A stretch of 64,000 bases of DNA from a virus. Taxonomy: Duplodnaviria > Caudoviricetes. The notes beneath the pieces were generated by a model. The model did not search any database. It was not told where the DNA came from and saw only the letters and a list, made by a program, of their open reading frames with translations. The position numbers and the translations under genes are program-made. Positions 1-64,000 of this stretch are shown here, one piece after another (within the stretch, counting starts at the first letter, position 1; each line of letters starts with the position of its first letter). The DNA is taken from the IMG/VR virus record IMGVR_UViG_3300009031_000221, positions 288,001 to 352,000 of that record; one strand, 5' to 3'.

Positions 1-25
1 ATGCAAAAGCTCGAGGCCGCAAGGC

Positions 26-427
26 ATGCCTAAGACCCGTGTTGCGATTGTGGGATCCCGAAATTTCAACAACCCCGCATTAATCACGGCCTTTGTCAAC
101 AGGCTTGCCGTCAAGCTCGATGCACAGAATCTGGTTGTGGTATCGGGCGGGGCAAAGGGTGTAGACTCCTATGCGGAAGCGGCGGCTCGATCCCTTGGCA
201 TCGAAGTAGAAAGCATCAAGCCTGACTGGGCAACCTACGGGAAGCGAGCCGGGTTTCTACGGAACACCACCATTGTAGAACATGCTGATCGTATTGTGGC
301 TTTTCATGACGGAATTAGTCGGGGCACTATGGACACTGTTTGGAAAGCCTTCGATTCGGGGAAACCCGTAGTGGTTTTGAATGATGAAGGTCACATAGTC
401 CCTCAAGATAAGTGGCCCCCTCGATAG
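26..427 (+). CDS. SLOG-superfamily (DUF2493/YspA-like) nucleotide-binding protein
   Basis: VAIVGSR, VVSGGAKGVD, AGFLRN and SRGT motifs typical of the SLOG Rossmann fold. Confidence 0.8.
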   Translation: MPKTRVAIVGSRNFNNPALITAFVNRLAVKLDAQNLVVVSGGAKGVDSYAEAAARSLGIEVESIKPDWATYGKRAGFLRNTTIVEHADRIVAFHDGISRGTMDTVWKAFDSGKPVVVLNDEGHIVPQDKWPPR

Positions 428-483
428 ATTTGACATATTAATCAATATCGTTCCTCGCGTGGGGGTATAGCCATGGAGGTTTC

Positions 484-1266
484 ATGAGAGCTATTGATTT
501 GACGGGTACTCAATTTGGCAAACTTACAGCAATACGGGCAACTTCCGAAGGTTCTATTCGGAAGTGGATCTGTCGTTGTACGTGTGGTACGGAAGCGGCT
601 TATTCCACGGGGCAACTAAATTCAGGAAAGCGGCAAAGCTGCGGATGTTCTAGATTCATGAACTTGGAGGGACAGGTTTTTGGTTCATTACTTGTATTGC
701 ATGAAGATGTAAACGCCAAAACGCATAGAACCAAATTTCTATGCCAGTGTGTTTGTGGGGGAAACCGCTTAGTTGAAGGCACTAAGTTGAAAAATGGAAG
801 GGTTCAAAAGTGTCTTCTTTGTGCGAAATCTGTAGATAGATCCAGCAAATACCGATTGCCGGACGGACAAGCATTGATTAATCGGGCATTTGCTAGCTAC
901 CAACACAATGCCCGTACTAAGGGGTTAGCTTTCAATCTACCTAAGGAAATCGCGCTTGAATTATTTGCTCGTGATTGTTTCTACTGTGGTTCTCCGCCGT
1001 CAAACACCCTCACGCATCCAAAGCATAGAGGATCATTTACCTATAATGGCATAGATAGACTAGATAATTCGAAAGGGTATGAACCGGAAAATTGCGTGAC
1101 ATCTTGCCAAATATGCAACTTCATGAAGAACTCTTGGCATGTTGATGCATTTCTGACAATAGTTCATCGCATTGCCAATACGTGTTCACATGTGATAGAT
1201 AATACCGACATGCCAAAAAGCACACCCCTAACGAGACGAAAATCTAGCTGGCCTCAGCCCACTTGA
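484..1266 (+). CDS. HNH homing endonuclease with N-terminal Cys-rich DNA-binding repeats
   Basis: Two IDLTG.FG.L...W.C.C.CG...SCGC-type repeats; C-terminal CFYCG...NGIDRLDNSKGYEPENCVTSCQICNFMK. Confidence 0.8.
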   Translation: MRAIDLTGTQFGKLTAIRATSEGSIRKWICRCTCGTEAAYSTGQLNSGKRQSCGCSRFMNLEGQVFGSLLVLHEDVNAKTHRTKFLCQCVCGGNRLVEGTKLKNGRVQKCLLCAKSVDRSSKYRLPDGQALINRAFASYQHNARTKGLAFNLPKEIALELFARDCFYCGSPPSNTLTHPKHRGSFTYNGIDRLDNSKGYEPENCVTSCQICNFMKNSWHVDAFLTIVHRIANTCSHVIDNTDMPKSTPLTRRKSSWPQPT

Positions 1267-1307
1267 TTTGTGGGTATTGTTTCTGAACATCTAAAGGAAT
1301 ACAAGAC

Positions 1308-2123
1308 ATGGCACACGAACCTGACGCTATTTGCACCGGCACCTATGTACGCAGTGAATATGATGCAGAAGATCTTGGGCATCTAGTTCACGATGAATAC
1401 ACCTATTGCCCGGTTCATGATCCTAGCACATTGAAAAAGGATACGCCCCATCCGATGGATATGTCGGCACCAATCATGGTGGAGTTCCTTTGTGATGAAC
1501 TGTCCAGAACGGACAACACCATCAAATGCGATGTGAAGCAGGCTTTCAAGGATGCAGCACAAACCATCAAAGACTTGCGGGAAGAAGTGGAATATCATCG
1601 GCAAATGAATGCCGATCAAGGGCATTTGATTTGGTGGGCTCTGCGGAAGGCTTTGTACGGTAGGGAAAAGGGCGGGCCGGACTCAAATAAGATCCCCGAC
1701 ATCATCTCAGGGATGCCCCAGGAATGGGAAGTAGTTCAGGAAGCCATCAAGCGATTGGAAGATTCCGACCCTCCATTCGGTTTGGACGCCTACCAGCTTG
1801 GTTGCGCTACGACGGCAAATTATCCTGAAGCCGGAACCGGTTCCATTGCAGCCATTACCTACTGTGTTCTCGGCTTGACCGGTGAAGCCGGGGAAGTCGC
1901 AGACAAATGGAAGAAGGTCATTCGGGGTGACCATGGAGAGGGTGTATTGACTCCTGAAGTCAAGGCATTGATGATCAAGGAAGTCGGGGACACCACGTGG
2001 TACGCCGCTAGGTTGTCCGCTGAACTTGGCGCCCGCCTTTCTGAAGTAGCTCAAGGGAACTTGGATAAGCTCGCATCCCGCAAGGAACGGGGCGTAATCA
2101 AGGGTTCTGGCGACTTGCGCTGA
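1308..2123 (+). CDS. MazG-like NTP pyrophosphohydrolase fused to an unknown N-terminal domain
   Basis: C-terminal LGLTGEAGEVADKWKK...KEVGD..WY...NLDKLASRKERG. Confidence 0.8.
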   Translation: MAHEPDAICTGTYVRSEYDAEDLGHLVHDEYTYCPVHDPSTLKKDTPHPMDMSAPIMVEFLCDELSRTDNTIKCDVKQAFKDAAQTIKDLREEVEYHRQMNADQGHLIWWALRKALYGREKGGPDSNKIPDIISGMPQEWEVVQEAIKRLEDSDPPFGLDAYQLGCATTANYPEAGTGSIAAITYCVLGLTGEAGEVADKWKKVIRGDHGEGVLTPEVKALMIKEVGDTTWYAARLSAELGARLSEVAQGNLDKLASRKERGVIKGSGDLR

Positions 2124-2126
2124 TAG

Positions 2127-2153
2127 ACTTACTTCATGTGAATGCGGCGTAGA
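2127..2153 (+). promoter_or_regulatory. Bipartite promoter-like motif (ACTTACTT-N12-GCGTAGA)
   Basis: One of ten fixed-spacing copies; intergenic, upstream of PheRS. Confidence 0.75.
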
Positions 2154-2161
2154 TCCATCCC

Positions 2162-3208
2162 ATGAAGAACAACTGCACAGAACATATTTTAAGTCACATG
2201 CCACGGGCTAAACACCGTAGGCACAATCATCCTATCGAGATTGTCAAGCGTTTGGTGGCGGAACAATTCCCGGGATTCTTCCTGAGGGATACGTTCTCTC
2301 CTTTCGTTTCAGTCGTAGATTGTTTCGATCGTCTGCGGATTCCCGCAGACCACCCTTCTCGAAGTATGTCCGATACGTACTACTTCGATGATGAAACTGT
2401 TCTCCGTACACACATGACGGCGCACACTGTTCCGATGGCTGACACTCGTAAAGGGGAGGGTCTAGCATCTTTTCTCACCTGTGGCGAGGTCTACCGTCGG
2501 GACGAGATCGACCGGACACACTATCCTGTGTTCCATCAACTGGATGGCTTCTGCGTCACGCCCAATGCTGCCGAGGATCTCCTAGCACGATTGCTTGGTG
2601 TTGCCAAGGCTTTGTTCCCCAATGTCCCCGTTCGAGTCCTGCACGAAGGGGTAGATGCGGGGATCTACTTCCCGTTCACGACACAATCCATCGAGATTGA
2701 AGTGGAACTCAACGGTCAATGGGTTGAAATCCTGGGGGGTGGTGTCGTTCATCCTGACATCATGAAGGCCATCGGGCGCAAAGGTGAAGAGGCCTGGGCG
2801 TTCGGTATGGGGTTGGAACGAATCGCCATGGCCATCTGGGACATTCCAGATATTCGTCTGTTCTGGTCGATAGACTCGAGGTTCCTTGATCAGTTCAGCT
2901 ACGAATCAAGGGCACCATTCAAGCCGTTCTCGAATCATCCCGTATGCTACAAGGACATTGCCTTCTGGTATGACGGTGAAATCCAGGACAATGACCTGTA
3001 TGAGATTGTTCGGGGTATTGCCCCGGACATCATCGAACAGATCAAGCTGCTGGATACATTCACGCATCCGAAGACAGGGCGGAAGTCCAAGTGCTATCGG
3101 ATGGATTTCCGCGATCTCTACCGGACATTGACCAATATAGAAGTCAATGATATCAATGACAAGATTCGAGAGGCAGCGGCATTGACTTTGAATGTCGAAC
3201 TGCGGTAG
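2162..3208 (+). CDS. pheS: Monomeric (mitochondrial/organellar-type) phenylalanyl-tRNA synthetase
   Basis: Class II motif 2 YRRDEIDRTHYPVFHQ, motif 3 WAFGMGLERIAM..DIPDIRLFW, then ferredoxin-fold anticodon-binding domain (KDIAFW...HPKTG..S.CYR...RTLT..EVN). Confidence 0.92.
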   Translation: MKNNCTEHILSHMPRAKHRRHNHPIEIVKRLVAEQFPGFFLRDTFSPFVSVVDCFDRLRIPADHPSRSMSDTYYFDDETVLRTHMTAHTVPMADTRKGEGLASFLTCGEVYRRDEIDRTHYPVFHQLDGFCVTPNAAEDLLARLLGVAKALFPNVPVRVLHEGVDAGIYFPFTTQSIEIEVELNGQWVEILGGGVVHPDIMKAIGRKGEEAWAFGMGLERIAMAIWDIPDIRLFWSIDSRFLDQFSYESRAPFKPFSNHPVCYKDIAFWYDGEIQDNDLYEIVRGIAPDIIEQIKLLDTFTHPKTGRKSKCYRMDFRDLYRTLTNIEVNDINDKIREAAALTLNVELR

Positions 3209-3215
3209 CCCTTAG

Positions 3216-3242
3216 ACTTACTTCTGCATGATTGAGCGTAGA
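3216..3242 (+). promoter_or_regulatory. Bipartite promoter-like motif (ACTTACTT-N12-GCGTAGA)
   Basis: Exact copy between PheRS stop and HD gene. Confidence 0.75.
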
Positions 3243-3280
3243 TGATGTAGGACCTGCAATATGCGGGCGTATAGGAATCT

Positions 3281-3865
3281 ATGACCCAGTTCTCATTCAC
3301 ACTCTCGATCGCATCCCTTGCCCGAACCTTCGCCATCTGGGCGCATGGGGACCAGAAATATGGGGACTTGCCATACGTCCATCACTTGGACGAGGTCGTG
3401 GAGGTTCTCAAGGAGTACGGCTACACGGACGATGATTCGTTGGCGGCGGGCTACCTCCATGATGTGCTGGAGGACAGCAAGATTGCCCGCTACGATGACC
3501 TCGGCTTCGTGTCGCAGGAAGTTCGCTACGCCCTGATGTTTTGCAAGGATGCGGAGGGTCACAACCGCGTCACCCGCAAGGCCGCGACCTATGAGCGATG
3601 CCATCGGGATATCGGGCGGTGGTTGCTGAAGCCCCAGTGCCTGACCTTCGCCCAGGATCCTGATTCCATGGCGTACATCCCCCTTGCCATCCGTACGAAG
3701 GTCGCTGACCGCATCGCCAACGTCCGTAGCAGCAAGGGCACGAAGTCGAGCCTGTTCCACATGTACAAGAAGGAGCGGGACGCATTTCGCTTGGGCTTGT
3801 ACACTCCCGGCGTTTGTGACGCCATGTGGGTCGAATACGATCAACTCCTGGGGGCGCAGGGATGA
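3281..3865 (+). CDS. HD-domain protein, small alarmone hydrolase (SpoT/Mesh1)-like
   Basis: AH.DQKY...PY..HL..V, LHDVLED, KVADRIAN motifs. Confidence 0.8.
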   Translation: MTQFSFTLSIASLARTFAIWAHGDQKYGDLPYVHHLDEVVEVLKEYGYTDDDSLAAGYLHDVLEDSKIARYDDLGFVSQEVRYALMFCKDAEGHNRVTRKAATYERCHRDIGRWLLKPQCLTFAQDPDSMAYIPLAIRTKVADRIANVRSSKGTKSSLFHMYKKERDAFRLGLYTPGVCDAMWVEYDQLLGAQG

Positions 3866-4770
3866 ACGGCATTAACCCCAAGGACATCCCGTACCAGTTC
3901 TCCCAGGTAACAGGGGGACATGCGGAACATGTATCCAAAACGGTGGTGAATCCGGAAGCCCGCTTCCGGGCTCATCCCGTTGGGGCTGCCTACATCCACA
4001 GCTACTATGGCCCCTATGGTTCCAATGATCGCGATTCATTCCGATGGGATGACCACTGGAATCATGTTGACCCTAAGATCTTGCTTGCGGTCTTCACCAT
4101 GGAAGAGTGCTGCCGTCTTTGGACGGATTGCATCTTCATGTCCGACATGTCCAAGTACTGCGAAGATGAACACACGCTCCTGTGGAAAATCAACAATATC
4201 CACTGGCAGTTTGGGTGCCAGCGTAGCTGGAATCTCCTTGTGCGGAACTTGGATGCATTGAAGCGGCTGGACTTCGGCGTGCCGGGGTTTGACGTGCGAA
4301 TCACGCATCCGTGCTCCATCAACATGGTAGGCAGGGCTGCACATGGCCCCTACCTGTACTTGGATGGGGCGCTTGGATTGCTGTTGTACTACAAGGGGGA
4401 ACACGTCCTGACGGTTGGTTTCTCGGTGAATACCGATGGGGTCTACATCGCACAAGTACAACTCCGGCAGAAGAAGGGCAACCGTTTCATCTACAAGCTT
4501 CCCGATCATTACATGGACATGGTATTGGACATGTTCAGGCGTGCTTTCCATGAGGATGACCTGTGGCTCGTGGAAGGGAAAAGCGCTGCTGCCGCAGTGG
4601 TGCGATCCTACGGCAACGGCCCGCATAACGTCACGCCAGAAGTCGAACAACGTATCGTATCGTTGTACAATCGCCCGTTGAGTTCATTCAACAGGACAGA
4701 GCCCGCTTATCAGAGTGGGCGTAATTACACCCGGTTAGTCCCGGCCAAGACCCAAGCACTCGCCGCTTAG
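3862..4770 (+). CDS. Hypothetical protein, possibly DUF535/VirK-like in its C-terminal half
   Basis: Long ORF; ATG 3862 overlaps upstream TGA; LTVGFS...VYIAQVQ segment loosely resembles DUF535. Confidence 0.5.
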   Translation: MNGINPKDIPYQFSQVTGGHAEHVSKTVVNPEARFRAHPVGAAYIHSYYGPYGSNDRDSFRWDDHWNHVDPKILLAVFTMEECCRLWTDCIFMSDMSKYCEDEHTLLWKINNIHWQFGCQRSWNLLVRNLDALKRLDFGVPGFDVRITHPCSINMVGRAAHGPYLYLDGALGLLLYYKGEHVLTVGFSVNTDGVYIAQVQLRQKKGNRFIYKLPDHYMDMVLDMFRRAFHEDDLWLVEGKSAAAAVVRSYGNGPHNVTPEVEQRIVSLYNRPLSSFNRTEPAYQSGRNYTRLVPAKTQALAA

Positions 4771-4780
4771 GAGATTCGTC

Positions 4781-5041
4781 ATGATCAGTTCATTGCTGCC
4801 TGTCAAGGCATTCGATCAGTACACCGTTGCCGAACAAGAGTTCATCGATCAGAGGACTCGTCAGTTGACGACCAACTGGGCGGATCAACAAATCCAGTTC
4901 GGAACCATGCCCAAGGATGATGGCAGGGGGTTGGGATTGGTCTACTTCGAGTACGCCAAAGCCAAGAAGTGGCTCAATGCTGACGGCACCAAGTTGACTT
5001 CCGCCGGCCTCATGGTTGCCGCCCGCTTCCTGAAGCGCTAG
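4781..5041 (+). CDS. Hypothetical protein
   Basis: GGAG RBS, co-directional with upstream operon. Confidence 0.6.
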   Translation: MISSLLPVKAFDQYTVAEQEFIDQRTRQLTTNWADQQIQFGTMPKDDGRGLGLVYFEYAKAKKWLNADGTKLTSAGLMVAARFLKR

Positions 5042-5107
5042 GTCGTAATTCATGGACAAGGTAATCCTCCTCGCCGTTGTGTACCGGGGTCAATCAACAT
5101 TGCAAGC

Positions 5108-5308
5108 ATGAGGAAATTCTCCTGCTTGGAATCATTGAAGGACTATATTGAAACGAATCAAGGGCCCGCATCTTCCACCCTGGTAGCCAGCTTGCATCAT
5201 CGTAGATTAGGCAGCTGGTCGGCTTGGTGGATCGAAGACGGGCACCGGAATATCGAATCCAAGCGTTTGACCCTTGATGAAATGAAGCAAGTCGGCCTTC
5301 GCAGCTAG
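5108..5308 (+). CDS. Hypothetical protein
   Basis: Short ORF filling the gap before a convergent gene. Confidence 0.4.
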   Translation: MRKFSCLESLKDYIETNQGPASSTLVASLHHRRLGSWSAWWIEDGHRNIESKRLTLDEMKQVGLRS

Positions 5309-6105
5309 GCTACTTCGACATGTGTTATCCGTACCTTGTGTGGATTGAACATTGCCACTTCGGGCACGTTATCTACAAGACCTGTCCCATAGTAGACAAC
5401 ACAGTCAAACCCCTTCTTCCTAGCAGCCCTTGCCTGTGCCCGGTTCGCAGTGACCAAGGTATTTTCGGCACGGACTGAAACCGTGTATACCTTCGGACGA
5501 TACTTGTCCGCGTCCAAACCTGCTTCTTCAAGTTGATCATACGCCCAATCGGGCATGCCTGTGCTTTGGCTGAACAAAGATAACGCCCCATCATCCTCTA
5601 TGGATGACTTGAGTTTGCTCCCGATGATGAAACGGCAAATGTCGGCAATTGTATTCGGGTCTACCCCGCCAGCTTCCTTCTCGAGGGCTTCTCCGTAATC
5701 GTCCCCTGGGCCAAGTCCGAAGTAATCCCGAGTCCAAATATCCCAAGCATCATCCCCATGCGTGTATAGCTGTTGCATGAAAGCGCCGGCGGCGTGGTTC
5801 TTCCTCTTCAAGTCATCAATGATAGATGGTTCGAACCCGATGTTCCTGTTAGCGTTGGCATACTTTTCGGCTACATGTTTGGAAGGAGTCAAGAATATGC
5901 CGACACCATAGTAGCTGTCCACTAGCTCCTGACGGCTCTTTTGCAAGTCGAATGTCTGAAATGTCTTGGTTGTCCCATGATAGAGGGTCACGTTTTGTGA
6001 TTCTGTCAAGCCTTCAAGGCCCCAATCTTCCAACCTGAATGTCCTAGCAGCGTGGAATGCCGAAGCTATGAATCTGGATGCGACGTTTTGATACGAAGGT
6101 CTCAT
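5305..6105 (-). CDS. ADP-ribosyltransferase-fold protein (ART-PolyVal-like)
   Basis: LYHGT...F..FD, G.GIFLT....A..YA and GFD.VV...PEVAMFNP motifs. Confidence 0.7.
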   Translation of the reverse strand: MRPSYQNVASRFIASAFHAARTFRLEDWGLEGLTESQNVTLYHGTTKTFQTFDLQKSRQELVDSYYGVGIFLTPSKHVAEKYANANRNIGFEPSIIDDLKRKNHAAGAFMQQLYTHGDDAWDIWTRDYFGLGPGDDYGEALEKEAGGVDPNTIADICRFIIGSKLKSSIEDDGALSLFSQSTGMPDWAYDQLEEAGLDADKYRPKVYTVSVRAENTLVTANRAQARAARKKGFDCVVYYGTGLVDNVPEVAMFNPHKVRITHVEVA

Positions 6106-6130
6106 ACCTACTCTGGTCTATAGGGTCTCT

Positions 6131-6157
6131 ACTTACTTTTCCCACGGGATGCGTAGC
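6131..6157 (+). promoter_or_regulatory. Bipartite promoter-like motif (ACTTACTT-N12-GCGTAGC)
   Basis: Upstream of rIIA. Confidence 0.7.
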
Positions 6158-6194
6158 TAGGATGTATGACCAATGATCCTAAAGGAAGTGCCGG

Positions 6195-8291
6195 ATGCAA
6201 GTTGCCCTAAGCAATCGTGATGTCAAATCAAGTGGTGTAGAAGCTCGTGGTACCTTTGGCATTAGCCACAAGGCACAAGCCCACATCATGACCATCTTGC
6301 GGGATACATTATATTCCGACAAGGTTTTGGCAGTCCTTCGTGAGTATGCTTCGAATGCCTGGGATGCACACAAGCAGTCCGGTAAGGGCCACATTCCTAT
6401 CGAAGTCATGATGCCTACAGCAATGAGCCCGAACTTGGTCATTCGTGACTTTGGTATGGGCATGTCGGAAGACACGGTATTCAACGTGTTCACGCAATAC
6501 GGAGACAGCACTAAGCGCGAGACGAATGACGCTGTGGGCATGATGGGCATCGGTAGCAAGTCCGGCTTCGCCTACTCCGATTCCTTCACGGTGACCTCGT
6601 GGCATGACGGAACCAAGAAAGTCTACATCGCTGTCCTGGATGATTCCGATGTCGGCGAGATCAACAAGATGCACGAGGAACCCTGCGACTTCGATGAAGT
6701 CGGTGTGGAGATCCAGATCGCCGTCCGCCCGGCGGACATCTATGAGTTTCAACGCAAGGCGATCAAGTTGTTCCCGTACTTCTACCCAACCCCCAAGATC
6801 AACTTGGAGATGCCCAAGTACAACCGGAACGTGACAACCCACGGATTCTTTTCCATCAACCGGGAAGAAGATGGGTGGATTGCCGTTCAGGGGTGCATCC
6901 CTTACCGTATCAATATCGCTCAGGTTCAGCCCGAGTTGGAAGCTGCCGGAATTTGGGACGCCCTGTCCCGTACCACCGGCGGATTGTTCTTCCCTATCGG
7001 CGGCGTTCAGGTCAGCGCTTCCCGTGAGGAACTCAAGTACAGCACTTCAACCAAGAAGGCAATCGTTTCCAAATTCACGGAAATGATTGAGTCCTACATC
7101 GCAGACGTGCTTGAAGTCCTGAACAAGGATGATCTTTCCGATTGGGAAAAGCGGCAGAAGGCTTGCTTCATGGAACATACCATGAAGATCGGTATCCCTG
7201 CCAAGTACAAGGATTGGGCACGCTATCAGGTGAACCTCTGGGGTCAAGGGACGGAGCATAAGGAACCGCAAACATTCATTCTTCTTCGTGGCAACTCCCA
7301 AACTAACAGTATCGGTGTGGATGTTCGGACTCGATTCGTCATCAAGGATGATCCTCGTTCCATGGAAGGGTTTCGGTTGGAACCCTCCGATGTAGTAGTT
7401 CGTTCTTTGCGGGATGCGCCTATTGATGCTGTGGTCGATGAATTGGAAACCTACATCGCTTTGAATCACCTGACGGGCATTCGGATTGCCCGAATCTCGG
7501 ATATGAATTGGAACCAGCCTTACCGATCACAGGCAATGCAAAGGAAGCAACAAGGTCCCGTCAACCAGAAGTACTTGGTCAAGAGCTTCCAGCTAAAGGA
7601 TGACACGCTCAACCGTTCCACGCTGTCTGAAAACTGGGATATTGTAACCCGGGAACCAACGGATGAGGACGTGTTTGTTATCATTGAGGCTTTCAAGGTT
7701 CCGGACGTGTCTGACTTTTACCGGCAAATGGTGAAAGATCGGGAAGCTGCCAAGGCCTTGGGCTTCACCATGCCCACGGTCTACGGCTATAAATCGACGG
7801 AGAAGACCCCCATCAAGGTCAAGGATTGCAAGGGCACGGAATACACGAAGTGGCGTGAGAAGTTCATCATGGACATGATGACTCCGAAGCGGATTGAAGT
7901 CCTTCAGCAACTCCGGTGGTCTACGTTGTTCCACGATATGCACGCCTGGGAGATTGCAGACCGCGGGGATCTTCCTGTGATTACTGCGGATCTGCGGAAG
8001 AACCTGGGAGAGCATCCTGTGACTCTCATGTTCGAGAAGCACGCGAAGTCCAAGGTGCTTCTCGCGGGATTGCCCCACGGCATTTCCACACACCTGTTGC
8101 ATCTGTTGGCAGGCGTGACATTAGAAGTCCCTTTTGACGGGCGTAATGCCTACAAGGCTGTGACAGACAACTATCCCCTCATCGCAGTAAGCGGCGGGGT
8201 TGCCCTCCTCTGCAAGGAACATCGTTTGCACTGGATGAATTACATCAAGCTGGTTGATCAGGTAGCTGCAATCGCTGCCCATAATGTGTAG
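6195..8291 (+). CDS. rIIA: rIIA-like protein (N-terminal GHKL ATPase)
   Basis: LYSDKVLAVLREYASNAWDAH, IRDFG.GMS, STKR..ND..G..GIGSKS.FAYSDSFTV; adjacent to rIIB. Confidence 0.88.
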   Translation: MQVALSNRDVKSSGVEARGTFGISHKAQAHIMTILRDTLYSDKVLAVLREYASNAWDAHKQSGKGHIPIEVMMPTAMSPNLVIRDFGMGMSEDTVFNVFTQYGDSTKRETNDAVGMMGIGSKSGFAYSDSFTVTSWHDGTKKVYIAVLDDSDVGEINKMHEEPCDFDEVGVEIQIAVRPADIYEFQRKAIKLFPYFYPTPKINLEMPKYNRNVTTHGFFSINREEDGWIAVQGCIPYRINIAQVQPELEAAGIWDALSRTTGGLFFPIGGVQVSASREELKYSTSTKKAIVSKFTEMIESYIADVLEVLNKDDLSDWEKRQKACFMEHTMKIGIPAKYKDWARYQVNLWGQGTEHKEPQTFILLRGNSQTNSIGVDVRTRFVIKDDPRSMEGFRLEPSDVVVRSLRDAPIDAVVDELETYIALNHLTGIRIARISDMNWNQPYRSQAMQRKQQGPVNQKYLVKSFQLKDDTLNRSTLSENWDIVTREPTDEDVFVIIEAFKVPDVSDFYRQMVKDREAAKALGFTMPTVYGYKSTEKTPIKVKDCKGTEYTKWREKFIMDMMTPKRIEVLQQLRWSTLFHDMHAWEIADRGDLPVITADLRKNLGEHPVTLMFEKHAKSKVLLAGLPHGISTHLLHLLAGVTLEVPFDGRNAYKAVTDNYPLIAVSGGVALLCKEHRLHWMNYIKLVDQVAAIAAHNV

Positions 8292-8327
8292 AACATAACG
8301 GACCCCTATTACAACTCAGAGGACACC

Positions 8328-9278
8328 ATGACCAAGATTTCATATACCATCACCAACGAATCCATCAGCGTCTTTTATGAAGGCCAGATGCACACCGTCC
8401 AGAACGGGACGCCCAACTTCAAGGGGCTGCAGCAGGCAATTATCAACGATGACTTCGATAGCATCCCCAAGTTCCTCACGGTTGCCAAGACCGTCGAGTC
8501 ATGGGCTCAGGGAGACTTCAAGGTCGAAGGCGAGAAAGTCCTGTACCAGGGCGAGGAACTCCCAAGCGAACTGAATGCCCGCATCCTTGCAATGGCCGCT
8601 CAGGGTTCCGACCCCAAGGGATTGCTGAAGTTCTGGGAGCGCCTGCAGTTGAACCCCTCCATGCGTTCCGTGGAGCAGCTCTACACGTTCCTCGTTCACG
8701 AGGGTATCCCCATCACCGATGATGGCTACTTCCTCGCCTACAAGGGCGTCCGCCATGACTACAAGGATGTCCACTCTGGCACGATCGACAACTCCCCGGG
8801 ATCTGAGCCCTTCATGGCACGTAACAAGATCAGTGATGATCCCCGCCAGCCTTGTCATCAGGGATTGCACGTTGGCGCCTTGCGTTACGCCAAGAGCTTC
8901 GGCCCTACGGTAGTCATCTGCCAGGTAGACCCGGCAGACGTTGTTTGCGTCCCCTACGATTCCAGCGCGGAAAAGATGCGGGTATGCCGGTACAAGGTCA
9001 TCGGAAACTACGGTTCCAAGCTGGATAACGTATCCATCGACGCGGCGGACTTGCCTCAGGTTGACGCCAAGACGCCCAAGGCTTCCAAGGCTGCCAAGGG
9101 AAAGCCTGTCAGCACCTCGAAGTTCGCCATCATGTCGGAAGCGGATCTCATGGAGCAGCACCTTGATGCACTCCGTAGCTACGCTGCCAATGAACTCAAG
9201 ATCGTGGGCGCATCGAAGATCCCCGGTGGCCGGTTGATGCTGGTCAAGCGGATCATCGAAGTTCGCGGCGAGGCGTAA
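8328..9278 (+). CDS. rIIB: rIIB-like protein
   Basis: KFWERL..NPS.RSVEQLY.FL, ITDDGYFLAYKGV, C..GLHVG, VDPADVV.VP.D....K.RVC.YKV. Confidence 0.88.
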   Translation: MTKISYTITNESISVFYEGQMHTVQNGTPNFKGLQQAIINDDFDSIPKFLTVAKTVESWAQGDFKVEGEKVLYQGEELPSELNARILAMAAQGSDPKGLLKFWERLQLNPSMRSVEQLYTFLVHEGIPITDDGYFLAYKGVRHDYKDVHSGTIDNSPGSEPFMARNKISDDPRQPCHQGLHVGALRYAKSFGPTVVICQVDPADVVCVPYDSSAEKMRVCRYKVIGNYGSKLDNVSIDAADLPQVDAKTPKASKAAKGKPVSTSKFAIMSEADLMEQHLDALRSYAANELKIVGASKIPGGRLMLVKRIIEVRGEA

Positions 9279-9281
9279 GTC

Positions 9282-9608
9282 ATGGCATCTAAATGGGACG
9301 GCAAAATTCCATTTGATGCAAATGGACGCCTATTGCCATACATTGACATGTACCATTGCAAAAACAACCTTGTGACTTGGAAAGACAACTTCAAGTTTGG
9401 TGCCGCTCTGCATGTGTCACATGCTTCAAGGGGTATGTATGCTGTCAATATCATCATGAAGGATGATGCAGACATACCGTATCCTTTGTCCCTTGCGGAT
9501 TTCATGAAGGTGGTGCCCAAGATGACGTTAGGGCGCATTGTAGCTCAGTGGACGTACGCCAAACGGGGTCAAAACTTCTTCTGCACTCCCGTCGAAGGAA
9601 CCTACTAA
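9282..9608 (+). CDS. Hypothetical protein
   Basis: Coupled to rIIB. Confidence 0.65.
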   Translation: MASKWDGKIPFDANGRLLPYIDMYHCKNNLVTWKDNFKFGAALHVSHASRGMYAVNIIMKDDADIPYPLSLADFMKVVPKMTLGRIVAQWTYAKRGQNFFCTPVEGTY

Positions 9609-9610
9609 CC

Positions 9611-9913
9611 ATGCCATGCTGCGAATTTGCCCCCGAGAAGGATGATCTCCCAGGATTGATCCGGCATATGAAGGGTTCGCACCCGGAAATGACCGAAGAA
9701 ATCCAGACTTTGTCCGAAGAAATGGCTGGTTACGTGCGGGAAAGGTGGAAGGATACCTTTGGAGGCCCCCTGCAAGTCGACTTCGTGTGCATGAACCCTG
9801 CGAAGATGGAACTTCTCATGGCCACGATGGAGATCAGCGACCTTGTGCCCATGAGCTACGGTATGATGCCCGCTATTGGCCCGAATCGTTTCCGAGTTAT
9901 GATCGAGATCTAA
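9611..9913 (+). CDS. Hypothetical protein
   Basis: ATG 9611 follows the upstream stop. Confidence 0.6.
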   Translation: MPCCEFAPEKDDLPGLIRHMKGSHPEMTEEIQTLSEEMAGYVRERWKDTFGGPLQVDFVCMNPAKMELLMATMEISDLVPMSYGMMPAIGPNRFRVMIEI

Positions 9914-9924
9914 AGGAATAATTC

Positions 9925-10617
9925 ATGAAGGCATATTGGTTCAGCAGTAATGGGGAAGCGAAGTATGGCACCGTGAAGGACTACCTTATAGGCCAAACCT
10001 ACAAGGTAGAAGGGGAAATCAAGCCTTGTTCCCACGGGCTTCATGCCTCCGTATATCCCTTCGATGCCTTGGGATATGCAGGACGTGGGCGTACATTGGA
10101 TATCGTGGAGCTTGGCGGAACCGTTGTCTCGGGGAACCCAGACAAACATGCCGCAAGTGAACGTACACATGTTCAACGTATTGATGCTACTGATATGCTC
10201 CAGGAGTTCGCCCGGTGGTGTGCATTGAGTGTGGCTTACCAATGGCCCGAAATGCCTGCAATCATCCGGCAATACCTTGAAACCGGAGATCGGGAGCTTC
10301 GTAATGAAGCTGCCACTTGTCACAATACCATTATGGATTCATGTGATTACGGCACGCAATCGTCATTGCGGGCTTCTGATGCCACCTACTACGCCTTCTA
10401 TGATATCGGTCTGGCGGCTCTTGGGGCGGAATATGCAGCCCAATCTGCCTTTGACGGGGAGGTTGAGTTCTACAGGAATGCACACGACGTAGATGATCCC
10501 GATTATGACTCCAATTTCCGGGACAAGATCCGGCAAAAGCAAAGGGACAAGTTTCAGGAACTCGCGGACAAGTACTTCGCACAGGCATTGACATATGCAA
10601 ACCCCGATCAAGTGTAA
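9925..10617 (+). CDS. MKAYWFS-family paralog (DUF7666-like N-domain plus helical C-domain)
   Basis: C..GLHAS..P.DAL.Y, VELGG, EFARWCAL, YLETGD; paralogs at 21347, 22018, 44204, 45301. Confidence 0.75.
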   Translation: MKAYWFSSNGEAKYGTVKDYLIGQTYKVEGEIKPCSHGLHASVYPFDALGYAGRGRTLDIVELGGTVVSGNPDKHAASERTHVQRIDATDMLQEFARWCALSVAYQWPEMPAIIRQYLETGDRELRNEAATCHNTIMDSCDYGTQSSLRASDATYYAFYDIGLAALGAEYAAQSAFDGEVEFYRNAHDVDDPDYDSNFRDKIRQKQRDKFQELADKYFAQALTYANPDQV

Positions 10618-10921
10618 TGAATGCCAACAGATCCTGTTGTCCGTATGGCCTCTAGGGGATCCACGGGGGATCATATCTATGACCGGGTTCCAAGAGGATA
10701 ACGGCCCGCATGACCCAAATGTCCGCCAGGCACCAAATGTCCCTGGGCCTATCCGTTCCACAGCAATTCATGTTTTCGGTCATGAAGATTACGTTAGGAT
10801 CCTCGTCCGATGCGACAAATGCAGGTACGGTGAAGGCAGCCTAGACATCCCACGCCCAATTCGGGCAAAAACCAGTCCAAAGAGGCCCATTTGGGCATTT
10901 TGGCGCAAGGATCCCAAATGA
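10595..10921 (+). CDS. Hypothetical protein with CxxC pairs
   Basis: CNEC and CDKC; coupled. Confidence 0.55.
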   Translation: MQTPIKCNECQQILLSVWPLGDPRGIISMTGFQEDNGPHDPNVRQAPNVPGPIRSTAIHVFGHEDYVRILVRCDKCRYGEGSLDIPRPIRAKTSPKRPIWAFWRKDPK

Positions 10922-11259
10922 TGATCGTTGACTTGACCAAATACCTCGAGGAAGCCATCCAAGGTGGCATCCGTACCGCCAAAATGGCAGAAGTTGCGGC
11001 AAATGATGCCGTTGCTTCCGCAGGAATCGACCCGGAAGCCCTTGTACACGCCGCCCAGGCTGCACAAGCCGCTACCGGGGCGCATGCCATCGTAGCGAAC
11101 ATGATCGCATCCATCCTGCCCTCACCGGATGAGGGCGGGGATTGCCTGGATTGCGACTGCGATGACTGCAATGACCATGACAAGTGTCCTGGAGATGACT
11201 GTGAAGGGTGCTGTGGATGCGACTCCGATTGCCCATGCGGCGGAAGGACGATCAACTAA
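10918..11259 (+). CDS. Hypothetical protein with Cys/Asp-rich metallothionein-like tail
   Basis: 11 Cys in a 32-aa C-terminal stretch; ATGA-coupled start. Confidence 0.65.
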   Translation: MMIVDLTKYLEEAIQGGIRTAKMAEVAANDAVASAGIDPEALVHAAQAAQAATGAHAIVANMIASILPSPDEGGDCLDCDCDDCNDHDKCPGDDCEGCCGCDSDCPCGGRTIN

Positions 11260-11261
11260 CC

Positions 11262-11429
11262 ATGTATGAATACAAAGTCGTTGAATGTACGGGAGCGGGA
11301 AACGTGGCATCTGCATTGAATGCCCATGCCCTATTGGGTTGGCGTCTTGTCAGCACTTATCAGCCTGAACATCGGGAATCTGGCGGCGCCATCCCAGTGT
11401 GTCTCATTTTGGAACGCCCGAAGGTCTAG
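11262..11429 (+). CDS. DUF4177-like small protein
   Basis: YEYKVV...LN.....GWRLVS....ILERP. Confidence 0.6.
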   Translation: MYEYKVVECTGAGNVASALNAHALLGWRLVSTYQPEHRESGGAIPVCLILERPKV

Positions 11430-11432
11430 TAC

Positions 11433-12002
11433 ATGACAACCTACATTTCTATCGACATCGAGGCAGACGGACCCATCCCGGGCTCCTATTCGATGATGTC
11501 CCTCGGGGCTGCAGCATTCCAACTGGACAACAATGATCCAGGTTGGAAGATGATTGCCACATTCAAGCACAACCTCCTTCCTCTGCCCTCGGCGCAACGA
11601 GATCCGGACACCATGAAATGGTGGGGTAAACAAGGCCCCGCTTGGGAACGGGCTACCGTTGGGGCTATCGATCCCGGCCAAGCCATGAATGAATTCGTAG
11701 CTTGGTGCAAAGCGCTCCCAGGGCCACTAGTCCTTGCAGGCTATCCCATTACCTACGATTTCCAGTTCGTCTACTGGTACACCGTCATGTTCACCGGATA
11801 CCCGACACCATTCGGATTCCAAGGGCTAGACATCAAGACCTTGGCCTTTGACCGCATGGGATGCTCCTTCAAGGATGCCGCAAAACGAAACATGCCCAAG
11901 CGCTGGTTCCGTAATGCTCCCCCGCATACGCATGATGCTCTGGATGATGCTATCGGCCAGGGCATCCTTCTCATGAACATTCTCAATGATGAGGCACCAT
12001 GA
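11433..12002 (+). CDS. DEDDh 3'-5' exo(ribo)nuclease (Rv2179c-like)
   Basis: ISIDIEADGP, YDF.F, DIKT, HDALDDA. Confidence 0.85.
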   Translation: MTTYISIDIEADGPIPGSYSMMSLGAAAFQLDNNDPGWKMIATFKHNLLPLPSAQRDPDTMKWWGKQGPAWERATVGAIDPGQAMNEFVAWCKALPGPLVLAGYPITYDFQFVYWYTVMFTGYPTPFGFQGLDIKTLAFDRMGCSFKDAAKRNMPKRWFRNAPPHTHDALDDAIGQGILLMNILNDEAP

Positions 12003-12286
12003 ATCCAGTTTGCGAAACTTGTAGCGGAAGATGCTGCACATTCAAGGAATTCGGCATTTGGCAGGATGTTTTCCACGGCAATATGAGGGCCAATCACCAT
12101 GATTGCCCCGATTGCAAGGATGGCACCAAGCCGAACCTCACCAAGAAGGGGCAACCCCGGAAACGGGTAGCCAAACTTGCAGTATTGACGCCGGAACAAG
12201 CTGCGGCTGAGAAGAAGGCCTTCTTTGAGCAATACCCCAAGGTCAAAGAGTACTTCGTGCAACACGTAGATCCCGACGCACAATGA
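11999..12286 (+). CDS. Hypothetical Zn-finger protein
   Basis: CETC..RCC, CPDC; ATGA coupling. Confidence 0.6.
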   Translation: MNPVCETCSGRCCTFKEFGIWQDVFHGNMRANHHDCPDCKDGTKPNLTKKGQPRKRVAKLAVLTPEQAAAEKKAFFEQYPKVKEYFVQHVDPDAQ

Positions 12287-12516
12287 TCTCGCCAGAAGAA
12301 CTTGCTCGCCTTCGGAAGATCGAACGTGTTGCAAAGGCTACCGTCAAAGCATTGCTGACCAATGAGGACAATGATCCTGATTGGGGGGATCAATGGATGA
12401 CGCTAGACGTAGAAGCCTTATGGAAACTGGTCGCTGTCATCAATCCTGATGCAGCACAACGTAACGAGGATGCCATCAGGGCAATTGAAACTCGTTGTGG
12501 GAGGAAACGCCAATGA
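12283..12516 (+). CDS. Hypothetical protein
   Basis: ATGA coupling. Confidence 0.6.
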   Translation: MISPEELARLRKIERVAKATVKALLTNEDNDPDWGDQWMTLDVEALWKLVAVINPDAAQRNEDAIRAIETRCGRKRQ

Positions 12517-12695
12517 AACTCATTATCAAAGCACACAAAGGGAAATTCCGTATATGGAATGTCACGCACGGTGGATGGCATAAGGTATTGGGCAAGCCCG
12601 TGGACTACCCAAGCCGCTATAAAGCCCAGTTTTACGTCAATCTATACCACAAAAACAACCCCGATACTGGATCGCAAACCCCTCCAAGTGCGTAA
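12513..12695 (+). CDS. Hypothetical protein
   Basis: ATGA coupling. Confidence 0.55.
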   Translation: MKLIIKAHKGKFRIWNVTHGGWHKVLGKPVDYPSRYKAQFYVNLYHKNNPDTGSQTPPSA

Positions 12696-12740
12696 TTGAT
12701 CATGCCCAAATAAGGGCTCAACACCATCGGAGTTCTATAC

Positions 12741-14216
12741 ATGTCTTCTCATCTATTTGGCATTCGTGCCACCGTCAAACTTCCAAAAGAAACCCAATGG
12801 GATCTGTTTGTCCCATTCACCCCCCAAATCGCAGTCCTCGAGGCACAACGCGACTCCAATAACCCGAACGAATACGCCAAATATGCCAAATTCGTAAGGG
12901 ATTTGAGGGCGATTGATTCTCTCAAGAACGTCGGATCACTCAACCTGACGGACAAGTTCACGCACCTGAACATCATCTCCGGTTATCCCGGGGACGCACA
13001 AATGGGCGCTATCATGTCATGCTTCGTTCATGATATGCCCTTCCTGAAAGATCACATGGATGATCTGTGGGATCGCCTGGACAAGGAAAAGGCCATGTGC
13101 TTCTTCCTCATCCAGCAAGACACCCGCTCCGCAAAGGACTTCCTCCAGGCTATCCAGGAAGCATCCAAGATGGTCGGCGAAACCAAGGCATGGTTGGTAG
13201 ACACCGATGCCCTGGATGATCGCTACCTCGTGCAAATGGATCATCCTGATGAGGCCTTCCAGAAGAACCTCCCCAAGCAAATTCATCGGTTCCGTAGGAC
13301 GAACAACACCCACTGGACGGTAGATGAACTGGGCGCCTTCAGGGCTTCCCTGGGTAAGGAGCTTCGTGTCCGCCACACGGAGGATCAGGAATCAGCTTTC
13401 GAGGAAAGCTTCCTCCGTATCGCAAAGAATGTCCGCGATCAGGCAACCCCCGGCAACAAGGAGCGCTCCCTGAGCGCTATCCGTGGCCGCATGTACCTCG
13501 ACGCCCGCTCAAGCACTGATCCCGTATTCTTCCGCCTCCTCAATACCGCTACCAGGATGGGCGGGGCAGAAGGTAGGGTGAAGTTCAATATCCTGGATGA
13601 CGTTGAATTCAAGACCCCTGCGGTGTCTTACACCGTAGAGGAACTCCGTCAGGCACACAATATCGAACAGGCTTCCGATAAGGTGACGACCATCGTAAAT
13701 GCCCCTGAACCCGTCATGGCACCCACGACGACTCTCAGTCAGGCTCTGGATGATCTCGCCCCTCAGGTCGTCACCAAGCCCCTCTCCGATTCACCGGCAA
13801 CCCCTGCCGCTATCGCAGCCATCAAGGAAACCCTTCCCACGGTTATCCCTGCAGATCAGGACACCGCAGCTATGGCAGCAGCACGTCAGGCTCTCAGGGA
13901 CTTGGAAGTCAATGAACTCCTCCGGACGGAACTCTCCTCCTTCAAGCATGACCCCTTCATGTACACGAAGAATGGTGGCCTGACCATCCAGGGTAAACGG
14001 GTATTCCTCCTGCCCGTCAATGACCCCCTCTGGGATGTCGTCCTCGCCGAAATCGTGACCCTTATCGCACACGTGCGGGATCTTATCGCGACACAGGAAG
14101 AAACCAAGGCACTGGCCAAGGCGGAAATCGAGCGCAAGCAGCACGCTATCAAGGCCAACTCCTTGGGTAATCGTATCCTTGAACTCCTCTCCGGTCTCCT
14201 CCCCAAGAAGATCTAA
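12741..14216 (+). CDS. Hypothetical protein (491 aa, Pro/Ala/Thr linker, coiled-coil C-terminus)
   Basis: Long ORF with GGAG RBS; no recognised domain. Confidence 0.75.
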   Translation: MSSHLFGIRATVKLPKETQWDLFVPFTPQIAVLEAQRDSNNPNEYAKYAKFVRDLRAIDSLKNVGSLNLTDKFTHLNIISGYPGDAQMGAIMSCFVHDMPFLKDHMDDLWDRLDKEKAMCFFLIQQDTRSAKDFLQAIQEASKMVGETKAWLVDTDALDDRYLVQMDHPDEAFQKNLPKQIHRFRRTNNTHWTVDELGAFRASLGKELRVRHTEDQESAFEESFLRIAKNVRDQATPGNKERSLSAIRGRMYLDARSSTDPVFFRLLNTATRMGGAEGRVKFNILDDVEFKTPAVSYTVEELRQAHNIEQASDKVTTIVNAPEPVMAPTTTLSQALDDLAPQVVTKPLSDSPATPAAIAAIKETLPTVIPADQDTAAMAAARQALRDLEVNELLRTELSSFKHDPFMYTKNGGLTIQGKRVFLLPVNDPLWDVVLAEIVTLIAHVRDLIATQEETKALAKAEIERKQHAIKANSLGNRILELLSGLLPKKI

Positions 14217-14217
14217 C

Positions 14218-14442
14218 ATGAAGTACTCGACCCTGTACATGGCGAAGTCTATGGGTGACATGACATTCACCCCTGAAGCCCTGGAATTCGCCAAAGAGGA
14301 TCTCCTCAAGAAGGGTGCCATCACCGTCACCTTGCCCAACGGGACTAAACAAACCGTATCCCTTGGGCAAGGTGACGTGCGTATCACGGATCAAGGCTTG
14401 GAACTCACCCTTGAAGTCCCTACTTCATTAAATCCGTTATAG
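14218..14442 (+). CDS. Hypothetical protein
   Basis: Starts 1 nt after upstream stop. Confidence 0.55.
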   Translation: MKYSTLYMAKSMGDMTFTPEALEFAKEDLLKKGAITVTLPNGTKQTVSLGQGDVRITDQGLELTLEVPTSLNPL

Positions 14443-14444
14443 GG

Positions 14445-14475
14445 CCTATAAAACCACCCTGAGCGGGGGTGGTTT
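14445..14475 (+). promoter_or_regulatory. CCTATAAAA element overlapping an RBS-occluding hairpin
   Basis: AAACCACCC (14451-59) pairs with GGGTGGTTT (14467-75) just before ATG 14478. Confidence 0.45.
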
Positions 14476-14966
14476 CCATGATTCCAGGACAACTAAATCA
14501 AGCACAGAAGGGCGGTGGTTGGGCAGACTATAATGATGGTCCCCCACAAGCCATCATTGCGGATGTATGGACCCCATTGGTAAACAATGGGCTTGGACCA
14601 TTGACACAATTAGCATTCATGCCAAAGGGGGTCACTCAGTTGTGGGACACTGGCACGAATATGCTGGATTTATCCGGTTTGCGGGTTGGGGACATCATCC
14701 GACTCCGAACCGACTTGGTGGTCACCCCCACCGTGAACAACTCCTATTTCCATACTCGAGTATGGTTCCTAGGTGACGGAGGTTGGTCCTTGGAAAAACG
14801 AAATGCTCGTTTGGATAGCGGCGCGGGCATTGGTTACTCGATGATTGAAGACCTGCGGTTTTACATCGGATCTGAAAGTACCCGAACTTCAGGGGCACGT
14901 ATTGATGTAAGTTGTGGTTCTGATGCAAGTATTCAAGTCAATGGTTTCTTCATTTCCCTGGGTTGA
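14469..14966 (+). CDS. Putative virion structural protein
   Basis: Beta-rich Gly/Thr/Asn composition, heads an Ig/LamG operon; ATG 14478 is the likelier start. Confidence 0.55.
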   Translation: MVSMIPGQLNQAQKGGGWADYNDGPPQAIIADVWTPLVNNGLGPLTQLAFMPKGVTQLWDTGTNMLDLSGLRVGDIIRLRTDLVVTPTVNNSYFHTRVWFLGDGGWSLEKRNARLDSGAGIGYSMIEDLRFYIGSESTRTSGARIDVSCGSDASIQVNGFFISLG

Positions 14967-14975
14967 GGTGTCGTC

Positions 14976-15545
14976 ATGGCAATTCGCATCTACTATGATC
15001 CACTCAGTGGGCACGTTGTGTTTTACCCATCAAATGTAGACCCCAAGCCTACGTTCTGTTTGCATGCCTACGGTAATGACGACGGGTTGACGATTGATAT
15101 CCTAGCAACATATACAATAACCCGATTGGAAGTCGCCAATTATCCATGGACAGAAATCCAAGACATCAATGGGGATCCTGCGGGGGTCACCATAAATGAT
15201 GTCGTGAACTATTTGAATTCCCAATTCGAGGCATCAGGTGGTGGGGCAATTCCGGTCATTACATCCCCTTTGACCTCCAATGTGGTTGAGGGCCTGGCAT
15301 ATATCTACGCCATTGAGGCCGATAATTCCCCATCTTTGTATTTGGCTTCAGGGCTTCCGGAAGGATTGGTATGCAACCCCGTAACAGGCATCATATCAGG
15401 CGTAACCTCCGCGCTAGGCCCCCATGCCATATTGATTTCAGCCATCAATGCCTACGGTGGAGATACGGAAACGTTGAAGTTTCAGGCGGCTATCACAATA
15501 CATACTCAATCAAATTCCGCGACCATATCTACCAGCACCACCTGA
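14976..15545 (+). CDS. Putative virion protein with He_PIG-type Ig domain
   Basis: PVITSP...Y.I.A.NSP..Y.ASGLP.GL..NP.TG.ISG.....G......A.NA.G.D. Confidence 0.7.
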   Translation: MAIRIYYDPLSGHVVFYPSNVDPKPTFCLHAYGNDDGLTIDILATYTITRLEVANYPWTEIQDINGDPAGVTINDVVNYLNSQFEASGGGAIPVITSPLTSNVVEGLAYIYAIEADNSPSLYLASGLPEGLVCNPVTGIISGVTSALGPHAILISAINAYGGDTETLKFQAAITIHTQSNSATISTSTT

Positions 15546-16192
15546 CAGTCGATACGGATGCTGCCATCAACGATGGTTCCAACGATCCGTGGTCAATTTC
15601 TGCATGGGTCTACATGCGAAACATCAATACATTCATGGATCTGTTTTCACAAGGACTCATCACAGGTCAATATCGACACATTTACATGGACAATACAGGT
15701 CATGTAATCCTAAAGTTCTACCGTACCGGAACCCTGAGAACCTACCGGTCGGATACGGCATTGACGGCAGACACATGGATGCATATATCCGTGGTCTATG
15801 CCGCGGCTCCTTCATGTGCAATCTACTTCAATGGGGTAGCTCAAGCAGTTACCCTAGTGGATAACACCTTGGTAGCGGAATCCAAAGGTACAACCAATAT
15901 GCGAATCGGCCGTGGCACCGGGGCGGTTACGGATGCCTATTGGATGGACGGTTTTTTGGATGAATGGGTTTATTGGAACATCGCCCTGTCCGCAGGACAG
16001 GTAACCACCATATACAATGGTGGTGTTACACACGACCTGTCCCTGCTTGCTTTCGCGGCAAATATGGTTCAATGGCTATTGATGGGTGATGGCGACTCAT
16101 ACCCAACGTTGAATGACAATTCTATTGGAAACGGACACCCCGCAACCATGATCAACATGACAGCTCTGAATATTGTCAGCTTCACACCCTAG
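15371..16192 (+). CDS. LamG/concanavalin-A-like domain protein, probably the frameshifted continuation of 14976
   Basis: WSISAWV, W.HI.VVY, IYFNG, IGRG, G.LDE..YWN.ALS..QV..IYNGG; first about 33 codons look non-coding. Confidence 0.75.
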   Translation: MQPRNRHHIRRNLRARPPCHIDFSHQCLRWRYGNVEVSGGYHNTYSIKFRDHIYQHHLTVDTDAAINDGSNDPWSISAWVYMRNINTFMDLFSQGLITGQYRHIYMDNTGHVILKFYRTGTLRTYRSDTALTADTWMHISVVYAAAPSCAIYFNGVAQAVTLVDNTLVAESKGTTNMRIGRGTGAVTDAYWMDGFLDEWVYWNIALSAGQVTTIYNGGVTHDLSLLAFAANMVQWLLMGDGDSYPTLNDNSIGNGHPATMINMTALNIVSFTP

Positions 16193-16448
16193 ATAAATAC
16201 CTAGCAGCAACCCGACGGTAATCCAAATTCAACCTAGTCCCTCCATAGGGACTAGGCTCCTCCCGTATCGGTACACGCTTCAACGTTCGCATATTGCCCC
16301 AGGACGCCTGCGCCTCATCTGACTGCAGCCCACTCGCATACAACGGCAATCCCTTGCTACGGGCCAACCACCGTGCCCCAAACAAGTACAACGCTCGCCC
16401 TATCCCCTGCCGCCTCATCTGATATACCGGACCCGTTGACTTATCCAT
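16182..16448 (-). CDS. Short ORF with GNAT motif-A-like RRQGIGRALY; possible remnant
   Basis: R-x-x-G-x-G motif; in-frame TAG just upstream of ATG; ends RRVAARYL. Confidence 0.4.
   Translation of the reverse strand: MDKSTGPVYQMRRQGIGRALYLFGARWLARSKGLPLYASGLQSDEAQASWGNMRTLKRVPIREEPSPYGGTRLNLDYRRVAARYLSRV
16233..16256 (+). terminator. Perfect 10-bp hairpin, candidate terminator of the Ig/LamG operon
   Basis: CCTAGTCCCT-CCAT-AGGGACTAGG, 40 nt after LamG stop; no U-tract. Confidence 0.35.
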
Positions 16449-16460
16449 TCCACCCTATTC

Positions 16461-16700
16461 AAAATCGACCCCCAAAAAAATACCCCCAGCGGTACCAGGC
16501 AGATATTGATTTCACGTTCCCTTTTGAAATCGACCCCTATATCCCTCCAGAAATCTGACCCGCCCTTTCACCATAGACGTAGGACACAATAGGAATAAGC
16601 CCCTACCTATCTAGCTATCCCCCCAGAGAACGAACCCCTAGCTAACACCCGCCCGTCAGGGCATTGTAGATGTGGGTTTCAAGACCGTTTCAAAATCGAC
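16461..16700. repeat. Dispersed AAATCGAC(CCC) direct repeats in a C-rich intergenic region
   Basis: Copies at 16461, 16526, 16692 and a degenerate one near 16550. Confidence 0.5.
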
Positions 16701-16777
16701 TTCCTCAAAATAGGTACGGATTCAATACGGCCTTTTTGGCAAGGTACCATCCCCCGAATAGTTTACTATCCGGTATT

Positions 16778-17746
16778 TCAATATGACGTGGTGGTCGGGG
16801 AGATGCCATAATACAGAATCTGTTGCTTGACAAGACCTTCATAGACACCAAATCGATTTGCTATAATGGGTATTGGTACCCCTTGATCAATTAATACTTG
16901 AATTATTTCTTTTGGCAAACTGAGTTTGGGCCTGCGTCCTGTATATGTACTTGTGACCAAGTGATGGAGGTCTGCATCAGGCCATGTCCGCTGCCTACCT
17001 TTGGTATTACCAAGGGTGGATAGCGCTGTATGGATAAACCCTATAGGGACCTTCATACCCAGGGCTATATGCTTAGGGGTGCTGCCTGCATCGGTCAGTT
17101 GTCGTACTAGTGCTAGGTCAATCATGCTATTGACTGCATCCATGTCACGACAAAGAAACCCTGCCGCTAACTTATAGCGTAGGGTATCCAGGATATAAGG
17201 CTTGATGATATCGAGGAAGGCACGTGCTTGGACTTCTCCTCGAACCACGATACGTGATGAAGTCCCAACCTCAGCCATCGCTTGAATGCCGAAGTGTGCA
17301 AGGATGGCAAGGGCTACGTCATGACTACGTTCATGACATGAGAACGAGGGCCAGTGTTGGTGCATGCCGTCATCCATATACCACACTGCTAGGGCTAAGG
17401 GTGTCATCATAGGTATGACAGACTCATGGAACTTCTTACGGAGCTTGCCGTCACATGATGGCGTAGAATTGGCATAGAACATTTCCCACCAAGGAAGCAA
17501 TTCATCGTATTTCCGTACACGGAAGCCTACAGCCCCTTGATGAGTAGCCTTCTTTGGGGGTACCTCTGTTAATGTTCCTGCATAATCGCCCCAGTATGCC
17601 ATCTTCCACAGGACATATTCCAACTGCCCCTTGGCATGGAATTCACTATAGGACGCACCTGTGGCGCCACGGCCTAGGGATCCATCCCCAAGCATGGATC
17701 CCAGTAATATTGATTGTAGTGGTTCGGTCAAAACGAGATTTTTCAT
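16778..17746 (-). mobile_element. Free-standing LAGLIDADG homing endonuclease with C-terminal HTH-like repeats
   Basis: ILLGSMLGDG and LALAVWYMDDG motifs, YVLWK. Confidence 0.85.
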
Positions 17747-17884
17747 ACCATCAGGATACGCCTAATCACATCATTAGTCAAGATGAGATAATAAACTATG
17801 TGCCGATTACCAAGACGTTGATGCTCTATAGGGGTCAAAACCTAACCCATTTGGTATACCAAATGCCCCAGATAAATAACTCCG

Positions 17885-17901
17885 CCCTAATAGTATTAGG
17901 G
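17885..17901. repeat. 17-bp palindrome CCCTAATA-G-TATTAGGG
   Basis: Perfect inverted repeat, intergenic. Confidence 0.6.
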
Positions 17902-17954
17902 GGTTAGTCTATTTCGAGTATTCGAGGTAGGTTTTGGCCCCTAAGGGAGCATCA

Positions 17955-17984
17955 ATATATTCGGCCCAGATATATTCGGCCCAG
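17955..17984. repeat. Tandem 15-bp duplication ATATATTCGGCCCAG x2
   Basis: Read directly, just beyond the sigma-like gene stop. Confidence 0.8.
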
Positions 17985-17989
17985 ATAAA

Positions 17990-18916
17990 CTAGGACATGA
18001 AGGGGCTGAGTGTCCAGTTGCCGATAGTCTGGCGTAGGAACACTAGGGCACGGGATACAGTGGCCTTGCTGATGCTGAGGGACTGAGCTATCTCACCCCT
18101 CTCATATCCCTCAATGACCATAGGTAGGATACGTAGGGCCGTGGCCTCGAGTGCTTGGTCCTTCTTTGTAGTACTCTGTTCCTTGATGTACGTAATGAAA
18201 TCCCGCATCAGGATAGGGTCATGTACCTGTACACTAGAACCACCACCATTGAACTGCGTCTTGCCACAGGCATCTGCTACGTCCATCGACACAGCCTGCC
18301 CATCCTCATAGCCAATGATCCCTATCTGCTCAACAGACCTCTGCCTTGATACCTTGCGATGGTAATTCGACAGGATGCATCCTGCTACCATGTGGACGTA
18401 GTGCCCAAAGCTAGACTTCGCAGGATCCCACGCACACGTGCCACTGTTGCGTACCAGGAGCCCCTTATAGACCTCCTGCAATACATCCTCAGGCTCATAC
18501 CCCATCGCATAGATACGCCTGCCATACCCCGCAAATAACAACTTCGCTACCTCATGCCCTCTTCTCTGCAAATCTATCCCCTGACTCGGACTCTTGGCCC
18601 TAGGGGTATTTGGGGCTACCGTATTTGGGGCTACCGTAATTGATGTAGGCGATAGAGGCCCTGTAGCAAACATATCCAATATGGGAAACCCAGTAGTTAA
18701 TTGATTTTCGTATTTCCCCTGCCGGAAATACCTGTCCCATGTCCAATGCCTAGCCTCAGGATGTCCTGTCAATCCAATGAGTAACTGCCGTTTAGTGGGG
18801 AATACTTTTCCCTGAGCCTTGTATTTCCCATCAGGCAATAGGGCAATGGGAATGGCACCATCCTCATATCTGCTATAAATGGTAGATACCAAGCCAGTAT
18901 CAGCAACGGTTAACAT
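17990..18916 (-). CDS. Phage-encoded sigma-70/ECF-like RNA polymerase sigma factor with N-terminal extension
   Basis: Region 2-like EDVLQEV...WDPAKSSFGHYV...L.NYHRK and region 4 HTH GYERGEIAQSLSISKATVSR. Confidence 0.75.
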   Translation of the reverse strand: MLTVADTGLVSTIYSRYEDGAIPIALLPDGKYKAQGKVFPTKRQLLIGLTGHPEARHWTWDRYFRQGKYENQLTTGFPILDMFATGPLSPTSITVAPNTVAPNTPRAKSPSQGIDLQRRGHEVAKLLFAGYGRRIYAMGYEPEDVLQEVYKGLLVRNSGTCAWDPAKSSFGHYVHMVAGCILSNYHRKVSRQRSVEQIGIIGYEDGQAVSMDVADACGKTQFNGGGSSVQVHDPILMRDFITYIKEQSTTKKDQALEATALRILPMVIEGYERGEIAQSLSISKATVSRALVFLRQTIGNWTLSPFMS

Positions 18917-19195
18917 AGGTAGGCCCCCATAGACAATTTCCAGATTCTGTTGTTCGCGACTAGTTTCATTTTGTGTGGGGGTTTATTTGGCGCCCCGACA
19001 TATCCTTGGACCATCTCGCGGAACCCTGTGATTTGACAAGAACAGGGTTCAGGCGTGTCTGGTGGAAGTAGTACACTACTCGGAGAAGTAAGTCAAGGAA
19101 AGGGATGGAAAGGGGGTAAGAAGGGGGATATTTGTCTGGGTGATTTCTGGACGTAGTCTGTATAGGTGTTGTAGGGGGTAATGTGATATGACCCT

Positions 19196-19669
19196 ATGGT
19201 GTCTAATACCCAAACTGGAGGCGAAACGAGGATGGCGGCATATACGGATAGAGTGACGGTGATACGGGAGTTCAATACTCTGGGAGATTTGATGTGGCAG
19301 TTTCGCACGTGTGCCTGTGCGAAGCATCTCCTGGGCTACAATTCGAAGAAGTCGTGGTATTGCGGTACTTGCAAGATAGTTTTGGACCCGCCGGCGACGT
19401 GGTGGCCTGGGTTTATCTGGGACCATGTAGAGGGATGGTTTGGGGGAGACGTGGGGACGTGTTGTAAACGTGGTCATCCTTACGCAGAGCATACGTTGGC
19501 AGAGATCGCGGCGACGTATGACCCTCCTAGGGATCCTGACGAGTTGTTTAAGGCCTTGTTGGGATCTGGGGGTCACAAGGATTTGTTTCGGGTGATGACC
19601 GGGCTTTATCCTGTGGAGTTTGACGAGGACGGCAACGTAGAAGTACTTGAGGAGAAGGGCGATGAGTAA
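19196..19669 (+). CDS. Hypothetical protein with Cys/His motifs
   Basis: C.CAKH, CGTC, CKRGH. Confidence 0.6.
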   Translation: MVSNTQTGGETRMAAYTDRVTVIREFNTLGDLMWQFRTCACAKHLLGYNSKKSWYCGTCKIVLDPPATWWPGFIWDHVEGWFGGDVGTCCKRGHPYAEHTLAEIAATYDPPRDPDELFKALLGSGGHKDLFRVMTGLYPVEFDEDGNVEVLEEKGDE

Positions 19670-20240
19670 TTGGTGGTTGACTTGGTATTTGACGTCTGAT
19701 TTCCTACCGAAGGCGGATAGGGTAGTCTTGGGGTGGTATCCGGATTGTGATTGGAGGCCTGGGGTTGTCTATGCGGTGTGCAGGGTCGAGTTTGACGGGC
19801 GTTCGGATGAGTGGCAGTCCGTGAATTTGAACATCAACATGCGGGACATAAAGAATCCGACTGGGGCTCCTTTGTATTGGCAGGAGTTGCCTACGGGGCC
19901 TGGGGGAGAGGATCCGTATGCGTCATGGGACCAGCAAACGGCTCATTATGAGATGCGGGTAAGCAAGCAGAAGTACGAGAGTGACCTTGTAGCGGCGATT
20001 ATGGGTAGCGATGGGGTAGAGAAGCGGGATTTCCGTATACAGCAAGTATGCCCAATGGAGTATCAGGGCATCGATACGGTGTGTTTGTCGTTTCACGATT
20101 ACACGGATCTACGGAAGTATCGTCGGGATTGTTTGCATGATGTAAATGACAATGAGGGGGATCGGGGCAAGTTGTTTGAAACGTCTGTATTGGTATCAGG
20201 GCAGGTACCATCAGGGACGATGTGGTGCGTCTTGAAGTGA
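19662..20240 (+). CDS. Hypothetical protein, paralog of 20253
   Basis: VLGWYP, PLYW..LP.GP.GED.YA, LVAAI, GVEKR.F, CLS..DY shared. Confidence 0.7.
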   Translation: MSNWWLTWYLTSDFLPKADRVVLGWYPDCDWRPGVVYAVCRVEFDGRSDEWQSVNLNINMRDIKNPTGAPLYWQELPTGPGGEDPYASWDQQTAHYEMRVSKQKYESDLVAAIMGSDGVEKRDFRIQQVCPMEYQGIDTVCLSFHDYTDLRKYRRDCLHDVNDNEGDRGKLFETSVLVSGQVPSGTMWCVLK

Positions 20241-20252
20241 AGGAGAAGGGCG

Positions 20253-21011
20253 ATGAGTAACCTTGACAACAATAGTGACAAGTGGATTTCGGTATTGGAG
20301 ACGTTGCCTATAGACTGGCGATTTGTGTTGGGTTGGTATCCATCGGAGGATCCGAACGGGATCAACACGGTGTTTCGTTCTGAGGGGCGTTGGTGGGGAA
20401 TCAACCTGTGCAATTCGAGGTTTGGCAATGGTGATTGTGCTGCTCCTTTGTATTGGCGATATTTGCCGTCTGGGCCTAATGGGGAGGATGTCTATGCGCC
20501 GCACCCTGCGATAGCGGAGAGGGCAACGGCCTGGATCAAGGCGGAGGCGCTTGTGGCAGCGATTGTGAAGGCTGAGGGCGACGGAGTCGGGGTAGAGAAG
20601 CGAGAGTTTGGTAGTGTCCTGTCTCCTGATACCGATTGGAAGGAGATTGAAACGATATGTTTGTCCTTACCTGATTACTTGCATATTCGGCGTAACCATT
20701 TCGTGTCATTGACGGGTGTAAATGACACGAAGAGTGAACGTGGGGAGTTGTTTGGTGCGAATGACGGGGCATCCGGTACGCCTGGACAGATCCCGTGCCC
20801 AATCAGATGCCATTTGACGGCCTTCATCTACCGTCAGTCCCTGGGGCATGGCCAGTTCGATCATGTCCATGATGATCAGGACGTTCCCATCGTACATTTG
20901 CAGGTTTTGGATCCTCTGATCAACCACGAGGTCGAAGATCGGGCCATAGAATGTCTGCATGACCTGAATGCGAGGATCGTAATCCCGGCTGAATACCAGA
21001 TTGGCAACTGA
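20253..21011 (+). CDS. Hypothetical protein, paralog of 19662, with a run-on tail antisense to the next gene
   Basis: Similarity ends at RGELF (about 20755); remainder overlaps 20706-21317. Confidence 0.6.
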   Translation: MSNLDNNSDKWISVLETLPIDWRFVLGWYPSEDPNGINTVFRSEGRWWGINLCNSRFGNGDCAAPLYWRYLPSGPNGEDVYAPHPAIAERATAWIKAEALVAAIVKAEGDGVGVEKREFGSVLSPDTDWKEIETICLSLPDYLHIRRNHFVSLTGVNDTKSERGELFGANDGASGTPGQIPCPIRCHLTAFIYRQSLGHGQFDHVHDDQDVPIVHLQVLDPLINHEVEDRAIECLHDLNARIVIPAEYQIGN

Positions 21012-21317
21012 CCGCTCAGGGTCAAGGAACAGAACTCGGTTGTTTGGATCCTTGTCAATCCACCCCTTGGCGATTGCACGAAGAACTGTCGTTTTCCCCG
21101 TGTTCGCCTCGCCTGCGATAACATGGTCATTGGCGAAGGTACATTCATTTATCAGGCTACGGCCACCATCACCGTAAATGACGCCGAAGTTCATCGCCTT
21201 GGCCATTTGCCGATTCCGCTTCGGGTCAACCTTGGCCTCAACGGCACGGGGCAGGAAAGGCACAGCCATTGCGGCCAGGGCAGTGGCGAGGAAGTTACGG
21301 CGTGTCGGGTTCGTCAT
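20706..21317 (-). CDS. Chimeric protein: Tat-like signal, PolA motif-B-like peptide, RecA/DnaB-like P-loop fragment
   Basis: TRRNFL; RQMAKAMNFGVIYG; GEANTGKTT, VLFLDPE, LIIMD, CPVI..KQL. Confidence 0.65.
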   Translation of the reverse strand: MTNPTRRNFLATALAAMAVPFLPRAVEAKVDPKRNRQMAKAMNFGVIYGDGGRSLINECTFANDHVIAGEANTGKTTVLRAIAKGWIDKDPNNRVLFLDPERSVANLVFSRDYDPRIQVMQTFYGPIFDLVVDQRIQNLQMYDGNVLIIMDMIELAMPQGLTVDEGRQMASDWARDLSRRTGCPVIRTKQLPTFTLRVIYTRQ

Positions 21318-21346
21318 GGGGAGTCCTTGTATGTAGATCGATCTAT

Positions 21347-22021
21347 TTACGCAATTGGCGGGGCAATTAGGTCTACCTGATTGAACGCCGCCTCGATCAT
21401 TTCGTTGAACTTGGCACGCTGAATTGATTTTGCCTCATCATAGCGAGCTTCAATGCCAGTGTTGGTACGAAAGCCTCGTTCAGCAAATGCCTCTCGGGCA
21501 GCGCGGGCGGCGCTACGACATTCACGAACAACACTGCTAGGGGTATATCCCGTTGAAGCATGCACGGCAGCAAGGCTGGCTTGATAACCTGATTCAGTAC
21601 GGGTATTCAGCATGGCTTCGTATGCTATCTCACGTGATTCGGCACGAATGGTTTCATCCCCTGTTTCCAAGTAACGCTTGACAAGCTCAGGGCAATCCCA
21701 ATCGGAAACAACCTGAAGGACACACCAACGGGCATATTCACGGAGGGTTGAAGTTGCATCAATCCGTTTTAGGTGCGTCCGTTTACTTGCGGCAACCTTA
21801 TCCCCATGATGTTCTACGATGGTTCCGCCTAGTTCTACTAGGTCAAGCGTTGGGCTACCTGCGGCTGCATAATGCAGTGCGTCGTACGGGTCTACTGAGG
21901 CATGCAGGCCATTGTGGCAAGCAGTGATTTCGCCTTCCTGAATGTAGGGCTCAGGGCGAACCTCATAGATGATAGTGCCGTGCTGTGCAAGCCCTTTGTT
22001 ACTGAACCAGTAGGCTTTCAT
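21347..22021 (-). CDS. MKAYWFS-family paralog
   Basis: CHNGLHAS.DP.DAL, EYARWC.L, YLETGD. Confidence 0.75.
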   Translation of the reverse strand: MKAYWFSNKGLAQHGTIIYEVRPEPYIQEGEITACHNGLHASVDPYDALHYAAAGSPTLDLVELGGTIVEHHGDKVAASKRTHLKRIDATSTLREYARWCVLQVVSDWDCPELVKRYLETGDETIRAESREIAYEAMLNTRTESGYQASLAAVHASTGYTPSSVVRECRSAARAAREAFAERGFRTNTGIEARYDEAKSIQRAKFNEMIEAAFNQVDLIAPPIA

Positions 22022-22653
22022 GGAGTTTCCTTGGCGAATGCTGCATCGATCATTTCGTTGAACTTGACACGGAGAGGAATGATGGCGATTTCATCCGCGA
22101 TTGTATGTGAAGTTGTAGCGTCGACGACAGCGTATGCGGCTTCTTCCGCATCCCCTGCGACAACGTTAGGGTGACATGCCATGCAGGCAGCCCTATTCGC
22201 ACGATGAACAACCGTACGATCACCCTTTACCATAAGCACCCTATTAGCATCATAGACGGCCTTGTATGCCTTCTTCTGAAGGGTAGGATCCCCCGTTTCC
22301 AGGTATTGCTTGACAACTTCCGGACATTCCCAAAGGTGAATGACCCGAAGGGCACACCAACGAGTAAACTCACGGATAATCGGAAGGGCATCGATACGCT
22401 TGATGTGCGTACGATGGCTTGCCACGTACTTGTGATTCAATCCTATACCGTGTTCCTTGATCTGGCCATCAAGCTCCACGATATCGACCATGTTCCCATT
22501 ATTGGCGAACAACAATGCTTGGAAAGGATCCTCACCGGCATGGAGCCCGTGTATACAAGGGACAACAGGCTCATCCTCTACAAAGGGCTCAGGGCGAACT
22601 GTGTAGGTGTTTCCGTGGGATCTTCCACCCTTGCTAAACCAATAGGCTTTCAT
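22018..22653 (-). CDS. MKAYWFS-family paralog
   Basis: CIHGLHAG.DP..AL, EFTRWCAL, YLETGD. Confidence 0.75.
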   Translation of the reverse strand: MKAYWFSKGGRSHGNTYTVRPEPFVEDEPVVPCIHGLHAGEDPFQALLFANNGNMVDIVELDGQIKEHGIGLNHKYVASHRTHIKRIDALPIIREFTRWCALRVIHLWECPEVVKQYLETGDPTLQKKAYKAVYDANRVLMVKGDRTVVHRANRAACMACHPNVVAGDAEEAAYAVVDATTSHTIADEIAIIPLRVKFNEMIDAAFAKETP

Positions 22654-23216
22654 GCTTTTTCCTCACTCGATGGTTGCGTCATCCCACGGTCGAAGATCTC
22701 TACGTCAATGCGTTCTCCTGCCATGGCGGATTCGGCGGAATTCTTGACGCCCTGGTTTGCAACACCTCGCACGTATTCGATGATATCGGACAGTTTGTTC
22801 AAGGAATTCCGTGCGTCCTCATAGAGGGCTACGAATTGTTCGTTATCGTTGGTTACCCAACGGCGAATAGGGCTGCCATTTTGGGCTCTTGTAGATCCTA
22901 CTGCAAACTCCCCAAAGCCATACACCTTCATGGCGTTCTGGGTGCATTCAATGGTGGAAATGATCATATCTACATCGGTCAGGATGGTACGGGAAGTGTA
23001 GGCATGTCCGGTACGGACAAGCTTTTGGATGACATCTCGCCGAGTGAGGGCGATGAACATGGGGTTGTAATCCCTTGGAAGCTCAAACACATTCGTTCCC
23101 GCCATGGACTTCCATCGCACCATCCGTTGTTCAGCGGTTGTCCGTGACAGGACAGATACGCCCTTGAGAGCCCCAATGACAAGAAGGATGGCGATGAGGA
23201 TTCCAAGAAATTCCAT
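22650..23216 (-). CDS. Membrane-anchored hypothetical protein
   Basis: N-terminal hydrophobic helix; ATGA coupling. Confidence 0.65.
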   Translation of the reverse strand: MEFLGILIAILLVIGALKGVSVLSRTTAEQRMVRWKSMAGTNVFELPRDYNPMFIALTRRDVIQKLVRTGHAYTSRTILTDVDMIISTIECTQNAMKVYGFGEFAVGSTRAQNGSPIRRWVTNDNEQFVALYEDARNSLNKLSDIIEYVRGVANQGVKNSAESAMAGERIDVEIFDRGMTQPSSEEKA

Positions 23217-23252
23217 GACGGGTGTAGCTCCAATGCAGTCCGTTATTCTACG

Positions 23253-23522
23253 CTACCACTTGATGATCCAGGAGGTACTTTTGGGTTGGGACGTGTACGT
23301 GGGTTGGAATCCACGTTTTAGTAGATCCGCTTTGATGGATTCGGCACCATCGTCAACAAAGTCAAGATCGATACATACTAGGTTGAGGTGTGGATGTGTT
23401 TTCACCTGATTGCGGATCCTCTGATCGATGGCCCGCAAAGCGTCATTGATATTATTTGTGGAGTACTGCTGTGCCAACAGTTTTACCCCCGCAGCAGTCA
23501 GAAGATTATCATCCATGTGCAT
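23253..23522 (-). CDS. Hypothetical protein
   Basis: Directly downstream of a promoter motif. Confidence 0.65.
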   Translation of the reverse strand: MHMDDNLLTAAGVKLLAQQYSTNNINDALRAIDQRIRNQVKTHPHLNLVCIDLDFVDDGAESIKADLLKRGFQPTYTSQPKSTSWIIKW

Positions 23523-23550
23523 TATCCTTATGAAGGTATCCCCAGGACGA

Positions 23551-23577
23551 TCTACGCAGGTTGGGCTAGAAGTAAGC
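23551..23577 (-). promoter_or_regulatory. Bipartite promoter-like motif (GCTTACTT-N12-GCGTAGA)
   Basis: Plus strand reads TCTACGC-N12-AAGTAAGC. Confidence 0.75.
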
Positions 23578-23584
23578 CCCGCGA

Positions 23585-24043
23585 TTAGACCTTGGGCTTG
23601 CCGTTGGTCAGATGGGCCAGGAGCGCCGCGAACTCGAACTTGTTGAGCCGACGGTCATCCGGCAAATCCTTCAGGCGCAACAAGATTTCGCTTTCGTCAC
23701 CCTTGGCGACGTTGAGGAATGCCAGGTCTTCCTCGGCGATGTCCACTTCCCACAGGGGACGGGCACGCTTGCCGACGAAGACGTAGGGCAAGTCGGAACC
23801 GGCGTAGGAACTGGAATGCCCGTGGTCGGGGACTTCGCCGCCCGGGGAGTGCATGTTGAAGGTTTCGCACACAACGACCTGATTTTCCCACATGACACGC
23901 AACGTGGTGCCCTCGGGGATGATCAGGGCATGCTTGCGGTCATGCGTGCCGGAGGCGGAAATGGACTCCTTGCGCTGGATGAAGCGGAAGCCCCAGTCAT
24001 TGCCCTCTGCCAATCGAATGAATTTCATCGGTTCCTCCACCAT
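23585..24043 (-). CDS. Hypothetical protein (GC-rich)
   Basis: Between two promoter motifs. Confidence 0.65.
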   Translation of the reverse strand: MVEEPMKFIRLAEGNDWGFRFIQRKESISASGTHDRKHALIIPEGTTLRVMWENQVVVCETFNMHSPGGEVPDHGHSSSYAGSDLPYVFVGKRARPLWEVDIAEEDLAFLNVAKGDESEILLRLKDLPDDRRLNKFEFAALLAHLTNGKPKV

Positions 24044-24083
24044 GTAGTTCGTGTGACAGGGTTTAGTCCATGTCTACACGTCA

Positions 24084-24110
24084 TCTACGCGATGGTTCCG
24101 GTAAGTAAGT
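24084..24110 (-). promoter_or_regulatory. Bipartite promoter-like motif (ACTTACTT-N12-GCGTAGA)
   Basis: Plus strand TCTACGC-N12-AAGTAAGT. Confidence 0.75.
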
Positions 24111-24322
24111 CATCCAAACAGAACGTAGTAGACGCTAGCGATAACGGTAAGCCCTACCACGAATCCTAGGAGCCTATAGCGTGTAGGGGAATAGGATACC
24201 TTGGTGGCTGGTGCGTCTGCCAAAGCTTCGTCCAACTGGGCATCGATCTCAGCGCTTGTCATGACCTTCATGCGACGTGTCATAGTGCCCTCGTGTCCTG
24301 TTCGGTTACTTCTGCCAGCCAA
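24110..24322 (-). CDS. Small membrane protein
   Basis: C-terminal hydrophobic helix. Confidence 0.55.
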   Translation of the reverse strand: MAGRSNRTGHEGTMTRRMKVMTSAEIDAQLDEALADAPATKVSYSPTRYRLLGFVVGLTVIASVYYVLFG

Positions 24323-24564
24323 TCCCGAAATCCTGTATTAGCCCACGGCATTGCAAGCCGATTGGTTTCATTCTTCAGGGTGCTAAATGACATCTTGAAT
24401 GGGTCATTCTGACCAAACAAGTCCAGATAGGCACGCTCCCATAACCGGCGTTGATCGGGCAAGCATCCATCTATGGCAGCTAGTTGCACGGCACGATAGT
24501 AAACAAAGGGATGTTTGAATTCCCCTTTATTTGCAAGCACACGTTCAAGATAGCCCGGTGTCAT
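24280..24564 (-). CDS. Hypothetical protein
   Basis: ATGA coupling. Confidence 0.6.
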   Translation of the reverse strand: MTPGYLERVLANKGEFKHPFVYYRAVQLAAIDGCLPDQRRLWERAYLDLFGQNDPFKMSFSTLKNETNRLAMPWANTGFRDWLAEVTEQDTRAL

Positions 24565-24941
24565 AGCGGGTCTTCCTCAATGTCATGCTGTGTCCCAAGG
24601 CAAAGGAATTCCAGTTCATCATGGATGTGATCCAGTTGGGCCTGCCGATACTGGGTCGCAGCGGCGATCAACATGATCTTCCTGGGACTCGAGTGATCGA
24701 ACAGCAATCCATAGTAGCCCAAAGCATCGGTAGACGCTTCCGCCAACTTCGTTGCAAGCTCGAGCACATCAGGCGTAGGAGGCCAGTTGAAGAAGTTCAT
24801 GACTGCCTCAGGCGTTTTCGTGACCGGATGCCCCGTACGACGCAGAAACTGCCCTGCATCCAACACACGGTTGCGGCCTTTGGATTCGTCGCTCTGCATG
24901 TAGGCGGAGATCAATTCAGATGTCAAGTAATCGTCAATCAT
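24561..24941 (-). CDS. Hypothetical protein
   Basis: Coupled. Confidence 0.6.
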   Translation of the reverse strand: MIDDYLTSELISAYMQSDESKGRNRVLDAGQFLRRTGHPVTKTPEAVMNFFNWPPTPDVLELATKLAEASTDALGYYGLLFDHSSPRKIMLIAAATQYRQAQLDHIHDELEFLCLGTQHDIEEDPL

Positions 24942-25602
24942 TTGTGTATCCTTTATAGTGCGGGAACAAGGCGGAACGCGCTTGAATCCCTAGATTCTGT
25001 CCTCTGCAATCATCAAGGGGTTTGGTCGCATGCTTCCAAGGATTCCCGATAATGTCCTGTTTTTCCATAGGGGAGTCGGAATAGTATGCTGCCATGCCCA
25101 GTTGAGTGAATAGCACACTCACAGGTCCCTCCTGGGTATCCGAAATAGCTACGGGGTGTACCTGAATAGGGATACAAACTTGATTGACTCGTGGGTCAAT
25201 CTCGCGGGCGGTTCCCACCAAGGCAGTGATGCAGTCGTTCAATGAAATCCGCAGTGATTCAATGGCATTATTGGCAATAACCTCCATTGAATCACTGGGG
25301 TTTGTGTTGTATGCCAGTTCAAATAGCGGGATAGTTACCCTCCTGCCTGTCCGGTTCTCTAGAATATCGTTCCCATCCTCCCCGAGGAAGAATACAGGTG
25401 TGTTCGGATCTTTGTCATAGATAGGGGCACATCCTGAAGGCAAATCATCGAAATGAACGTGAATGGACTCCCATAGGATACCCTTTGGAAGGATGTTTGC
25501 TTTAGATACCAGGGGAGTGGCAAGGGATGATCGGGTTTGGAAGCCGAGAATGGCAGCGATCGATACTCCCAATGTATTGTGGAGGAATGTTCGACGATTC
25601 AT
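24934..25602 (-). CDS. Tat-signal protein resembling an internally deleted major capsid protein
   Basis: MNRRTFL; LPSGCAPIYDKDP...GEDGNDIL....RRVTIPLFELAYN matches my recollection of a large-phage capsid family. Confidence 0.55.
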   Translation of the reverse strand: MNRRTFLHNTLGVSIAAILGFQTRSSLATPLVSKANILPKGILWESIHVHFDDLPSGCAPIYDKDPNTPVFFLGEDGNDILENRTGRRVTIPLFELAYNTNPSDSMEVIANNAIESLRISLNDCITALVGTAREIDPRVNQVCIPIQVHPVAISDTQEGPVSVLFTQLGMAAYYSDSPMEKQDIIGNPWKHATKPLDDCRGQNLGIQARSALFPHYKGYTND

Positions 25603-25614
25603 GATCCCGTATCC

Positions 25615-25941
25615 TTATAGCGTGAAGGCGTATGGTCCCGTGGTCATAGGGACTTCCTTGACTGTACCGTATTCCTGCCGTGCCCATTGGCGGAGCAAAC
25701 GCCCAGGTTCGTCCGATGTACCCTCAATGAGATCCCAACGGACTGGAGGTCCGTCCACGTCCCCTTCATCATTTGTCGTGTCAATGACAAATTGTTCGAC
25801 TTGGTACATGTAGTCTATACCCGTTCGCCCCCCAACCATTGCGTACAAATTTCCTGGGGGTTCCGATGCGTCATAAATCTTCAAGAACATGCATTCCTCC
25901 TTAGTGCACGATGGGTTGCCCCATTTTGACCGGTAACCCAT
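25615..25941 (-). CDS. Hypothetical protein
   Basis: Likely internal start MFLKIY. Confidence 0.55.
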   Translation of the reverse strand: MGYRSKWGNPSCTKEECMFLKIYDASEPPGNLYAMVGGRTGIDYMYQVEQFVIDTTNDEGDVDGPPVRWDLIEGTSDEPGRLLRQWARQEYGTVKEVPMTTGPYAFTL

Positions 25942-26416
25942 CGTTCACGTCATGGACCGCGTAGGGTTCCGCCAATGGGTACGATTGAGCTATCCTTAGG
26001 GATGTTTCCAACAGGTCAGGGGTTGTCATATCAATCGCTTCTTTTCGCCGTTTACGATCTTTTTCATCGTTCAAAGTCCAAAGCGTCTTCGTGGATCGCC
26101 CCATGAATATTTCATGTTGGAGGATCTCAAAATTGGGACCAACAAATACACGGGCTACCAATGTGGGTGTCGGGGGTTCTTCATACCTCCCCAAAACGAA
26201 CATCCATATGCCGTCAAAACATGAATCAATGCTTATGCGAACCCACTTCTCTGGCATGGCATCACAGAGGTGATTTGTGGCAGCATGATCGGTTTTTGGC
26301 ATATTATTTTCCATGATTCCGTCGATTCTTCCCAATTGCCCGCGTCTTGATGTCGTCATGGATGACATAGACCGTAGCGATGAATTGTGCTGTCGTGATG
26401 ATACCGATAAGGGCAA
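25901..26416 (-). CDS. Hypothetical protein
   Basis: Likely internal start MPKTD. Confidence 0.55.
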   Translation of the reverse strand: MPLSVSSRQHNSSLRSMSSMTTSRRGQLGRIDGIMENNMPKTDHAATNHLCDAMPEKWVRISIDSCFDGIWMFVLGRYEEPPTPTLVARVFVGPNFEILQHEIFMGRSTKTLWTLNDEKDRKRRKEAIDMTTPDLLETSLRIAQSYPLAEPYAVHDVNDGLPVKMGQPIVH

Positions 26417-26466
26417 TGCTACTTACGGTGAGTGCCGTAATGCTAGCTGCCTGCTTGATGGATTTT

Positions 26467-26907
26467 CTACTGAGCCTCATTGGTTTCTTCCTTCTTCTCA
26501 ATGCCCTGCATAGAGGCCATCAGGTTTATGGCGAAGATCCCAAAGGCATGACTCTCCGGTGAGTCATCAGGCGGAATGAACAGCCTTGGGTGTCCTTCCG
26601 CGATGGCCTTAGCCCTTGCCTTGGCCTCTAACGTGTACCAAGCAGGCAACTTGTGCCGATAGTTGGAAGTCGGGCCAGTGATGCACACCAAGTTCAGCAG
26701 GGTGGCACGATCAACGTCTACCGCATCAAGGATGGCATTCAGACCTTCGCAGTCATTGAGCATCCCGTTGAACATGATGTCTTGAATCGCCTCATATTCT
26801 CCGTCCGTCATATCCTCTTGCGAATAGAAGTTGATGGATTCCAGTGTTTCAGATGGCGTCATTTGATTTCCTCTTTCAGTTCGCCCATGGGTTGGAGATC
26901 CTTCCAT
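26467..26907 (-). CDS. Hypothetical protein, weakly similar to 46718-47026
   Basis: AI.D.V.....L...T.....LP pattern. Confidence 0.55.
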   Translation of the reverse strand: MEGSPTHGRTERGNQMTPSETLESINFYSQEDMTDGEYEAIQDIMFNGMLNDCEGLNAILDAVDVDRATLLNLVCITGPTSNYRHKLPAWYTLEAKARAKAIAEGHPRLFIPPDDSPESHAFGIFAINLMASMQGIEKKEETNEAQ

Positions 26908-27065
26908 TTTTCAGCCCCGGCGGAGGTCTCACGAAAGCTTATGATCGTTACGTCTACCCTGTAACCGTCAGGTGTGGAGTAGACGTAGGTAGGACAACCT
27001 CGGTTTGCCATGTCGGCACTATAGAATCCGTAGATCTTATTGCGTTTGCGGAATATGCGACACAT
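26859..27065 (-). CDS. Hypothetical protein
   Basis: Directly downstream of a promoter motif. Confidence 0.6.
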   Translation of the reverse strand: MCRIFRKRNKIYGFYSADMANRGCPTYVYSTPDGYRVDVTIISFRETSAGAEKWKDLQPMGELKEEIK

Positions 27066-27089
27066 GTACCATAAACCTCTTCAGATTGA

Positions 27090-27116
27090 TCTACGCATAC
27101 ACGGGTTGAAGTAAGC
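27090..27116 (-). promoter_or_regulatory. Bipartite promoter-like motif (GCTTACTT-N12-GCGTAGA)
   Basis: Plus strand TCTACGC-N12-AAGTAAGC. Confidence 0.75.
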
Positions 27117-27189
27117 CTATGCCCCTAGTTCGTTTATACACATTACCTCTGTAGAGACCCTCCTATATTGTAGGGCGCGGGAGGTTATT

Positions 27190-28068
27190 TTGGCTGGCGA
27201 AATCAAAGGAACCCAGATTAGCAATGAATCCATTGCTAAAACACACATGACTGTTGGGTTGCAGGGTGAACTTGATGCCAAGGCATTGGATTCGGCTGTC
27301 CTTAAGAAGGACGGATCCGTTGTTCTGACTGGGCCGTTGGCGGGAATCGCGGGTGTAGGGCCTACAGACCTCGTCACTAAATCCCAGTTGGATAGTGTTG
27401 CCGGCGGATCCCTAATCCGCAATCAAGTGCTAGATTCCCTGGCTGCTCAACCGGGACACGTTGAAGGCGCTCGATACCTTGCCACTGCTACAGCAGGCGA
27501 TTGGGTCATCAATCACCTCTATACGTCTCTTTTGGGCGTGTGGGTGGATGATGGCGCACCGGTTGTTGGTTGGCTGGTCTATGACATCGCGGCGGGGGAT
27601 TGGAAATATTTCGATGGTGTTAATTGGATACCGAATTTCCAAGGGTTTCAAGTAGTTCATGCAGGGAACGGTCTAACAGAAGACGGTGCCAAAAACTTCA
27701 ACGTGAATGTAGACGGCACTTCCATTCAGATCACCGGCGGCATCCTGGAAATTGTACCCAGTACCACAGCGCCCTTTGAGGCTATTATTGAATCCGTTCT
27801 AAGCCCTCACACGGCAATTGAATCTATGGTTCTTGTCAATCCTCCGGTTGCTATTGCTTTCACTGTCAACCTGCCGGCGGGGGCAACACATGCTACGAAG
27901 CGTGTAACCGTCAAAGATAAGAAAGGGATGTGCTCGGATATAACTACCCAAATCACCATCAATGCTTTTGCCGGGGAAACCATTGACGGGGATGCAAGCA
28001 TACAGATTGACAACAATAAAGCGGCTGTGTCGATGGTGTTTAGTGGCACCGAATGGAGTGTGATATGA
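27190..28068 (+). CDS. DUF2793-like tail-associated virion protein
   Basis: GARYL....G.W......GVW....P..GWLVY......YFDG.NW; GGAGG RBS with TTG start. Confidence 0.65.
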   Translation: MAGEIKGTQISNESIAKTHMTVGLQGELDAKALDSAVLKKDGSVVLTGPLAGIAGVGPTDLVTKSQLDSVAGGSLIRNQVLDSLAAQPGHVEGARYLATATAGDWVINHLYTSLLGVWVDDGAPVVGWLVYDIAAGDWKYFDGVNWIPNFQGFQVVHAGNGLTEDGAKNFNVNVDGTSIQITGGILEIVPSTTAPFEAIIESVLSPHTAIESMVLVNPPVAIAFTVNLPAGATHATKRVTVKDKKGMCSDITTQITINAFAGETIDGDASIQIDNNKAAVSMVFSGTEWSVI

Positions 28069-29255
28069 GTTACCCAGGTTCTAACGTTCGTGTGGCTCAA
28101 TATGATGGTTCGATGTTTGGGGGTACTCGTGCCCACCAAGATTTAGCTGTATTTGAACGATTGCATGACTATCCGGGCGTTGCAACTGCATATGACACGG
28201 AATCCTACGGATTTGATACGGGTGGTGTCGTGGGTACGGCAACACATGTACCTAACACAGGATCCATTCGTCTGGCTTTGTCTGATGCTACGGTATCTAA
28301 GAAAGCTCGTTTACGGTCACACGATATCATCCGGTATCAACCGGGATGCATGCCTATTGTTCAAATGACGGGGGTGTCATCATCCAATGCAGGCATGATT
28401 TTGAAGTGTATTCGTCGGACATCCACGTCGGGTGTTCCTGTGGATAACGTTGAAGCGACCATTGCAGGCATTGATGCTGCAACCGAGAATAGGTATGAAC
28501 TTCGGTATGCCTACCTTGGTGTTCAAGGTGTTCAGTATTACGTCAATGGAAATCTGGTCCAAAACTCCATTTTGGCGGGAACATTGACGGTTCCTTTCAT
28601 GAAGACCCCACATTTGCCCATATCAGTTGAGATCCAAACTTTGGTCGATGGTTCACAAGTAATTCGACTTGGGGTTTTCGATGACTCTGATGGGTTGTTC
28701 TTTGAATGGTCTCGTGCCGTTGGGTCTGCCGCTGCATTTTCCTATGACTACAAATGTTCGTCAGGTCGATTGATTGGGGGGTCGGTATATCCGTTCCATA
28801 CTTATGGGATGACCAGGGCTACAACAGGTACGGGGGCTGCAATGATCCCATTGTTCAGTATTCGCCCAAAGGCGACTTTGAACGGTATCCCCTCCCGTGT
28901 TCAAATATTCCCGACTCAGGTTTCTTTCTTTAGTGAGTCTCAACCCGGTGCTTTGGCAATCATTATGAACACAACCTTAACAGGGCCTACATGGGTATCC
29001 GCTTCCCCTAGCCCTGCCGTGGAAGTGGATGTTGCCGCTACTCTTGTGGCCGGGGGGACTACTTTGTGGCAAGTAGGGCAAGGTGCCAATCAACAATACA
29101 CCTATGATCTATCCAAGCTATTCACCTTGATTGGTATCAAACTTCGTCACCAAGCCTTCACGGGGACTGAGGATATCCTAACTTTCGCCGTTCAACGGGA
29201 AGGGGCTGTCAATTTTGATCCCCGTGTGACAGTAACCTGGGACGAATTGCGTTAG
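28065..29255 (+). CDS. Putative virion structural protein (beta-rich)
   Basis: RYQPG, LGVFDDSDGLFFE, PLFSIRPK; ATGA-coupled to the DUF2793-like gene. Confidence 0.6.
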   Translation: MSYPGSNVRVAQYDGSMFGGTRAHQDLAVFERLHDYPGVATAYDTESYGFDTGGVVGTATHVPNTGSIRLALSDATVSKKARLRSHDIIRYQPGCMPIVQMTGVSSSNAGMILKCIRRTSTSGVPVDNVEATIAGIDAATENRYELRYAYLGVQGVQYYVNGNLVQNSILAGTLTVPFMKTPHLPISVEIQTLVDGSQVIRLGVFDDSDGLFFEWSRAVGSAAAFSYDYKCSSGRLIGGSVYPFHTYGMTRATTGTGAAMIPLFSIRPKATLNGIPSRVQIFPTQVSFFSESQPGALAIIMNTTLTGPTWVSASPSPAVEVDVAATLVAGGTTLWQVGQGANQQYTYDLSKLFTLIGIKLRHQAFTGTEDILTFAVQREGAVNFDPRVTVTWDELR

Positions 29256-29264
29256 CGCCAATGT

Positions 29265-29528
29265 CTAGCGGGGAGCCGTAAGGGATAAATAGCACGCGGT
29301 AGCTCGTGTGGCGTACAAGGTTGCGTCTGGGACCAATCCTGTCGTTTCGGATTTTCGTAATAGCTGATCACAGGCCCAAACTGAGTATGGGGTTTGGGCA
29401 CGTATCGTTTGTGCCTGTATTCCATCCCATGATCCCCACATCAATAAGCACATCGTGGCTACGGAAGCCCCGACGATCCAGATCCCCATTTTGGTACTCA
29501 TTGTAACCCCTACGTGTGTGCAACCCAA
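29265..29528 (-). CDS. Small membrane or secreted protein
   Basis: N-terminal hydrophobic helix. Confidence 0.5.
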   Translation of the reverse strand: MGCTHVGVTMSTKMGIWIVGASVATMCLLMWGSWDGIQAQTIRAQTPYSVWACDQLLRKSETTGLVPDATLYATRATACYLSLTAPR

Positions 29529-29722
29529 TACCCGCCCGGGTGCTTGGTCAACAATACATACTCTGCGGTGGGGAGCTTGAACCGGACTCCCGTGGCACCC
29601 ACGGCGGTATCCGCATGTTTCATTGCATCCCGAAGGGTCGGATGGATAGTATATGTCGCGTCCACATAGTGAACCCAGGCCTCAAACTTGGCAGGGCCTA
29701 GATTGGGATCAAAACTTGACAT
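29510..29722 (-). CDS. Hypothetical protein
   Basis: Coupled. Confidence 0.55.
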   Translation of the reverse strand: MSSFDPNLGPAKFEAWVHYVDATYTIHPTLRDAMKHADTAVGATGVRFKLPTAEYVLLTKHPGGYWVAHT

Positions 29723-30063
29723 TATTTCTTCTCCTGTAGGATGTCTTGCAGGCCTTTGTAGGGGTCGGCGTGGGCTAGATCGCCTTGGGCAGAATCTGTC
29801 CGGTACTTCTTCGGCACGTCATCATAGGGAAGACGGAGATCAAGCTCCCGGTCAATCCATAGAAGGCCAGGATCTCCTAAGTGCGTGGTATAGATCAACT
29901 GTGCCTCTTCAAGGCTATTCGTTTCCCACTTCCCTTCTACGGGGACGAGAAATGGCCCAGAAAGGCTTGTCCATGTCAGAACGTATCGAGCGTGCGGGTT
30001 CGGCATTGGGCGTGTCATAGGGCTATTCCTCCACGGTAGACGCGAATCCCCACTCGAGGGCAA
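29722..30063 (-). CDS. Hypothetical protein
   Basis: Likely internal start MTRPM. Confidence 0.55.
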   Translation of the reverse strand: MPSSGDSRLPWRNSPMTRPMPNPHARYVLTWTSLSGPFLVPVEGKWETNSLEEAQLIYTTHLGDPGLLWIDRELDLRLPYDDVPKKYRTDSAQGDLAHADPYKGLQDILQEKK

Positions 30064-30307
30064 GGACTAGTTCAAGGGCAACCTTCTCTTTCGTCATGGG
30101 CTCTTCTTTGTAATCCTCAATGTACTTGTCAACCTCATTGCACAGGTCATCGAAGGACAAGGACTTTGTGGAATCGAGCATGTGGACGATGAATCCGCAC
30201 TTGTCCCACGCATCGGATACCGCATAGTTTATGCCAGTCCCGTAGATTCTAAAATGCGGTTTCAAATCGCCACTGATATCATGTGTGGAACGGATGAACT
30301 TCGCCAT
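30023..30307 (-). CDS. Hypothetical protein
   Basis: Coupled. Confidence 0.6.
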   Translation of the reverse strand: MAKFIRSTHDISGDLKPHFRIYGTGINYAVSDAWDKCGFIVHMLDSTKSLSFDDLCNEVDKYIEDYKEEPMTKEKVALELVLALEWGFASTVEE

Positions 30308-30519
30308 TAGTCTAACTCGCTATGGGGGATGAGTTTAGGTATCACTTGCTGTGCCATGAATATCCAAAGACCTTCAGGCCAGCAATCTAAATCCCCATCT
30401 GGGAGGTCTGAATTAACTGGGCATGGCCAGTACTTCGTTTTGACCCTTTGATCGATGGTGTCCGTATCCAGCATCTCTATTGTGCGTGTACTGGATGATT
30501 GATAGATTACAAGGAACAT
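30307..30519 (-). CDS. Hypothetical protein, paralog of 30519
   Basis: LP.GD...WP.G.WI shared. Confidence 0.65.
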   Translation of the reverse strand: MFLVIYQSSSTRTIEMLDTDTIDQRVKTKYWPCPVNSDLPDGDLDCWPEGLWIFMAQQVIPKLIPHSELD

Positions 30520-30758
30520 CAGGGTACCTTCCAGGTCGTGATCATCTGCACCGGACGGGGGAGTACCAAGTCACCCTTGATGATCCATACGCCCAAAGGC
30601 CAGGATTCAATGTCACCGTGAGGTAGGGTGTCACTGCAGAACTTCTGTTCCCCATCCATACCCCACTCATTGAGCAAGGATTCAAGCTTGGTTTGATCCA
30701 TATGCTTGATGGTGAGTTCGTCGGGAGTCCGTTCGATGACAACATAATTTAGCCGCAT
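30519..30758 (-). CDS. Hypothetical protein, paralog of 30307
   Basis: LP.GD...WP.G.WI shared. Confidence 0.65.
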   Translation of the reverse strand: MRLNYVVIERTPDELTIKHMDQTKLESLLNEWGMDGEQKFCSDTLPHGDIESWPLGVWIIKGDLVLPRPVQMITTWKVP

Positions 30759-30782
30759 GACGCTTGTTCCTTTTTAGCGGGT

Positions 30783-31814
30783 ATGGTTCTAGGCATGGAG
30801 GTGCCTATGTCTGATCTACCCAATATCATCGAATTCGCAGCTAGCGTTCTCGATATTCATCTAACACCCGTTCAATGTGTCATATTGAAAGCACATTACG
30901 GTATCCCGTTGGATACAGAGACCCTGTTTGAGATATGTACGCCCCAACTGGCGACGGGGCAATTTATCGTAAACACCTGGACGGAAGCAAAGTACTTGGA
31001 ATACTTGTACTATGAAGGCAGGTCGAATATCCGAGAGGTAGACCACGAACGGCGGGAACTCGTCTTGGCGAGCGGCAGACGGAGTGGCAAGGGGATGCTT
31101 GGGTGCATCATTGCTGCCTATGAGGCATACAAGTTGGCATGGAAGGGCGATCCGCAGGCCTACTACGGTTTGCCCCCAAGCACCGTCCTACAGATTCTGT
31201 TGGTGGGTACCGACAAGGATCAGGCGGGGCTCATTCTTCATGAGGTCAATGGATTCCTCCGTAGCACTCCCCTGAATGACCATCGTGCGAACAATACGCA
31301 GACCTACATGCGATTCCAGACACGGAAGGACATTGATACCTACGGGTCATGGGTGGATGACTTGACGGCAAAGGCCTCTATCAAGGTGACTGCAACGTCT
31401 AGCAATCACCAAGGGCTTCGTGGAGCCGGCAATATTTGTGTCATTTTAGATGAGTTGGCACATTACAAGGAAGCCGAGAACGTCTACCATGCCATCATGC
31501 CTTCGATCATGCTCTTCTCCAAGAAGGCGGAGGACAAGCGCACACCCGTTGGCTCATGTGAAGGGCGTTTGGTAAGCCTGTCAACCCCGAATGGGAAGCG
31601 TGGCATGTTCCACAAGTTGTTCATGGCGGGATTCAATGAAAAGCGTAGCGACAACATGCTGTGCTTGCAAATCCCGACTTGGGAAGCGAATCCGTCTATT
31701 CCGATGGAATTCTACACGGAAATGTACGAACGTCAGCCCAAGTACTTTGGCGTGGAATACGGGGCACACTTCGTAGACCTGTGTTGCCCTCAGTGCGGGT
31801 GCGAATTGGCCTAG
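30783..31814 (+). CDS. Terminase large subunit ATPase-domain-only paralog (no nuclease domain)
   Basis: LTPVQ..ILK, GRRSGK, DKDQA, GLRG.....ILDELAH, LSTPNGKRG.F, PTWE.NP, EYGA.F.D, then stop; likely start ATG 30807. Confidence 0.8.
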   Translation: MVLGMEVPMSDLPNIIEFAASVLDIHLTPVQCVILKAHYGIPLDTETLFEICTPQLATGQFIVNTWTEAKYLEYLYYEGRSNIREVDHERRELVLASGRRSGKGMLGCIIAAYEAYKLAWKGDPQAYYGLPPSTVLQILLVGTDKDQAGLILHEVNGFLRSTPLNDHRANNTQTYMRFQTRKDIDTYGSWVDDLTAKASIKVTATSSNHQGLRGAGNICVILDELAHYKEAENVYHAIMPSIMLFSKKAEDKRTPVGSCEGRLVSLSTPNGKRGMFHKLFMAGFNEKRSDNMLCLQIPTWEANPSIPMEFYTEMYERQPKYFGVEYGAHFVDLCCPQCGCELA

Positions 31815-32230
31815 GCCTTATTCGGATTATTCCGAGTGCACCATGCCAGGTATTCATCAAAATTGATTCCCGTAATTTGTTGGATAAGCACGCTAACGTC
31901 TCCCAGATGAGCGTCACCAAGAATCATCATGATCTTGTAGATTTGATCCTTGGTTTCTAGCTGCGGTTGGATTGCGGCGCACCATGCTTTCTTGATCGTA
32001 TCCGGCAAGTCATCGAACTCGGGCATGGGCAAACCCTGATAGTTCTTGTTGTCCGTTACTGCCGCATAACGTGCGTATGCCTCCCGTGCGAGTTTCAATT
32101 CCAACTCCGCATGCAGGCAATCCTTCAATGAAGGGAATGGGAAAGGCCTATCCGATTGGGCATGCTCGTCTCGTTCTATGATTTCTTTGAGAGTCTCAAA
32201 GAAACCTTTATCGATGTCTTTCTGTGTCAT
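31811..32230 (-). CDS. Hypothetical protein
   Basis: Coupled run. Confidence 0.6.
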   Translation of the reverse strand: MTQKDIDKGFFETLKEIIERDEHAQSDRPFPFPSLKDCLHAELELKLAREAYARYAAVTDNKNYQGLPMPEFDDLPDTIKKAWCAAIQPQLETKDQIYKIMMILGDAHLGDVSVLIQQITGINFDEYLAWCTRNNPNKA

Positions 32231-32565
32231 TGTGGAGTCCTTTCAGGGCTATTGGGGAGCCATCCCGTGTAATCGCATCCATGAGGGCATGGCTCAGGGT
32301 AAATGCCTGCCCAGTGTCCCTCGTGAATGGGGCATTTCTCAGTTCTAGGTTCCTCGTTGGCATAGATCAATCGTGCCAATAGGTTGGATTTGCTGATCAT
32401 GTTGCGGAACACCCGCAATTGGCGTTGTCTATCATCCCCTAGATAGTTCCCCACCAAGTTAGCCCATTGTTCCAATTTGCGGCAATAGCGAGATACCGGC
32501 ATGACCGGTTCTCCGTAGTGCTTCGCTAGTTGCTTCAGCATGTCCTCGGCTTCAGGGGTCGTCAT
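32227..32565 (-). CDS. Hypothetical protein with C-terminal Cys/His cluster
   Basis: CP.H.GHW...PCP.GC...GW. Confidence 0.6.
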   Translation of the reverse strand: MTTPEAEDMLKQLAKHYGEPVMPVSRYCRKLEQWANLVGNYLGDDRQRQLRVFRNMISKSNLLARLIYANEEPRTEKCPIHEGHWAGIYPEPCPHGCDYTGWLPNSPERTPQ

Positions 32566-32756
32566 TGCGGTGTCCTTATAGTGGGATCCTTGATGTTGTG
32601 ACGTGCTGCGAATTCCTTTACGTCAGCTTCCAGCTCTGCCATGGCTTGGGCTTCTGAATATCCTTCTTCCCACCCGCTTTCGCATTCCGTATAGATGATG
32701 CCATTACGTTCGGATTCATAGTAGAATTTGAGCAATTCTTCGGTATCCTTGATCAT
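32562..32756 (-). CDS. Hypothetical protein
   Basis: ATGA coupling. Confidence 0.55.
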   Translation of the reverse strand: MIKDTEELLKFYYESERNGIIYTECESGWEEGYSEAQAMAELEADVKEFAARHNIKDPTIRTPQ

Positions 32757-33052
32757 TTGTGTACCCCATAGTGCTTGGGCTTCTCGACTCCGCTTTCCTT
32801 GGCGTACTCCCCGCGTTGTGCAAATACGTTAGCATTCCAACGTCCGCCATAGGGCTTGTATGTTTCCATATTGTTCATCCACTTTACTGCGACCTCGTAT
32901 CGTTCCTTCCAGGTAAACGGCATGGGTTCGTGGTACAAGTCCCATCGGACTTTACGCCACATGCCAAAGAACACGTAGTAGGGGACGGCACGCTCCACGA
33001 TAATGGTTTCGCCGATGATCCTTGTGCGATAGGCTTGTTCGATTAGTGTCAT
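32753..33052 (-). CDS. Hypothetical protein
   Basis: ATGA coupling. Confidence 0.6.
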   Translation of the reverse strand: MTLIEQAYRTRIIGETIIVERAVPYYVFFGMWRKVRWDLYHEPMPFTWKERYEVAVKWMNNMETYKPYGGRWNANVFAQRGEYAKESGVEKPKHYGVHK

Positions 33053-33657
33053 GCGACTCCTTTATCCCACCAGTCATCATACTTGTAACCGGGCGTGTTC
33101 TTGACGACTTCATCCATACCCCTGGTCTTGAAGATGCCGTCTCGGTCTTTGAGGGTCACCCAACCTTGAGCACAATCGACTTCAGGATGCAATGCGGAGA
33201 GGGCGATGACATTGTCTGCGGTTCGCATCCATTTATCCGGGATGGATTCTCCATAGTACATGACAACATAACGATGTCCTGACTGAAGGCAAACCCACTT
33301 CAACAAGTCTGGATCGAGGCAGCAATCCCGAGAACTCCTCGTGTATTCAACTGCCTGATCCCCATGTTGATTGGTTTCGGAAAGCCCAAAGCTAGCCCGA
33401 TAGCGCTTGAATGCCGAAACTGCTAAGTCATGCCATTTCGATCCTATGCAAGGGGCATTGGATACGTGAACAAGCGTCATCGTGCCCAAGGGCTCAATAG
33501 GCACTAGGCGACTCACAATGACCTCAGGGTGCCAGTAATGCCCCATCTGCATATTGGACACGGGCACATGGGCATCCGCCGCCTTGGCTACCCTGGCGCC
33601 AACGAACAACCCACCGAGGGCGAGGAATGACTTGGACAGGAAGTTGCGACGGTTCAT
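33049..33657 (-). CDS. Tat-signal-containing hypothetical protein
   Basis: MNRRNFL, hydrophobic core, AKA-A cleavage-like site. Confidence 0.65.
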   Translation of the reverse strand: MNRRNFLSKSFLALGGLFVGARVAKAADAHVPVSNMQMGHYWHPEVIVSRLVPIEPLGTMTLVHVSNAPCIGSKWHDLAVSAFKRYRASFGLSETNQHGDQAVEYTRSSRDCCLDPDLLKWVCLQSGHRYVVMYYGESIPDKWMRTADNVIALSALHPEVDCAQGWVTLKDRDGIFKTRGMDEVVKNTPGYKYDDWWDKGVA

Positions 33658-34385
33658 GATGAGGCTCCTGGCATGTATTGTGCGATCTTCTTCTCAAGGG
33701 TCGGGTGTATGGGCCACTTTGGGTCTCTCAGGACGTATGCCATGAACCCCTCCGCGAAGACCTCCCATGCCATAGGATACCCAATTTCATAGTAAGGCAA
33801 ATTGTGGTGCGATACCGGATGCCGGAATGTCCGAATATCAGGCTTGAATGCCGCTTCCAGGAAGTCATTTAGTGGAATATCCTTAGGGATATGTTTCTTG
33901 ATGCTGTCTAATGGGGGTGTATTCATGTGCTTGTGTGCCATATAGCGGCAACGATACCATAGAGTTGGGTAATGCTTGAGGAGTGCCCTTTGCAAGTCAT
34001 CCCAGGTACGGGCATTGTACTTCTCAACGGCATGCAGAATCTCCTTGCGAGGAGTCAGTGCCGTGTGTTGATTGACCCATGCAGTGAACTCAACCGATTG
34101 TGCGTCAGTCAGGCAATTGAAGAAGTAGGCATGCCCGAGTTCATGAATAACAACATGAACCAATTCATCCGTTTTACATGCGACCTGGACGAAACCCCGA
34201 TATCGGTAAATGCCCTGCAACTTAAGACCCGCGCATGTGATTTTGTAGGAGTTGTAGAGCTTTATCGGGATGGGGCTTAGGTCTTTGATACCTAGGGCCT
34301 CCATCTTGGATATGCCTTCATTGATGGCCAATTCGGCTTTCGCCTTCTCGTCCTCAGGCCATTTGCCTTTCCATATGAGGCTCAT
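33654..34385 (-). CDS. Zincin-like metallopeptidase
   Basis: VIHELGH (HExxH) and downstream EVFAE third-ligand motif. Confidence 0.7.
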   Translation of the reverse strand: MSLIWKGKWPEDEKAKAELAINEGISKMEALGIKDLSPIPIKLYNSYKITCAGLKLQGIYRYRGFVQVACKTDELVHVVIHELGHAYFFNCLTDAQSVEFTAWVNQHTALTPRKEILHAVEKYNARTWDDLQRALLKHYPTLWYRCRYMAHKHMNTPPLDSIKKHIPKDIPLNDFLEAAFKPDIRTFRHPVSHHNLPYYEIGYPMAWEVFAEGFMAYVLRDPKWPIHPTLEKKIAQYMPGASS

Positions 34386-34664
34386 TCAGTACTCCAACTC
34401 ATATCGGGAATGCCCTGGTTTGGGATACATAACTTCGATGAGCGTGCAATGATTGCCGTCTGCATCTATGCCACAGCCCTTGCCGTCCGAATTCACCAAG
34501 TCAAATGGGAGGATGTATTCGCATGGGAATTGATGAGATGATTTGCCCCATTCCTTCCAAAGGGCTCCTGCACGCTTGTTGTCCCACTTGTATGCCCCAA
34601 AGCGAGGCAACATGTAGGCCACATGCCGTTGAAAGTCTGCCGCTGCCGGGGATACGTAGATCAT
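34386..34664 (-). CDS. Hypothetical protein
   Basis: Coupled run. Confidence 0.55.
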   Translation of the reverse strand: MIYVSPAAADFQRHVAYMLPRFGAYKWDNKRAGALWKEWGKSSHQFPCEYILPFDLVNSDGKGCGIDADGNHCTLIEVMYPKPGHSRYELEY

Positions 34665-34993
34665 GACCTTCTCTTTAGGGATTCAAACGCCGAGTTGAAG
34701 GCTTCTTCGATAGCTGCAGGCAATTCCTTGATGGAGATACCCGTATGATCGGATACTTCTACCGTGATGGGGAACATGAGATCCCCCCAGGACTTATTCA
34801 TTATAACGGGTTGAACGGTGAATAGGCATCCAGGGAATTGCTTCGCCGCTTCCATCAATTGTGCTGCCCCAAGGGTGGTCACTCGAGGAAGAAGATCAAG
34901 CCTATTAGGAGGGATGCAAGGCTCTGCCGCAAGGTATACCTTGTCATCCTTCATGAATGCGCTGTAGGGAAGGTCACCCATGGCTATTACCAA
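34661..34993 (-). CDS. Hypothetical protein
   Basis: Coupled run. Confidence 0.55.
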   Translation of the reverse strand: MVIAMGDLPYSAFMKDDKVYLAAEPCIPPNRLDLLPRVTTLGAAQLMEAAKQFPGCLFTVQPVIMNKSWGDLMFPITVEVSDHTGISIKELPAAIEEAFNSAFESLKRRS

Positions 34994-35631
34994 TCACTGC
35001 TATCGGTTGCGTTCAATACTTCCTTGGTTACCAAGTCCGTCACGTATACGGCGGTTCCTACACGGCAATCCAAGAACTTGAATTTGAACCGGGAACCTGA
35101 CATGGGCGGGGAAGGATGTGCCGCCAAGGCCTTGGTTGTCCATTCAATGATCCGTTGCATCTCCACACCGCCGACGTGGCAAATGTCAGGGTGACAATCG
35201 GGCAGAGTGCCATAACGATCACGATCAGGTGCCTCAAGGGGTTCCAAACATTCCTCGAGCTTGACTGATAGCTCAATCCCGAACTCTATGTCGGACATGA
35301 GAACCCATACATCCTGTGGCATGTCATGATCCGTTACGATCATTGCCCCGTGCATATAAGCCCTGATGCCTTGATCTATCAGCACCTTTTGGTTTTCAGG
35401 GTCAAAATTATCACGCCAGAACTTCCGCACTTCCGGATAGTTGAACGGGTGCATGACGATATATGCAACTTTGCCATCGCGTCTTTCAATCTCATCCCAT
35501 GCAGGATGAATCTTTTCAGGCCCTAGATGGCGTGAGTCGGCTTTGAAGTCCGGTGCCTGAAGGGCCTTCGCTCGAGCCTTGGTTTTCACAGTATCCATGA
35601 AACTAGAAAATGTGACAGGTTCCGTTACCAT
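34987..35631 (-). CDS. Hypothetical protein
   Basis: 214-aa ORF in coupled run. Confidence 0.65.
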   Translation of the reverse strand: MVTEPVTFSSFMDTVKTKARAKALQAPDFKADSRHLGPEKIHPAWDEIERRDGKVAYIVMHPFNYPEVRKFWRDNFDPENQKVLIDQGIRAYMHGAMIVTDHDMPQDVWVLMSDIEFGIELSVKLEECLEPLEAPDRDRYGTLPDCHPDICHVGGVEMQRIIEWTTKALAAHPSPPMSGSRFKFKFLDCRVGTAVYVTDLVTKEVLNATDSSDW

Positions 35632-35840
35632 TCGTCCTCCTCGTCATCCTCTAGCAGGTCTATTTCACCGGTTCTCAGGTCTATGTACCCTAAATAGGCG
35701 TGTGTTGTAGGGTCTACAAGCATGATGTTGCCGACAGCATTGCGTTCAAGGCCTATGACCGGGGACAATTGCTTCAGGGTGCTACTGAGTTGCTCAACAG
35801 TTATCATACCTTCTTCCTTGCCAAGGGGTGCGGATGGCAA
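35625..35840 (-). CDS. Hypothetical protein with acidic tail
   Basis: Likely start MITVE. Confidence 0.55.
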   Translation of the reverse strand: MPSAPLGKEEGMITVEQLSSTLKQLSPVIGLERNAVGNIMLVDPTTHAYLGYIDLRTGEIDLLEDDEEDEW

Positions 35841-36289
35841 CCAACGTGGCTTACGCAGTTCTCGATGTTCATCAGGAAGTCAAGGGCCTCGGCCTGACCG
35901 ATACCCTTTTCTTCGGCAGTCTTTGCGACCATTTCCCACATTTCCGCTTCGGGAATCATCTCGTATTCGGATGGTTCGAATGCCTTGAACATCAACCCTG
36001 CATTCGCAGCGTCTTCACATGTTGGATTCCCTGACCCAAGGATATGCCTTGGTAAAGGGTTATCCTTCTGCCATTGTCGGTTGAATTTCAAGATCTCAGC
36101 CTTGTCAACAAGGTATCCGTAGGTTTTCCACTGCAACCGCTCTTCCCGGGCACGACGGACACCATTGTAGAGCTGGGTTCTTCCTTCAGGTGTCTTGAGG
36201 GCATCCCGAATCATCTTCATGCGGACTTCCGCATTGATTGTATTTGTCATACGGTAGCCTTCTTCCTTACTAGCGGGTGTGGGTGGCAC
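35804..36289 (-). CDS. Hypothetical protein with capsid-N-helix-like start, paralog of 36247
   Basis: MIRDALKTPEGR.QL; shared C-terminus EP..YE..PE.E.WE.VA...GCHPHPL.RKK. Confidence 0.65.
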   Translation of the reverse strand: MPPTPASKEEGYRMTNTINAEVRMKMIRDALKTPEGRTQLYNGVRRAREERLQWKTYGYLVDKAEILKFNRQWQKDNPLPRHILGSGNPTCEDAANAGLMFKAFEPSEYEMIPEAEMWEMVAKTAEEKGIGQAEALDFLMNIENCVSHVGCHPHPLARKKV

Positions 36290-36750
36290 CCTGGGGCGTT
36301 GTTATTCCATGGAAACTTCATGATGGCACGAACGGCAAGGACTTCGGTTAGGGCGTGTTCTTGTGCGTGCTGGGCTACCTTTTCCCAGAACTCGGACTCA
36401 GGCACTGCCTCGTAGTCCTCAGGTTCATACGCTACCCACCATACGCCGGCGGCAAACAACTCATCTCGCGGCACGTCATGAAAGTGTATGGGAAGAGGGC
36501 AACTCAGCCCTTCATCTGTGTGCAGGAATTGTTCAGGGTGTTCCTTGACGTACTTGAAGTACGCTTTGTCGTCAAAGCCCCAATGGTGCAAATACATGCG
36601 GCTGTCTATGGTATTGACAAAGGATTGGTAGATACGGTGCCGTCCCGTTGGGTAATTAAGGCATCGTGTCAAGGCCTTCAGGTAATCCTGTTCGATCTTG
36701 CTGTCCTTGAGGGGAGGAGTTTCCGTGAGGTCATGGATAGCGCCCATCAC
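36247..36750 (-). CDS. Hypothetical protein, paralog of 35804
   Basis: L..P.GR..IY and shared C-terminus. Confidence 0.65.
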   Translation of the reverse strand: MMGAIHDLTETPPLKDSKIEQDYLKALTRCLNYPTGRHRIYQSFVNTIDSRMYLHHWGFDDKAYFKYVKEHPEQFLHTDEGLSCPLPIHFHDVPRDELFAAGVWWVAYEPEDYEAVPESEFWEKVAQHAQEHALTEVLAVRAIMKFPWNNNAPGCHPHPLVRKKATV

Positions 36751-37019
36751 TTCTCCTCTGGAGGGAATACCGGCATTTCAGTCCATGCCACGGCACGAAT
36801 CATGGCCAAGCAGTGCGAGTCTCGCGTATGCCACGTTCCGCCCTTATGGTGCTTGGCATTACGCCAGAACAGACCCTCGACAACCTTGATCGGTTCAATC
36901 AAGGTAGACATGGGATTGCCGCTATGTGCAATCAGGATAGGTGCCGAGAAGTCTTGGTATTCCGATACAACAGGAGGTGGGTTTGATGGCTTTCGCCAAG
37001 TGATAATGCTGTCCATCAT
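36747..37019 (-). CDS. Hypothetical protein
   Basis: ATGA coupling. Confidence 0.55.
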   Translation of the reverse strand: MMDSIITWRKPSNPPPVVSEYQDFSAPILIAHSGNPMSTLIEPIKVVEGLFWRNAKHHKGGTWHTRDSHCLAMIRAVAWTEMPVFPPEEK

Positions 37020-38182
37020 TTATCCCCTAACTTGCGGTCAATGGATTCGATGCCTGCGAGGGCGAGGGCGGCGATTTGAACCAACAATTTGCGAGTGGTT
37101 TTACTTGTGGGGGAGTAGCCGATTTCCCGAGTCCTGAGGTGAATGAACTCACCCCAGTCCTTGTGGAAATGCAAGTCATCGTGTTCCTTTCCGCCCCACT
37201 TCTCATTCTGACGACACCGTTCAAGGGCGATACCCAGCAATACATCGTAGTCCAATGGCTCAGGGACGACACACAACTTCGGGTCCAACTTCATTGGGGT
37301 GTACTTCTGTGGCTGAGGCTTTGTCATGGATAGTACCTCCTCGATGGCATGCAGATCCCTATTCAAGTCATGGAGGGAGGAAGGGGGCAATTGCTGCGCC
37401 AGGATCGCAATACGATTACACTCCCGATAGTGTTCCCGGCTTTGTGCAAATCCACATGAGCATGTTCCGTTATTCCAAGGGAGGCAGCATTGATTACAAT
37501 GATTTCCCATGAGAGCCGCTACGTAGTGCTGCTTGATTTCCGCCTTTGTTTCTTCTAGATGCGACCTAGGACATGCATCAAGTATTGCAAGGGCGTCAAT
37601 TTCCCCATCCAATTCATGAAGGACATGGGGCGGAAGAATTGCCGCGAGTTTCTCGACTAGACGATATTCATCGTAGCCGCATCCCTCAGCTTGAGGGGCG
37701 TCGTCATCCTCGGGGCACTCGCACTCAATATTCCTCCATGGCAGGCAACATCCATCACACAATTTCGCGGCCCTGGCGGCACGAACATAGGTGTGGATAT
37801 TTTCTTTGATCTTGGCGGCAGCAATGACACCAATGGTCAGGTTCTCCTTAGGCTTATCCCCATCGAAGTATGCCTGATCCTCGACCACTTCCAACTTGGG
37901 TTTATCCGCCCTCAAGTACTTCCGTAGCTGAAGCTCCGCCTGATCCTCAATGTTGTCCAATTCCGAATCCAACTCGCGTTCAGCACCATCAGGAAGGGTT
38001 GCTGCAAGCTCCTTAATGAATTCACACACACGGTCGCGGAAGTCATTGTTGTTCCCGCAGTTGCACAACAAGTCATACCAAGGATGGCAGCATTGGCAGC
38101 ACCAACCTGCTTCCTTGGCAAGGCGGACGTAGTTATGGATTTCCGTCATGGTTTCGCGGGTGCTCATGATATGTCCTTTCAT
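37016..38182 (-). CDS. Protein with three Cys-rich repeats and a possible MazG-like C-terminal domain
   Basis: C-x-x-C-C-x-P-W-x4-C-x-C x3; ER.RQ..KWG...LVQIAALA.A.IES.DR. Confidence 0.65.
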   Translation of the reverse strand: MKGHIMSTRETMTEIHNYVRLAKEAGWCCQCCHPWYDLLCNCGNNNDFRDRVCEFIKELAATLPDGAERELDSELDNIEDQAELQLRKYLRADKPKLEVVEDQAYFDGDKPKENLTIGVIAAAKIKENIHTYVRAARAAKLCDGCCLPWRNIECECPEDDDAPQAEGCGYDEYRLVEKLAAILPPHVLHELDGEIDALAILDACPRSHLEETKAEIKQHYVAALMGNHCNQCCLPWNNGTCSCGFAQSREHYRECNRIAILAQQLPPSSLHDLNRDLHAIEEVLSMTKPQPQKYTPMKLDPKLCVVPEPLDYDVLLGIALERCRQNEKWGGKEHDDLHFHKDWGEFIHLRTREIGYSPTSKTTRKLLVQIAALALAGIESIDRKLGDK

Positions 38183-38194
38183 TTGTGTTTCCTA

Positions 38195-38623
38195 TTAGGC
38201 TTGTGCAGGTTTGGCGATAGGGCCGAATGGCGACGTGAGGTCAAGCATGCCGGCAAGTGCGACGGGGACGAGCATATCGACCTCTGCCTTCATGTCATCG
38301 AGGCTCATTCCGAAGTTATCAGGGATTCCGATAATCTTGGCACGGAGGAGTTGCTGCTCATGGATAACCCTCCAGGCATTCAGAACCATTTGAACGAATC
38401 GCTCATCAGGGATAATCCCATCACCTTGCTTGGCGACCTCGATTTCACTATCCAACGTATGGGATGCATCATCGTAGGCTTTGTGAAGGAATTCCAAGTA
38501 GGGGTCCATGTAATCCTGGGCGAGCCCTAGTTTCATGACCTGAAGGTTCAACTCGAGGTTGTGCACTAGCCCGAATAGGAGCCGTTCGGAGGATTCTTGC
38601 GTGAATGGGATCGAGATCATCAT
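38195..38623 (-). CDS. Hypothetical protein
   Basis: RBS and codon pattern. Confidence 0.6.
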   Translation of the reverse strand: MMISIPFTQESSERLLFGLVHNLELNLQVMKLGLAQDYMDPYLEFLHKAYDDASHTLDSEIEVAKQGDGIIPDERFVQMVLNAWRVIHEQQLLRAKIIGIPDNFGMSLDDMKAEVDMLVPVALAGMLDLTSPFGPIAKPAQA

Positions 38624-38632
38624 TTCCTTCGG

Positions 38633-39025
38633 CTATGGCTTGAAGAATCCAGGGACGGGCTTGCGCTGGAGTGCCGGTGGTTCGCCAATCCACACTTCCA
38701 CCTTGCATATACCCGCAATGGGGCGTGAACAGTCCTGGATGATTTGAGCTACCTGATCAGGCGAGTAGGCGGCATAGCTTTGTTCCGGAAACCCACGCCC
38801 CTGGCCATCCCGCAGGTATACAGAACCTGGGGTGAACACATCTACACGGTAGATGTGCGGGGTATCACGGGGCAAACGGGCATCTACCAGCACGTCATGA
38901 GGGAATTCCTGGGTGTGTGCGTGATTGCCCTCGAACCACATGCACTTGACAATGGAATCCTTGATCTCCATGACGGTCATATTAGGCCCGCCCGAAGTCA
39001 AGCGAACGAGATCCAGTGTATTCAT
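38633..39025 (-). CDS. DUF2158 (YodC)-like N-terminal domain protein
   Basis: DLVRLTSGGPNMTV......C.WF......F....L. Confidence 0.7.
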   Translation of the reverse strand: MNTLDLVRLTSGGPNMTVMEIKDSIVKCMWFEGNHAHTQEFPHDVLVDARLPRDTPHIYRVDVFTPGSVYLRDGQGRGFPEQSYAAYSPDQVAQIIQDCSRPIAGICKVEVWIGEPPALQRKPVPGFFKP

Positions 39026-39384
39026 CGAGTTTTTGCCTCAGGCACAAGCCGAAATTTTGTCTTGTGGGAACACTTGACCTCAATACCCTCATACATTCCT
39101 GTGGGGAGAAATGGCGTAAGGATTTCGTAGACCTTTGCCTGGAAAGCGGGGAAGTCCATGACTTCTTCCCTAACACCTACGTTTACGATCAGTTCCCAGT
39201 TCTGGCCCTGTACACGCCTATATTCATTCAAGTCGGTTTGAATCCAATGCTTCAGGGTAACTCGTTGATGAGGGAATGCCTCCTTGAAAGCCACGTGGGC
39301 ATCCTGTGCATTACCTCCTTCGTCATTCTTACCCTGGAACCAAATCTCGGCTTCATAGCCATAGTTGTACTTGTCGGGTGTCAT
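39022..39384 (-). CDS. Hypothetical protein
   Basis: ATGA coupling. Confidence 0.6.
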   Translation of the reverse strand: MTPDKYNYGYEAEIWFQGKNDEGGNAQDAHVAFKEAFPHQRVTLKHWIQTDLNEYRRVQGQNWELIVNVGVREEVMDFPAFQAKVYEILTPFLPTGMYEGIEVKCSHKTKFRLVPEAKTR

Positions 39385-39393
39385 CGTGGACTC

Positions 39394-39861
39394 CTAGGCG
39401 CAAGGGCCATTGTGGCGGGTAAATGGGTTGGAACACTCGGTGATGGGTTCCGCCATGACGGTACGGATCTCTACCTTGAGCCCTACCTTTTCAAGGAATG
39501 ATACGTCCACAGTATCTTCCTGAGGGATGAGGTCAGTAACGTGCCACGGAAGGTTCTTCAGGCCCTCCCTGATCTTCTCCTGGGTTAGCCCCATGTAATC
39601 GTAGGTGTTGTATTGGCGTTCGTCATAGGAATGATTTCGCACGGACACAACACAGTAGGAGTAGCGAATCTGCTCCTCCAATGTCGTAACGGCACGGTTG
39701 AGCATCAGTAGCCGCGTATCGCATCCCGTAACCCACAGTTCCAAGTGATCAGGCTCGATGATAGGCTTGAAGTTAGTCTGCAAGGACTCTACAACGAGTG
39801 CCTCAATCTCTTGCTGGTTCTGTGTTGCCAGGTAAGCAACAACGTCTTCGCGAGTAATCAT
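39394..39861 (-). CDS. Diverged ribosomal protein bL12 (L7/L12)-like protein
   Basis: N-terminal ITREDVV.YL......I..LV and C-terminal GL..E......LP..V...I..ED....LEKVGLKVEI. Confidence 0.4.
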   Translation of the reverse strand: MITREDVVAYLATQNQQEIEALVVESLQTNFKPIIEPDHLELWVTGCDTRLLMLNRAVTTLEEQIRYSYCVVSVRNHSYDERQYNTYDYMGLTQEKIREGLKNLPWHVTDLIPQEDTVDVSFLEKVGLKVEIRTVMAEPITECSNPFTRHNGPCA

Positions 39862-39892
39862 GTTCGTTCTCCTGTGGCATTAGTATACCCGG

Positions 39893-40864
39893 CTAGTCCG
39901 GTTCATCATTACCCGAAAGGAAGTATCCTTCAGCCGATGGATCGATCTCGGGCATCTTCGCTTTGGGCGGTTCAGGTTGAGGGCCGTTGGTGTTCTCAAG
40001 GGTCTCTATCAGATCCTCGATATTGCCATTTATGACCGGGGGCGTGTACATGATTCGCACCTTGGAATCATACCGACTGGCGAGTACGGACACGAGGCCC
40101 ACGAAGTCCGAAATACTGGTGGGGTCGATGTTCGTGAACTCCTCATCCGATATGTCCGCATCGAACACTCCACTATCCTTCCATGTGAAGGTAGCGAAGC
40201 GCTTGCGGTTGTAATCAATCGTCATTCGGATGTATTCATCGGAAGTGCCGACGGTCAATGTACAATCCGGCTGAGGGTAGGTATTCTTCGGCAAGTACTT
40301 CATCAATTCCGTCGTGGTCTTGATAATGGAGTGTGCCATCGAGGGAGGGCACCCGTTATTGGACAGGAATGTGAAGGTTAGGTTAACGCCACTATCGGGG
40401 ACATAGGGGCGGAGGGTTTTGATATTGTTGATGGCGGCTTGGATAGGGTTCGGGTCAGGCTTGGGCTTGAACCGTACTTCAGGGATACGCTCTGTCCCTA
40501 GGAGACTAGCATTGAAGTGTGCGTTGCATACGGTGCAACGGATGTTCTGGCTACTGCCACCTTCCGGGCCATACTGCAGGGTGTCCCGTAGGCAATCAGG
40601 GCACTTATGGTAGACCAAGAGCCATAGCGTCATGTTGTCAGAATCTGACACGGGACGCTTACGGGAAAGGATGAACAGCTTCACCTTGGCAACCAACCAA
40701 GGCCAAAGGATCTGCCGAGCTAATTGGAATGTTGCCAATATTCCTACCGATAGGGCGAGTAATATGGCAGCCATGAAGGCCACCCAAAAGATATTCTTCC
40801 ACAGTTCTATCATGGTGCATTCCCCAAGTATGGCATTTGTCCTGTATATTTGCAGGTCTCGCAC
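39893..40864 (-). CDS. Membrane-anchored Zn-ribbon protein, DxxDxxG-array member
   Basis: TM helix, CPDC...RC.VC, DPTSISDFVGLVSVL. Confidence 0.65.
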   Translation of the reverse strand: MRDLQIYRTNAILGECTMIELWKNIFWVAFMAAILLALSVGILATFQLARQILWPWLVAKVKLFILSRKRPVSDSDNMTLWLLVYHKCPDCLRDTLQYGPEGGSSQNIRCTVCNAHFNASLLGTERIPEVRFKPKPDPNPIQAAINNIKTLRPYVPDSGVNLTFTFLSNNGCPPSMAHSIIKTTTELMKYLPKNTYPQPDCTLTVGTSDEYIRMTIDYNRKRFATFTWKDSGVFDADISDEEFTNIDPTSISDFVGLVSVLASRYDSKVRIMYTPPVINGNIEDLIETLENTNGPQPEPPKAKMPEIDPSAEGYFLSGNDEPD

Positions 40865-42051
40865 CCAATCAAGGAATCAGGGTCTTGTTTGGGATCCCTT
40901 CCTGTCCCACCGCAAACACGACAGTCAACCATAGGCGGGTACACCCGTCCATTGCCATCACAGGTCTCGCACTCCACGATACGACCCTTGGCAGTAATGA
41001 GCTTGACTCCTGTCCCTTGGCACTTGGTGCATTCGATTTGGGCAGATCCCTTGGCATTGTTTCTTGCCGCCATTGCCTTAGTCGTGTAGGTGTAATTCGG
41101 CCTATTAACAGGGGCAGGAATCGGCGCTTGGCTAGGGTTTTGGAGCGCCGCGATTTCCTCAAACGTCCTGACATAGGAAGGAGGATCGAAGTCCCTCGTC
41201 GGGTATTCATCTACCTCCCCATCATCTTCCTTCTCCGTAACCCCTGTGAGGGCGTAGAGGTAATCCTTAGGCCCCGTGTGCCCATCCAGGATGAAGGGAT
41301 CCAGGATAGCCCTAAGAAGTTGATGTGCTTGCTTATCCTCCGCGGACGGGGCAATACGGGTGATGTCCCCACAACTAAGGGCACGAGGAATGGAAGATGT
41401 CTTGTCATTTGGGTCAATGTGGATTCCATTGGCAGGCACTATCGTATATCCATCCCCCGTAAGGTGCAACATGTCCGATGTCACATCAATGTGATTGCCC
41501 GGGGAGAAGTGATAGGCCTTTCGTGTAGGTTGGTCAAAGAATGCGATCCGCTTATTGACAAAGCAACGGAAAGGCTTCTTGGCGATATTATCCGCGATTT
41601 GCCATACGGTTACGGCGATGGACAGCCACCCAAAGAAGTCCGTTGGATTCTCATTGTCGAGGGATTCCCGAATGATCTCGATGTTATTGGATGCGCCGTC
41701 TTGACGGTATGACAGGATGGCAAGGGTCGCATCCTTATGAAAGTCAAACCGAATCGTCAGCTTCGATGGCGTCGGCAACATGGCGGCAAGGGTGATGGGG
41801 AGGACAGCCCTATCAGGAAGCTCTGGTAGAGCGGGGCTTGGGATTCCCCACTTAGGGGAAGGCTTGGGGGCAATAGGGATCAGGACATTCCAATCGTTTT
41901 CCTTCAAGTCAATGCCATGGTGAGACACTGCCGTATCGATTGCCCCAATGACTTGCTGAGCCAAGATCGCAATGGCACCAATGGCAGTACCGTTCCTAGC
42001 AGGCGGGATAAGGAGTTCTAGTTTGTGGATGTGCGCCATAGGCAAGCTCAT
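40810..42051 (-). CDS. DxxDxxG-array member with C-terminal DnaJ-type Zn finger
   Basis: NENPTDFFGWLSIA; CxxCxGxG x3 plus CETCKYTG. Confidence 0.7.
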   Translation of the reverse strand: MSLPMAHIHKLELLIPPARNGTAIGAIAILAQQVIGAIDTAVSHHGIDLKENDWNVLIPIAPKPSPKWGIPSPALPELPDRAVLPITLAAMLPTPSKLTIRFDFHKDATLAILSYRQDGASNNIEIIRESLDNENPTDFFGWLSIAVTVWQIADNIAKKPFRCFVNKRIAFFDQPTRKAYHFSPGNHIDVTSDMLHLTGDGYTIVPANGIHIDPNDKTSSIPRALSCGDITRIAPSAEDKQAHQLLRAILDPFILDGHTGPKDYLYALTGVTEKEDDGEVDEYPTRDFDPPSYVRTFEEIAALQNPSQAPIPAPVNRPNYTYTTKAMAARNNAKGSAQIECTKCQGTGVKLITAKGRIVECETCDGNGRVYPPMVDCRVCGGTGRDPKQDPDSLIGCETCKYTGQMPYLGNAP

Positions 42052-42695
42052 AAGTTCAACCCCGCCATTGCCTTGTCAATGCAGTCTAGCGTGTTCAACC
42101 CCGCTAACGTGTCGTCAATGCGGTCTATCACGCTTCTTTTATCCTTTAGCGCACTTCTCTGATCTTGTTCAGTGAGTTGATCCGATAGCAACTCGATGCC
42201 CTTCCATGTGCTTTCGGACAGATTCATCATGCTATTCGCCAGTTCCTCGATCCGTCCATTATCTGCATAGGCACCAAGGATTTGCTTGGCTATGTCGATA
42301 CAACGGGCTTTCTTATCCCTGATGGCCTTCCTTGCAGGCATTTCATTCAGTGCCGCAATAACGATAGAAGCCCATCCAGCAACATCGTTCTCGTCATAGG
42401 GGCAAAGGTCATCGTAATGGGTTTCCGTTTGCATATCCTTGATGCATCCGTTGAACAACAGCGGGGTATGTGAGTTCATGGTCATGGTGGCGGGACCACA
42501 AACGATTTCGAATACTATGCATCCCTGAGGAACTTGCGGCCCCGCATAGAAAGTACCCCAATCGTATCCATCAGGGAGGAATGTATCCAGGGAACCTGCC
42601 AGCTTTCGGGCAGACTCCTCAAGCACTTCGGATCTTTGGAATCTCGATTCATGGTGCAACTTGATGGCATGATCGACGGCGTCTAGCAGTTTCAT
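42048..42695 (-). CDS. DxxDxxG-array member
   Basis: DENDVAGWASIV. Confidence 0.7.
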   Translation of the reverse strand: MKLLDAVDHAIKLHHESRFQRSEVLEESARKLAGSLDTFLPDGYDWGTFYAGPQVPQGCIVFEIVCGPATMTMNSHTPLLFNGCIKDMQTETHYDDLCPYDENDVAGWASIVIAALNEMPARKAIRDKKARCIDIAKQILGAYADNGRIEELANSMMNLSESTWKGIELLSDQLTEQDQRSALKDKRSVIDRIDDTLAGLNTLDCIDKAMAGLNL

Positions 42696-43171
42696 TATCC
42701 ATCTCCAAACAAGTCCATCAGGCTGAAATCGTCTAAGGTGCTATCTACCCGATCGACTTGTTTCTCGAGTCCTTTGACGGAAATATCAAGCTTATTTAGG
42801 GCTTCCTCCAGTTCCACATAATCGCGTACGTGTGCTATGACGATGGATACCCAACCCGCAAGGTCATTCGGGTCTGAGGGATCTAGATCGGGATATTGCA
42901 CACCGCCAGCATGACCTGTGAATGTGACATTCCCCTTATCCCAATGCATCCGAATTTGATACTCCGATATCAAGTCACATCCCCAACCATTGTAATCATC
43001 ATAGTAGATGCCCATAGTCCATTGAATTTCGGGGGTTTTGGATGCAATGATAGCTTCTACAACGACATTGACGGAATTGGCTAGAACCCCTCGAGGGGTA
43101 TGGGGCTCCGCGAAGGCACCTAATGACTCTGCCCACTTAGGTATTTCCGATGTAGAAATGAGTTGCGTCAT
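42695..43171 (-). CDS. DxxDxxG-array member
   Basis: DPNDLAGWVSIV. Confidence 0.7.
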   Translation of the reverse strand: MTQLISTSEIPKWAESLGAFAEPHTPRGVLANSVNVVVEAIIASKTPEIQWTMGIYYDDYNGWGCDLISEYQIRMHWDKGNVTFTGHAGGVQYPDLDPSDPNDLAGWVSIVIAHVRDYVELEEALNKLDISVKGLEKQVDRVDSTLDDFSLMDLFGDG

Positions 43172-43186
43172 CTATCCTCCACAGGT

Positions 43187-43213
43187 ACTACGCACTTCGA
43201 TCCAAAAGTTAGT
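43187..43213 (-). promoter_or_regulatory. Near-consensus promoter-like motif (ACTAACTT-N12-GCGTAGT)
   Basis: Same spacing, one mismatch in the upstream box, intergenic. Confidence 0.6.
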
Positions 43214-43694
43214 CTCCGTCGTCATCCTCCGGGACAAGAAGATAGCCACCTTTGGCAGCCAGCGGCTTGACATAGGTAGCGATTGTGGTCAGGACAACCG
43301 AAGTGAACCCTGCAATGTCATTCGGATCATTGGTATCGACGTGAAATGCTGTAGATTGTCGCGTTGGCGAAGAAGAGGACTCACACGTATGCAAACATAC
43401 GGTAATGTCCTTTGAGGACAGGGCGATGGGCACGACGATTTCAACAAGTAATTTGTAGGCTGGAATTGGGGTAATCCCATCAGGCATCCATATAAAGGGC
43501 TTGCCGAACCTCCCGAGAATCTTGACACGGGCATGAATCCCGGTGCCATGCGATAGGACTTCCCATTCGTCCCGGTAATTAATGTGCCTTAGAGGGGTTA
43601 GGAGGGCGGATGCGGACGTTGCTGCCTTGGACATAGCCCCGCCTGAGGCGGAGGCTACGGAGGAACACAGGCGAACGTATTCGGGGGCATTCAT
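43209..43694 (-). CDS. DxxDxxG-array member
   Basis: DPNDIAGFTSVV. Confidence 0.7.
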   Translation of the reverse strand: MNAPEYVRLCSSVASASGGAMSKAATSASALLTPLRHINYRDEWEVLSHGTGIHARVKILGRFGKPFIWMPDGITPIPAYKLLVEIVVPIALSSKDITVCLHTCESSSSPTRQSTAFHVDTNDPNDIAGFTSVVLTTIATYVKPLAAKGGYLLVPEDDDGD

Positions 43695-44200
43695 GGCGCA
43701 TTCATCAGGCTTGGATCACGCATGATGTTGAGCGTGTTGATGACAACGGACATGAACCCTGTCATATCCATAGAGTCCTCGGGGTCTAGGTCATTGAGAA
43801 TGATGTTGGGCTTCCTCCAGGCGCTCAACTGGTAGGTATCCATGTTGAGCTTGTCTGGGTGCAGGGGCTTGGCGAGATCCGCCCATATGAGGCAATGGAA
43901 TATGGATCTCCCTGTTGGCCAAATGAGGATCATGTACATTTGCGGGGCAAGGCTGGGGGCATAACAGATGGTGATTTCTGCCGCCAGTGCCTTTACTTGC
44001 CAATCTGCAACATTGTTCATGCAAAGGGGATCCGGCAATCGATCCATGAGATCCGTGAGGACGCGAATGATGTTCTTTCGTGCCGGATGACTTTCTCTGA
44101 ACCCCTCTAGGATCGAATCCAAGGCCTTCCCATTGTGTTCGACACATTGGGTAATGTAATCCATCGTTTCTTTGTCAGGATCCGGCAATTTCCAAGGCAT
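43691..44200 (-). CDS. DxxDxxG-array member
   Basis: DSMDMTGFMSVV. Confidence 0.7.
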   Translation of the reverse strand: MPWKLPDPDKETMDYITQCVEHNGKALDSILEGFRESHPARKNIIRVLTDLMDRLPDPLCMNNVADWQVKALAAEITICYAPSLAPQMYMILIWPTGRSIFHCLIWADLAKPLHPDKLNMDTYQLSAWRKPNIILNDLDPEDSMDMTGFMSVVINTLNIMRDPSLMNAP

Positions 44201-44203
44201 GAT

Positions 44204-44794
44204 TCACCGTACCTTGAATGCGTCTCGCAAACGCCCTTCAATGTCTTTCCACGGTACATTGCCGTCCGCCTTCCAATCGAATAGAGCAACTCGGGCATAT
44301 CCCCATGCCAAGTTGCGATCTCCCTTGGCCAAGTAGACCTGTGCGTGTGTCATACCTCTCAGGGTACGAACCAGATGATCCGGGGTAGGGATGTCGTGTA
44401 GGACATCTGCCATGACATCGCAAAGGATCGGCATGAAGTCTGTACGGCTCAAGTAGGTGCGGCGGTTGGAACAACCCCAGGTCGTGTACATGGATTTGGG
44501 ATCCAGGTCTGTCATGTCCATTTGATTAGGCCCAACCTTGATGATATGTTCGTCATCAAGTTCAACCTCCCAACAGATTGGCCCGCCGACTCCAAACCGA
44601 ATGGCGGCAATGAGATTTTCCGCCCAATGCAACCCGGCGCCGCCAACCTTCAGGTCTCCCACGTAGACATGTGAACCTCCTACGCTAGCAGGCGGTTGCT
44701 TCTTCCCGTCTACGGTCTGCAATGGGCAGTAGGGCAAGGGGAGATTGTTGTCATTGCTGAACCAGTATGCCTTCATGTTGCCCTCAAATCCCAT
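44204..44794 (-). CDS. Divergent MKAYWFS-family paralog
   Basis: MKAYWFS, GLHWAE, WEVELD. Confidence 0.65.
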   Translation of the reverse strand: MGFEGNMKAYWFSNDNNLPLPYCPLQTVDGKKQPPASVGGSHVYVGDLKVGGAGLHWAENLIAAIRFGVGGPICWEVELDDEHIIKVGPNQMDMTDLDPKSMYTTWGCSNRRTYLSRTDFMPILCDVMADVLHDIPTPDHLVRTLRGMTHAQVYLAKGDRNLAWGYARVALFDWKADGNVPWKDIEGRLRDAFKVR

Positions 44795-45078
44795 GCGGGG
44801 CCATACTCCATGGCCAGTTCCAAATCCAAGATATCCTCGAAAGCCTGTGCCTTTTCCTCAAGCGCTTTCAATTCATCTTGTGTTACCCGAGAATTCCCGT
44901 TAGCAAACTCCCCTTCAGCCTGCTGAAATTGGAGGCGGGCTTTCCGGGCATTCAGTGCCGCACGACAGATCCCAAATTCACTCATTAGAACTCCCGCTTC
45001 CACCACTTCTTGTTGGCGCATTGCTGCATAGCCTTGGTCAGGGCGTCGATGTGACCCAGGCCAGACAACCCGATGCAT
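44773..45078 (-). CDS. Hypothetical coiled-coil protein
   Basis: Likely start MSEFG. Confidence 0.5.
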   Translation of the reverse strand: MHRVVWPGSHRRPDQGYAAMRQQEVVEAGVLMSEFGICRAALNARKARLQFQQAEGEFANGNSRVTQDELKALEEKAQAFEDILDLELAMEYGPAWDLRAT

Positions 45079-45320
45079 CCACGGTAGACACGCCGCAGGG
45101 ACTGCTGGACAAGGACAAGATCTTTGACCGCCTCCCGTCCTAGGAGGCGCTTGGAATTCGGGGCACGTACCCCGATTGCGGACAGGATGTTGTGCGCTTT
45201 CGACAGGTACATGGCAGCATGCTCCCGGTTCCGCAGATTGATCTGCTCCTGGGCACTGGCGAATGCTGCCTTGGCATCCTTGGCACAGATCTTGATGATC
45301 TCATCCGATACGTTCAGCAT
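44985..45320 (-). CDS. Hypothetical helical protein
   Basis: Coupled run. Confidence 0.55.
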   Translation of the reverse strand: MLNVSDEIIKICAKDAKAAFASAQEQINLRNREHAAMYLSKAHNILSAIGVRAPNSKRLLGREAVKDLVLVQQSLRRVYRGCIGLSGLGHIDALTKAMQQCANKKWWKREF

Positions 45321-45984
45321 TTTGCACCTCGAAAGCTTTGTCTACAAGCTCTTGGAATTTTACCCTTTGTGCGGCACGGGTATTTTGGAAGGCCAAATGT
45401 GCGTCATTGACGGAGAATGGGTGATCTCGGTACACCGCATCCGCCGCATATGTCGCAGCGCTTACGACTTGCCGCCCCACACTCAAATCGGTTGCGGTGA
45501 AAATGGCCTGGTATGCCGATTTAGCTGCCAGGGAAGGCACCCAATTACCGGCGTCCTCCAATGCCTGCCAAATAATACCTGTAAGGGCCTCCGCAGCATT
45601 GGCAAGCGAATCGTCACCCGTTTCCAGGTACCGTTTGACGATATCCGGGCATTCCCAAAGGTGAATCACCTGAAGGGCGCACCAACGGGCGAACTCCTTC
45701 AACAAGGGCGGAACTGGAATGCGATCCAAGTGCCTACGTTGGCTGGCGGCGTACTTGTTGACCGGCGTTCCATGTCCCACGATGGTCCCATCAAGCTCAA
45801 CGATATCCAGAGTCGACGGATAGAATGAGTATACCAAGGCATCGAAGGGATCAACGGAGGCATGAAGGCCATTCTCGCAAGGAATGATGATTCCGCCCTC
45901 GGTATAGGAATTACCTACCATGTAGATAATGTGCGATCTCCCCTGCATCGGACGACCATCCTTGCTGAACCAGTATGCCTTCAT
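45301..45984 (-). CDS. MKAYWFS-family paralog
   Basis: CENGLHASVDPFDAL, EFARWCAL, YLETGD; start set at MKAYWFS. Confidence 0.75.
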   Translation of the reverse strand: MKAYWFSKDGRPMQGRSHIIYMVGNSYTEGGIIIPCENGLHASVDPFDALVYSFYPSTLDIVELDGTIVGHGTPVNKYAASQRRHLDRIPVPPLLKEFARWCALQVIHLWECPDIVKRYLETGDDSLANAAEALTGIIWQALEDAGNWVPSLAAKSAYQAIFTATDLSVGRQVVSAATYAADAVYRDHPFSVNDAHLAFQNTRAAQRVKFQELVDKAFEVQNAERIG

Positions 45985-46202
45985 GCTTGTGCCTCGATGT
46001 TCTTGACCGTTTGATGGAACTCCGCATCCGTAAACCACAAGGACTTCAATGCAAGAATGCCCCGGGCCTTGCAGCACGTCGGGCAATCGCAACACGTCCC
46101 GCCATGAACCTTCTTGGAGGGTACGCCCTTAGCGGCGATCCAGACCTCCCAGTCTTGGGGAGTCCAGTAGAGCGTGGATACAGTTGGAACGGGGAATACC
46201 AT
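45981..46202 (-). CDS. Small Cys-containing protein
   Basis: CCDCPTC; downstream of a promoter motif. Confidence 0.6.
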   Translation of the reverse strand: MVFPVPTVSTLYWTPQDWEVWIAAKGVPSKKVHGGTCCDCPTCCKARGILALKSLWFTDAEFHQTVKNIEAQA

Positions 46203-46222
46203 GGCAGTTCTCCTACCATGTA

Positions 46223-46249
46223 TCTACGCTCGACGGGACAGAAGTAAGC
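46223..46249 (-). promoter_or_regulatory. Bipartite promoter-like motif (GCTTACTT-N12-GCGTAGA)
   Basis: Plus strand TCTACGC-N12-AAGTAAGC. Confidence 0.75.
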
Positions 46250-46259
46250 CAAGCCCCGT

Positions 46260-46721
46260 CTACTTCTTCTTCTTCGCCCCATGCAAGGCCATATATCGAG
46301 CAACCTGAGCATAGTAGGGACGTTGCCTATCTGCATGTTTGGCCACGGCAAACTTGAGCGCCGCAAGAGTAGCTACGGGGTCATCATCGGGCGCTCTGCC
46401 TTGCCGCACCTCATCCAACGGATACCTTTGTGAGGTCTCTGGATCTATCAACCCGCCGTCACCCGGCCAGTAGTTGAACGAATCCCGGTTAGGGTCTACA
46501 TCGTCATAAACATAGTAGCCTGATCCCCCAAGGATCTTGTAGGCTTCCCGCAACAGGCCGATGTCATCTGGCAGCATCCCTGCCAATGCGAACTGTACAA
46601 TGGCATCATGCTTTGCCTTTTCGGCTTCACGGATACGCTTTCGCACTCGTTTCAGTTCGATCTTCTCTTCCTCGAGGTGCCCGATGACGCTCAGGAGGTC
46701 ATTCACATTCAATCCACTCAT
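46260..46721 (-). CDS. Hypothetical protein
   Basis: Start MSGLN with GGAATG context. Confidence 0.6.
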   Translation of the reverse strand: MSGLNVNDLLSVIGHLEEEKIELKRVRKRIREAEKAKHDAIVQFALAGMLPDDIGLLREAYKILGGSGYYVYDDVDPNRDSFNYWPGDGGLIDPETSQRYPLDEVRQGRAPDDDPVATLAALKFAVAKHADRQRPYYAQVARYMALHGAKKKK

Positions 46722-47026
46722 TCCAATCCTCCCATTCCACCTTGAATCAACCCGAGGGATACGCAATCGCGAAAGAATATGACCCTAGACGGCAAGTGTT
46801 CCTTCTGCCTCAGGGTACTCATTAATACGGCGTACGCGAGTTCTGGGGGCATCGTGGTTGGATTACGGCTAGCTATGACGGCATCCGCAATCTCCCAAGC
46901 CTCCGCGGAGAACAAAGCGTAGAAACCCACGAACACAATCGTACATGCAGGCTCTTTGAACCCGTCATCCCAAGTGCGTTGAGCGGATGCCATGAACGCG
47001 GGGATATGGTGCCGAAGGTTTCCCAT
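46718..47026 (-). CDS. Hypothetical protein
   Basis: Start MGNLR just after the HslV-like stop. Confidence 0.55.
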   Translation of the reverse strand: MGNLRHHIPAFMASAQRTWDDGFKEPACTIVFVGFYALFSAEAWEIADAVIASRNPTTMPPELAYAVLMSTLRQKEHLPSRVIFFRDCVSLGLIQGGMGGLE

Positions 47027-47028
47027 AG

Positions 47029-47610
47029 CTATTTGTCCTTCTTCTTGTCCTTCTTGGACCCAAGGGCTGGGGATTCCACATAGTGGAAGGGGCCAGCTAC
47101 GGAAGCGTTGAGGCACGCAGATGCTTCCAAGGCCATTTCCAACCGGCGTTGCGGGGACATGGACATCTGTCCGGTCGTATGCAGGCTTCCTTTCGCAGAC
47201 AAATCTCCGCCACCGATTGCGGCGAAGTTGCAATGGTAGGAACTAACGTGGAAATCCTCATCAATCTCAAATAATTGACCAGCAACGCCAACGAGGATTT
47301 GCCCGCCTTCAGCCCTACCGTTTTCCGTTGTGCCCCATTTGTTCCCGATCAGGCAATTCATCAAGCTATTTACGAACTTGGTACACATGAACCGATGCAG
47401 TTCGCTAGGATCATCGGGTGGATCCATCGGATCAAAGGAGTATTGCAGGATTTGCCCCATGCGGAAGGAACTCGTGAATCCCATCACATAGGAACCGTGG
47501 GTGAATACCTTCGGTTCCCGGATGATGTGCAAGTCATATTCCGCTGTGCCGGCGCTATCTCCGCCCAAGTAGACGGTTTTACCGTCCGTGATACCTACGA
47601 TGCAAGTCAT
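47029..47610 (-). CDS. HslV/proteasome-beta-like Ntn (Thr) protease
   Basis: M-T-CIVG, GGDS, KVF, G..SS.R.GQ, AIG.G...A.G.L, ALEA....ASV.GPF. Confidence 0.8.
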   Translation of the reverse strand: MTCIVGITDGKTVYLGGDSAGTAEYDLHIIREPKVFTHGSYVMGFTSSFRMGQILQYSFDPMDPPDDPSELHRFMCTKFVNSLMNCLIGNKWGTTENGRAEGGQILVGVAGQLFEIDEDFHVSSYHCNFAAIGGGDLSAKGSLHTTGQMSMSPQRRLEMALEASACLNASVAGPFHYVESPALGSKKDKKKDK

Positions 47611-47816
47611 TGATTACCTCCTGGTTTCTCTGGCATGATGGACAGGCGGCTGACCTCATCTCGACTGAAACCCAAGTCCTTGAGGCGTTGTGCCGCACGG
47701 TTGTTGAGTTCCGCATATCTACCCGCATCGCTGGCCTTATCAGGCTGCACTATGTCGTTCAACAACCTACGCAGTTCTTCCATCGGGGTTTCGTCATCGT
47801 CCCTGAAGTGTCCCAT
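47607..47816 (-). CDS. Hypothetical protein
   Basis: ATGA coupling. Confidence 0.55.
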   Translation of the reverse strand: MGHFRDDDETPMEELRRLLNDIVQPDKASDAGRYAELNNRAAQRLKDLGFSRDEVSRLSIMPEKPGGNQ

Positions 47817-48080
47817 CTATTTGCACCATAGGGTGGTAGGACCACCCTGATAAGAACCTATCCAAACCAAGCGGCATGTGACAGGTTTGCCGTTTTCCGT
47901 TGTGTGGTAATCGAACTCCACAGCAGCGTTTGGCACGCTAGTGCCTCCAGGAATATCGGGGATATGCCGAATCGTGTGATGGAGTTCTACCACGGCTTGA
48001 TCCGGCTCTGCTGGACAAGTGGTGTTGCCCGTACATGCCATCAACAGGCATCCTACTAGGAGGATCTTAGGGGTATACAT
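47817..48080 (-). CDS. Putative lipoprotein
   Basis: MYTPK-hydrophobic-LMAC lipobox; C-terminal CR.VW.G...GG.TTLWC. Confidence 0.55.
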   Translation of the reverse strand: MYTPKILLVGCLLMACTGNTTCPAEPDQAVVELHHTIRHIPDIPGGTSVPNAAVEFDYHTTENGKPVTCRLVWIGSYQGGPTTLWCK

Positions 48081-48273
48081 ACCAACCCTCCTCCGAGACG
48101 TTGAATCCCAGGGCTTCGAGTGCCTTCTCATCCTCGGGGGTCAGGCCTTGAGGGGCATCCTCAGGGCAAATGTGGATGATGTCATGATCCGCCCCGCCGA
48201 GGGATGTATCCAGACCTTCGGGGAGGTACTTGGCCAGGATATCCAGGCCGGCGGCAAAGTTCTTGAAAGTCAT
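48067..48273 (-). CDS. Hypothetical protein, paralog of 49122
   Basis: MTF.N...GL.ILAKY.PEG...LGF.....GWY. Confidence 0.65.
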   Translation of the reverse strand: MTFKNFAAGLDILAKYLPEGLDTSLGGADHDIIHICPEDAPQGLTPEDEKALEALGFNVSEEGWYVYP

Positions 48274-48285
48274 GTCATTGCTCCT

Positions 48286-48576
48286 TTAGTGTGCGTCCCA
48301 TTTAGCGGTGAATCCGATTTTCGTCCAAATCTCATGTTCCCTCTTCAAATTGGTGCGGGAATGACGCAGGCATCCCTTGAACCGCTTGTTCACCCAGGCC
48401 AGGTACCGGTCACGGATCACTTCATAGGAGTCCGTTACGGGGGCGTCGAAGCCATCCTTCTCCACGTCAATACCCAAGATTTCGTAGGTAGCCACCGTCG
48501 GCGTTTGGTACAACCGGGTGATTTCGTGCTTGGCGCCCAAGGGGTGCTCGTAGTATAGGTAGACATTCATTGACAT
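48286..48576 (-). CDS. Hypothetical protein
   Basis: Start MSMNV coupled to upstream stop. Confidence 0.55.
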   Translation of the reverse strand: MSMNVYLYYEHPLGAKHEITRLYQTPTVATYEILGIDVEKDGFDAPVTDSYEVIRDRYLAWVNKRFKGCLRHSRTNLKREHEIWTKIGFTAKWDAH

Positions 48577-48857
48577 TATTCCGCATCCTCCTTCGCGTAC
48601 CATTCCGCCCAAGGCGTCCCGGGTAGGGGCCATTTATCATCCAGGATGTCGAGGCACGTTCGATGGACAGATGGCGCCGGGCAAGTACGTCCAGAGTCTG
48701 TCCAGTCATATGCCAAGCATTTCAGATGTTTGGACTTCGGATGCTCCTTCTGGGCTGCACGAATCACCTCAAGCATCTGATCCGCTGGGCAATGCCCGTC
48801 ATCATCATGCTCAACGGGGAGATCCGCAAGTTGCTTGATCCATTCCTTTTCGGTCAT
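48576..48857 (-). CDS. Hypothetical protein
   Basis: ATGA coupling. Confidence 0.55.
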   Translation of the reverse strand: MTEKEWIKQLADLPVEHDDDGHCPADQMLEVIRAAQKEHPKSKHLKCLAYDWTDSGRTCPAPSVHRTCLDILDDKWPLPGTPWAEWYAKEDAE

Positions 48858-49174
48858 GGTTCACCTTTCCAATCTTTGCGTTCGGCGTGGAACGCACGGC
48901 CGCAGTTGTTACACAAGGGCAATTTGGAGTCGGCGTCCGACCAATTCGCGTAGCGATTCTTGGTGTCAGGCCATTGGACGATGCCACAGAACGAAGAAGC
49001 AAAGCCCGACACGGCTCCATTCGTATATTCGATGAACAAATGTGCGACATTGCCATTCCGCGTCTTGCGGACGGTTACGGCTTCTAACGGGAACGCCCCA
49101 TCAGGCCAATGTGGTTCACGACTAGTCGCCATTGATGTACCATCCCGTTGTGTTCCAGGAGAAGCCCAAAACAT
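48854..49174 (-). CDS. Hypothetical protein with Zn-binding motif
   Basis: AHL...SFCG...LC.NC. Confidence 0.55.
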   Translation of the reverse strand: MFWASPGTQRDGTSMATSREPHWPDGAFPLEAVTVRKTRNGNVAHLFIEYTNGAVSGFASSFCGIVQWPDTKNRYANWSDADSKLPLCNNCGRAFHAERKDWKGEP

Positions 49175-49352
49175 TCAAGAGATTCTTATCCAAATTCGTG
49201 ATCCCGGGGTGTCCTTTCCTGCGTCCAATGTCGGATGGGGCCACGTAGATGACTTTGTCATTGTATGCCAAGCCCATAAACTTGGTCTTCATCCCTTCGG
49301 GGTCGTACTTGGCGAGGATGGCGAGGCCTTTGGTCAGGTTGTCAAATGTCAT
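49122..49352 (-). CDS. Hypothetical protein, paralog of 48067
   Basis: MTFDNLTKGLAILAKYDPEG. Confidence 0.65.
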   Translation of the reverse strand: MTFDNLTKGLAILAKYDPEGMKTKFMGLAYNDKVIYVAPSDIGRRKGHPGITNLDKNLLNVLGFSWNTTGWYINGD

Positions 49353-49951
49353 GGCGTAATCTCCTTTCGTTTCCTTTTGTGCCACTGTGCTACGGGGCCG
49401 AACCGTTCCTCGAGATCCGCGATGCACTTCTTGGCACGGGTCACTTGTTCTTCGGTGTCCCAAGCAATGACCATGTACAGGGTTTCCCGAATCCCGGCAA
49501 GCCACTCAGGCCTTACGTTATCCGGCACCGTGCAACACGGCGAATGGTGCGTGCTAATGGCATGGAAATGAAGGATTGGCTCCTTCGGTGGGTACATCTT
49601 GTGGCGTAGGGCATTCTCGCGTTGTTTCGGTGTGCGACTAATGGCACGGGAACGACGATCCTGGAGGATGCGTTCGATTCCCTGGGGCGTCCGCTTCCTG
49701 TCAGGACAGAACCGAAGGGGGTTGAGTTTGTCCTCCCATCGGAAATGGACATATCGTTCCCATTTATTCAGCCTTTTGAACTCTTCTTCGCGTTGTGCTG
49801 TGTTCAGTCCATCCGTTCGTAGCCCGTCTTTCCAATCGAACTCAGTCCCAAACGCAAGGAACAAACGGTCTAGCACGTCCGCCCTGCAGTGATACAGGGT
49901 CGGCCAGTACTTGACCATGTTGATCATGGTGCGTGTGAGGCTATTGGGCAT
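49349..49951 (-). CDS. Hypothetical protein
   Basis: 200-aa ORF in coupled run. Confidence 0.6.
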   Translation of the reverse strand: MPNSLTRTMINMVKYWPTLYHCRADVLDRLFLAFGTEFDWKDGLRTDGLNTAQREEEFKRLNKWERYVHFRWEDKLNPLRFCPDRKRTPQGIERILQDRRSRAISRTPKQRENALRHKMYPPKEPILHFHAISTHHSPCCTVPDNVRPEWLAGIRETLYMVIAWDTEEQVTRAKKCIADLEERFGPVAQWHKRKRKEITP

Positions 49952-50128
49952 TTACTTCCCTACCTTGAATGTCCTGAATCGGTTGGCCTCAACAGCGGCA
50001 TGCGCTTGGGGGTTACGGAAGGCATACCATGTCATCCCTAGCCACGTGTAGAACTCCTTCCGAATGGTGTTCTCCGGGGACGGCTCCTTGTTGATATCCT
50101 GGGCATACCAAAGGTGGTGCTTCTTCAT
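49952..50128 (-). CDS. Small hypothetical protein
   Basis: Start MKKHH, ATGA-coupled. Confidence 0.5.
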   Translation of the reverse strand: MKKHHLWYAQDINKEPSPENTIRKEFYTWLGMTWYAFRNPQAHAAVEANRFRTFKVGK

Positions 50129-50556
50129 GGATTTTCGCTCCTGGGGAGGGTCTGAAGTGCCCCCAACTCGACACCGCGACCGGCTGCGATGTCCGCAAGG
50201 TTCACAACTGCCGTAGCACAACCATAGCGGAAAGCATCTCCATCTTGGATCTTGACGTACGCCGGCCCCATAGTTGTGGTCACGCCGCCATCTTTCAGGC
50301 GCACTTTGTCCCCCACCAGGACATTGGCATTCCAAGTATTCACATGGGTCTGTGCCGTATCGATCTGCTTGGCAATGTCCGCTGTGGATGGGTGCCGGAA
50401 TCCGGCACGTCGGCATGCGAGTCCCGCCAAGACATCATCCGCATAGCTCATGGCTCCGTAGGCATTACGGTCACCCCGACCAACCAACGCTGCCTCAACC
50501 ATGCGGAGCCAGATGACTTCATCACTTTGGGAGAACCCTGTCATAGCCGACCTCAA
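50125..50556 (-). CDS. Hypothetical protein
   Basis: Downstream of a promoter motif. Confidence 0.6.
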   Translation of the reverse strand: MRSAMTGFSQSDEVIWLRMVEAALVGRGDRNAYGAMSYADDVLAGLACRRAGFRHPSTADIAKQIDTAQTHVNTWNANVLVGDKVRLKDGGVTTTMGPAYVKIQDGDAFRYGCATAVVNLADIAAGRGVELGALQTLPRSENP

Positions 50557-50580
50557 TCACCCTGTCTACGGGCTGGGCTG

Positions 50581-50607
50581 TCTACGCGGATTGGGCTAGA
50601 AGTAAGT
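50581..50607 (-). promoter_or_regulatory. Bipartite promoter-like motif (ACTTACTT-N12-GCGTAGA)
   Basis: Plus strand TCTACGC-N12-AAGTAAGT; overlaps end of upstream ORF. Confidence 0.75.
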
Positions 50608-50953
50608 CCTGCTTGAGAACGACTTCCGCCGCATCCGAGGCTGCATCGAATGACGGGAATTCCTTAGGAGCATTGCCTATCGGGTTGCCGTTCATCAAGT
50701 ACTTTCGCGGGCGGGACGGGATGCACATGTATTGCTGATCGAAGCATGATTCAGTCGGGAAACTCACGATGAATGTGTCATCCAACGGTTCCACGAATGC
50801 GGCAGCCCTCTGTGTGTTGTGCGAATACCTGACATAGTAACGATTACCCTCTGTTGATGGCACAGGGATCCATAAAGGTTTGTCCTTATGAGGTCTTTCC
50901 ACATAGGCTACCATCAACAGAAACAGGGCAATGGCTTCTACGTCCGTGTTCAT
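50582..50953 (-). CDS. Hypothetical protein
   Basis: ATGA coupling. Confidence 0.6.
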   Translation of the reverse strand: MNTDVEAIALFLLMVAYVERPHKDKPLWIPVPSTEGNRYYVRYSHNTQRAAAFVEPLDDTFIVSFPTESCFDQQYMCIPSRPRKYLMNGNPIGNAPKEFPSFDAASDAAEVVLKQDLLLAQSA

Positions 50954-51390
50954 ACGGTAAACACTTCCACCGTGCCGTGGTCAACAACAACCACACAGAT
51001 GGCGTCAGGGCCTGCATCCAGCATCTTCTGCTTCGTATCGGGGTCAATGTGACCTACGATGGTCGTCATGCCTTCACGGGCTGCCAAGCCTCGAGCGAAA
51101 GGAACTTGCCCTGCATCTCGCACCGCCTGCCAATCGAATCCAGGCATGAGGGCGTCCGCGATCTCGGCTCCGTAAGGGGCATCGACATGAATCAGGACGA
51201 TGCACACTTCGCTGGGGGAATTGCCCAGATCCTTGATGCGCTGAATGAAGTGCTGCACACGATCGAGTTGGATGTCCATCGTGTTGAAACAGTTGTGCTT
51301 GGCTACTGCCTTGAATAAGGCAAGAGCATCCGGGTCATCCAGATACAGTTCGCCAGTCTCTGGGTGTTTACGTACAACGGCCTGGGTCAT
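50950..51390 (-). CDS. Hypothetical protein
   Basis: GGAGG RBS, downstream of a promoter motif. Confidence 0.7.
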   Translation of the reverse strand: MTQAVVRKHPETGELYLDDPDALALFKAVAKHNCFNTMDIQLDRVQHFIQRIKDLGNSPSEVCIVLIHVDAPYGAEIADALMPGFDWQAVRDAGQVPFARGLAAREGMTTIVGHIDPDTKQKMLDAGPDAICVVVVDHGTVEVFTV

Positions 51391-51407
51391 GGTGTCCTCC
51401 AGGTTGT

Positions 51408-51434
51408 TATACGCACTAGGGGCTAGAAGTAAGC
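51408..51434 (-). promoter_or_regulatory. Bipartite promoter-like motif (GCTTACTT-N12-GCGTATA)
   Basis: Abuts the stop of the last array gene. Confidence 0.7.
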
Positions 51435-51680
51435 CTATCGTAGCTCATGATCATATTCATAGATCACGCCCGGGTCAGAATACCGCAGGACGCTGAATTC
51501 ATCCCGCATTATCCAGGTGTTCAATGCATCTACCTGGAGTAGAGAATGATCTGTCCACACTTCACCCTCATTGGATGGCAAGTAGATCCCCCGAAGATCC
51601 TTTCGGTTAGGTTCTGACCTGGGTTCCATGGTGCCTGTGGAAGTATCGAAGGACTTGTTGGTGTCATACCATTGCGTCAT
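51435..51680 (-). CDS. WxDxxK-array member
   Basis: QWYDTNKSF, EGEV, MRD. Confidence 0.7.
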   Translation of the reverse strand: MTQWYDTNKSFDTSTGTMEPRSEPNRKDLRGIYLPSNEGEVWTDHSLLQVDALNTWIMRDEFSVLRYSDPGVIYEYDHELR

Positions 51681-51684
51681 AGGG

Positions 51685-51933
51685 TCACCATTTAAGTTTG
51701 TCATCCCAAGGAAGCAAATGGCGGATTGAACTGTCCAGATTATGATAGGTATCCCGAATGCGATGAATCTTCTGATCCGATGCTAGTAACGAGAAATCCT
51801 CGAACACACGCCCTTCGCCCTGAGGAATAGGGTCGGGGTCATTGGATTCTATAGGGTAGCCCGCCTCCCCGAATTCCTTGGTGGTGTCATACCAGCATTG
51901 CATGCTAATCGCCCTCATACAGGACAATGACAT
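51685..51933 (-). CDS. WxDxxK-array member
   Basis: CWYDTTKEF, EGRVF, IRD. Confidence 0.7.
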   Translation of the reverse strand: MSLSCMRAISMQCWYDTTKEFGEAGYPIESNDPDPIPQGEGRVFEDFSLLASDQKIHRIRDTYHNLDSSIRHLLPWDDKLKW

Positions 51934-52117
51934 CCTTATCCAAGACTACATAGGGATCTCGAATGGATCTAACGTGTATTTCGGAATTCGTTATGGAGTA
52001 ATCCGGGAATACACGTCCTTCTGCGGTATCGAATCTATTATCTTCTGCCCCGGCATTCACAGGGTCTAGAGGGCTCGTGGATCCGAATCTTTTGAGGGTG
52101 TCATACCAGCTATTCAT
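51905..52117 (-). CDS. WxDxxK-array member
   Basis: SWYDTLKRF, EGRVFP, IRD. Confidence 0.7.
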   Translation of the reverse strand: MNSWYDTLKRFGSTSPLDPVNAGAEDNRFDTAEGRVFPDYSITNSEIHVRSIRDPYVVLDKDVIVLYEGD

Positions 52118-52437
52118 CGTTTGTGCCTATAGAGGTAGCCGGTGCCTACTTGTGGTGTTCCGGATTCCAGTTCTGTATGATCGTTCAGAATCCGCATAAT
52201 GATTCCGAGGGGCTCAGGATCCCAACACTCTACAGTCGTCACATCATCCAAATAGCTTGTTTCACCATCTAATAGGCATGCCCCGGTATCGATAGCGGAA
52301 CTGACACTCGACTTGAATTGCTTGTGCTTGTCCGACCAGTTGTGGCTAAATATCCATGTCTTTTCTAGGTCATTCATGGGGTTCCACGCTGAAATATCGG
52401 TCATTGCCAAAGCCATCATCATCCGGCACGGATGCAA
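52114..52437 (-). CDS. WxDxxK-array member
   Basis: NWSDKHKQF. Confidence 0.7.
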   Translation of the reverse strand: MHPCRMMMALAMTDISAWNPMNDLEKTWIFSHNWSDKHKQFKSSVSSAIDTGACLLDGETSYLDDVTTVECWDPEPLGIIMRILNDHTELESGTPQVGTGYLYRHKR

Positions 52438-52660
52438 CCTCTAACTTTGTGTCATCGTATAGGTACTGCATGATTACTTCAATCGGGCGTGGATCATCGT
52501 AGTAATCGCTAATATCCTCATCCAAACGATCCATATCTCCCACCACCAACTTGGATACAGAATCTTCCCCCTTGATATTGATGTCCCCTTCAAAGTGCTT
52601 GGACTGATCCGACCAGTTACGGCTGAAGGTGATATTTCTAGCCCTGAGGGAAGTATTCAT
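52370..52660 (-). CDS. WxDxxK-array member
   Basis: NWSDQSKHF. Confidence 0.7.
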   Translation of the reverse strand: MNTSLRARNITFSRNWSDQSKHFEGDINIKGEDSVSKLVVGDMDRLDEDISDYYDDPRPIEVIMQYLYDDTKLEVASVPDDDGFGNDRYFSVEPHE

Positions 52661-52944
52661 CAGGTACGCTCATACCTGAGGCTGAATGAACCTAAAGGGA
52701 CCTCCGCCATCTCAAGGGTGGATAGGTCTATCAGGTGTTTCTTGTTGACAGGGATCATGCCATGATCATTTAGACGAGCCTTCATGTCATCCCGTACAAA
52801 GGGATTCTCCCAATTAGACAGCCTTGATGCCGTGTCATCCTCGTAATTCGTAAATGATTCGAACTCTTTGCCTGCATCCGACCATTGGTAGAACGTCGTT
52901 GGGTTTAGACGATACTCGAATTTATTCATCGGGCACCCTTCCAA
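52660..52944 (-). CDS. WxDxxK-array member
   Basis: QWSDAGKEF. Confidence 0.7.
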   Translation of the reverse strand: MEGCPMNKFEYRLNPTTFYQWSDAGKEFESFTNYEDDTASRLSNWENPFVRDDMKARLNDHGMIPVNKKHLIDLSTLEMAEVPLGSFSLRYERT

Positions 52945-53297
52945 ATATCACCGGGATCCGCAACCTCTAGGAACGTGTTGTCTGGCAAAGGTATCTTATA
53001 GATGGGGATCAGATCGGGATCGGTTATCCAAGTATTTCTATCGCGTACCGCAAGAATATCTTCCCCCCGGTTCAATCTCGACACGGAATCAAGTCCGAAG
53101 TCCACAGTGGAGTAAAAATGCTTATCACAGTCCGACCAGATGGATCTATGTGTCATGTCACGGGGTTGTTCTAGGCTAATACTACTCATGTGGGTGTAGC
53201 AACAATCCTGTGTGGCTGTATTCCTTGATGCGTCCCTCAAGGGGGTTGAGGGCGTCCTCTTGATCCTCCACAGCACCTGAATATTCAGGCACGCCAC
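52926..53297 (-). CDS. WxDxxK-array member (true start probably internal)
   Basis: IWSDCDKHF. Confidence 0.65.
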   Translation of the reverse strand: MACLNIQVLWRIKRTPSTPLRDASRNTATQDCCYTHMSSISLEQPRDMTHRSIWSDCDKHFYSTVDFGLDSVSRLNRGEDILAVRDRNTWITDPDLIPIYKIPLPDNTFLEVADPGDIWKGAR

Positions 53298-53403
53298 GGG
53301 TCAAGATGAAACCCTCGGTATCGGCCATGGTCATGCCAATCACCGCACCGTAGCGCTTCAGGTCATCCCACCATACGTTTCTATCTGGTTGTTGTCCGTT
53401 CAT
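53182..53403 (-). CDS. WxDxxK-array member
   Basis: WWDDLKRY. Confidence 0.65.
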   Translation of the reverse strand: MNGQQPDRNVWWDDLKRYGAVIGMTMADTEGFILTRGVPEYSGAVEDQEDALNPLEGRIKEYSHTGLLLHPHE

Positions 53404-53615
53404 ATTGCCTCATAGTCGGCCTTGTCTCGAAGCCTCCGGGGATCGTCATCGCTGTCAAGTTTCCTTGCGTCATGTTCATGGGATATATCCGTGGAGAAAT
53501 CTATTACTGACGATTCATAATCAGGTATGAACTTCTGGTAATGAACCACGCTGCAATTGTTATTGTAGTCATAGCCATAGCGTTTCGTTTGGTCGAACCA
53601 ACTCATTGTTGCCAT
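53400..53615 (-). CDS. WxDxxK-array member
   Basis: SWFDQTKRY, DPRRLRD. Confidence 0.7.
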   Translation of the reverse strand: MATMSWFDQTKRYGYDYNNNCSVVHYQKFIPDYESSVIDFSTDISHEHDARKLDSDDDPRRLRDKADYEAI

Positions 53616-53617
53616 GA

Positions 53618-53833
53618 CTAGTATATCACCTCATCCCGGAGTTTACGCCCGTCATCCATGTTGGATAGCCATCGGCCATCACTTTTCCACAAGGAGTTTG
53701 CGCTACCCTTCATGGAGTTATCATTGAGCGTTTGGTTGTCCCGAAAATAGAGATTGGAGGGAAATACTTTCCCTCCCCCGCGGGATTCCAGGTGGAAGCT
53801 CTTCGATTGATCCGACCATGCCCAGTCTACCAT
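53618..53833 (-). CDS. WxDxxK-array member
   Basis: AWSDQSKSF, GKVFP, GRKLRD. Confidence 0.7.
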   Translation of the reverse strand: MVDWAWSDQSKSFHLESRGGGKVFPSNLYFRDNQTLNDNSMKGSANSLWKSDGRWLSNMDDGRKLRDEVIY

Positions 53834-54036
53834 GATTCCCCCTTGTCCCGAATCCTTCTAGGGTCATGTTCACCCCCGATTGTCTTAGGTTCCGTTTCCC
53901 AATCGATTTCCCCATCCCCAAAGATCTCTATGAACCCCTTCTCCACGAGGTACCTAGGGTATCGCACCCGCCCTTCCCCATAGGAGTCCCCGCTATACCC
54001 CTTCAAGGAATCAAACCAGGACATACCTTGCATCAT
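53827..54036 (-). CDS. WxDxxK-array member
   Basis: SWFDSLKGY, EGRV, DPRRIRD. Confidence 0.7.
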   Translation of the reverse strand: MMQGMSWFDSLKGYSGDSYGEGRVRYPRYLVEKGFIEIFGDGEIDWETEPKTIGGEHDPRRIRDKGESW

Positions 54037-54038
54037 AG

Positions 54039-54245
54039 CTATATCGCGTCCCGAAGCATTTTAGGGTCATCCCTAAACTCGAGGATGATTCTGGGTTCTG
54101 CCCTCTCATCGATTTCACAATCTTCATATTCAGATAGGGCATGTCGTCGCTCATCTACTAGGTATCTAGGAGGATGCACCCTTCCTTCCATCCATCCCCC
54201 GGTGAATTTCTTGGCCTGATCTGACCATGCCCATGCTCCAATCAT
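54039..54245 (-). CDS. WxDxxK-array member
   Basis: AWSDQAKKF, EGRV, DPKMLRD. Confidence 0.7.
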   Translation of the reverse strand: MIGAWAWSDQAKKFTGGWMEGRVHPPRYLVDERRHALSEYEDCEIDERAEPRIILEFRDDPKMLRDAI

Positions 54246-54481
54246 CGGTTTTCCTTCTCATAATTGTCATTGATTCTTCGCCCTTCGTCGAAGATCTCGA
54301 GGGCATCACGTTCCCAGTCAAATTCGGGTTCCGTATCTACATCGTACAAGGATTGATCCCCTAATAGGTAGCGCATAGGGTATACCTTCCCTTCCAACAC
54401 ATCGAAACCAAGCTGTCCTTCTGACGGACAGTAGAAGCGTTTCGTTTGGTCATGCCATGACCTTTCTAGCATGATTCGCAC
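54242..54481 (-). CDS. WxDxxK-array member
   Basis: SWHDQTKRF, EGKVYP. Confidence 0.7.
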   Translation of the reverse strand: MRIMLERSWHDQTKRFYCPSEGQLGFDVLEGKVYPMRYLLGDQSLYDVDTEPEFDWERDALEIFDEGRRINDNYEKENR

Positions 54482-54750
54482 ACTTCCAAGGAATCATAGA
54501 CAGACTCCTTGTAGGTTGTGTCGTTTATTGTCTTCCCGTGTATCTCTCTATAGCAGGGCAGGATCCAGGTTGTCTTGTCAATGACTAGATTCGGATCCCA
54601 AGTGATAGTGCTAGGGGATTCCAGCATCCCAAATACATGCTCCCATGCCTTTCTAGTATCATTCCATGCCGGGGTCATGACGAAGTACAGGCCTCCGTGG
54701 TTCCCCGTGGAATCGAAATTCAGGTTGATCATTGGAAATCCCCCGTACAT
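54466..54750 (-). CDS. WxDxxK-array member
   Basis: AWNDTRKAW. Confidence 0.65.
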   Translation of the reverse strand: MYGGFPMINLNFDSTGNHGGLYFVMTPAWNDTRKAWEHVFGMLESPSTITWDPNLVIDKTTWILPCYREIHGKTINDTTYKESVYDSLEVCESC

Positions 54751-55037
54751 AGTATATCTTGGAAAAGATCATCAGGCTCCCACGTATCATCTACGTCTCC
54801 ACTTTGAACATGCACATAACGGGGAAAAACACCGCCTGATTTGATGTCGGGATTCTTAGGATACCAGAATATACCGCTAGGGTGCTCGTGCTCCTCATCG
54901 GATCGCTGCCAGCACTTTCCATGTTCACTCCAATACCGATACTCAAATGCCCGAATAGGTTTGTCATGGTCAAGATCTGTCATGATTCCCAGTCCCCATC
55001 GCATAGCTGCTCTTGACAATGATCCCCAGGTTCCCAA
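54729..55037 (-). CDS. WxDxxK-array member
   Basis: YWSEHGKCW, PSG. Confidence 0.7.
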   Translation of the reverse strand: MGTWGSLSRAAMRWGLGIMTDLDHDKPIRAFEYRYWSEHGKCWQRSDEEHEHPSGIFWYPKNPDIKSGGVFPRYVHVQSGDVDDTWEPDDLFQDILCTGDFQ

Positions 55038-55351
55038 TGGTCATCTATAAACCCGCCTTGAGGATGAACATAACGAGGAGATATTATGCCCGTAACACCA
55101 TCAGGGCTCATATGATATGAGTATAGACCACTAGGATTGTCATGTTCTTCCTCGGATAGTTCCCACCGCTTTTCACGTTCATTCCAATAGCGATACGGGA
55201 ACGCCTGAATCGGTTTGTCCTGGTCAAGTTCCGCATACATCAGACGCCATCTCCGGATATCAGGGCGTGGTTCCCCCACCCTCTTCATCAACAAGCCTTC
55301 CATCAGGAATATGTGCAAATCGCGGATGGAACTTGTAGGTATGTGGCGCAT
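54980..55351 (-). CDS. WxDxxK-array member
   Basis: YWNEREKRW, PSG; close paralog of 54729. Confidence 0.7.
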   Translation of the reverse strand: MRHIPTSSIRDLHIFLMEGLLMKRVGEPRPDIRRWRLMYAELDQDKPIQAFPYRYWNEREKRWELSEEEHDNPSGLYSYHMSPDGVTGIISPRYVHPQGGFIDDHWEPGDHCQEQLCDGDWES

Positions 55352-55484
55352 CTACGTTGGATATGCCACAAAGGATTCCTGTAGGGGATTCCGCATCTAC
55401 AAAAAGCTCAACCCATTCATTGAACCCTTCATACCAATAGCGCTGAGCCCGTGTAGCAGGCGTATCATCAAGGTCATATTGCAT
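55260..55484 (-). CDS. WxDxxK-array member (divergent)
   Basis: YWYEGFNEW, PTG. Confidence 0.6.
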   Translation of the reverse strand: MQYDLDDTPATRAQRYWYEGFNEWVELFVDAESPTGILCGISNVDAPHTYKFHPRFAHIPDGRLVDEEGGGTTP

Positions 55485-55855
55485 TATGACCCCGACCGTT
55501 GTGCACTGACATAGTCCCCAACATACAGAATCTGATGTGTGGCATCATAGGGGCTATGCATCTCCTCAATGAGGTTTCCTGGGGCGTATCTGTAATCGGG
55601 CTGAATTGATCGAATGGCGTAATCGAGACGTTCGCCGTCATCATTAAAAATGCTGCTGGGGGTATCCATAGCCTCTGTCCTATAGAACCAAGTGTGGAAT
55701 TCATCGTTCCAATGCCAAAGCGGTGACGTGAAACTGAATCTCGTAGCGTCAAGATCAGATTGCATTGCACACCGAAGCTGCTTTTTCCCGTGTCTTCTTC
55801 CGTTTTGCCCTCTCCGCCCTTCTCCGGTTGTCCCCCCGTTTCTTGTACTCTGCAT
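55484..55855 (-). CDS. WxDxxK-array member (true start probably MQSDL)
   Basis: HWNDEFHTW, PSS. Confidence 0.6.
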   Translation of the reverse strand: MQSTRNGGTTGEGRRGQNGRRHGKKQLRCAMQSDLDATRFSFTSPLWHWNDEFHTWFYRTEAMDTPSSIFNDDGERLDYAIRSIQPDYRYAPGNLIEEMHSPYDATHQILYVGDYVSAQRSGS

Positions 55856-56117
55856 GAAGTGCTTTCAGGGGCTCGAGCATGGAATTGATCCAGGCGATGC
55901 GTTCGGCAGGGAACTTGGTATCGAGCTTTGCTGGCGGAATGCTACCCTTGGCATTGTTGCAAGGGGCACATGCGGGCACGATGTTGCCAATATTGCTATA
56001 GCCACCCAAGGAACGTGGAACCCAGTGGTCGATGGTTATAGGTAGATCTGTACGTCCACAGTAGACACATACATGCCCAAAGTGCTGAAGGGTTGCCTGC
56101 CATGATTTAGCGCTCAT
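55755..56117 (-). CDS. HNH endonuclease (McrA/HNH_5-like)
   Basis: CVYCG...TIDHWVPRS.GG.....N.VPAC..CN..KG. Confidence 0.88.
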   Translation of the reverse strand: MSAKSWQATLQHFGHVCVYCGRTDLPITIDHWVPRSLGGYSNIGNIVPACAPCNNAKGSIPPAKLDTKFPAERIAWINSMLEPLKALHAEYKKRGDNRRRAERAKRKKTREKAASVCNAI

Positions 56118-56434
56118 GTGTCATGTTTGGTCCGAACGACCCCTGGACGTTTATTGAAGTGCATATAGGACATACCTGATTCGCAGGATCCTGTAAAGTC
56201 CCCCTGCAGTATCATGTCATCCCCAGGATAGTTATATCCACCAAAGCCTCTGCCCGTATCTACTAAGGGGGCGTGATCCTCATAAATGTACATGGGATGT
56301 ATATCATTGTCATCTAGGAATGTTAGATGCCTATCAAGGACGATCCCGCTGACATCTTCATACCCCCAGGCAGAGCACCACCGCTTACCGATGTCATCCC
56401 AGTTGAATATGCCTTCTCTCATCGGGCTTCCCAC
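56114..56434 (-). CDS. WxDxxK-array member
   Basis: NWDDIGKRW, GYED.SGI. Confidence 0.7.
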   Translation of the reverse strand: MGSPMREGIFNWDDIGKRWCSAWGYEDVSGIVLDRHLTFLDDNDIHPMYIYEDHAPLVDTGRGFGGYNYPGDDMILQGDFTGSCESGMSYMHFNKRPGVVRTKHDT

Positions 56435-56724
56435 TCAGGGCTACGGAGTACCCCCGTGCCATTATGAATGACATAGTATTCGTAGCCGGGTCTATTTTCC
56501 TTCATGCCTGGAAAGTCGTCAATCATTAGAAGATCCTGTGATCCTTGTATGTACCCATTGAGATTAGGGGTTGAATCCTGAATGGGTTGTTTTGGCATGT
56601 CATCGTACATGGGAACGACAGCATTTTCAGCCCATACCCGATTTCCAGATATGATCCCACTGGAATCCTCGTAGCCCATTCCCGGGCGCCATTCCTTCTT
56701 GGATTCGTTCCAATTACGTGTCAT
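56419..56724 (-). CDS. WxDxxK-array member
   Basis: NWNESKKEW, GYED.SGI. Confidence 0.7.
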   Translation of the reverse strand: MTRNWNESKKEWRPGMGYEDSSGIISGNRVWAENAVVPMYDDMPKQPIQDSTPNLNGYIQGSQDLLMIDDFPGMKENRPGYEYYVIHNGTGVLRSPEWEAR

Positions 56725-57017
56725 AGCGTTCTCAACAGGATTGTCAATCCGCCATCCTCATCCCGAATTCGAATGTTACCCCGATTTATGTAACCGTTGT
56801 AATTGTAATCCCCAATCATGAGTCGCTCTTCAGGCATTTTGAAATCCCAAAGCATTGGTTCATCAAAGGGTTTATCCCTCAAGGAGGCTACCGGCAACTC
56901 CACATACAAGGGTTTACTTGTGTTGTCCCTATCCAGGTTAGGGACCTCCCAGAACCCGCTTTCAGGCTTCTGCGAGTAGATCCAAGTCTTGTACTGGTCA
57001 CTCCATTGTTGGCTCAT
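56721..57017 (-). CDS. WxDxxK-array member
   Basis: QWSDQYKTW. Confidence 0.7.
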   Translation of the reverse strand: MSQQWSDQYKTWIYSQKPESGFWEVPNLDRDNTSKPLYVELPVASLRDKPFDEPMLWDFKMPEERLMIGDYNYNGYINRGNIRIRDEDGGLTILLRTL

Positions 57018-57226
57018 TGGGGCTCATCATAGAGGCCTTCCTCATTTAGGATGCCTTCAGGAAGGAGGTTTTCTTTGGCGTAGATCGTAGATTCCGCATT
57101 CATCATGCGATGGTTTTTAGCGATGTTTTCTAGCACTGGAGGATTGGGCAATAGGGGCGGGAGCTTGCCTGGAATGGTTGATCCAAAGGCTTTCCATGAA
57201 TCTGCCCAGAAGGTAGTATCCGACAT
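57014..57226 (-). CDS. WxDxxK-array member
   Basis: FWADSWKAF. Confidence 0.65.
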   Translation of the reverse strand: MSDTTFWADSWKAFGSTIPGKLPPLLPNPPVLENIAKNHRMMNAESTIYAKENLLPEGILNEEGLYDEPQ

Positions 57227-57456
57227 TATTTGGCCTCCCCATAGAGACCGTCCCGCTTACGGATACTACATTGGATGTTCTCAGGGTCATATCCAAGTAT
57301 GAATCGGGCGTATTCATAGTCGTTAATCTCATGGATGCCTTCATCCAAGATCTGGTTATCCGCTACGATGACCGAAATCCCATCGAAACGCTGAGTGGCA
57401 CCCCAGCATTTCCAAGCATCCCACCATGCCCAATCAGATCTGGATGCTAGCGGCAT
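57226..57456 (-). CDS. WxDxxK-array member
   Basis: AWWDAWKCW. Confidence 0.65.
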   Translation of the reverse strand: MPLASRSDWAWWDAWKCWGATQRFDGISVIVADNQILDEGIHEINDYEYARFILGYDPENIQCSIRKRDGLYGEAK

Positions 57457-57719
57457 TCAACATCCTCCTCGTAGAGGTCATCCTCTTCCCGGAGATACCC
57501 CTCAGGCAGCCTTCCACCTTCCCACTGGTTTATGGTCTGGGCATCTACATTGGATATGTCAGCGCGGTCATCATCGCTATGCGTGGGTATATCGGAAAGA
57601 AGGCTTCCACCTTCGGATAGGGACCATGAATTGGCCCATCCTTTCCAATGGTCATACCAAACACGCCTATGGGATCTCACAGCAACTCTTGCGCCCTGGT
57701 CAGGATGATCTCCTGGCAT
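57447..57719 (-). CDS. WxDxxK-array member (first in transcription order)
   Basis: VWYDHWKGW. Confidence 0.65.
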   Translation of the reverse strand: MPGDHPDQGARVAVRSHRRVWYDHWKGWANSWSLSEGGSLLSDIPTHSDDDRADISNVDAQTINQWEGGRLPEGYLREEDDLYEEDVECR

Positions 57720-58999
57720 TGTGCGGGAGTCATGCCCTGGGTCTTGGCAACAATAACATTTGCCTCATCATCAGGCAACATGCGCTTTGCCATCTGCAAC
57801 CGACCCTCATCCGTGATGGTGTCAGGCGTGTGCAACGTGCGGTCTACACGGCCCGGACGCGGACGGGTTTCCCCTACCGTGATAGTCCCATCGGATTCCT
57901 GAACAGCCGGGCCACCCAAGGCCTGATCTACCTGATCCAGGTAGTTCGTGGTGATGATGCTCAGCAAACCGTCATTGCTGCCTACACCCTGCAACTGGTT
58001 GAGGAGGAGGTCAAACGTCGGCGGTGTGCCCTTCTGGATGTTCGGCTGCTTTGCAGTACGGGCATTGTAGACGGAATCCAGGTCTTCCAATAGGACAAGG
58101 CAAGGCACGTTCGAACGTGCCATGTCAAATGCACTGGTCAAGTCGGCGTTGGTCATCGACTGGAGGTCAAGCAGGTAGATCGGAATGTCCAAGTCAATGG
58201 CAATGGCCCGAGCCAAGGAGGTCTTGCCCGTACCCGGCCGGCCGTGAACGAGGTAGCCACGCCGCCAAGGCAAACGGTGCTCCAAGTACCACTCCTGATT
58301 GGTATTCCACTGGCGGGCATCCTCGAGGATGTGCATGACATCTGCCGGGAGCCAGAGGTCATCCGGCGCCCCCGAGTGCTTCGGATCGCCAATGTCATTG
58401 GGATCCTCGGTCAAGTAGTATGCCGTCGCGGGCTTGTCCGTGAATGGGGAAGATCCACCGTGAGTGGCACGGTCATTGCCTTCCTTTCCGCCATTGCCAC
58501 CATTGCCCCCAACGCGAATCAACTTGTAGCGATTGCGCTTGCGGTCGTTGTTGGTCTTCACGATGTCCCGGAGCATCTGTTCGAAGTCCAACGTGCCGCG
58601 GAAGTAGCGGATGGTCATCTGCGTACCATCCTTGCCACGGTCTACCCATACGGGGATCTTGATCCAACGCTTCTTGATCCAGAAGGTCAAGCCGCCGTCC
58701 TTGTCAAGCCAACGCGACAGAATCCACTGTTGCTTGCGCTTTGAACGGACGAACTTGGAAATGACCATGTATCCACGGCTTCCCAACTTCGAGGGCTTGG
58801 CAATCAGGCTGAATGCCGTGATCACTTCAGCGGACAAGTCCGCATCTACCTTGGATACGCAAACGAGGTGCGTACTCATGGTGCTGAAGAACGATTTGAT
58901 CCTGTTCCAGAAAGCGATAACCATACCGATGATGGCAGGGATTGCCCATAGCGGCAACCAATCGGGCATGAAGGACTTGAGCATATCCATGGGGGGCAT
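57677..58999 (-). CDS. BCS1-like membrane-anchored AAA+ ATPase
   Basis: N-terminal TM helix; WY....PWRRGYL.HG.PGTGKTS, LLEDLD, LLN.L.G, IITTN, RPGR.D. Confidence 0.85.
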   Translation of the reverse strand: MPPMDMLKSFMPDWLPLWAIPAIIGMVIAFWNRIKSFFSTMSTHLVCVSKVDADLSAEVITAFSLIAKPSKLGSRGYMVISKFVRSKRKQQWILSRWLDKDGGLTFWIKKRWIKIPVWVDRGKDGTQMTIRYFRGTLDFEQMLRDIVKTNNDRKRNRYKLIRVGGNGGNGGKEGNDRATHGGSSPFTDKPATAYYLTEDPNDIGDPKHSGAPDDLWLPADVMHILEDARQWNTNQEWYLEHRLPWRRGYLVHGRPGTGKTSLARAIAIDLDIPIYLLDLQSMTNADLTSAFDMARSNVPCLVLLEDLDSVYNARTAKQPNIQKGTPPTFDLLLNQLQGVGSNDGLLSIITTNYLDQVDQALGGPAVQESDGTITVGETRPRPGRVDRTLHTPDTITDEGRLQMAKRMLPDDEANVIVAKTQGMTPAQCQEIILTRAQELL

Positions 59000-59012
59000 T
59001 GGGGCATTCTCC

Positions 59013-59705
59013 TTAGATGGTCATAGCTTGTTGTGCGGTAGCACATGGGTTGAATTCGACATTGGTACGCAGGAACACTTCACTTCGCAGGTCGGTATGG
59101 CAGGGATGCATGAGTTCTACAATTACATTGGTGGCGGCACACCTCGCATCTACATCTACATCATTGGCATAGTAATACGCGGCATACGCCGCAATATTAC
59201 ATGGATGTGCCCAACCTGAGATGTCCTTTTTCTTTTGACCTTCGGCTGATTCCACTGTCCGATCTTCACCGGAGAGCCACTTGTTCGCCCAATCCTTCCA
59301 ATCAACGTCATCCGCTACTTGCAATGCCGTGAGGATGCCAAATCGGACGAATTGTTCCGTTGTGGGGTAAGCGAAGTCTGTGATTTCCTTTGTGAGAGTC
59401 AATTGGGTTGACCCGCCCTTCAAGGGCTCCCTGATGATAGTGCCGTCCGCTTCTGCCTCAAACATCCGTAGGCTGGATGGATTGAAGTTGCCGTGTACCC
59501 CATTCATGAATAGAGCGAGGGCAGGATCCTCGTACCAGTGTAGGAATGATGCAGAACAAAGCCCCTGGCATATGTTACTGTGCCTATGGGCACTAGTTTC
59601 ATACGTTTCCCCGACAAACCATTGAAACCCTCTGAAGGTTTGCATGTTCTTATCAGTTAGCTTGTAAACCTTCATCACTTCTCCGAAAAGTCTCGTTCGC
59701 ACCAT
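59013..59705 (-). CDS. Distant DUF7666-like protein
   Basis: YKLTD...T...FQW..G, LCS..FLHWY..P.LA, W..WA.KWLSGEDR; likely start MKVYK. Confidence 0.6.
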   Translation of the reverse strand: MVRTRLFGEVMKVYKLTDKNMQTFRGFQWFVGETYETSAHRHSNICQGLCSASFLHWYEDPALALFMNGVHGNFNPSSLRMFEAEADGTIIREPLKGGSTQLTLTKEITDFAYPTTEQFVRFGILTALQVADDVDWKDWANKWLSGEDRTVESAEGQKKKDISGWAHPCNIAAYAAYYYANDVDVDARCAATNVIVELMHPCHTDLRSEVFLRTNVEFNPCATAQQAMTI

Positions 59706-60046
59706 AGGGTCGTCAGTCCGCCATCAGAATTGCCACACCATAGCATCCGGCAAAGCTGCTTGAGCCCGTTCCTGGACGTGCGATGGTCAAACTCCATGCA
59801 CTGCGTAGGGCCAGTGTTGTTGAAGATCTGGATGGCAAAATCGTAAGGGTGAATGGAATCCAGGGAGCGGACATCTTTCGGGGGCTCTGGTACTGCTGGG
59901 GCTTGTACGGGAGCTTGTACGGGGGATTGTACGGCAGCCGGAGCAACCCCCTTGTTCCCGAATAGAATCACCATCACGGCAGCCGTGCCTAATATTGCAG
60001 TGCAGAATGCTAGCAAACCTTTCATTTTCCCGCCCTCTTCAAGCAT
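59675..60046 (-). CDS. Membrane-anchored protein with Pro/Ala linker; C-terminal motif shared with 47817
   Basis: TM helix, VQAP repeats, CRMLWCG...GGLTTLWC. Confidence 0.6.
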   Translation of the reverse strand: MLEEGGKMKGLLAFCTAILGTAAVMVILFGNKGVAPAAVQSPVQAPVQAPAVPEPPKDVRSLDSIHPYDFAIQIFNNTGPTQCMEFDHRTSRNGLKQLCRMLWCGNSDGGLTTLWCERDFSEK

Positions 60047-60285
60047 CCAGGGCAGATCCAGCCCTCAGCTTTGTTGTACTTCCAACCACGATTGACGGCA
60101 TCCGCCTTGATCTTTGGCATGGTCACTTTGCCATCGCAGTCCAATCGATCCCAATCCCCGCATTGGCCGCAGAAGACCTCATAGGCAATACGGATAACGC
60201 CCAGGATAGGGCCTGGGGTGTACCCCTCGCACTTGAACGTGGATTCAGGAAGTTTCAACATGTCCGCAACGCTGATCTCTGTCAT
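60022..60285 (-). CDS. Small Zn-finger protein
   Basis: FCGQC...WICPGC. Confidence 0.6.
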   Translation of the reverse strand: MTEISVADMLKLPESTFKCEGYTPGPILGVIRIAYEVFCGQCGDWDRLDCDGKVTMPKIKADAVNRGWKYNKAEGWICPGCLKRAGK

Positions 60286-60305
60286 AGCGGTATCCTCCAG
60301 GTGGA

Positions 60306-60332
60306 TCTACGCATACCAGTCTAGAAGTAAGC
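60306..60332 (-). promoter_or_regulatory. Bipartite promoter-like motif (GCTTACTT-N12-GCGTAGA)
   Basis: Plus strand TCTACGC-N12-AAGTAAGC; heads the run leading into BCS1 and the array. Confidence 0.75.
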
Positions 60333-60335
60333 CTA

Positions 60336-60641
60336 TCAGGGACGATCACTCACGATAGCGGAAGTCGGATCACAGTTCGGGTATACCTTGTAGAGCGCTA
60401 TTGGAGTGCCCCGCACGCAATACATGTGCTGACATCCACCGATATAGATGAATCGGCATTGAGGCATCCCGATAGAGGAGGTTCCCTCTGACGGTGGGAT
60501 AGGCGCCAGATGAGAATCAGCCTGCCGCGAGTTCCGATAGGCCACTGCGATTACGAATCCAAATAACATGAATAGAATAGCGATTAGGGTGCGAAACCTA
60601 ACAATCCCGTCCCATACAATGTCCAAGAAGCTGAAGTTCAC
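60336..60641 (-). CDS. Small membrane protein
   Basis: TM helix and Cys-rich C-terminus. Confidence 0.55.
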   Translation of the reverse strand: MNFSFLDIVWDGIVRFRTLIAILFMLFGFVIAVAYRNSRQADSHLAPIPPSEGTSSIGMPQCRFIYIGGCQHMYCVRGTPIALYKVYPNCDPTSAIVSDRP

Positions 60642-60708
60642 GGCGTATAATCCTCATCCCCAGGTAATCGGGATTGGACTATCTACGCAGTATCCGCCTG
60701 GATTGAGT

Positions 60709-61044
60709 CTAGGACTCCGCCTTGACCGTTTCCGTGGCAGGTTCCTTCTCAGCCATCCTACGGAGCGCCTTGGCAAACGGCATGCCCATAATCGTGCCTA
60801 CGAACGCCCCAGACACAAGGAAGAAGAACATAGAGGCCAACAGGCCTAGAACCATCCCACCGCCCGTTACAATGCGGACAAGGGTAGTAGGTTCCATCGT
60901 GCTACCGAACAAGGCCCCCGCCATGACCAAACCCATGTAGCCTCCGTACAGGACGCCAGGGACGGCACCGATGGCAATGTAGAGCAAGAAGCTAATGGCC
61001 GCTCCAATGTAGGTAGGAAGCAGGGCGTAGTGATTGCGTTGCAT
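60709..61044 (-). CDS. Multi-pass Gly-rich membrane protein
   Basis: Three hydrophobic segments; G..PG..YGG..G...AG.LFG pattern. Confidence 0.7.
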   Translation of the reverse strand: MQRNHYALLPTYIGAAISFLLYIAIGAVPGVLYGGYMGLVMAGALFGSTMEPTTLVRIVTGGGMVLGLLASMFFFLVSGAFVGTIMGMPFAKALRRMAEKEPATETVKAES

Positions 61045-61215
61045 GATAGTCTCCTTGAAAGGGATCGAACTTGATCCGCCCTATCCTATAGCAATACCCA
61101 TGCCAACATCAGTGCATATTGTTTCCAAGGGGTTATGATGTGGCATGCCCTCATTTGTCGGGAAAACGGGACAATGTTGTCGGGCATTCGGTAGCTAGCC
61201 TGTACGCAGCCATAG

Positions 61216-61575
61216 GTGGCAATCATGCCATCTATGACCGGGAGACAGAATATGCAATGCCCAACATGTGACGCAGCCCTAGTTTGTGCCGCCTGCCGTA
61301 ATGCCGTTGAAGACGAAGATCCTTGTTCCATGTCTTCGGAAGAGCCTCTCACGGATGAGGACGGCAATTCCCTTTTCGACGATGACGACGATGACGACGA
61401 TGATGAAGGTGATGTATTGAGCGTTGCGGTTGGATTCGATGACGAGACCGGATTGGTCATCGTGAACTTCGCCAAGTCCACTGGATGGTTGGGCATGCCA
61501 GTAGAAGCGGCGGAAGACTTCGCCAATCTGATCCTGGAGAACGCCAAGGCTTCTCGGGAAAGCCGGATGAGCTAA
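61216..61575 (+). CDS. Zn-finger plus acidic-tract protein
   Basis: CPTC..C.AC, poly-D tract; likely start MQCPT. Confidence 0.55.
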   Translation: MAIMPSMTGRQNMQCPTCDAALVCAACRNAVEDEDPCSMSSEEPLTDEDGNSLFDDDDDDDDDEGDVLSVAVGFDDETGLVIVNFAKSTGWLGMPVEAAEDFANLILENAKASRESRMS

Positions 61576-61940
61576 TCGATCTGGGTGTCGAGTTCCGTGT
61601 ATTTGCACTCATTCAAGTCCACGTCCTCAATGAGCCCATCCTTGACAGTCCAGTTGAAGTCGATAGACGTAGCCTTTGTAGGGCCTCCGAACTGCTTTTG
61701 TGCAGTCGACAACGCCTTTATGGCAACGGCTATCGTCTTTCCTGTAGCCTCCATCCCAATGAACGGCCTCATGGCATCATAGAGGACGGCATACATGACT
61801 TCCTCCATAGCCCTGTTCCTAGGCGTATCGGGGAAGTCAAAGGACTCGTCTGTAGGTTTCAGAACCAGGTTATCAGTCATCATTCCCCACAGGCTCATGC
61901 AAGTCGCAGTGGAGTTCCCCATAGGTGCGGGTAGGTCCAA
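61572..61940 (-). CDS. Hypothetical protein
   Basis: Start uncertain. Confidence 0.5.
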   Translation of the reverse strand: MDLPAPMGNSTATCMSLWGMMTDNLVLKPTDESFDFPDTPRNRAMEEVMYAVLYDAMRPFIGMEATGKTIAVAIKALSTAQKQFGGPTKATSIDFNWTVKDGLIEDVDLNECKYTELDTQID

Positions 61941-62094
61941 ACTGTGTTACCTCAACGATCGTGACAGTAGGGCTATCCGACGTATGCTTCCACTTGACCG
62001 GGATGGGAGGGTTTACCAAGCAGTGGCCCTCGATGCCTGAAGAATTAATCGCACGAAAATGCTTGCAATTGACACACTTCACGTTATACCTCAT
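61873..62094 (-). CDS. Small Cys-containing protein
   Basis: C.NC.HF...G.C...PP...P......CG.H pattern; ATGA coupling. Confidence 0.6.
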   Translation of the reverse strand: MRYNVKCVNCKHFRAINSSGIEGHCLVNPPIPVKWKHTSDSPTVTIVEVTQFGPTRTYGELHCDLHEPVGNDD

Positions 62095-62954
62095 GAAAAA
62101 TCAAAGCCCTCGAGGGCGTCAATGACGGATGCTGCTGTTTCCTTTGCGTGTCTACGCTCTAATGCCCGGGCCTGCAGTGCAATTTTTATCTTCGCCCGAT
62201 GCTCTGGGGTCTTTGGCACGCCTTTCATGCTAATAGACATTCGAGCTTTTGCTTCATCCGACATCACATACCCTTTTCTTCCTTTATTCGCAGCGGCTAT
62301 TTTGGCTTTATGCTCTGCGGTAAGTACTTTACCCGTATTCGCCTGCCGAATAGCTTCCCGAGTATGCGGGTGCATAGCTTTGCCTTTCTTAGATTCGCTA
62401 ATTTTAGCACATGTTTCGGCGGACTTGGTGTGCCCTTTCATAACCGAAGACATATGGGCTTTGTTTTCCGGGAGGTTCATTCTAGCGGATTGTACTGCAG
62501 ACATCTTGGCTAGTGTTGCGGGAGAATGTGTTCGTCCCGTACCTGCAAGAGCTATTTTCGCTCTTGTTTCAATAGACGGTATCCGGGGAGGGTTGTTTTG
62601 TCGAACTGCTTTCTGTGCGATGCTCATTTTCAATTTTGATTCCGCAGAGTGGCGCTTATTCCCTTTTACCACAATCCCCAGGTTGTATCCTGTGTCACGG
62701 CACAATGCACCTAATCTGTTGATGTGGTGTTCCTCTCTAGAGTCCAATTGATCTTCATCACATAGCTCTATGATATCGAAATCAAATTCACTTTCCCCAT
62801 ACTTGTCCCATGCACGCTGAAGGTATTCGTTGTCGTGTATGCCTTGTTTCAATTCTGAACGGTGATTGTACCATCGTTTAGGTATGTTGGAGGATTGCCC
62901 GACATAAACCTTACCATTAGTCCTGTTCGTGATGATGTAGATCCCGCAATTCAT
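62091..62954 (-). mobile_element. GIY-YIG homing endonuclease with multiple NUMOD3 repeats
   Basis: GIYIITN..NGKVYVGQS....RW..H; six H/T-S-x-E-x-K-x-K-M/I-S-like repeats. Confidence 0.92.
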
Positions 62955-63141
62955 GGGTAATCCCTTGAGATGGCACGGGTTGGTTGGATGCCGATTGTCT
63001 GCGTTCTATTTCGCTGACGATCAAATCGCGGATGACCTGTGACCAACTGCATCGGCGGCGAAGGGCCTCGGCCTTGAGCCAATCCAGTAGCTCGAAGTCA
63101 ATCCCGATTCGCGTTGCATGTTTGTTCTTCAGCGTCATCAT
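62917..63141 (-). CDS. Ribbon-helix-helix (CopG/Arc-like) DNA-binding protein
   Basis: TRIGIDFELLDWLKAEA.RR..SWSQVIRDLI. Confidence 0.65.
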   Translation of the reverse strand: MMTLKNKHATRIGIDFELLDWLKAEALRRRCSWSQVIRDLIVSEIERRQSASNQPVPSQGITHELRDLHHHEQD

Positions 63142-63191
63142 TGTCCTTGGTGTGCCTACTCAGTGTAGACTATAGATGGATTATCGGCAAT

Positions 63192-63884
63192 TCAACCGAA
63201 GTCGAAGTCGCCCAATATGTCATTGACGGTTTCTAGCCGTTCGGTTAGCTGTTTTTTGGCGGCAACTGATTCGGGAGTAGGGTCGTATTCTAATCCGGTC
63301 TGAAGCCGTTGAAATAATTTACCATTCACAAAACTGTCCGCATAGGCACCGTGACTATCGTTCAGTTCTTGAATACCCATTCTGGCGCAACATGTGATGA
63401 GCTTATTTCCATCTGGGTGTTTTGGCCACCTTGCCCGTGCCAACTTGAGAGTGTCTACCGGGTTGATGAGCGGCATCGCAATCTGTGCCGCCTCGAAGTG
63501 TGCCCGTAGGATGGGAATGTCATAGGACACGATGTTGTGACCTACCAGGGGGAGGCGTTGTGAGGCATCATTGAATGGAGATGCGTCCCATATGTTCCCA
63601 GGTTCTGATGAGGAGGCTCCGCTAGGAATCGTCCATTCCAAAGCCTTGACAATATCCGCTGCCACGTCATCGAATGATGGCATGTTCTCTACGTCACGGT
63701 CATAGATACCGTGGACTGCTGACGCGGGAGAAGGGATTGGGATGCCAGGATTGATACGCTGCAGGTACTGCTGGACTACGTTGCCTTCCGCATCCCAGGC
63801 TAGAATGCAAATCTCAACCAGCTTGCAAGTCCTTGCCAACCCAGTAGTTTCTGTGTCAATGCTGCAGAATGCAATTTCACTCAT
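63192..63884 (-). CDS. DEDDh 3'-5' exonuclease (DnaQ/Pol III epsilon-like)
   Basis: IDTETTGL, A.AVHGI, VGHN..YD, DTL.LAR, H.A..D. Confidence 0.9.
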   Translation of the reverse strand: MSEIAFCSIDTETTGLARTCKLVEICILAWDAEGNVVQQYLQRINPGIPIPSPASAVHGIYDRDVENMPSFDDVAADIVKALEWTIPSGASSSEPGNIWDASPFNDASQRLPLVGHNIVSYDIPILRAHFEAAQIAMPLINPVDTLKLARARWPKHPDGNKLITCCARMGIQELNDSHGAYADSFVNGKLFQRLQTGLEYDPTPESVAAKKQLTERLETVNDILGDFDFG

Positions 63885-64000
63885 TACTTCACCTTCAGGT
63901 CAGGATATAGGGCACGAATTTCTGGGGGCGTGTTGATGGACAATACTGCCTCATCGAATGTGCCCTCAACTGTCAAACATGTATTCTGGGAATCCCCATT

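Follow-up and report, generated by a model that had tools for sequence, protein, structure and literature searches.

Pieces resembling a phage's own capsid and terminase proteins in an accessory gene block of a 536-kb genome: possible docking modules

The window is a stretch of 64,000 nucleotides (G000:C1:288001-352000) of a 536,053-bp single-contig virus record that represents a groundwater phage. It contains a block of small accessory genes that lies about 170 kb away from the module for the head and for packaging, and in this block genes were found that encode fragments resembling the phage's own major capsid protein (MCP) or its large terminase subunit (TerL) (Table 1). Five open reading frames had been named in a first-pass annotation as truncated core phage proteins, and all five are intact; gene callers also predicted them in identical contigs of other samples. 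The contigs L007 and L008 were 100% identical to the window, so that an estimate of dN/dS between strains was not possible. A megablast search of the region against GenBank phages gave zero matches, and the window contains no tRNA genes. Scanning for sigma-70 promoters and terminators yielded sites that were not in excess of those in shuffled sequence, and a motif like CTATAAGGA that precedes some genes occurred too seldom for a promoter class to be defined. Across the 536-kb genome, shared domains and short portable motifs are frequent.

Table 1. Coordinates of the features discussed, given as positions in the window
Feature	Position	Strand	Description
197-aa protein	19647-20240	+	Tandem paralog of the 252-aa protein; C-terminal part like MCP 174-237
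252-aa protein	20253-21011	+	Tandem paralog of the 197-aa protein; C-terminal part like MCP 174-237
203-aa protein	20706-21317	-	Twin-arginine-type signal, polymerase A motif-B-like stretch of about 20 residues, P-loop NTPase domain
126-aa gene	24561-24941	-	8-nt overlap with the end of the 222-aa gene
222-aa protein	24934-25602	-	Twin-arginine-type signal (MNRRTFL...SLA), then segment like MCP 23-100
TerL-N	30783-31814	+	ATPase domain of own TerL, copied without the nuclease
Third twin-arginine-type protein	33049-33657	-	Signal MNRRNFL...AKA
214-aa protein	34987-35631	-	Residues 42-136 like MCP 168-260 (A-domain region)
148-aa (start 36250) or 161-aa protein	35804-36289	-	N-terminal 27 residues or so colinear with the MCP N terminus; weak evidence
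Tandem paralog of the 148/161-aa protein	36247-36750	-	Paralogy E 1e-16

The MCP of the phage comprises 291 amino acids (aa), matches phrog_2522 with an E value of 1.2e-48, and is 75 to 91% identical among relatives. The 222-aa protein had been annotated as partially capsid-like, and this assignment held, with 50% identity to the MCP over 48 aa (E about 1e-10; shuffle z = 20.9) and an hhalign probability of 95.6% over 71 columns. Its ortholog in a 520-kb relative (L033_226, L033:13596-14276) is 37% identical and shares with it the signal and the capsid-like residues, which are conserved three ways. In a looser pairwise alignment, the similarity of this ortholog to the MCP extends to MCP position 143, in the presumed spine helix. 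The adjacency of the 126-aa and 222-aa genes is also kept in the 520-kb relative (L033:14292-14570). With the 222-aa protein as query, either single or in a profile of two sequences, database searches retrieved nothing but the protein itself, and a metagenome scan returned nothing. AlphaFold2 models of the 222-aa protein (pLDDT 37) and of the MCP (pLDDT 31) were too poor for fold searches; the 222-aa protein also had a poor Atlas model.

Capsid pieces in the 214-aa protein and in the tandem pair of 197 and 252 aa had been missed in the first-pass annotation; the pair lies just outside the start of the region named there. The 214-aa protein is similar to the MCP with an E value of about 3e-9 and to phrog_2522 with one of 7.4e-4, and it has Atlas structure matches among capsid families. 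The counterpart of this protein in the 520-kb relative possesses the C-terminal domain and lacks the capsid piece, which is thus not essential to the protein family. A predicted complex of the MCP with residues 12 to 145 of the 214-aa protein reached a score of 0.01. Two further proteins had been taken as carriers of a capsid N-terminal helix. One of them, starting from its likely Met1, is colinear with MCP 1-108 (shuffle z = 8), with an hhalign E value of 0.0045 and a probability of only 8%, so that a weak similarity stands; its C-terminal domain (EYE.IPE.E.WE ... HPHP) is common to three other proteins of the genome. For its tandem paralog the proposal was not confirmed, as direct similarity to the MCP was not significant (z = 1.7) and the connection is solely by paralogy.

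Two more carriers of capsid pieces are located outside of the window. The segments are of the types N-terminal helix, presumed E-loop plus spine helix, and A-domain, and they occupy N-terminal, internal, or C-terminal positions of otherwise unrelated proteins. Each carrier matches only a part of the MCP by sequence, and in none was the complete HK97 fold found, with N-arm, E-loop, P-domain plus spine helix, and A-domain. The remaining parts of the carriers gave no match to any family, and IMG/VR scans for close relatives of the 214-aa and 161-aa proteins found nothing.

By inspection, three proteins of the window combine an RR-x-F-L motif and a hydrophobic stretch with a basic c-region residue and a cleavage site of the A-x-A type, while scores of the curated Tat models stayed below their cut-offs (PF10518, 17.3 versus 22.7 bits; TIGR01409, 14.1 versus 16.7, in the relative only). 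Two of these proteins with a predicted export-type signal, the 222-aa and the 203-aa protein, belong to the five of the first-pass annotation. No parent could be identified for the third, the MCP echo of which spans 17 residues and is at chance level. The 203-aa protein had been regarded as a PolA/helicase chimera, and this reading was not supported. Its motif-B-like stretch of about 20 to 25 residues was hit by Pfam (E 0.0015) and NCBIfam (E 2.5e-4 to 7e-3) models, agrees with the phage's own PolA in 10 of 20 residues, and is located in a variable linker, while the pairwise score with PolA was no better than the best chance matches of the genome. The motifs A, B, and C in palm and fingers by which family A polymerases are recognized were not found as a set. 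Walker A and B motifs are present, with generic P-loop matches only (AAA_25, DnaA, Rho, FlhF, and TrbB), all of them below cut-off. The family of the 203-aa protein comprises seven representatives with an invariant N-terminal twin-arginine RR and a P-loop domain, and an IMG/VR scan revealed no close relatives.

The terminase-derived gene, designated “TerL-N,” had been named as a partial TerL, in agreement with the data. Residues 14 to 332 of the product are 46.8% identical to residues 23 to 383 of the phage's own TerL (E 1.6e-97), and the match to phrog_2 has an E value of 3e-12. The likely start is at position 30807, preceded by GGAGG. As in the N-terminal ASCE ATPase of terminases, the product contains Walker A (GRRSGKG), Walker B with the catalytic glutamate (LDE), and a coupling motif (STP); the Walker A lysine is kept, with GKG where GK[T/S] is expected, and the tail reads CCPQCGC. 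The RNase H-like C-terminal nuclease is absent; the open reading frame stops 11 residues past the ATPase domain, and a convergent gene follows downstream with a 4-nt overlap. TerL-N is about equally distant (43 to 51%) from the phage's own TerL and from foreign terminases of the clade. It is situated at 318.8 kb of the genome among small accessory genes and outside the packaging and head module, which contains the intact full-length TerL of 653 aa (genome positions 151771-153732, minus strand). The gene adjoining the full-length TerL at 149.4 to 151.1 kb we take to be a putative portal gene, from its adjacency to TerL kept in related loci. With a full-length TerL intact elsewhere in the genome, a terminase split by an intron or intein is out as the origin of TerL-N. 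A third “TerL-like” match, located at 455 kb, proved to be an ATPase of the PhoH type instead of a terminase.

Nuclease-less copies of this kind are not restricted to the groundwater phage. At least 15 were found in other phage contigs; at least 8 nuclease-less members beyond those of the tree described next are located inside metagenome contigs of up to 285 kb. In this tree, a single branch with a support of 98/98 parts 7 short from 13 full-length terminase sequences, with midpoint rooting only and an unsure placement of the two most divergent members due to their long branches. This points to one origin of the short family, to which the TerL-N of the window belongs by its boundaries (TerL 23-383), its lack of the nuclease, and its position on the short side of the supported branch. 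Precomputed matches give the family the Pfam label PF27249 MJ0330_N; its profile had no sequence match among solved structures. The family has conserved Walker B and the coupling motif as well as an N-terminal PVQ..LK..YG motif. The Thr/Ser residue of Walker A is missing in 5 of 15 short sequences and present in all 12 full-length ones (Fisher P = 0.037). Part of the family, including the copy of the window with its GKG, has relaxed catalytic residues. In place of the nuclease, members have short tails that vary, such as cysteine knuckles, ribbon-helix-helix-like pieces, or a small beta unit, or nothing at all. The branches of the family are long, indicating fast evolution, and no neighboring gene is conserved across 12 loci.

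One member of another phage, P0016, unites a TerL-N ATPase (residues 4 to 346) with a capsid A-domain piece in one protein. Its residues 439 to 520 are 48% identical to MCP 158-237 (E 4e-19), and the PHROG models for terminase and for major head protein both confirm the fusion. The capsid piece is the same A-domain piece that separate genes carry in the 536-kb genome. This fusion links the terminase-type and the capsid-type fragments. An identical protein, P0036, is encoded by an ENA contig possibly assembled from the same reads as the JGI sample, and the tail of P0016 had no close relatives in an IMG/VR scan.

The first-pass annotation had also suggested that fragments of core genes were domesticated repeatedly instead of being sporadic pseudogenes, and had asked for a check of selection on them. 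Both points are borne out by the 98/98 branch, the 37% identical ortholog, and the codon positions. In the capsid-like segments the third codon positions are saturated and the first and second are conserved, and the segments are 40 to 54% identical to the MCP despite this saturation of silent sites. The fragments are old and under constraint at the protein level. Recent pseudogenes are out as an explanation, since silent sites are saturated, orthologs intact, and motifs conserved. One decayed second head module is also out, as several of the capsid segments overlap and occur in more than one copy. The loci with capsid pieces and the TerL copy cluster within 17 kb (simulated P about 0.001).

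The region contains ancient derivatives of the phage's own MCP and TerL at the level of domains, which were kept by selection and rebuilt as modular proteins. As a tentative best guess, the retained pieces would be contact elements of the parent proteins and therefore probably docking or regulatory modules. Capsid-derived pieces may bind the MCP or its assembly partners and TerL-N the partners of the terminase N-terminal region, TerL-N then being less a motor than an adaptor that binds nucleotides, and together they could tether or adjust the assembly of heads and the packaging of DNA for a very large capsid. Outside this picture stand the two proteins with predicted export signals, which probably have a separate function at the cell envelope. 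Also against docking argue the location of the accessory block far from the head and packaging module, the lack of conserved TerL-N neighbors, the weak similarity of the N-terminal helix, and the counterpart of the 214-aa protein that does without the capsid piece.

The same evidence would also fit old folds reused for unrelated work. Duplicated pieces of highly expressed core genes may have been the raw material for new accessory genes with functions that no longer concern capsid, terminase, or their sensors, the remaining likeness being a constraint of the fold. Such an origin, which we consider rather doubtful, would explain why the carriers are chimeric with capsid pieces at any site, why two of them have predicted export signals, why their other parts match no family, and why the relative's counterpart can lack the piece; the common occurrence of shared domains and portable motifs in this genome is in line with it. 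However, pieces of 25 to 90 residues cannot form the parent fold alone, and yet residues of the parent were kept through saturation of the silent sites. The fusion of TerL-N with a capsid piece and the clustering suggest, moreover, a shared theme.

The fragments had been proposed as decoys in the first place, and it is improbable that they are mimics which bind and blunt either host sensors of conserved phage proteins or the capsid- and terminase-hijacking proteins of satellites. MCP, terminase ATPase, RecA-fold ATPase, and DNA polymerase, the supposed parents, belong to the classes targeted by Avs proteins (preprint 10.64898/2026.01.04.697583). The setting among small accessory genes, with an Apyc1-like anti-defense gene at one related locus, and the two trigger-type pieces fused in P0016 point in this direction, and loss of the magnesium-binding Walker A threonine would change the ATP-Mg site read by EcAvs2. 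For known sensors, however, binding means activation. For activation of EcAvs2 or Upx the ATPase domain of the terminase is sufficient, and the natural stand-alone TerL-like ATPase vs.8 of phage T4 is toxic together with EcAvs2 (PMC13601566), so that a mimic would be expected to trigger these sensors and not to blind them. Export signals on two members would remove these from the cytoplasm, where known sensors act; the polymerase parentage of the 203-aa protein is not established; and a literature search found no described capsid or terminase decoy. The broader proposition, that huge phages keep self-derived, non-activating capsid and terminase mimics, sometimes fused, which neutralize host sensors or satellite hijackers, appears just as improbable. 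Very unlikely is an action as poison subunits, in which the pieces would co-assemble with the motor or the capsomers of competitors such as related co-infecting phages or satellites and block them, the phage's own proteins having diverged to escape. TerL-N would suit this role with its conserved terminase N-terminal region, its missing nuclease, its similar distance from own and foreign terminases, and its fast evolution on long branches. With an MCP that is so similar among relatives, self-discrimination would be hard, and the predicted export signals do not fit here either. We know of no experimental precedent for a poison-subunit system in phages.

Comparison with known systems puts the docking modules proposed here into perspective. 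[quoted passage not shown] 2026, PMC13601566). Compared by description, it resembles TerL-N as a separate gene for nothing but a terminase-like ATPase, in which Walker A and B are present and which accompanies a full-length terminase; the reported toxicity of vs.8 with EcAvs2 is the opposite of a decoy. TerL-N, unlike vs.8, belongs to a family with variable tails, relaxed catalytic residues, and one fusion to a capsid piece. Gene product 16 of phi29, the only packaging ATPase of this phage, has kept a vestigial C-terminal domain. Both it and TerL-N are ASCE ATPases of the packaging type, about 330 residues long and lacking nuclease activity; TerL-N, however, coexists with a complete terminase, and its gene is not part of the packaging module. 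In T4, as with the capsid pieces, a duplicated capsid gene has taken on a new role, that of the vertex protein gp24, which is paralogous to the capsid protein gp23 over its full length; however, gp24 has the complete HK97 fold and is encoded in the head module, while here segments of 25 to 120 residues occur in unrelated proteins, two of them with export signals. The satellite proteins CpmB of SaPI and Sid of P4 redirect capsid assembly by docking on the helper capsid protein. They share with the proposed docking modules the small size, the accessory nature, and the contact to a capsid protein, but are satellite-encoded and act by scaffold mimicry or as an external cage, and they are not capsid fragments. 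DSAD1 reportedly blocks DSR2, a sensor of a phage structural protein; for this pair, PMC13601566 cites Garb et al. 2022 and Yin et al. 2024. As a phage protein acting on a sensor of a conserved virion protein it resembles the decoy reading; to our knowledge, DSAD1 is not derived from the trigger, which differs from self-derived fragments.

A stand-alone terminase-like ATPase had been noticed before in T4 vs.8, without an explanation. TerL-N, a protein of this kind, belongs to an old family that is widespread in large phages, with exchanged tails and catalytic residues that are relaxed in part. A literature search found no description of short conserved capsid segments scattered through unrelated accessory proteins, nor of a terminase ATPase naturally fused to a piece of capsid protein. 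Self-derived, non-activating mimics, if they existed, would be an undescribed counter-defense principle. Whatever the function may be, control of assembly or packaging, competition, or counter-defense, the set provides concrete, clonable candidates, which may be useful for probing the regulation of head assembly in very large phages and the responses of phages to immune sensors that read the same conserved proteins.

The window comprises bases 288001-352000 of a virus contig of 536,053 bp, a single piece with 52% G+C. Its region from 19 to 39 kb is a block of genes that are mostly small and on the minus strand; contigs of two further samples match the window at 100% identity over lengths of 13-21 kb, and in them gene callers marked the same ORFs. 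A two-gene cassette on the plus strand within this minus-strand block (27190-29255) encodes a tail-fibre-like protein and a phrog_1645 virion structural protein. The 152-aa ORF at 23585-24043 (-) may be a recent acquisition because its third codon positions have 80% G+C, far above its neighbours. The 388-aa protein at 37016-38182 (-) contains three internal repeats, each with a cysteine-rich CxxCC..PW..C.C motif. The genome encodes six DUF7666 paralogs, with two in tandem at 21347-22653 (-) and the others at four further sites.

Positions of fragments, signals and motifs (window coordinates unless "genome" is stated)
Feature	Position	Strand	Property
TerL-N	30783-31814	+	probable start 30807, GGAGG upstream
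222-aa carrier	24934-25602	-	capsid residues 51-98, 50% identity, E about 1e-10, shuffle z 20.9; twin-arginine-type N-terminus
214-aa carrier	34987-35631	-	capsid residues 168-260, E about 3e-9, z 16.5
148- or 161-aa carrier	35804-36289	-	capsid residues 1-108, colinear from Met1, z 8
166- or 167-aa protein	36247-36750	-	paralog of the 35804-36289 gene, sole capsid link
Two carriers	19647-20240 and 20253-21011	+	capsid residues 174-237
Carrier outside window	genome 472305-472931	+	capsid residues 1-40, mid-protein
Carrier outside window	genome 513700-514023	-	capsid residues 29-55, at carrier's C-terminus
203-aa protein	20706-21317	-	twin-arginine-type N-terminus
Protein	33049-33657		twin-arginine-type N-terminus
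Protein	63884 onward (genome 351884-352450)		twin-arginine-type N-terminus
LIRLAHANPELRxHLVPLLRK carriers, all outside window	genome 158035-158490, 114744-115304, 213608-214117, 385163-385582, 511180-511851, 465983-466825, 257842-258504

The genome possesses one complete large terminase (TerL; 653 aa, 151.8-153.7 kb), and the adjoining gene at 149.4-151.1 kb is taken to be a putative portal gene from its kept adjacency to TerL in related loci. A third TerL candidate at 455 kb was a PhoH-type ATPase. The partial TerL reported by the first-pass annotation was confirmed: TerL-N matched terminase PHROGs (phrog_2, E 3e-12) and residues 23-383 of the phage's own TerL (46.8% identity, E 1.6e-97), and ends directly after the ATPase domain. 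Its Walker A reads GKG.

Among 5.8 billion proteins searched were full-length terminases as well as short proteins sharing the TerL-N boundaries. One branch of the tree (98/98 support) parts seven short, long-branched proteins from 13 full-length ones, with a midpoint root only and an insecure placement of the two most divergent members. At least eight further nuclease-less members, within contigs of up to 285 kb, came from a metagenome scan. The short family kept the N-terminal PVQ..LK..YG motif and, in most members, Walker B and the coupling motif, all kept in full-length TerL; the Thr/Ser after the Walker A lysine was lost in 5 of 15 short and 0 of 12 full-length proteins (Fisher P = 0.037). 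The nuclease is replaced by tails that vary among members: cysteine knuckles (the window copy ends CCPQCGC), ribbon-helix-helix-like pieces with sub-threshold Pfam matches throughout, a small beta unit, or no tail. No conserved neighbour gene was found across the 12 loci compared. In a 296-kb relative (L009:9699-11550), a terminase 71% identical to that of the window phage is seemingly split into several adjacent ORFs, for which a frameshift, an intron or an assembly error could account.

The major capsid protein (291 aa, HK97/encapsulin-like, 137.2-138.1 kb; phrog_2522, E 1.2e-48) is 75-91% identical among relatives. A partial capsid-like protein had been proposed at 24934-25602, and this assignment holds, with an hhalign probability of 95.6% over capsid residues 23-100 in addition to the pairwise match. 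The 214-aa carrier matched phrog_2522 (E 7.4e-4), and its Atlas structure neighbours are capsid families. Concerning the two suggested capsid-N-helix-like proteins, that at 35804-36289 was weakly supported by its z score but reached an hhalign probability of only 8%, and that at 36247-36750 had no direct match to the capsid protein. The carrier segments showed no nucleotide-level similarity to the capsid gene, and matched it at 15-35% of codon positions 3 versus 45-77% of positions 1 and 2. This indicates that the segments are old copies under constraint at the protein level. A 17-kb stretch holds the terminase piece together with three of the five capsid-piece loci counted as independent (P about 0.001 by simulation). 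The 203-aa gene and a 252-aa plus-strand gene converge and overlap by about 300 nt (20706-21011), where the tail of the latter may be untranslated.

Both kinds of fragments are joined in P0016 (543 aa, JGI contig Ga0172381_10018520), in which a TerL-N domain (residues 4-346) with degenerate Walker B and arginine-finger positions precedes a capsid A-domain piece (residues 439-520 versus capsid residues 158-237, 48% identity, E 4e-19). PHROG models of terminase and major head protein both matched it. An identical protein, P0036, comes from an ENA contig whose reads may or may not be independent of the JGI sample. Because the fused capsid segment is the one found in separate window genes, 3 kb from TerL-N, the terminase and capsid fragments appear to have a functional connection in one lineage or more.

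Twin-arginine-type signals start four genome proteins, three of them with MNRR(N/T)FL; all signal features are present by inspection, with curated models scoring below their cut-offs. If functional, these putative signals would take both the 222-aa and the 203-aa protein out of the cytoplasm. On a P-loop NTPase such as the 203-aa protein, the signal is an odd pairing because ATP, to our knowledge, is absent outside the cytoplasm. The 203-aa protein belongs to a family of seven representatives, all with the invariant RR, the hydrophobic stretch and the P-loop domain. The proposed origin of the protein as a PolA/helicase chimera was not established: matches to solved or curated families were generic, leaving a generic P-loop on the helicase side, and the motif-B-like stretch (10 of 20 residues shared with the phage's own polymerase) scored no better than chance hits in the genome and sits in a variable linker common to only two or three members. 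The portable 24-residue motif LIRLAHANPELRxHLVPLLRK, which may act as a tag for docking or targeting, is N-terminal, C-terminal or internal in seven otherwise unrelated proteins, and occurs also in another phage contig (L061:6510-6602), where a TerL-N gene lies about 1 kb upstream of it.

A 520-kb relative (L033) carries within 8 kb counterparts of the 203-aa gene, the 222-aa gene with its downstream partner, the 112-aa gene, the C-terminal domain of the 214-aa gene and the DUF7666 genes, the last near the 203-aa homolog. The 226-aa counterpart of the 222-aa protein retains the twin-arginine N-terminus and the capsid-shared residues (PIYD.D, R...P.FE) and is itself significantly capsid-like (z = 10.9). 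The counterpart of the 214-aa protein is without the capsid piece, and modules were therefore shuffled between lineages. In another related contig, an Apyc1-like (anti-Pycsar) gene (L036:4204-5154) is found among homologs of window genes; its homolog in the window phage (genome 432649-433566) is 120 kb away.

The first-pass annotation, which interpreted the truncated proteins at 20706-36750 as a possible decoy kit, was largely right in its observation of core-gene fragments, and the constrained old capsid copies and the nuclease-less TerL family support repeated domestication. A decoy function is not supported. In published work, the ATPase domain of terminase was by itself sufficient to activate EcAvs2 and Upx, and vs.8 of T4, an ATPase of terminase type that naturally occurs on its own, proved toxic in combination with EcAvs2 (PMC13601566). 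Avs families do recognise capsid protein, RecA-fold ATPases and polymerases (preprint 10.64898/2026.01.04.697583), but for these sensors binding means activation. Rival readings are that the fragments may be reused scaffolds doing unrelated work, antagonists of sensors or satellites, or poison subunits directed against competitors. Because ATPase domains alone activate the sensors and binding equals activation, we prefer over decoys, with low confidence, putative self-directed docking or regulatory modules, by which the capsid- and terminase-derived pieces would act on the phage's own head assembly and packaging.

Follow-up and report, generated by a model that had tools for sequence, protein, structure and literature searches.

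P0001, a 222-residue protein encoded in the genome of a huge phage, is an old and radically reduced paralog of the major capsid protein (MCP) of the same phage, an MCP of the HK97 type found in phage G. Of the elements of the capsid fold, the E-loop, spine helix and P-domain hairpin have counterparts in P0001, and the N-arm and the entire A-domain have none; in place of the lost parts it has a putative twin-arginine (Tat) signal peptide and a C-terminal tail that is specific to its family. In the reading that is favoured here, with a probability of roughly 55%, this reduced MCP paralog is exported through the Tat pathway, cleaved, and serves in the cell envelope, outside the virion, as a module of capsid origin that binds or oligomerises. 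Specifically, P0001 would fold in the cytoplasm and then cross the inner membrane via the Tat machinery of the host, and its signal peptide would be cut after Ala28. A fast-folding or oligomerising capsid fold would be a natural passenger for Tat rather than for Sec. Taken as a whole, the capsid fold has probably been re-used in this case as an envelope protein.

The gene of P0001 and its homology to the major capsid protein

The analyzed stretch of DNA, referred to here as the window, comprises 64,000 nucleotides and covers positions 288001-352000 of a virus record that has 536,053 bp and is rated complete; the sequencing runs in which the record occurs are groundwater metagenomes. An earlier note, made from the letters of the window, described an ORF that was taken to encode a Tat-exported miniature paralog of the MCP, and this ORF was recovered at exactly 24934-25602 on the minus strand, with 222 aa. 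All the strings quoted for it are present in P0001, namely MNRRTFL (residues 1-7), LPSGCAPIYDKDP (54-66), GEDG, RRVTIPLFELAYN (87-99) and IP...LGMAAY (144-173). The gene and its parts are as follows (window coordinates):

24934..25602 (-): whole P0001 gene, 222 codons and a TGA stop, from the ORF and its translation
25612..25616 (-): Shine-Dalgarno-like AAGGA, 9 nt 5' of the P0001 ATG, read from the sequence
25519..25602 (-): leader, residues 1-28, with the n-region MNRR, the NRRTFL motif, an h-region and a c-region, read from the sequence
25465..25518 (-): linker (residues 29-46), modeled with low confidence and standing where the N-arm of the MCP would
25306..25464 (-): block 1, residues 47-99, first P-domain strand and E-loop, from homology to the MCP
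25198..25287 (-): long helix, residues 106-135, from the AF2 model, at the position of the MCP spine helix 112-143
25081..25182 (-): beta-hairpin, residues 141-174, with AF2 strands 141-156 and 159-174, which holds block 2
24937..25080 (-): family-specific tail, residues 175-222, with a conserved N-P-W motif and a predicted helix and with no MCP counterpart
24934..24941 (-): 8 nt in which the end of P0001, with its stop, overlaps the start (ATG) of the 126-aa gene that lies downstream, from the sequence

By sequence criteria P0001 is a real gene, because it has the AAGGA, which overlaps the TAA stop of the 108-aa gene directly upstream, stop/start overlaps on both sides, a position within a long array of small co-directional genes, and a GC content equal to that of the surrounding DNA and the rest of the genome. 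The overlap with the 126-aa gene indicates translational coupling, and the protein is present on six contigs. A scan of the sequence for promoters and terminators returned fewer sites than a scan of shuffled sequence, and the sequencing runs listed for the record include none of RNA.

The MCP of the phage is identified by sequence as P0002, a 291-aa protein of the phage-G type of HK97 capsid proteins encoded at about 137.2-138.1 kb of the record (G000:C1), about 175 kb from P0001. It matches phrog_2522, ‘major head protein’ (E 1.2e-48), the NCBIfam model NF042927 (capsid_Caudo_2, ‘HK97-fold major capsid protein’; E 8e-43) and, over the full length, the PDB chain 6wkk_A, which is Gp27 of phage G (E 9.7e-64). 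The two capsid strings that the earlier note had given for the capsid family, LPDGALPIYDKDP and RRVIFPLFEIASN, both lie literally within P0002. The gene directly upstream of the MCP gene encodes P0003 (234 aa; L002 1809-2513 (-), G000:C1 about 138.07-138.78 kb), which is conserved in LR745208, a 485-kb uncultured phage, and has no sequence match in Pfam, PHROG or PDB, the phage G decoration protein Gp26 included.

A six-frame search (tblastn) of the 536-kb genome of the phage with P0001 as the query gave P0002 as the sole other match (E 1.4e-10). Residues 52-99 of P0001 align without gaps to residues 51-98 of P0002, with 24 of the 48 positions identical (50%; BLASTP E 1e-13), and a profile-profile comparison by hhalign of the alignment of the mini-protein family (A3) with the alignment of the MCPs (A4) extended this first block to residues 47-98 of both proteins (E 2.6e-21). 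Block 1 of P0001 also matches residues 50-96 of phage G Gp27 (6wkk_A), and the block best matched to the MCP falls where the MCP family itself is conserved most strongly. When the family alignment was cut after residue 99 and the remainder was compared with the MCP profile, a second block, residues 143-170 of P0001, was matched to residues 246-276 of the MCP (hhalign probability 96%, E 4.3e-9). By these alignments block 2 is independent of block 1 and collinear with it, and it is the very IP...LG.AAY segment that the earlier note had picked out. The match to the true MCP goes far beyond chance, so significant capsid similarity is present, and with two collinear homologous blocks the view of P0001 as a miniature MCP paralog is borne out. 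So are the two rearrangements proposed along with it: the N-arm is replaced, residues 1-46 of the MCP being swapped for the leader and the linker, and much of the middle is deleted, with about residues 99-245 of the MCP (the spine helix and the A-domain) reduced to 43 residues between the blocks, which form one long helix in the model.

Searched against Pfam and NCBIfam, P0001 matches no family and no capsid model, and its sole match in PHROG is phrog_5924, of unannotated function, at E 0.33. The single match in INPHARED, to LR745208, is no second miniature copy, the matching protein being the MCP of that phage.

Compared with the MCPs of the phage G Gp27 type (6WKK; NF042927; phrog_2522; P0002), P0001 is alike in the E-loop block, the C-terminal P-domain strands, the long helix at the spine position and the order of the elements. 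It differs from them in that it is shorter (222 versus 291 aa), has no N-arm and no A-domain, carries a leader and a tail of its own, is matched by no capsid family model and is encoded far from the head genes. Since the A-domain and the N-arm are missing and no capsid model matches, P0001 is best described as a derivative of the capsid family and not as a member of it.

A partial HK97 fold

Tailed phages, herpesviruses and encapsulins universally build their shells with the HK97 fold, which, to our knowledge, is used whole in every described case. The AF2 model of P0001 is of moderate confidence (mean pLDDT 56.8, pTM 0.56), and the order of the elements in it is that of the MCP model minus the elements of the A-domain:

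N-arm helices: 6-41 in the MCP model; absent from P0001, which has the leader and the linker instead
First strand: about 50 in the MCP model; 48-53 in the P0001 model
E-loop: 53-99 in the MCP model; short strands together with a long one up to 99 in the P0001 model
Spine helix: 112-143 in the MCP model; helix 106-135 in the P0001 model
A-domain elements: about 156-239 (within about 145-244) in the MCP model; absent from P0001
P-domain strands: 245-269 in the MCP model; hairpin 141-156 / 159-174 in the P0001 model
C-terminus: strand 284-290 in the MCP model; two short helices, part of its own tail, in the P0001 model

Helix 106-135 has no significant sequence match to the MCP, block 2 corresponds to the C-terminal P-domain strands 246-276 of the MCP, and the tail helix 199-212 is modeled by AF2 with low confidence.

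A Foldseek search of the model against the PDB yielded nothing at E <= 0.001; the top rows are acyltransferase cores and dodecins at E of about 0.1-0.5, with the dodecin rows at E 0.2-0.5 and a probability of at most 0.3. Against BFVD nothing significant was found either, and the first-ranked entry is Gp27 of phage G (E 0.046). A structural search was also run over a library of 48,161 representative chains, in which the best 50 entries were considered, and 45 of these 50 belong to HK97 shells, to encapsulins or to the floor of a herpesvirus capsid. The HK97-type neighbors have Z of 3.7-6.1, every single Z being below the stand-alone level of the search tool, with 93-136 residues aligned over a model range of about 34-178. 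For 6wkk_A, Z is 4.3. The chain ranges of the neighbors are far longer than the numbers of residues aligned (116 residues over 27-269 in 6wkk_A), as expected if the A-domain is skipped. With neighbors that are almost uniformly of the HK97 type and with two homologous sequence blocks, P0001 has a secure assignment to a partial HK97 fold, so that a fold check proposed in the earlier note comes out in favor of such a fold, even though Foldseek gave no significant match. A search of the ESM Atlas was uninformative for P0001 (feature scores 0.81, TM below 0.42), and the prediction of a complex of three copies of residues 37-222 had a score of 0.00, which for this tool is no answer, neither for nor against self-association.

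Small alpha+beta proteins of the dodecin and DUF74/YbjQ types show a weak, non-significant likeness to the strand-helix-hairpin core of P0001 and no sequence relationship to it; the DUF74 protein 3qkb_A gives Z 5.2 with 93 of its 94 residues aligned. A resemblance of the HK97 E and P domains to dodecin has been noted earlier (PMC11476376). The ancestry of P0001 from an MCP, rather than from dodecin-like proteins, is clear, and P0001 offers a natural minimal module of E-loop and P-domain on which the origin of the HK97 fold, including the proposed dodecin-like core, could be tested.

In the HK97 fold the A-domain forms the center of hexamers and pentamers and closes them, so that P0001, which has lost it, cannot form a shell in the usual way. 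The retained E-loop, spine helix and P-domain parts are those that touch neighboring subunits and decoration proteins in HK97 capsids. This would suit a modulator of head assembly, a protein that binds the MCP or P0003 before or instead of being exported and thereby tunes the assembly of its own heads or poisons that of co-infecting relatives, and capsid homologs that redirect assembly do exist, one of which, SaPIbov5 Ccm (7rwz_B), is among the best 50 structural neighbors of P0001. Such a role is nevertheless decidedly unlikely, given that the gene lies about 175 kb from the head genes, within an accessory array, and that the export-type leader is conserved. Ccm (7RWZ) and the encapsulins resemble P0001 in being HK97-fold proteins that are no longer the shell protein of a phage, but they keep the complete fold and build cytoplasmic shells, whereas P0001 has no ring-closing domain and carries an export-type leader.

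No description of an HK97 derivative devoid of the A-domain, or of Tat-tagged pieces of a capsid protein, was found in the literature, and the phage G genome paper mentions neither. A conserved derivative of this kind with an export-type signal would be a clear instance of the re-use of a capsid fold outside the capsid.

A small family with a conserved export-type leader

An exhaustive HMMER search over 1.84 billion representative proteins found a handful of full-length relatives of P0001, and six or seven relatives are counted in all, which are 21-32% identical to it overall: P0006 (247 aa), P0007 (224 aa), P0020 (232 aa), P0024 (268 aa), P0017 (231 aa), the fragment P0009, and a 271-aa protein that was found by reading the locus around P0017 (L007). 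These proteins have a common architecture, in which a leader is followed by the E-loop block, a helix, a hairpin with the motif V-N-Q-I-x-[IV]-P-[IV]-R-T and a tail with N-P-W; the hairpin is strikingly MCP-like in some members, and the tail motif is absent from the MCP. P0006 and P0017 are encoded on groundwater contigs of 418 kb (L011) and 521 kb (L007), respectively, and P0024 on contigs of 26-36 kb, and the only contigs with P0007 and P0020 are of 3.5 kb and under 1 kb, respectively; all four relatives that were traced to DNA are on contigs from groundwater metagenomes. Scans of IMG/VR with P0001, P0006 and P0024 revealed no further relatives, for which reason the family looks rare; the family alignment was too divergent to serve as a query in these scans. 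A word-indexed search of 5.8 billion proteins with the single P0001 sequence returned only P0001 itself, and the same search with the family alignment added only P0017, P0020 and MCPs.

In block 1, the mini-proteins are about 50% identical to MCPs and 23-37% identical to one another, a pattern that fits an ancient split from an ancestor that was MCP-like and evolved slowly, and the leader, the deletion and the tail that the mini-proteins have in common argue for a single origin. All pairs within the family show fewer non-synonymous than synonymous differences (pN < pS), the dN/dS ratio being unusable because synonymous sites are saturated. These data bear on the suggestion that P0001 is a functionless, decaying mosaic relic of a partial duplication of the capsid gene. 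The disappearance of the MCP similarity outside the two blocks and the very small number of relatives could be read in this way, but the reading frame is uninterrupted, the gene has a ribosome site and is coupled to its neighbors, and the architecture, including the motifs of the leader and the tail, is kept in relatives of such low identity with non-synonymous differences below synonymous ones, so that decay is very improbable.

The start of P0001, M-N-R-R-T-F-L-H, contains at residues 2-8 the stretch N-R-R-T-F-L-H, which corresponds to the Tat consensus (S/T)-R-R-x-F-L-K. It is followed by an h-region with a 13-residue core of moderate hydropathy (peak 12-residue Kyte-Doolittle value 2.07) and by a c-region in which the basic Arg24 precedes S-L-A, with a small-x-small cleavage site predicted at A28|T29. 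As read from these residues, the N-terminus has every feature of a Tat signal that can be checked by hand. Five of the six full-length members of the family keep the leader, and it is homologous between P0001, P0006, P0007, P0024 and the 271-aa protein; the c-region of the family leaders has the form G-[FIL]-[KQ]-x-[KR]-[PS]-x-x-A. With the same layout in the members, the leader is as old as the family of mini-proteins. A basic c-region and moderate hydropathy separate Tat from Sec signals, the basic c-region being a feature by which Sec is avoided, and the start of E. coli CueO is very similar to the leader of P0001.

The curated Tat models, TIGR01409 and PF10518, do not match the leader of P0001, even when it is scanned alone. 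With TIGR01409 (cut-off 16.7 bits), P0020 (17.5 bits) and a neighboring 74-aa ORF on the P0006 contig L011 (19.4 bits) pass and P0024 (16.5 bits) falls just short, and the leader of a relative scores 17.0 bits with PF10518. The Tat-type signal claimed in the earlier note thus stands as regards the RR motif, the h- and c-regions, the conservation, and the relatives at or near TIGR01409, and falls short as regards a match of the P0001 leader itself to a curated model. Compared with the bacterial signals that underlie these models, P0001 is alike in the R-R-x-F-L near the start, the moderate core, the basic c-region and the small-x-small site, and differs in a score below the curated models and in a cargo that is capsid-derived and has no apparent need for a cofactor.

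The missing match to the curated models and the shortness of the n-region leave some room for a leader of another kind, either a signal of the Sec type or a membrane anchor that is not cleaved, in which case the protein would still be bound for the envelope, albeit unfolded or tethered. This variant appears rather unlikely, because a motif of the RR-x-F-L type is present in five proteins of the genome, the family leaders combine the basic c-region with moderate hydropathy (1.8-2.1), and relatives of P0001 do reach the Tat models. The genome of the phage encodes no TatC, and the search for TatA gave only a sub-threshold match (E 0.18); with neither component supplied by the phage, the predicted export would rely on the Tat system of the host.

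Other leader-bearing proteins, the gene neighborhood and possible roles

A scan of the genome for the pattern M(x)RR[NST]F[LI] followed by a hydrophobic core and a small-x-small site identified five ORFs with a twin-arginine-type leader, each with its own ribosome site. Besides P0001, these are the following, all found by the motif scan:

G000:C1 29929-30300 (-): leader-bearing ORF
window 20706-21317 (-): leader-bearing ORF P0005
window 33049-33657 (-): leader-bearing ORF P0004, 202 aa
window 63884 to beyond the end of the window, equal to G000:C1 351884-352450 (-): leader-bearing ORF of 188 aa

The four further leaders start with MNRRSFI, TRRNFL and, twice, MNRRNFL. The DNA sequences of the five leaders are just 25-55% identical, so that they are not recent copies of one another, and the cargoes are mutually unrelated. 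If the leader works, huge phages would send at least five of their own proteins to the host envelope via Tat, and phage proteins that are sent by this route would represent an almost unexplored side of the interaction between phages and their hosts.

Among the other cargoes, P0005 combines its Tat-type leader, which scores 21.5 bits with PF10518 (cut-off 22.7 bits; E 0.0045), with a P-loop segment and with a short stretch that resembles motif B of family-A DNA polymerases (PF00476, E 0.0015); these matches are without exception sub-threshold. Judged by its sequence, this is an odd cargo for export, as pieces of a polymerase and a P-loop would make little sense outside the cytoplasm. P0004 was considered as a second piece of the capsid protein, but its similarity to residues 216-232 of the MCP (9 of 17 residues, E 0.004) is too weak.

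Two of the leader-bearing proteins have leaderless twins. On L007, the gene of the leader-bearing 271-aa mini-protein (4183-4998) is followed by that of the leaderless P0017 (5001-5696). In the genome of P0001, directly upstream of the leader-bearing 188-aa protein, a leaderless paralog that is 51% identical to it (G000:C1 352456-352905 (-)) begins exactly at the point that corresponds to the start of the mature twin. As P0017 and this paralog have no leader, a cytoplasmic existence of the cargo is evidently possible too. Such pairs could reflect a dual location, or export of the two proteins together as a folded heterodimer, something that only Tat permits.

The genes that neighbor P0001 have no known function. 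A 343-aa protein encoded in the window at 30783-31814 (+) has a sub-threshold match to the TerL ATPase (E 2e-4) and is 43% identical to a protein encoded on L007 at 6677-7711 (-), 1 kb from the pair of mini-protein genes. With this homolog beside the mini-proteins of L007, the mini-protein and the TerL-ATPase-like gene appear to belong to the same loosely conserved island; two further neighbors of P0001 are also common to L007.

The role of P0001 is best guessed, from the analogy with known phage proteins, as an accessory function in the envelope during infection, such as keeping rival phages from entering or modifying the envelope itself. T4 Imm and Sp and T5 Llp are phage exclusion proteins located in the envelope, and P0001 would be like them in being a small accessory protein that a phage makes for the envelope of its host, although no relation in sequence or fold exists. 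Superinfection exclusion and the action as a decoy, the two roles proposed in the earlier note, are both guesses. A decoy, either cytoplasmic or tethered to the membrane, would present the conserved capsid surface of E-loop and P-domain to defense sensors that recognize capsid protein, with the leader parking it, and whatever it has bound, at the membrane or the Tat receptor and with no true export. The sensors in question, of the CapRel, CBASS and Lit types, are cytoplasmic, and for this reason the idea fits export badly and requires action before or without it. It agrees, as far as sequences go, with the conservation of an MCP-like surface, the block closest to the MCP being the most conserved one in the MCP family, with the existence of leaderless copies, with the polymerase-motif and P-loop pieces of the likewise leader-bearing P0005, and with the accessory island with the TerL-ATPase-like protein, which is loosely syntenic between this phage and the L007 phage. 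Yet the classical cleavage site found throughout the family points to real export, and, block 1 being just 50% identical to the MCP, there is no evident copying of any particular epitope; a decoy is accordingly an unlikely explanation compared with export to the envelope. A broader scheme, quite improbable on the present data, would make the fusion of a portable Tat-type leader to pieces of conserved core proteins of the phage itself (the capsid E-loop and P-domain in P0001, a polymerase motif and a P-loop in P0005) a gene class of huge phages, some members of which have leaderless twins; the products could bind cytoplasmic factors that recognize such pieces, for instance defense sensors or proteins of a rival phage, and either retain them at the translocon of the Tat system or take them through it as folded complexes.

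Two further observations concern the surroundings of the mini-protein genes. In the window, at 21347-22653 (-), 3 kb from P0001, two adjacent paralogs of 224 and 211 aa each have an N-terminal DUF7666. On L011, three genes downstream of the mini-protein gene, a 153-aa ORF (6250-6711 (+)) starts with MALLGQASGGW, which is the N-terminus of P0003 and of its counterpart in LR745208 (the same ten residues), and this ORF is possibly another borrowed piece of a head protein.

Follow-up and report, generated by a model that had tools for sequence, protein, structure and literature searches.

All tailed phages share the large terminase subunit (TerL) as their motor, and bacterial pattern-recognition immunity has TerL as a main target. 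The TerL ATPase half recurs as a stand-alone copy, as in vs.8 of T4 and in the short genes located before terL in Rak2-like phages, and to our knowledge none of these copies has a demonstrated function. In Rak2-like jumbo phages, represented by CBB_274 of Pectobacterium phage CBB and its homolog in GAP32, a short 'terminase large subunit' is encoded directly upstream of terL. CBB_274 (235 aa) is 21% identical to residues 38–288 of the TerL CBB_275 (E 6e-9) and has lost both the P-loop lysine and the Walker B glutamate. Searches of the literature on terminases lacking a nuclease domain, or on a truncated large terminase with an ATPase domain, found no papers, and a jumbo-phage comparative review makes no mention of nuclease-less TerL-ATPase paralogs. 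The isolated ATPase domain of TerL suffices to activate the sensors EcAvs2 and Upx, and the stand-alone TerL-ATPase-like T4 protein vs.8 activates EcAvs2, which reads the γ-phosphate of the terminase-bound ATP together with the Mg2+ hydration shell (PMC13601566).

The window, by which we mean the whole 64-kb stretch of DNA that was analysed, belongs to a 536-kb groundwater megaphage and carries a plus-strand ORF of 343 aa (30783..31814, as given in the first-pass annotation and in the ORF list). Its product is an intact, nuclease-less copy of the TerL ATPase domain, and cannot itself be the packaging nuclease or motor, in agreement with the earlier proposal of a non-packaging gene. Like T4 vs.8, it is a phage-encoded ATPase-only TerL paralog that exists alongside a normal TerL; whereas vs.8 keeps both Walker motifs and activates EcAvs2 (PMC13601566), the Walker A of the megaphage paralog is degenerate. 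In a search of GenBank phages with the paralog (E ≤ 1e-5), all matches were TerL genes or ORFs without annotation from other phage groups. The organisms tallied in this search included no T4-group phage, and the paralog and vs.8 are therefore independent derivations from different TerL lineages. The features of the locus are as follows.

30783..31814, plus strand: nuclease-less TerL-ATPase paralog, longest ORF of 343 aa (ORF list, PHROG, AF2, PDB folds)
30797..30809, plus strand: Shine–Dalgarno GGAGG (30797–30801), 5-nt spacer and ATG at 30807 (direct sequence reading)
30807..31814, plus strand: likely true coding sequence of the paralog, 335 aa (position of the ribosome-binding site and public gene calls)
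31074..31094, plus strand: degenerate Walker A GRRSGKG, residues 98–104 (direct reading)
31416..31454, plus strand: LRGAG motif with R213, followed by Walker B CVILDE with D223/E224 (HMM alignment to 4zni and 4znj)
31671..31778, plus strand: conserved IPTWEANP and terminal EYGAHFVD (residues 325–332), end of the ATPase domain (motif reading, P74-26 alignment)
31779..31811, plus strand: Cys-rich tail LCCPQCGCELA, a single knuckle of the CPxCG type (direct reading; pLDDT <50 in the model)
31811..32230, minus strand: convergent 139-aa gene, function unassigned, phrog_20502 (ORF list, PHROG, direct reading)

A TerL ATPase domain that stops before the nuclease

The GGAGG lies 5 nt upstream of the ATG at 30807, so the product is likely of 335 aa. 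Public gene calls for the paralog are of 335 or 339 aa, with P0001 using the ATG 30807 start, and the cluster members of the protein differ as start-site variants. A scan for sigma-70-like promoters and for terminators gave nothing exceeding the shuffled expectation.

Matches of the paralog to TerL PHROG families are confined to the ATPase part of these families (phrog_2, E 3e-12, profile positions 275–456 of 807), and the match to Pfam TerL_ATPase (E 2e-4) falls under the Pfam cut-off. The AF2 model (pLDDT 90.6, pTM 0.90) finds its best PDB matches in the TerL ATPase domains of P74-26, T4 gp17, HK97, Sf6 and D6E. The model, the PDB matches and the HMM alignment reveal a TerL-type ATPase fold with a Walker B motif and an aligned arginine-finger position. 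R213 aligns with R139 of P74-26 TerL, the residue that differs between 4zni and the R139A mutant 4znj, and R213, D223, E224 and the P-loop lysine are all retained. Residue 104, at the Mg2+-coordinating Thr/Ser position of Walker A, is glycine (codon GGG). By comparison, Walker A in 80 of 80 related full-length TerLs reads GK[T/S], or GKC where an intein follows. From general P-loop biochemistry, the Thr-to-Gly change is predicted to affect ATPase activity.

Our comparison with the full-length TerLs of the clade (for example that of the same phage and that of the uncultured huge phage LR745208.1) reveals 47–53% identity throughout the ATPase domain, including the shared N-terminal stretch IIEFA..PVQ..ILK..YG and the motifs GRRxGK, the LRG arginine, Walker B, IPTWE and EYGAxF. 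In the P74-26 ATPase crystal chain, the EYGAEF motif corresponds to residues 254–261 of 274, at the end of the aligned region. The paralog stops 11 residues past the EYGAxF boundary and, as compared with full-length TerLs, has neither the RNase H-like nuclease domain nor the basic C-terminal tail, shows the Thr/Ser-to-Gly substitution in Walker A and gains a C-terminal Cys knuckle. The first-pass annotation had described a complete ATPase domain that ends in EYGAHFVD and a CCPQCGC tail, with GRRSGKG in place of GK[T/S]; direct reading bears out both observations, and the AF2 model and PDB folds bear out the first.

Genomic setting and the full-length terminase

The paralog is the sole plus-strand gene between arrays of small minus-strand ORFs, and its stop codon overlaps that of the convergent 139-aa gene inside a CTAG. 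No match to a portal, TerS or nuclease was found within the window, and the neighbours searched in Pfam and PHROGs matched only families of virion-structural or unknown function. The earlier picture of an isolated plus-strand gene among accessory genes, with no portal or small terminase nearby, thus holds in the ORF list and in these searches. The separate placement on the opposite strand of an accessory array suggests that expression of the paralog is uncoupled from the structural operon. Pfam and PHROG scans of the paralog protein itself returned no anti-defence family. BLAST detected no homology between the window neighbours and those of L110 and L108.

The packaging module lies 167 kb from the paralog, which is beside neither the portal gene nor the gene at the TerS position. 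There, next to the portal, the full-length TerL that the first-pass annotation had advised looking for is encoded (G000 151771–153732, 653 aa), with an intact GRRSGKT and a complete ATPase domain of its own. The paralog is 47% identical to residues 23–383 of this TerL and ends exactly at the domain boundary. A third phrog_2 match in the genome (L003) proved to be a PhoH-like ATPase and not a TerL.

These data bear on whether the paralog is one half of a split terminase, with the nuclease half encoded elsewhere, or a product of faulty assembly, both of which had been raised beforehand as possible refutations. A tblastn search with the nuclease half of the full-length TerL against the whole 536-kb genome recovered only the full-length terL, Pfam nuclease-domain models found nothing besides the full-length TerL, and this TerL already possesses a complete ATPase domain. 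The exact paralog protein is present in 11 contigs read across several samples, a Logan contig of 208 kb is 100% identical over the 7 kb surrounding the gene, and the convergent gene begins at the stop codon of the paralog, which argues against an artefactual truncation. With nuclease searches, a complete TerL and identical independent assemblies all against it, we reject this explanation and leave it practically no chance.

A family of nuclease-less short forms

The maximum-likelihood tree places the paralog in a diversified clade, a large and scarcely described family of TerL half-copies, with 44 or more cluster representatives that are TerL ATPases lacking the nuclease. A profile search gave about 4,650 hits. 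The examined contigs of the clade are phage-like DNA, mostly of megaphage size, and a pattern scan of bacterial and archaeal species-representative genomes yielded no relative. In a careful IQ-TREE search, the split between the nuclease-less forms (44) and the full-length TerLs (26) had support of 100/100, and the paralog grouped with P0132/P0158 (97/77) and P0172 (91/92). Consistent with this grouping, the short forms of five other contigs match the paralog better than the full-length TerL of its own genome. Placement of the paralog with the full-length TerLs was not rejected by the AU test (p = 0.258), nor, in a smaller set, was its placement as sister to the TerL of its own genome (p = 0.126); given these tests, an independent origin of the paralog may be compatible with the tree taken alone. 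A quick search, in which the constrained trees appeared better than the free tree, was set aside, as its free tree had been searched too little: the careful search gained 33 lnL units over it and reversed the sign of the AU comparison.

Characters left out of the tree are also common to the relatives. The paralog ends at or just after the EFGAxF boundary, like the short-form clade, and CPxCG tails (CPHCG or CPLCG) homologous to that of the paralog align with it in P0013, P0132, P0158 and P0060; the Cys-tail subgroup comprises P0013, P0132, P0158, P0172 and P0037. The lone opposite-strand placement, likewise not used in the tree, recurs in L116, L209, L210 and two further contigs; L115 is an exception, in which the short TerL is the first gene of a plus-strand operon.

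The paralog is conserved and maintained by selection, covering the ATPase domain of the megaphage TerL only. Of 39 columns with conservation of 85% or more among 63 full-length TerLs, the paralog keeps 36, and the remaining three carry conservative changes. In a member of the sister Cys-tail subgroup, dN/dS is 0.035 (8 synonymous differences and 1 non-synonymous, binomial p = 4.6e-5). For the paralog gene itself, the Logan contig is identical, and the single partial match besides (X5) covers a 405-bp piece located outside the gene. The check on conservation and purifying selection that had been proposed thus gave values inconsistent with neutral decay. A neutral relic, namely a decaying partial duplicate of terL, would account for the loss of the key Walker A residue and for the absence of the gene from 22 related genomes. 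It sits badly with a 343-codon frame kept intact despite ~50% divergence from any TerL, a canonical ribosome-binding site before the likely start, the 36 retained positions and the low dN/dS of the sister subgroup. Moreover, homologs at only ~35–45% identity share the end boundary, and a Cys-rich tail is present in most of them; in P0132 and P0158 the lone opposite-strand context recurs as well. A relic is thus largely refuted, and we consider it very improbable.

A broken P-loop occurs in 17 of the 44 short forms and in 2 of 63 full-length TerLs (Fisher p = 2.6e-6). A complete TerL co-occurs with a short form in the genome of the paralog and in two related phages, G023 and G025. G025 has two short forms (P0046 and P0136) and G023 has one (P0117); they belong to the same 44-member clade and end at the same boundary, and their packaging modules are syntenic with that of the paralog's genome (portal 39–52% and TerL 39–53% identical). 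They differ from the paralog in that they lie directly upstream of terL, between it and the TerS-position gene, a homolog of the pre-terL 226-aa gene of the paralog's genome, are translationally coupled through their start and stop codons, and carry other C-terminal tails. Their P-loops also vary: P0136 and P0117 keep GKS, and that of P0046 is rearranged. Among 22 related huge-phage records, of which 10 are 90% complete or more, each has a single TerL-like gene and no second one, so the family is dispensable for packaging in this clade.

The C-terminal add-ons of the family range from the CPxCG knuckle to a helix-rich form that appears RHH-like by eye and a 'GILV..TTG' tail, and in several phages the short-form gene has small accessory genes for neighbours and is distant from the structural modules. 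This placement, together with the diverse tails, RHH-like and small beta-rich ones included, would fit an ATP- or DNA-binding module repurposed for a task that has nothing to do with packaging, such as a nucleic-acid-binding regulator using the Cys knuckle. However, the tails were assigned by inspection only, the short forms of G023 and G025 are operon-linked to terL, and conservation of the TerL-specific motifs is strong over the entire domain; we judge such a module possible, if unlikely.

Candidate roles and comparison with known systems

The location of clade members inside the terminase operons of related phages points to a packaging-linked role for those members. Our preferred reading, held tentatively, is that the paralog is a non-catalytic, TerL-derived subunit associated with the terminase. 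Such a subunit would neither cut nor pump DNA; its partner would be the full-length TerL or the terminase–DNA complex, contacted through the retained surfaces of the ATPase fold, and it could still supply its arginine finger in trans. The C-terminal Cys knuckle probably binds Zn and would serve dimerisation or contact with protein or nucleic acid, the outcome being that packaging initiation or motor assembly is tuned or gated. Complex prediction of the full-length TerL with the paralog supports the pairing weakly, with a median ipSAE of 0.39 (0.32, 0.47 and 0.39; best control 0.00). Of 80 solved complexes, 58 attain this mark, as do 2 of 110 mismatched pairs, but scores of 0.60 or below are more often wrong than right. 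The runs share at least 90% of contacts, with partner pLDDT of at least 84, and the predicted complex may reflect memory of TerL oligomers. Several observations count against an accessory subunit: the paralog lies among accessory genes at a distance of 167 kb from the packaging operon, the 22 related records lack a second TerL-like gene, and the AU tests do not reject placing the paralog with the full-length TerLs or as sister to the TerL of its own genome.

A poison subunit classically combines a ring-forming fold and an arginine finger with a dead P-loop. The paralog, in which the arginine finger and the ATPase fold that forms rings are both retained, could accordingly be imagined as a dominant-negative protein that joins the TerL rings of co-infecting related phages and stalls their packaging, resulting in superinfection exclusion. 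The sporadic distribution among related phages is in line with this, and expression time may differ from that of the structural genes because the paralog is separately oriented. Yet its closest full-length relatives, at 47–52% identity, include the TerL of its own phage, making self-poisoning the first expectation, and many family members keep an intact P-loop, some of them in the terminase operon. Superinfection exclusion by this route is clearly unlikely.

The first-pass annotation proposed a non-packaging decoy or a dominant-negative inhibitor of competing phages. As an anti-defence decoy or sponge, the half-terminase would bind Avs1–3 and Upx non-productively and shield the real TerL. Its fold is the one gripped by Avs sensors, the PDB matches include the Avs3-bound PhiV-1 terminase (8dgc_E), and the site read by EcAvs2 is exactly the one altered in the paralog and in 17 of the 44 family members. 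Two ORFs in the accessory region of the paralog contain short segments 40–50% identical to the major capsid protein of the same phage, and in a second megaphage (L115) a homolog of one of these capsid-like ORFs and the short TerL are ~8 kb apart; the paralog may belong to a set of truncated core-protein mimics. In addition, one family member adjoins a gene with a precomputed Acb5 Pfam match. The published activation data weaken the decoy reading: EcAvs2 and Upx respond to the TerL ATPase domain on its own, and EcAvs2 is activated also by T4 vs.8, so that binding normally triggers the sensor and does not block it, and simple titration is not the expected behaviour. Family members inside terminase operons, and searched neighbours that match no anti-defence family in Pfam or PHROGs, also speak against a decoy, which we regard as improbable. 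We see a slim chance of a conserved 'mimic' module, in which a P-loop-dead TerL copy and a gene with fragments of the major capsid protein, separated by no more than a few kb in each of two divergent megaphages, would both blunt or mis-direct host sensors of the Avs/Upx type; loss of the P-loop would then be an adaptation that stops the TerL copy from triggering the sensor.

To the recurrent stand-alone TerL halves, the paralog adds a large independent family derived from a megaphage TerL lineage, with both operon-linked and dispersed members and with a clear statistical signature: half-copies tolerate loss of the P-loop, and TerL does not. If half-TerLs are non-catalytic subunits of the motor or terminase, the packaging machines of megaphages would be hetero-oligomeric; action on host sensors would instead make them a new counter-defence principle.

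Among the known systems, the short gene of Rak2-like phages resembles the paralog in being a nuclease-less TerL-ATPase paralog of a jumbo phage, with both Walker motifs, A and B, degenerate in CBB_274. It differs in its T4-type (Terminase_6N) origin, in its invariable adjacency to terL and in the lack of a Cys tail, and its sequence relationship to the paralog family is not detectable. The phi29-type gp16 is likewise a packaging-type ASCE ATPase without a nuclease, and the related motor 7jq6 appears among the weaker fold matches of the paralog. This is distinct from the megaphage system, however, in that gp16 is the sole and catalytically active motor, whereas the paralog coexists with a complete TerL and carries a degenerate P-loop.

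The paralog and its surroundings

The paralog is a maintained, real, non-motor copy of the ATPase half of terL that is under selection. The first-pass annotation described its open reading frame correctly in every point (strand, motifs, tail and surroundings), and the following features are placed on it:

30783..31814, plus strand: open reading frame of the paralog, real in the ORF list
30797-30801, plus strand: Shine-Dalgarno GGAGG, 5 nt ahead of the ATG at 30807
31074-31094 (residues 98-104), plus strand: Walker A GRRSGKG, from the sequence
Residues 219-224, plus strand: Walker B CVILDE, from the sequence

Because GGAGG lies 5 nt before ATG 30807, the product is probably a 335-aa protein starting there; public gene calls start at ATG 30807 (P0001) or ATG 30795 (P0028). 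The stop codon overlaps that of a convergent 139-aa gene in one CTAG, and the flanking genes are small, opposite-strand ORFs, almost all lacking family matches. The window covers bases 288001-352000 of the source record, an IMG/VR virus of 536,053 bp that is complete by CheckV estimate; G+C is ~51% all along the window, and groundwater metagenome runs carry the same DNA. The exact protein occurs on 11 contigs, read across several samples, and a Logan contig of 208 kb matches at 100% identity over the 7 kb surrounding the gene, which rules out an assembly artefact.

Window ORFs 21347-22021 (-), 22018-22653 (-), 9925-10617 (+) and 45301-46095 (-), together with genome positions 416760-418309, belong to one family, scattered over the genome, of at least six paralogs (210-280 aa, mutual identity 40-50%), whose sole match is a weak one to phrog_4433. 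Two pairs of adjacent, diverged paralogs, 19647-20240/20253-21011 (+; 39% identity) and 36247-36750/35804-36289 (-; 29% identity), have no family match. Two further ORFs, 24934-25602 (-; 222 aa) and 34987-35631 (-; 214 aa), are intact, and a stretch of 48-62 aa in each shows 40-50% identity to the phage's own major capsid protein (genome 137187-138062; phrog_2522, E 1.4e-48), the two stretches matching different parts of it.

TerL PHROG families align with the paralog only in their ATPase part, and the Pfam TerL_ATPase score falls just under the family cut-off. The AF2 model, for which 20 sequences were aligned, has high confidence (pLDDT 90.6, pTM 0.90) and is poorly defined only in the first 4 and last 10 residues. 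Its top Foldseek matches in the PDB are the TerL ATPase domains of P74-26, T4 gp17, HK97, Sf6 and D6E, with the Avs3-bound PhiV-1 terminase also among the best. The P-loop Lys, Walker B and the arginine finger are kept, and the Mg2+-coordinating hydroxyl is lost. The finger residue Arg213 (LRGAG) aligns with the position that separates the P74-26 wild-type entry from the R139A mutant entry, which we take to be that of the trans-acting arginine finger. EYGAHFVD closes the domain and is followed by LCCPQCGCELA and the stop; full-length TerLs have a nuclease domain and a basic C-terminal tail, both of which are absent here. Sequence, AF2 and Foldseek thus bear out the earlier reading of a TerL ATPase domain ending in EYGAHFVD with a Cys-rich tail, and residues 98-104 indeed read GRRSGKG instead of GK[T/S].

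A phrog_2 search of the whole genome matched three places. The full-length TerL that the first-pass annotation had suggested looking for lies near the portal: a 653-aa protein with the P-loop GRRSGKT, preceded by 226-aa and 131-aa genes and followed by two small genes and then the portal. The weak third match (genome 455321-456325; L003:1321-2325, -) is a 334-aa PhoH-like P-loop ATPase, not a terminase. The paralog shares 47% identity with residues 23-383 of this own TerL and ends exactly where the nuclease domain begins. A split terminase is ruled out, as tblastn of the nuclease half against the whole genome matched only terL itself, with no second copy, and two Pfam nuclease-domain models gave no match in the genome beyond terL.

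A family of nuclease-less forms and its P-loop

A word-indexed search recovered short homologs with the same end point, notably P0013, which has a GRRAGKG P-loop and a C-terminal ...CPHCGHKF. When 1.84 billion cluster representatives were searched exhaustively with a profile, 4,653 matched; among the best 150, ~60 are 290-385 aa long and end at or a few residues past EFGAxF. Truncation at contig ends would leave fragments with varying end points, so this common end does not reflect such cuts. Four true fragments among the matches (P0002, P0004, P0008 and P0014) are recognisable because their sequence extends into the nuclease start.

In a FastTree phylogeny of the ATPase-domain alignment, a 44-row clade with support 99 consists exclusively of nuclease-less forms, namely 43 short proteins and P0016, which has a different C-terminus. 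A careful IQ-TREE search under the PMSF C20 model (44 short and 26 full-length rows) separated the two sets with 100/100 support and placed the window protein with P0132/P0158 (97/77) and P0172 (91/92). AU tests rejected neither its placement among full-length TerLs (delta lnL 18.5, p = 0.258) nor, in a smaller set, as sister to own TerL (p = 0.126), so the tree alone does not prove common origin. A common origin with the short forms is nevertheless supported by independent characters: the same truncation point, the CPxCG tail common to the window protein, P0013, P0132, P0158 and P0060, the genomic layout, and reciprocal best matches, in which short forms of five other contigs are closer to the paralog than to own TerL.

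Other subgroups of the short clade carry different termini. The 35-45-aa tails of P0026, P0120, P0129, P0162 and P0127 are helix-rich and by eye resemble ribbon-helix-helix (RHH) DNA-binding domains, and P0010, P0017, P0030 and P0034 have a conserved 'GILV..(G)W.VTTG' tail of ~45 aa. The cluster representatives P0065, P0067 and P0094 have twin-arginine-like N-termini (RRDF.K, RRRTFF), unexpected for a terminase-derived cytoplasmic ATPase, which could be wrong start calls.

Across 63 full-length TerLs, 39 alignment columns show at least 85% conservation; the window protein retains 36 of them and departs from the others by Ile/Leu, Phe/Tyr and Ser/Thr exchanges. Retention of this order is also seen in genuine TerLs and would not be expected of a copy decaying at ~50% divergence. 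Population variation was not found in the paralog gene itself; two alleles of a sister subgroup differ by 8 synonymous and 1 non-synonymous changes (dN/dS 0.035; binomial p = 4.6e-5 against neutrality). Conservation and, in the sister subgroup only, purifying selection therefore argue against neutral decay, which the first-pass annotation had named as fatal to its reading. The P-loop Lys or Thr/Ser is missing in 17/44 short forms versus 2/63 long forms (Fisher's p = 2.6e-6), leaving out four apparent losses in long forms that are intein-end alignment artefacts. As the variants (GKG, GKN, GKD, GKK, GAT, GGT/S, GST, GRT and one rearranged loop) are scattered across the tree, the loss arose many times. 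With the rest of the domain conserved in spite of these losses, ATP hydrolysis would be dispensable for the role of the short forms.

Genomic placement and distribution

Members of the Cys-tail subgroup (P0013, P0132, P0158, P0172 and P0037) repeatedly occur as a lone plus-strand gene within a long run of small minus-strand genes. Contigs L116, L209 and L210 and two DNA-less ENA contigs show this layout exactly as the window does, and P0027 has it too; on the 357-kb scaffold L115, the short form is the first gene of a plus-strand operon past a strand switch. These phages are related to that of the window, as L209 and L116 carry homologs of window genes 28053-29255 and 27190-28068 (59-63% identity), and L115 has homologs of 17990-18916, 32753-33052 and 34987-35631 close to its short TerL. 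The homolog of the capsid-like ORF 34987-35631 lies ~8 kb from it.

Two IMG/VR relatives, G025 and G023, have packaging modules syntenic with that of this genome (identities of 41% and 29% for the TerS-position gene, 53% and 39% for TerL, 52% and 39% for the portal). Their terminase operons contain two short forms (392 and 316 aa) in G025 and one (328 aa) in G023. They are flanked by the TerS-position gene on one side and an intein-bearing terL on the other, and stops and starts are coupled. No second TerL-like gene was found in 22 other related huge-phage records (ten at least 90% complete), each having a single copy; set against the in-operon copies, this makes the family widespread but sporadic. 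Species-representative bacterial and archaeal genomes yielded no relative of the paralog, and matches in cultured phages were limited to TerL genes or unannotated ORFs.

Many full-length TerLs of the clade, 1000-1450 aa long, have a P-loop reading GRRSGK-C (contigs L077, L162-L176, L181, L193-L196, L207 and L208), which indicates an intein inserted right behind the Walker A lysine; P0024 has a precomputed intein Pfam domain. A 119-aa gene (L113:100-459, +) with a precomputed Pfam match to Acb5 (PF26761) lies two genes upstream of the GKN-type P0026.

Proposed role and comparison with known stand-alone TerL ATPases

The reading that we favour, although at somewhat less than even odds, is that the paralog derives from TerL and serves the terminase as a non-catalytic partner. 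By binding TerL or the TerL-DNA complex, it would modulate packaging initiation or motor assembly, and its C-terminal Cys knuckle would coordinate Zn, serving dimerisation or another contact. In relatives, short forms are tied to the terminase operon. When own TerL was modelled in complex with the paralog, the median ipSAE was 0.39 (runs 0.32, 0.47 and 0.39; best control 0.00), a mark reached by 58/80 solved complexes and 2/110 mismatched pairs, with scores of 0.60 or less being more often wrong than right. Contacts agreed between runs to at least 90%, and partner pLDDT was at least 84. Resemblance to TerL assemblies of solved structure may account for this pass, and the model lends weak support to the complex.

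The first-pass annotation had proposed a non-packaging decoy or a dominant-negative inhibitor of competing phages. The maintained non-motor paralog stands, whereas a simple decoy is at odds with published EcAvs2 data: five terminases activated EcAvs2 >1000-fold when reduced to their ATPase domain, and a bridging ATP mediates the contact of EcAvs2 with the ATP bound by the terminase and with the Mg2+ shell of that ATP (Evans et al., PMC13601566). An extra ATPase-domain copy would thus be, if anything, a liability, expected to set off sensors of this kind. A mimic or decoy role is given a low probability, resting on the accessory-region setting and the capsid-fragment-like ORFs nearby. P-loop loss could be an escape from sensor detection; it is no evidence for a titrating decoy. 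A dominant-negative action against competitor phages is mechanistically plausible, since one subunit combines an intact arginine finger with a dead P-loop, but own TerL would be expected as its first target.

Stand-alone copies of the TerL ATPase half occur in other phages too. T4 vs.8 is one such paralog (PMC13601566), and Rak2-like jumbo phages carry short genes annotated 'terminase large subunit' immediately before terL. One of these, CBB_274 (235 aa), has 21% identity to residues 38-288 of the TerL CBB_275 (E 6e-9) and has lost the P-loop Lys and the Walker B Glu. The megaphage short forms differ from both in their TerL lineage of origin, in their own C-terminal add-ons, and in having in-operon as well as dispersed members. 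Their family is an independent derivation of this stand-alone TerL-ATPase type.
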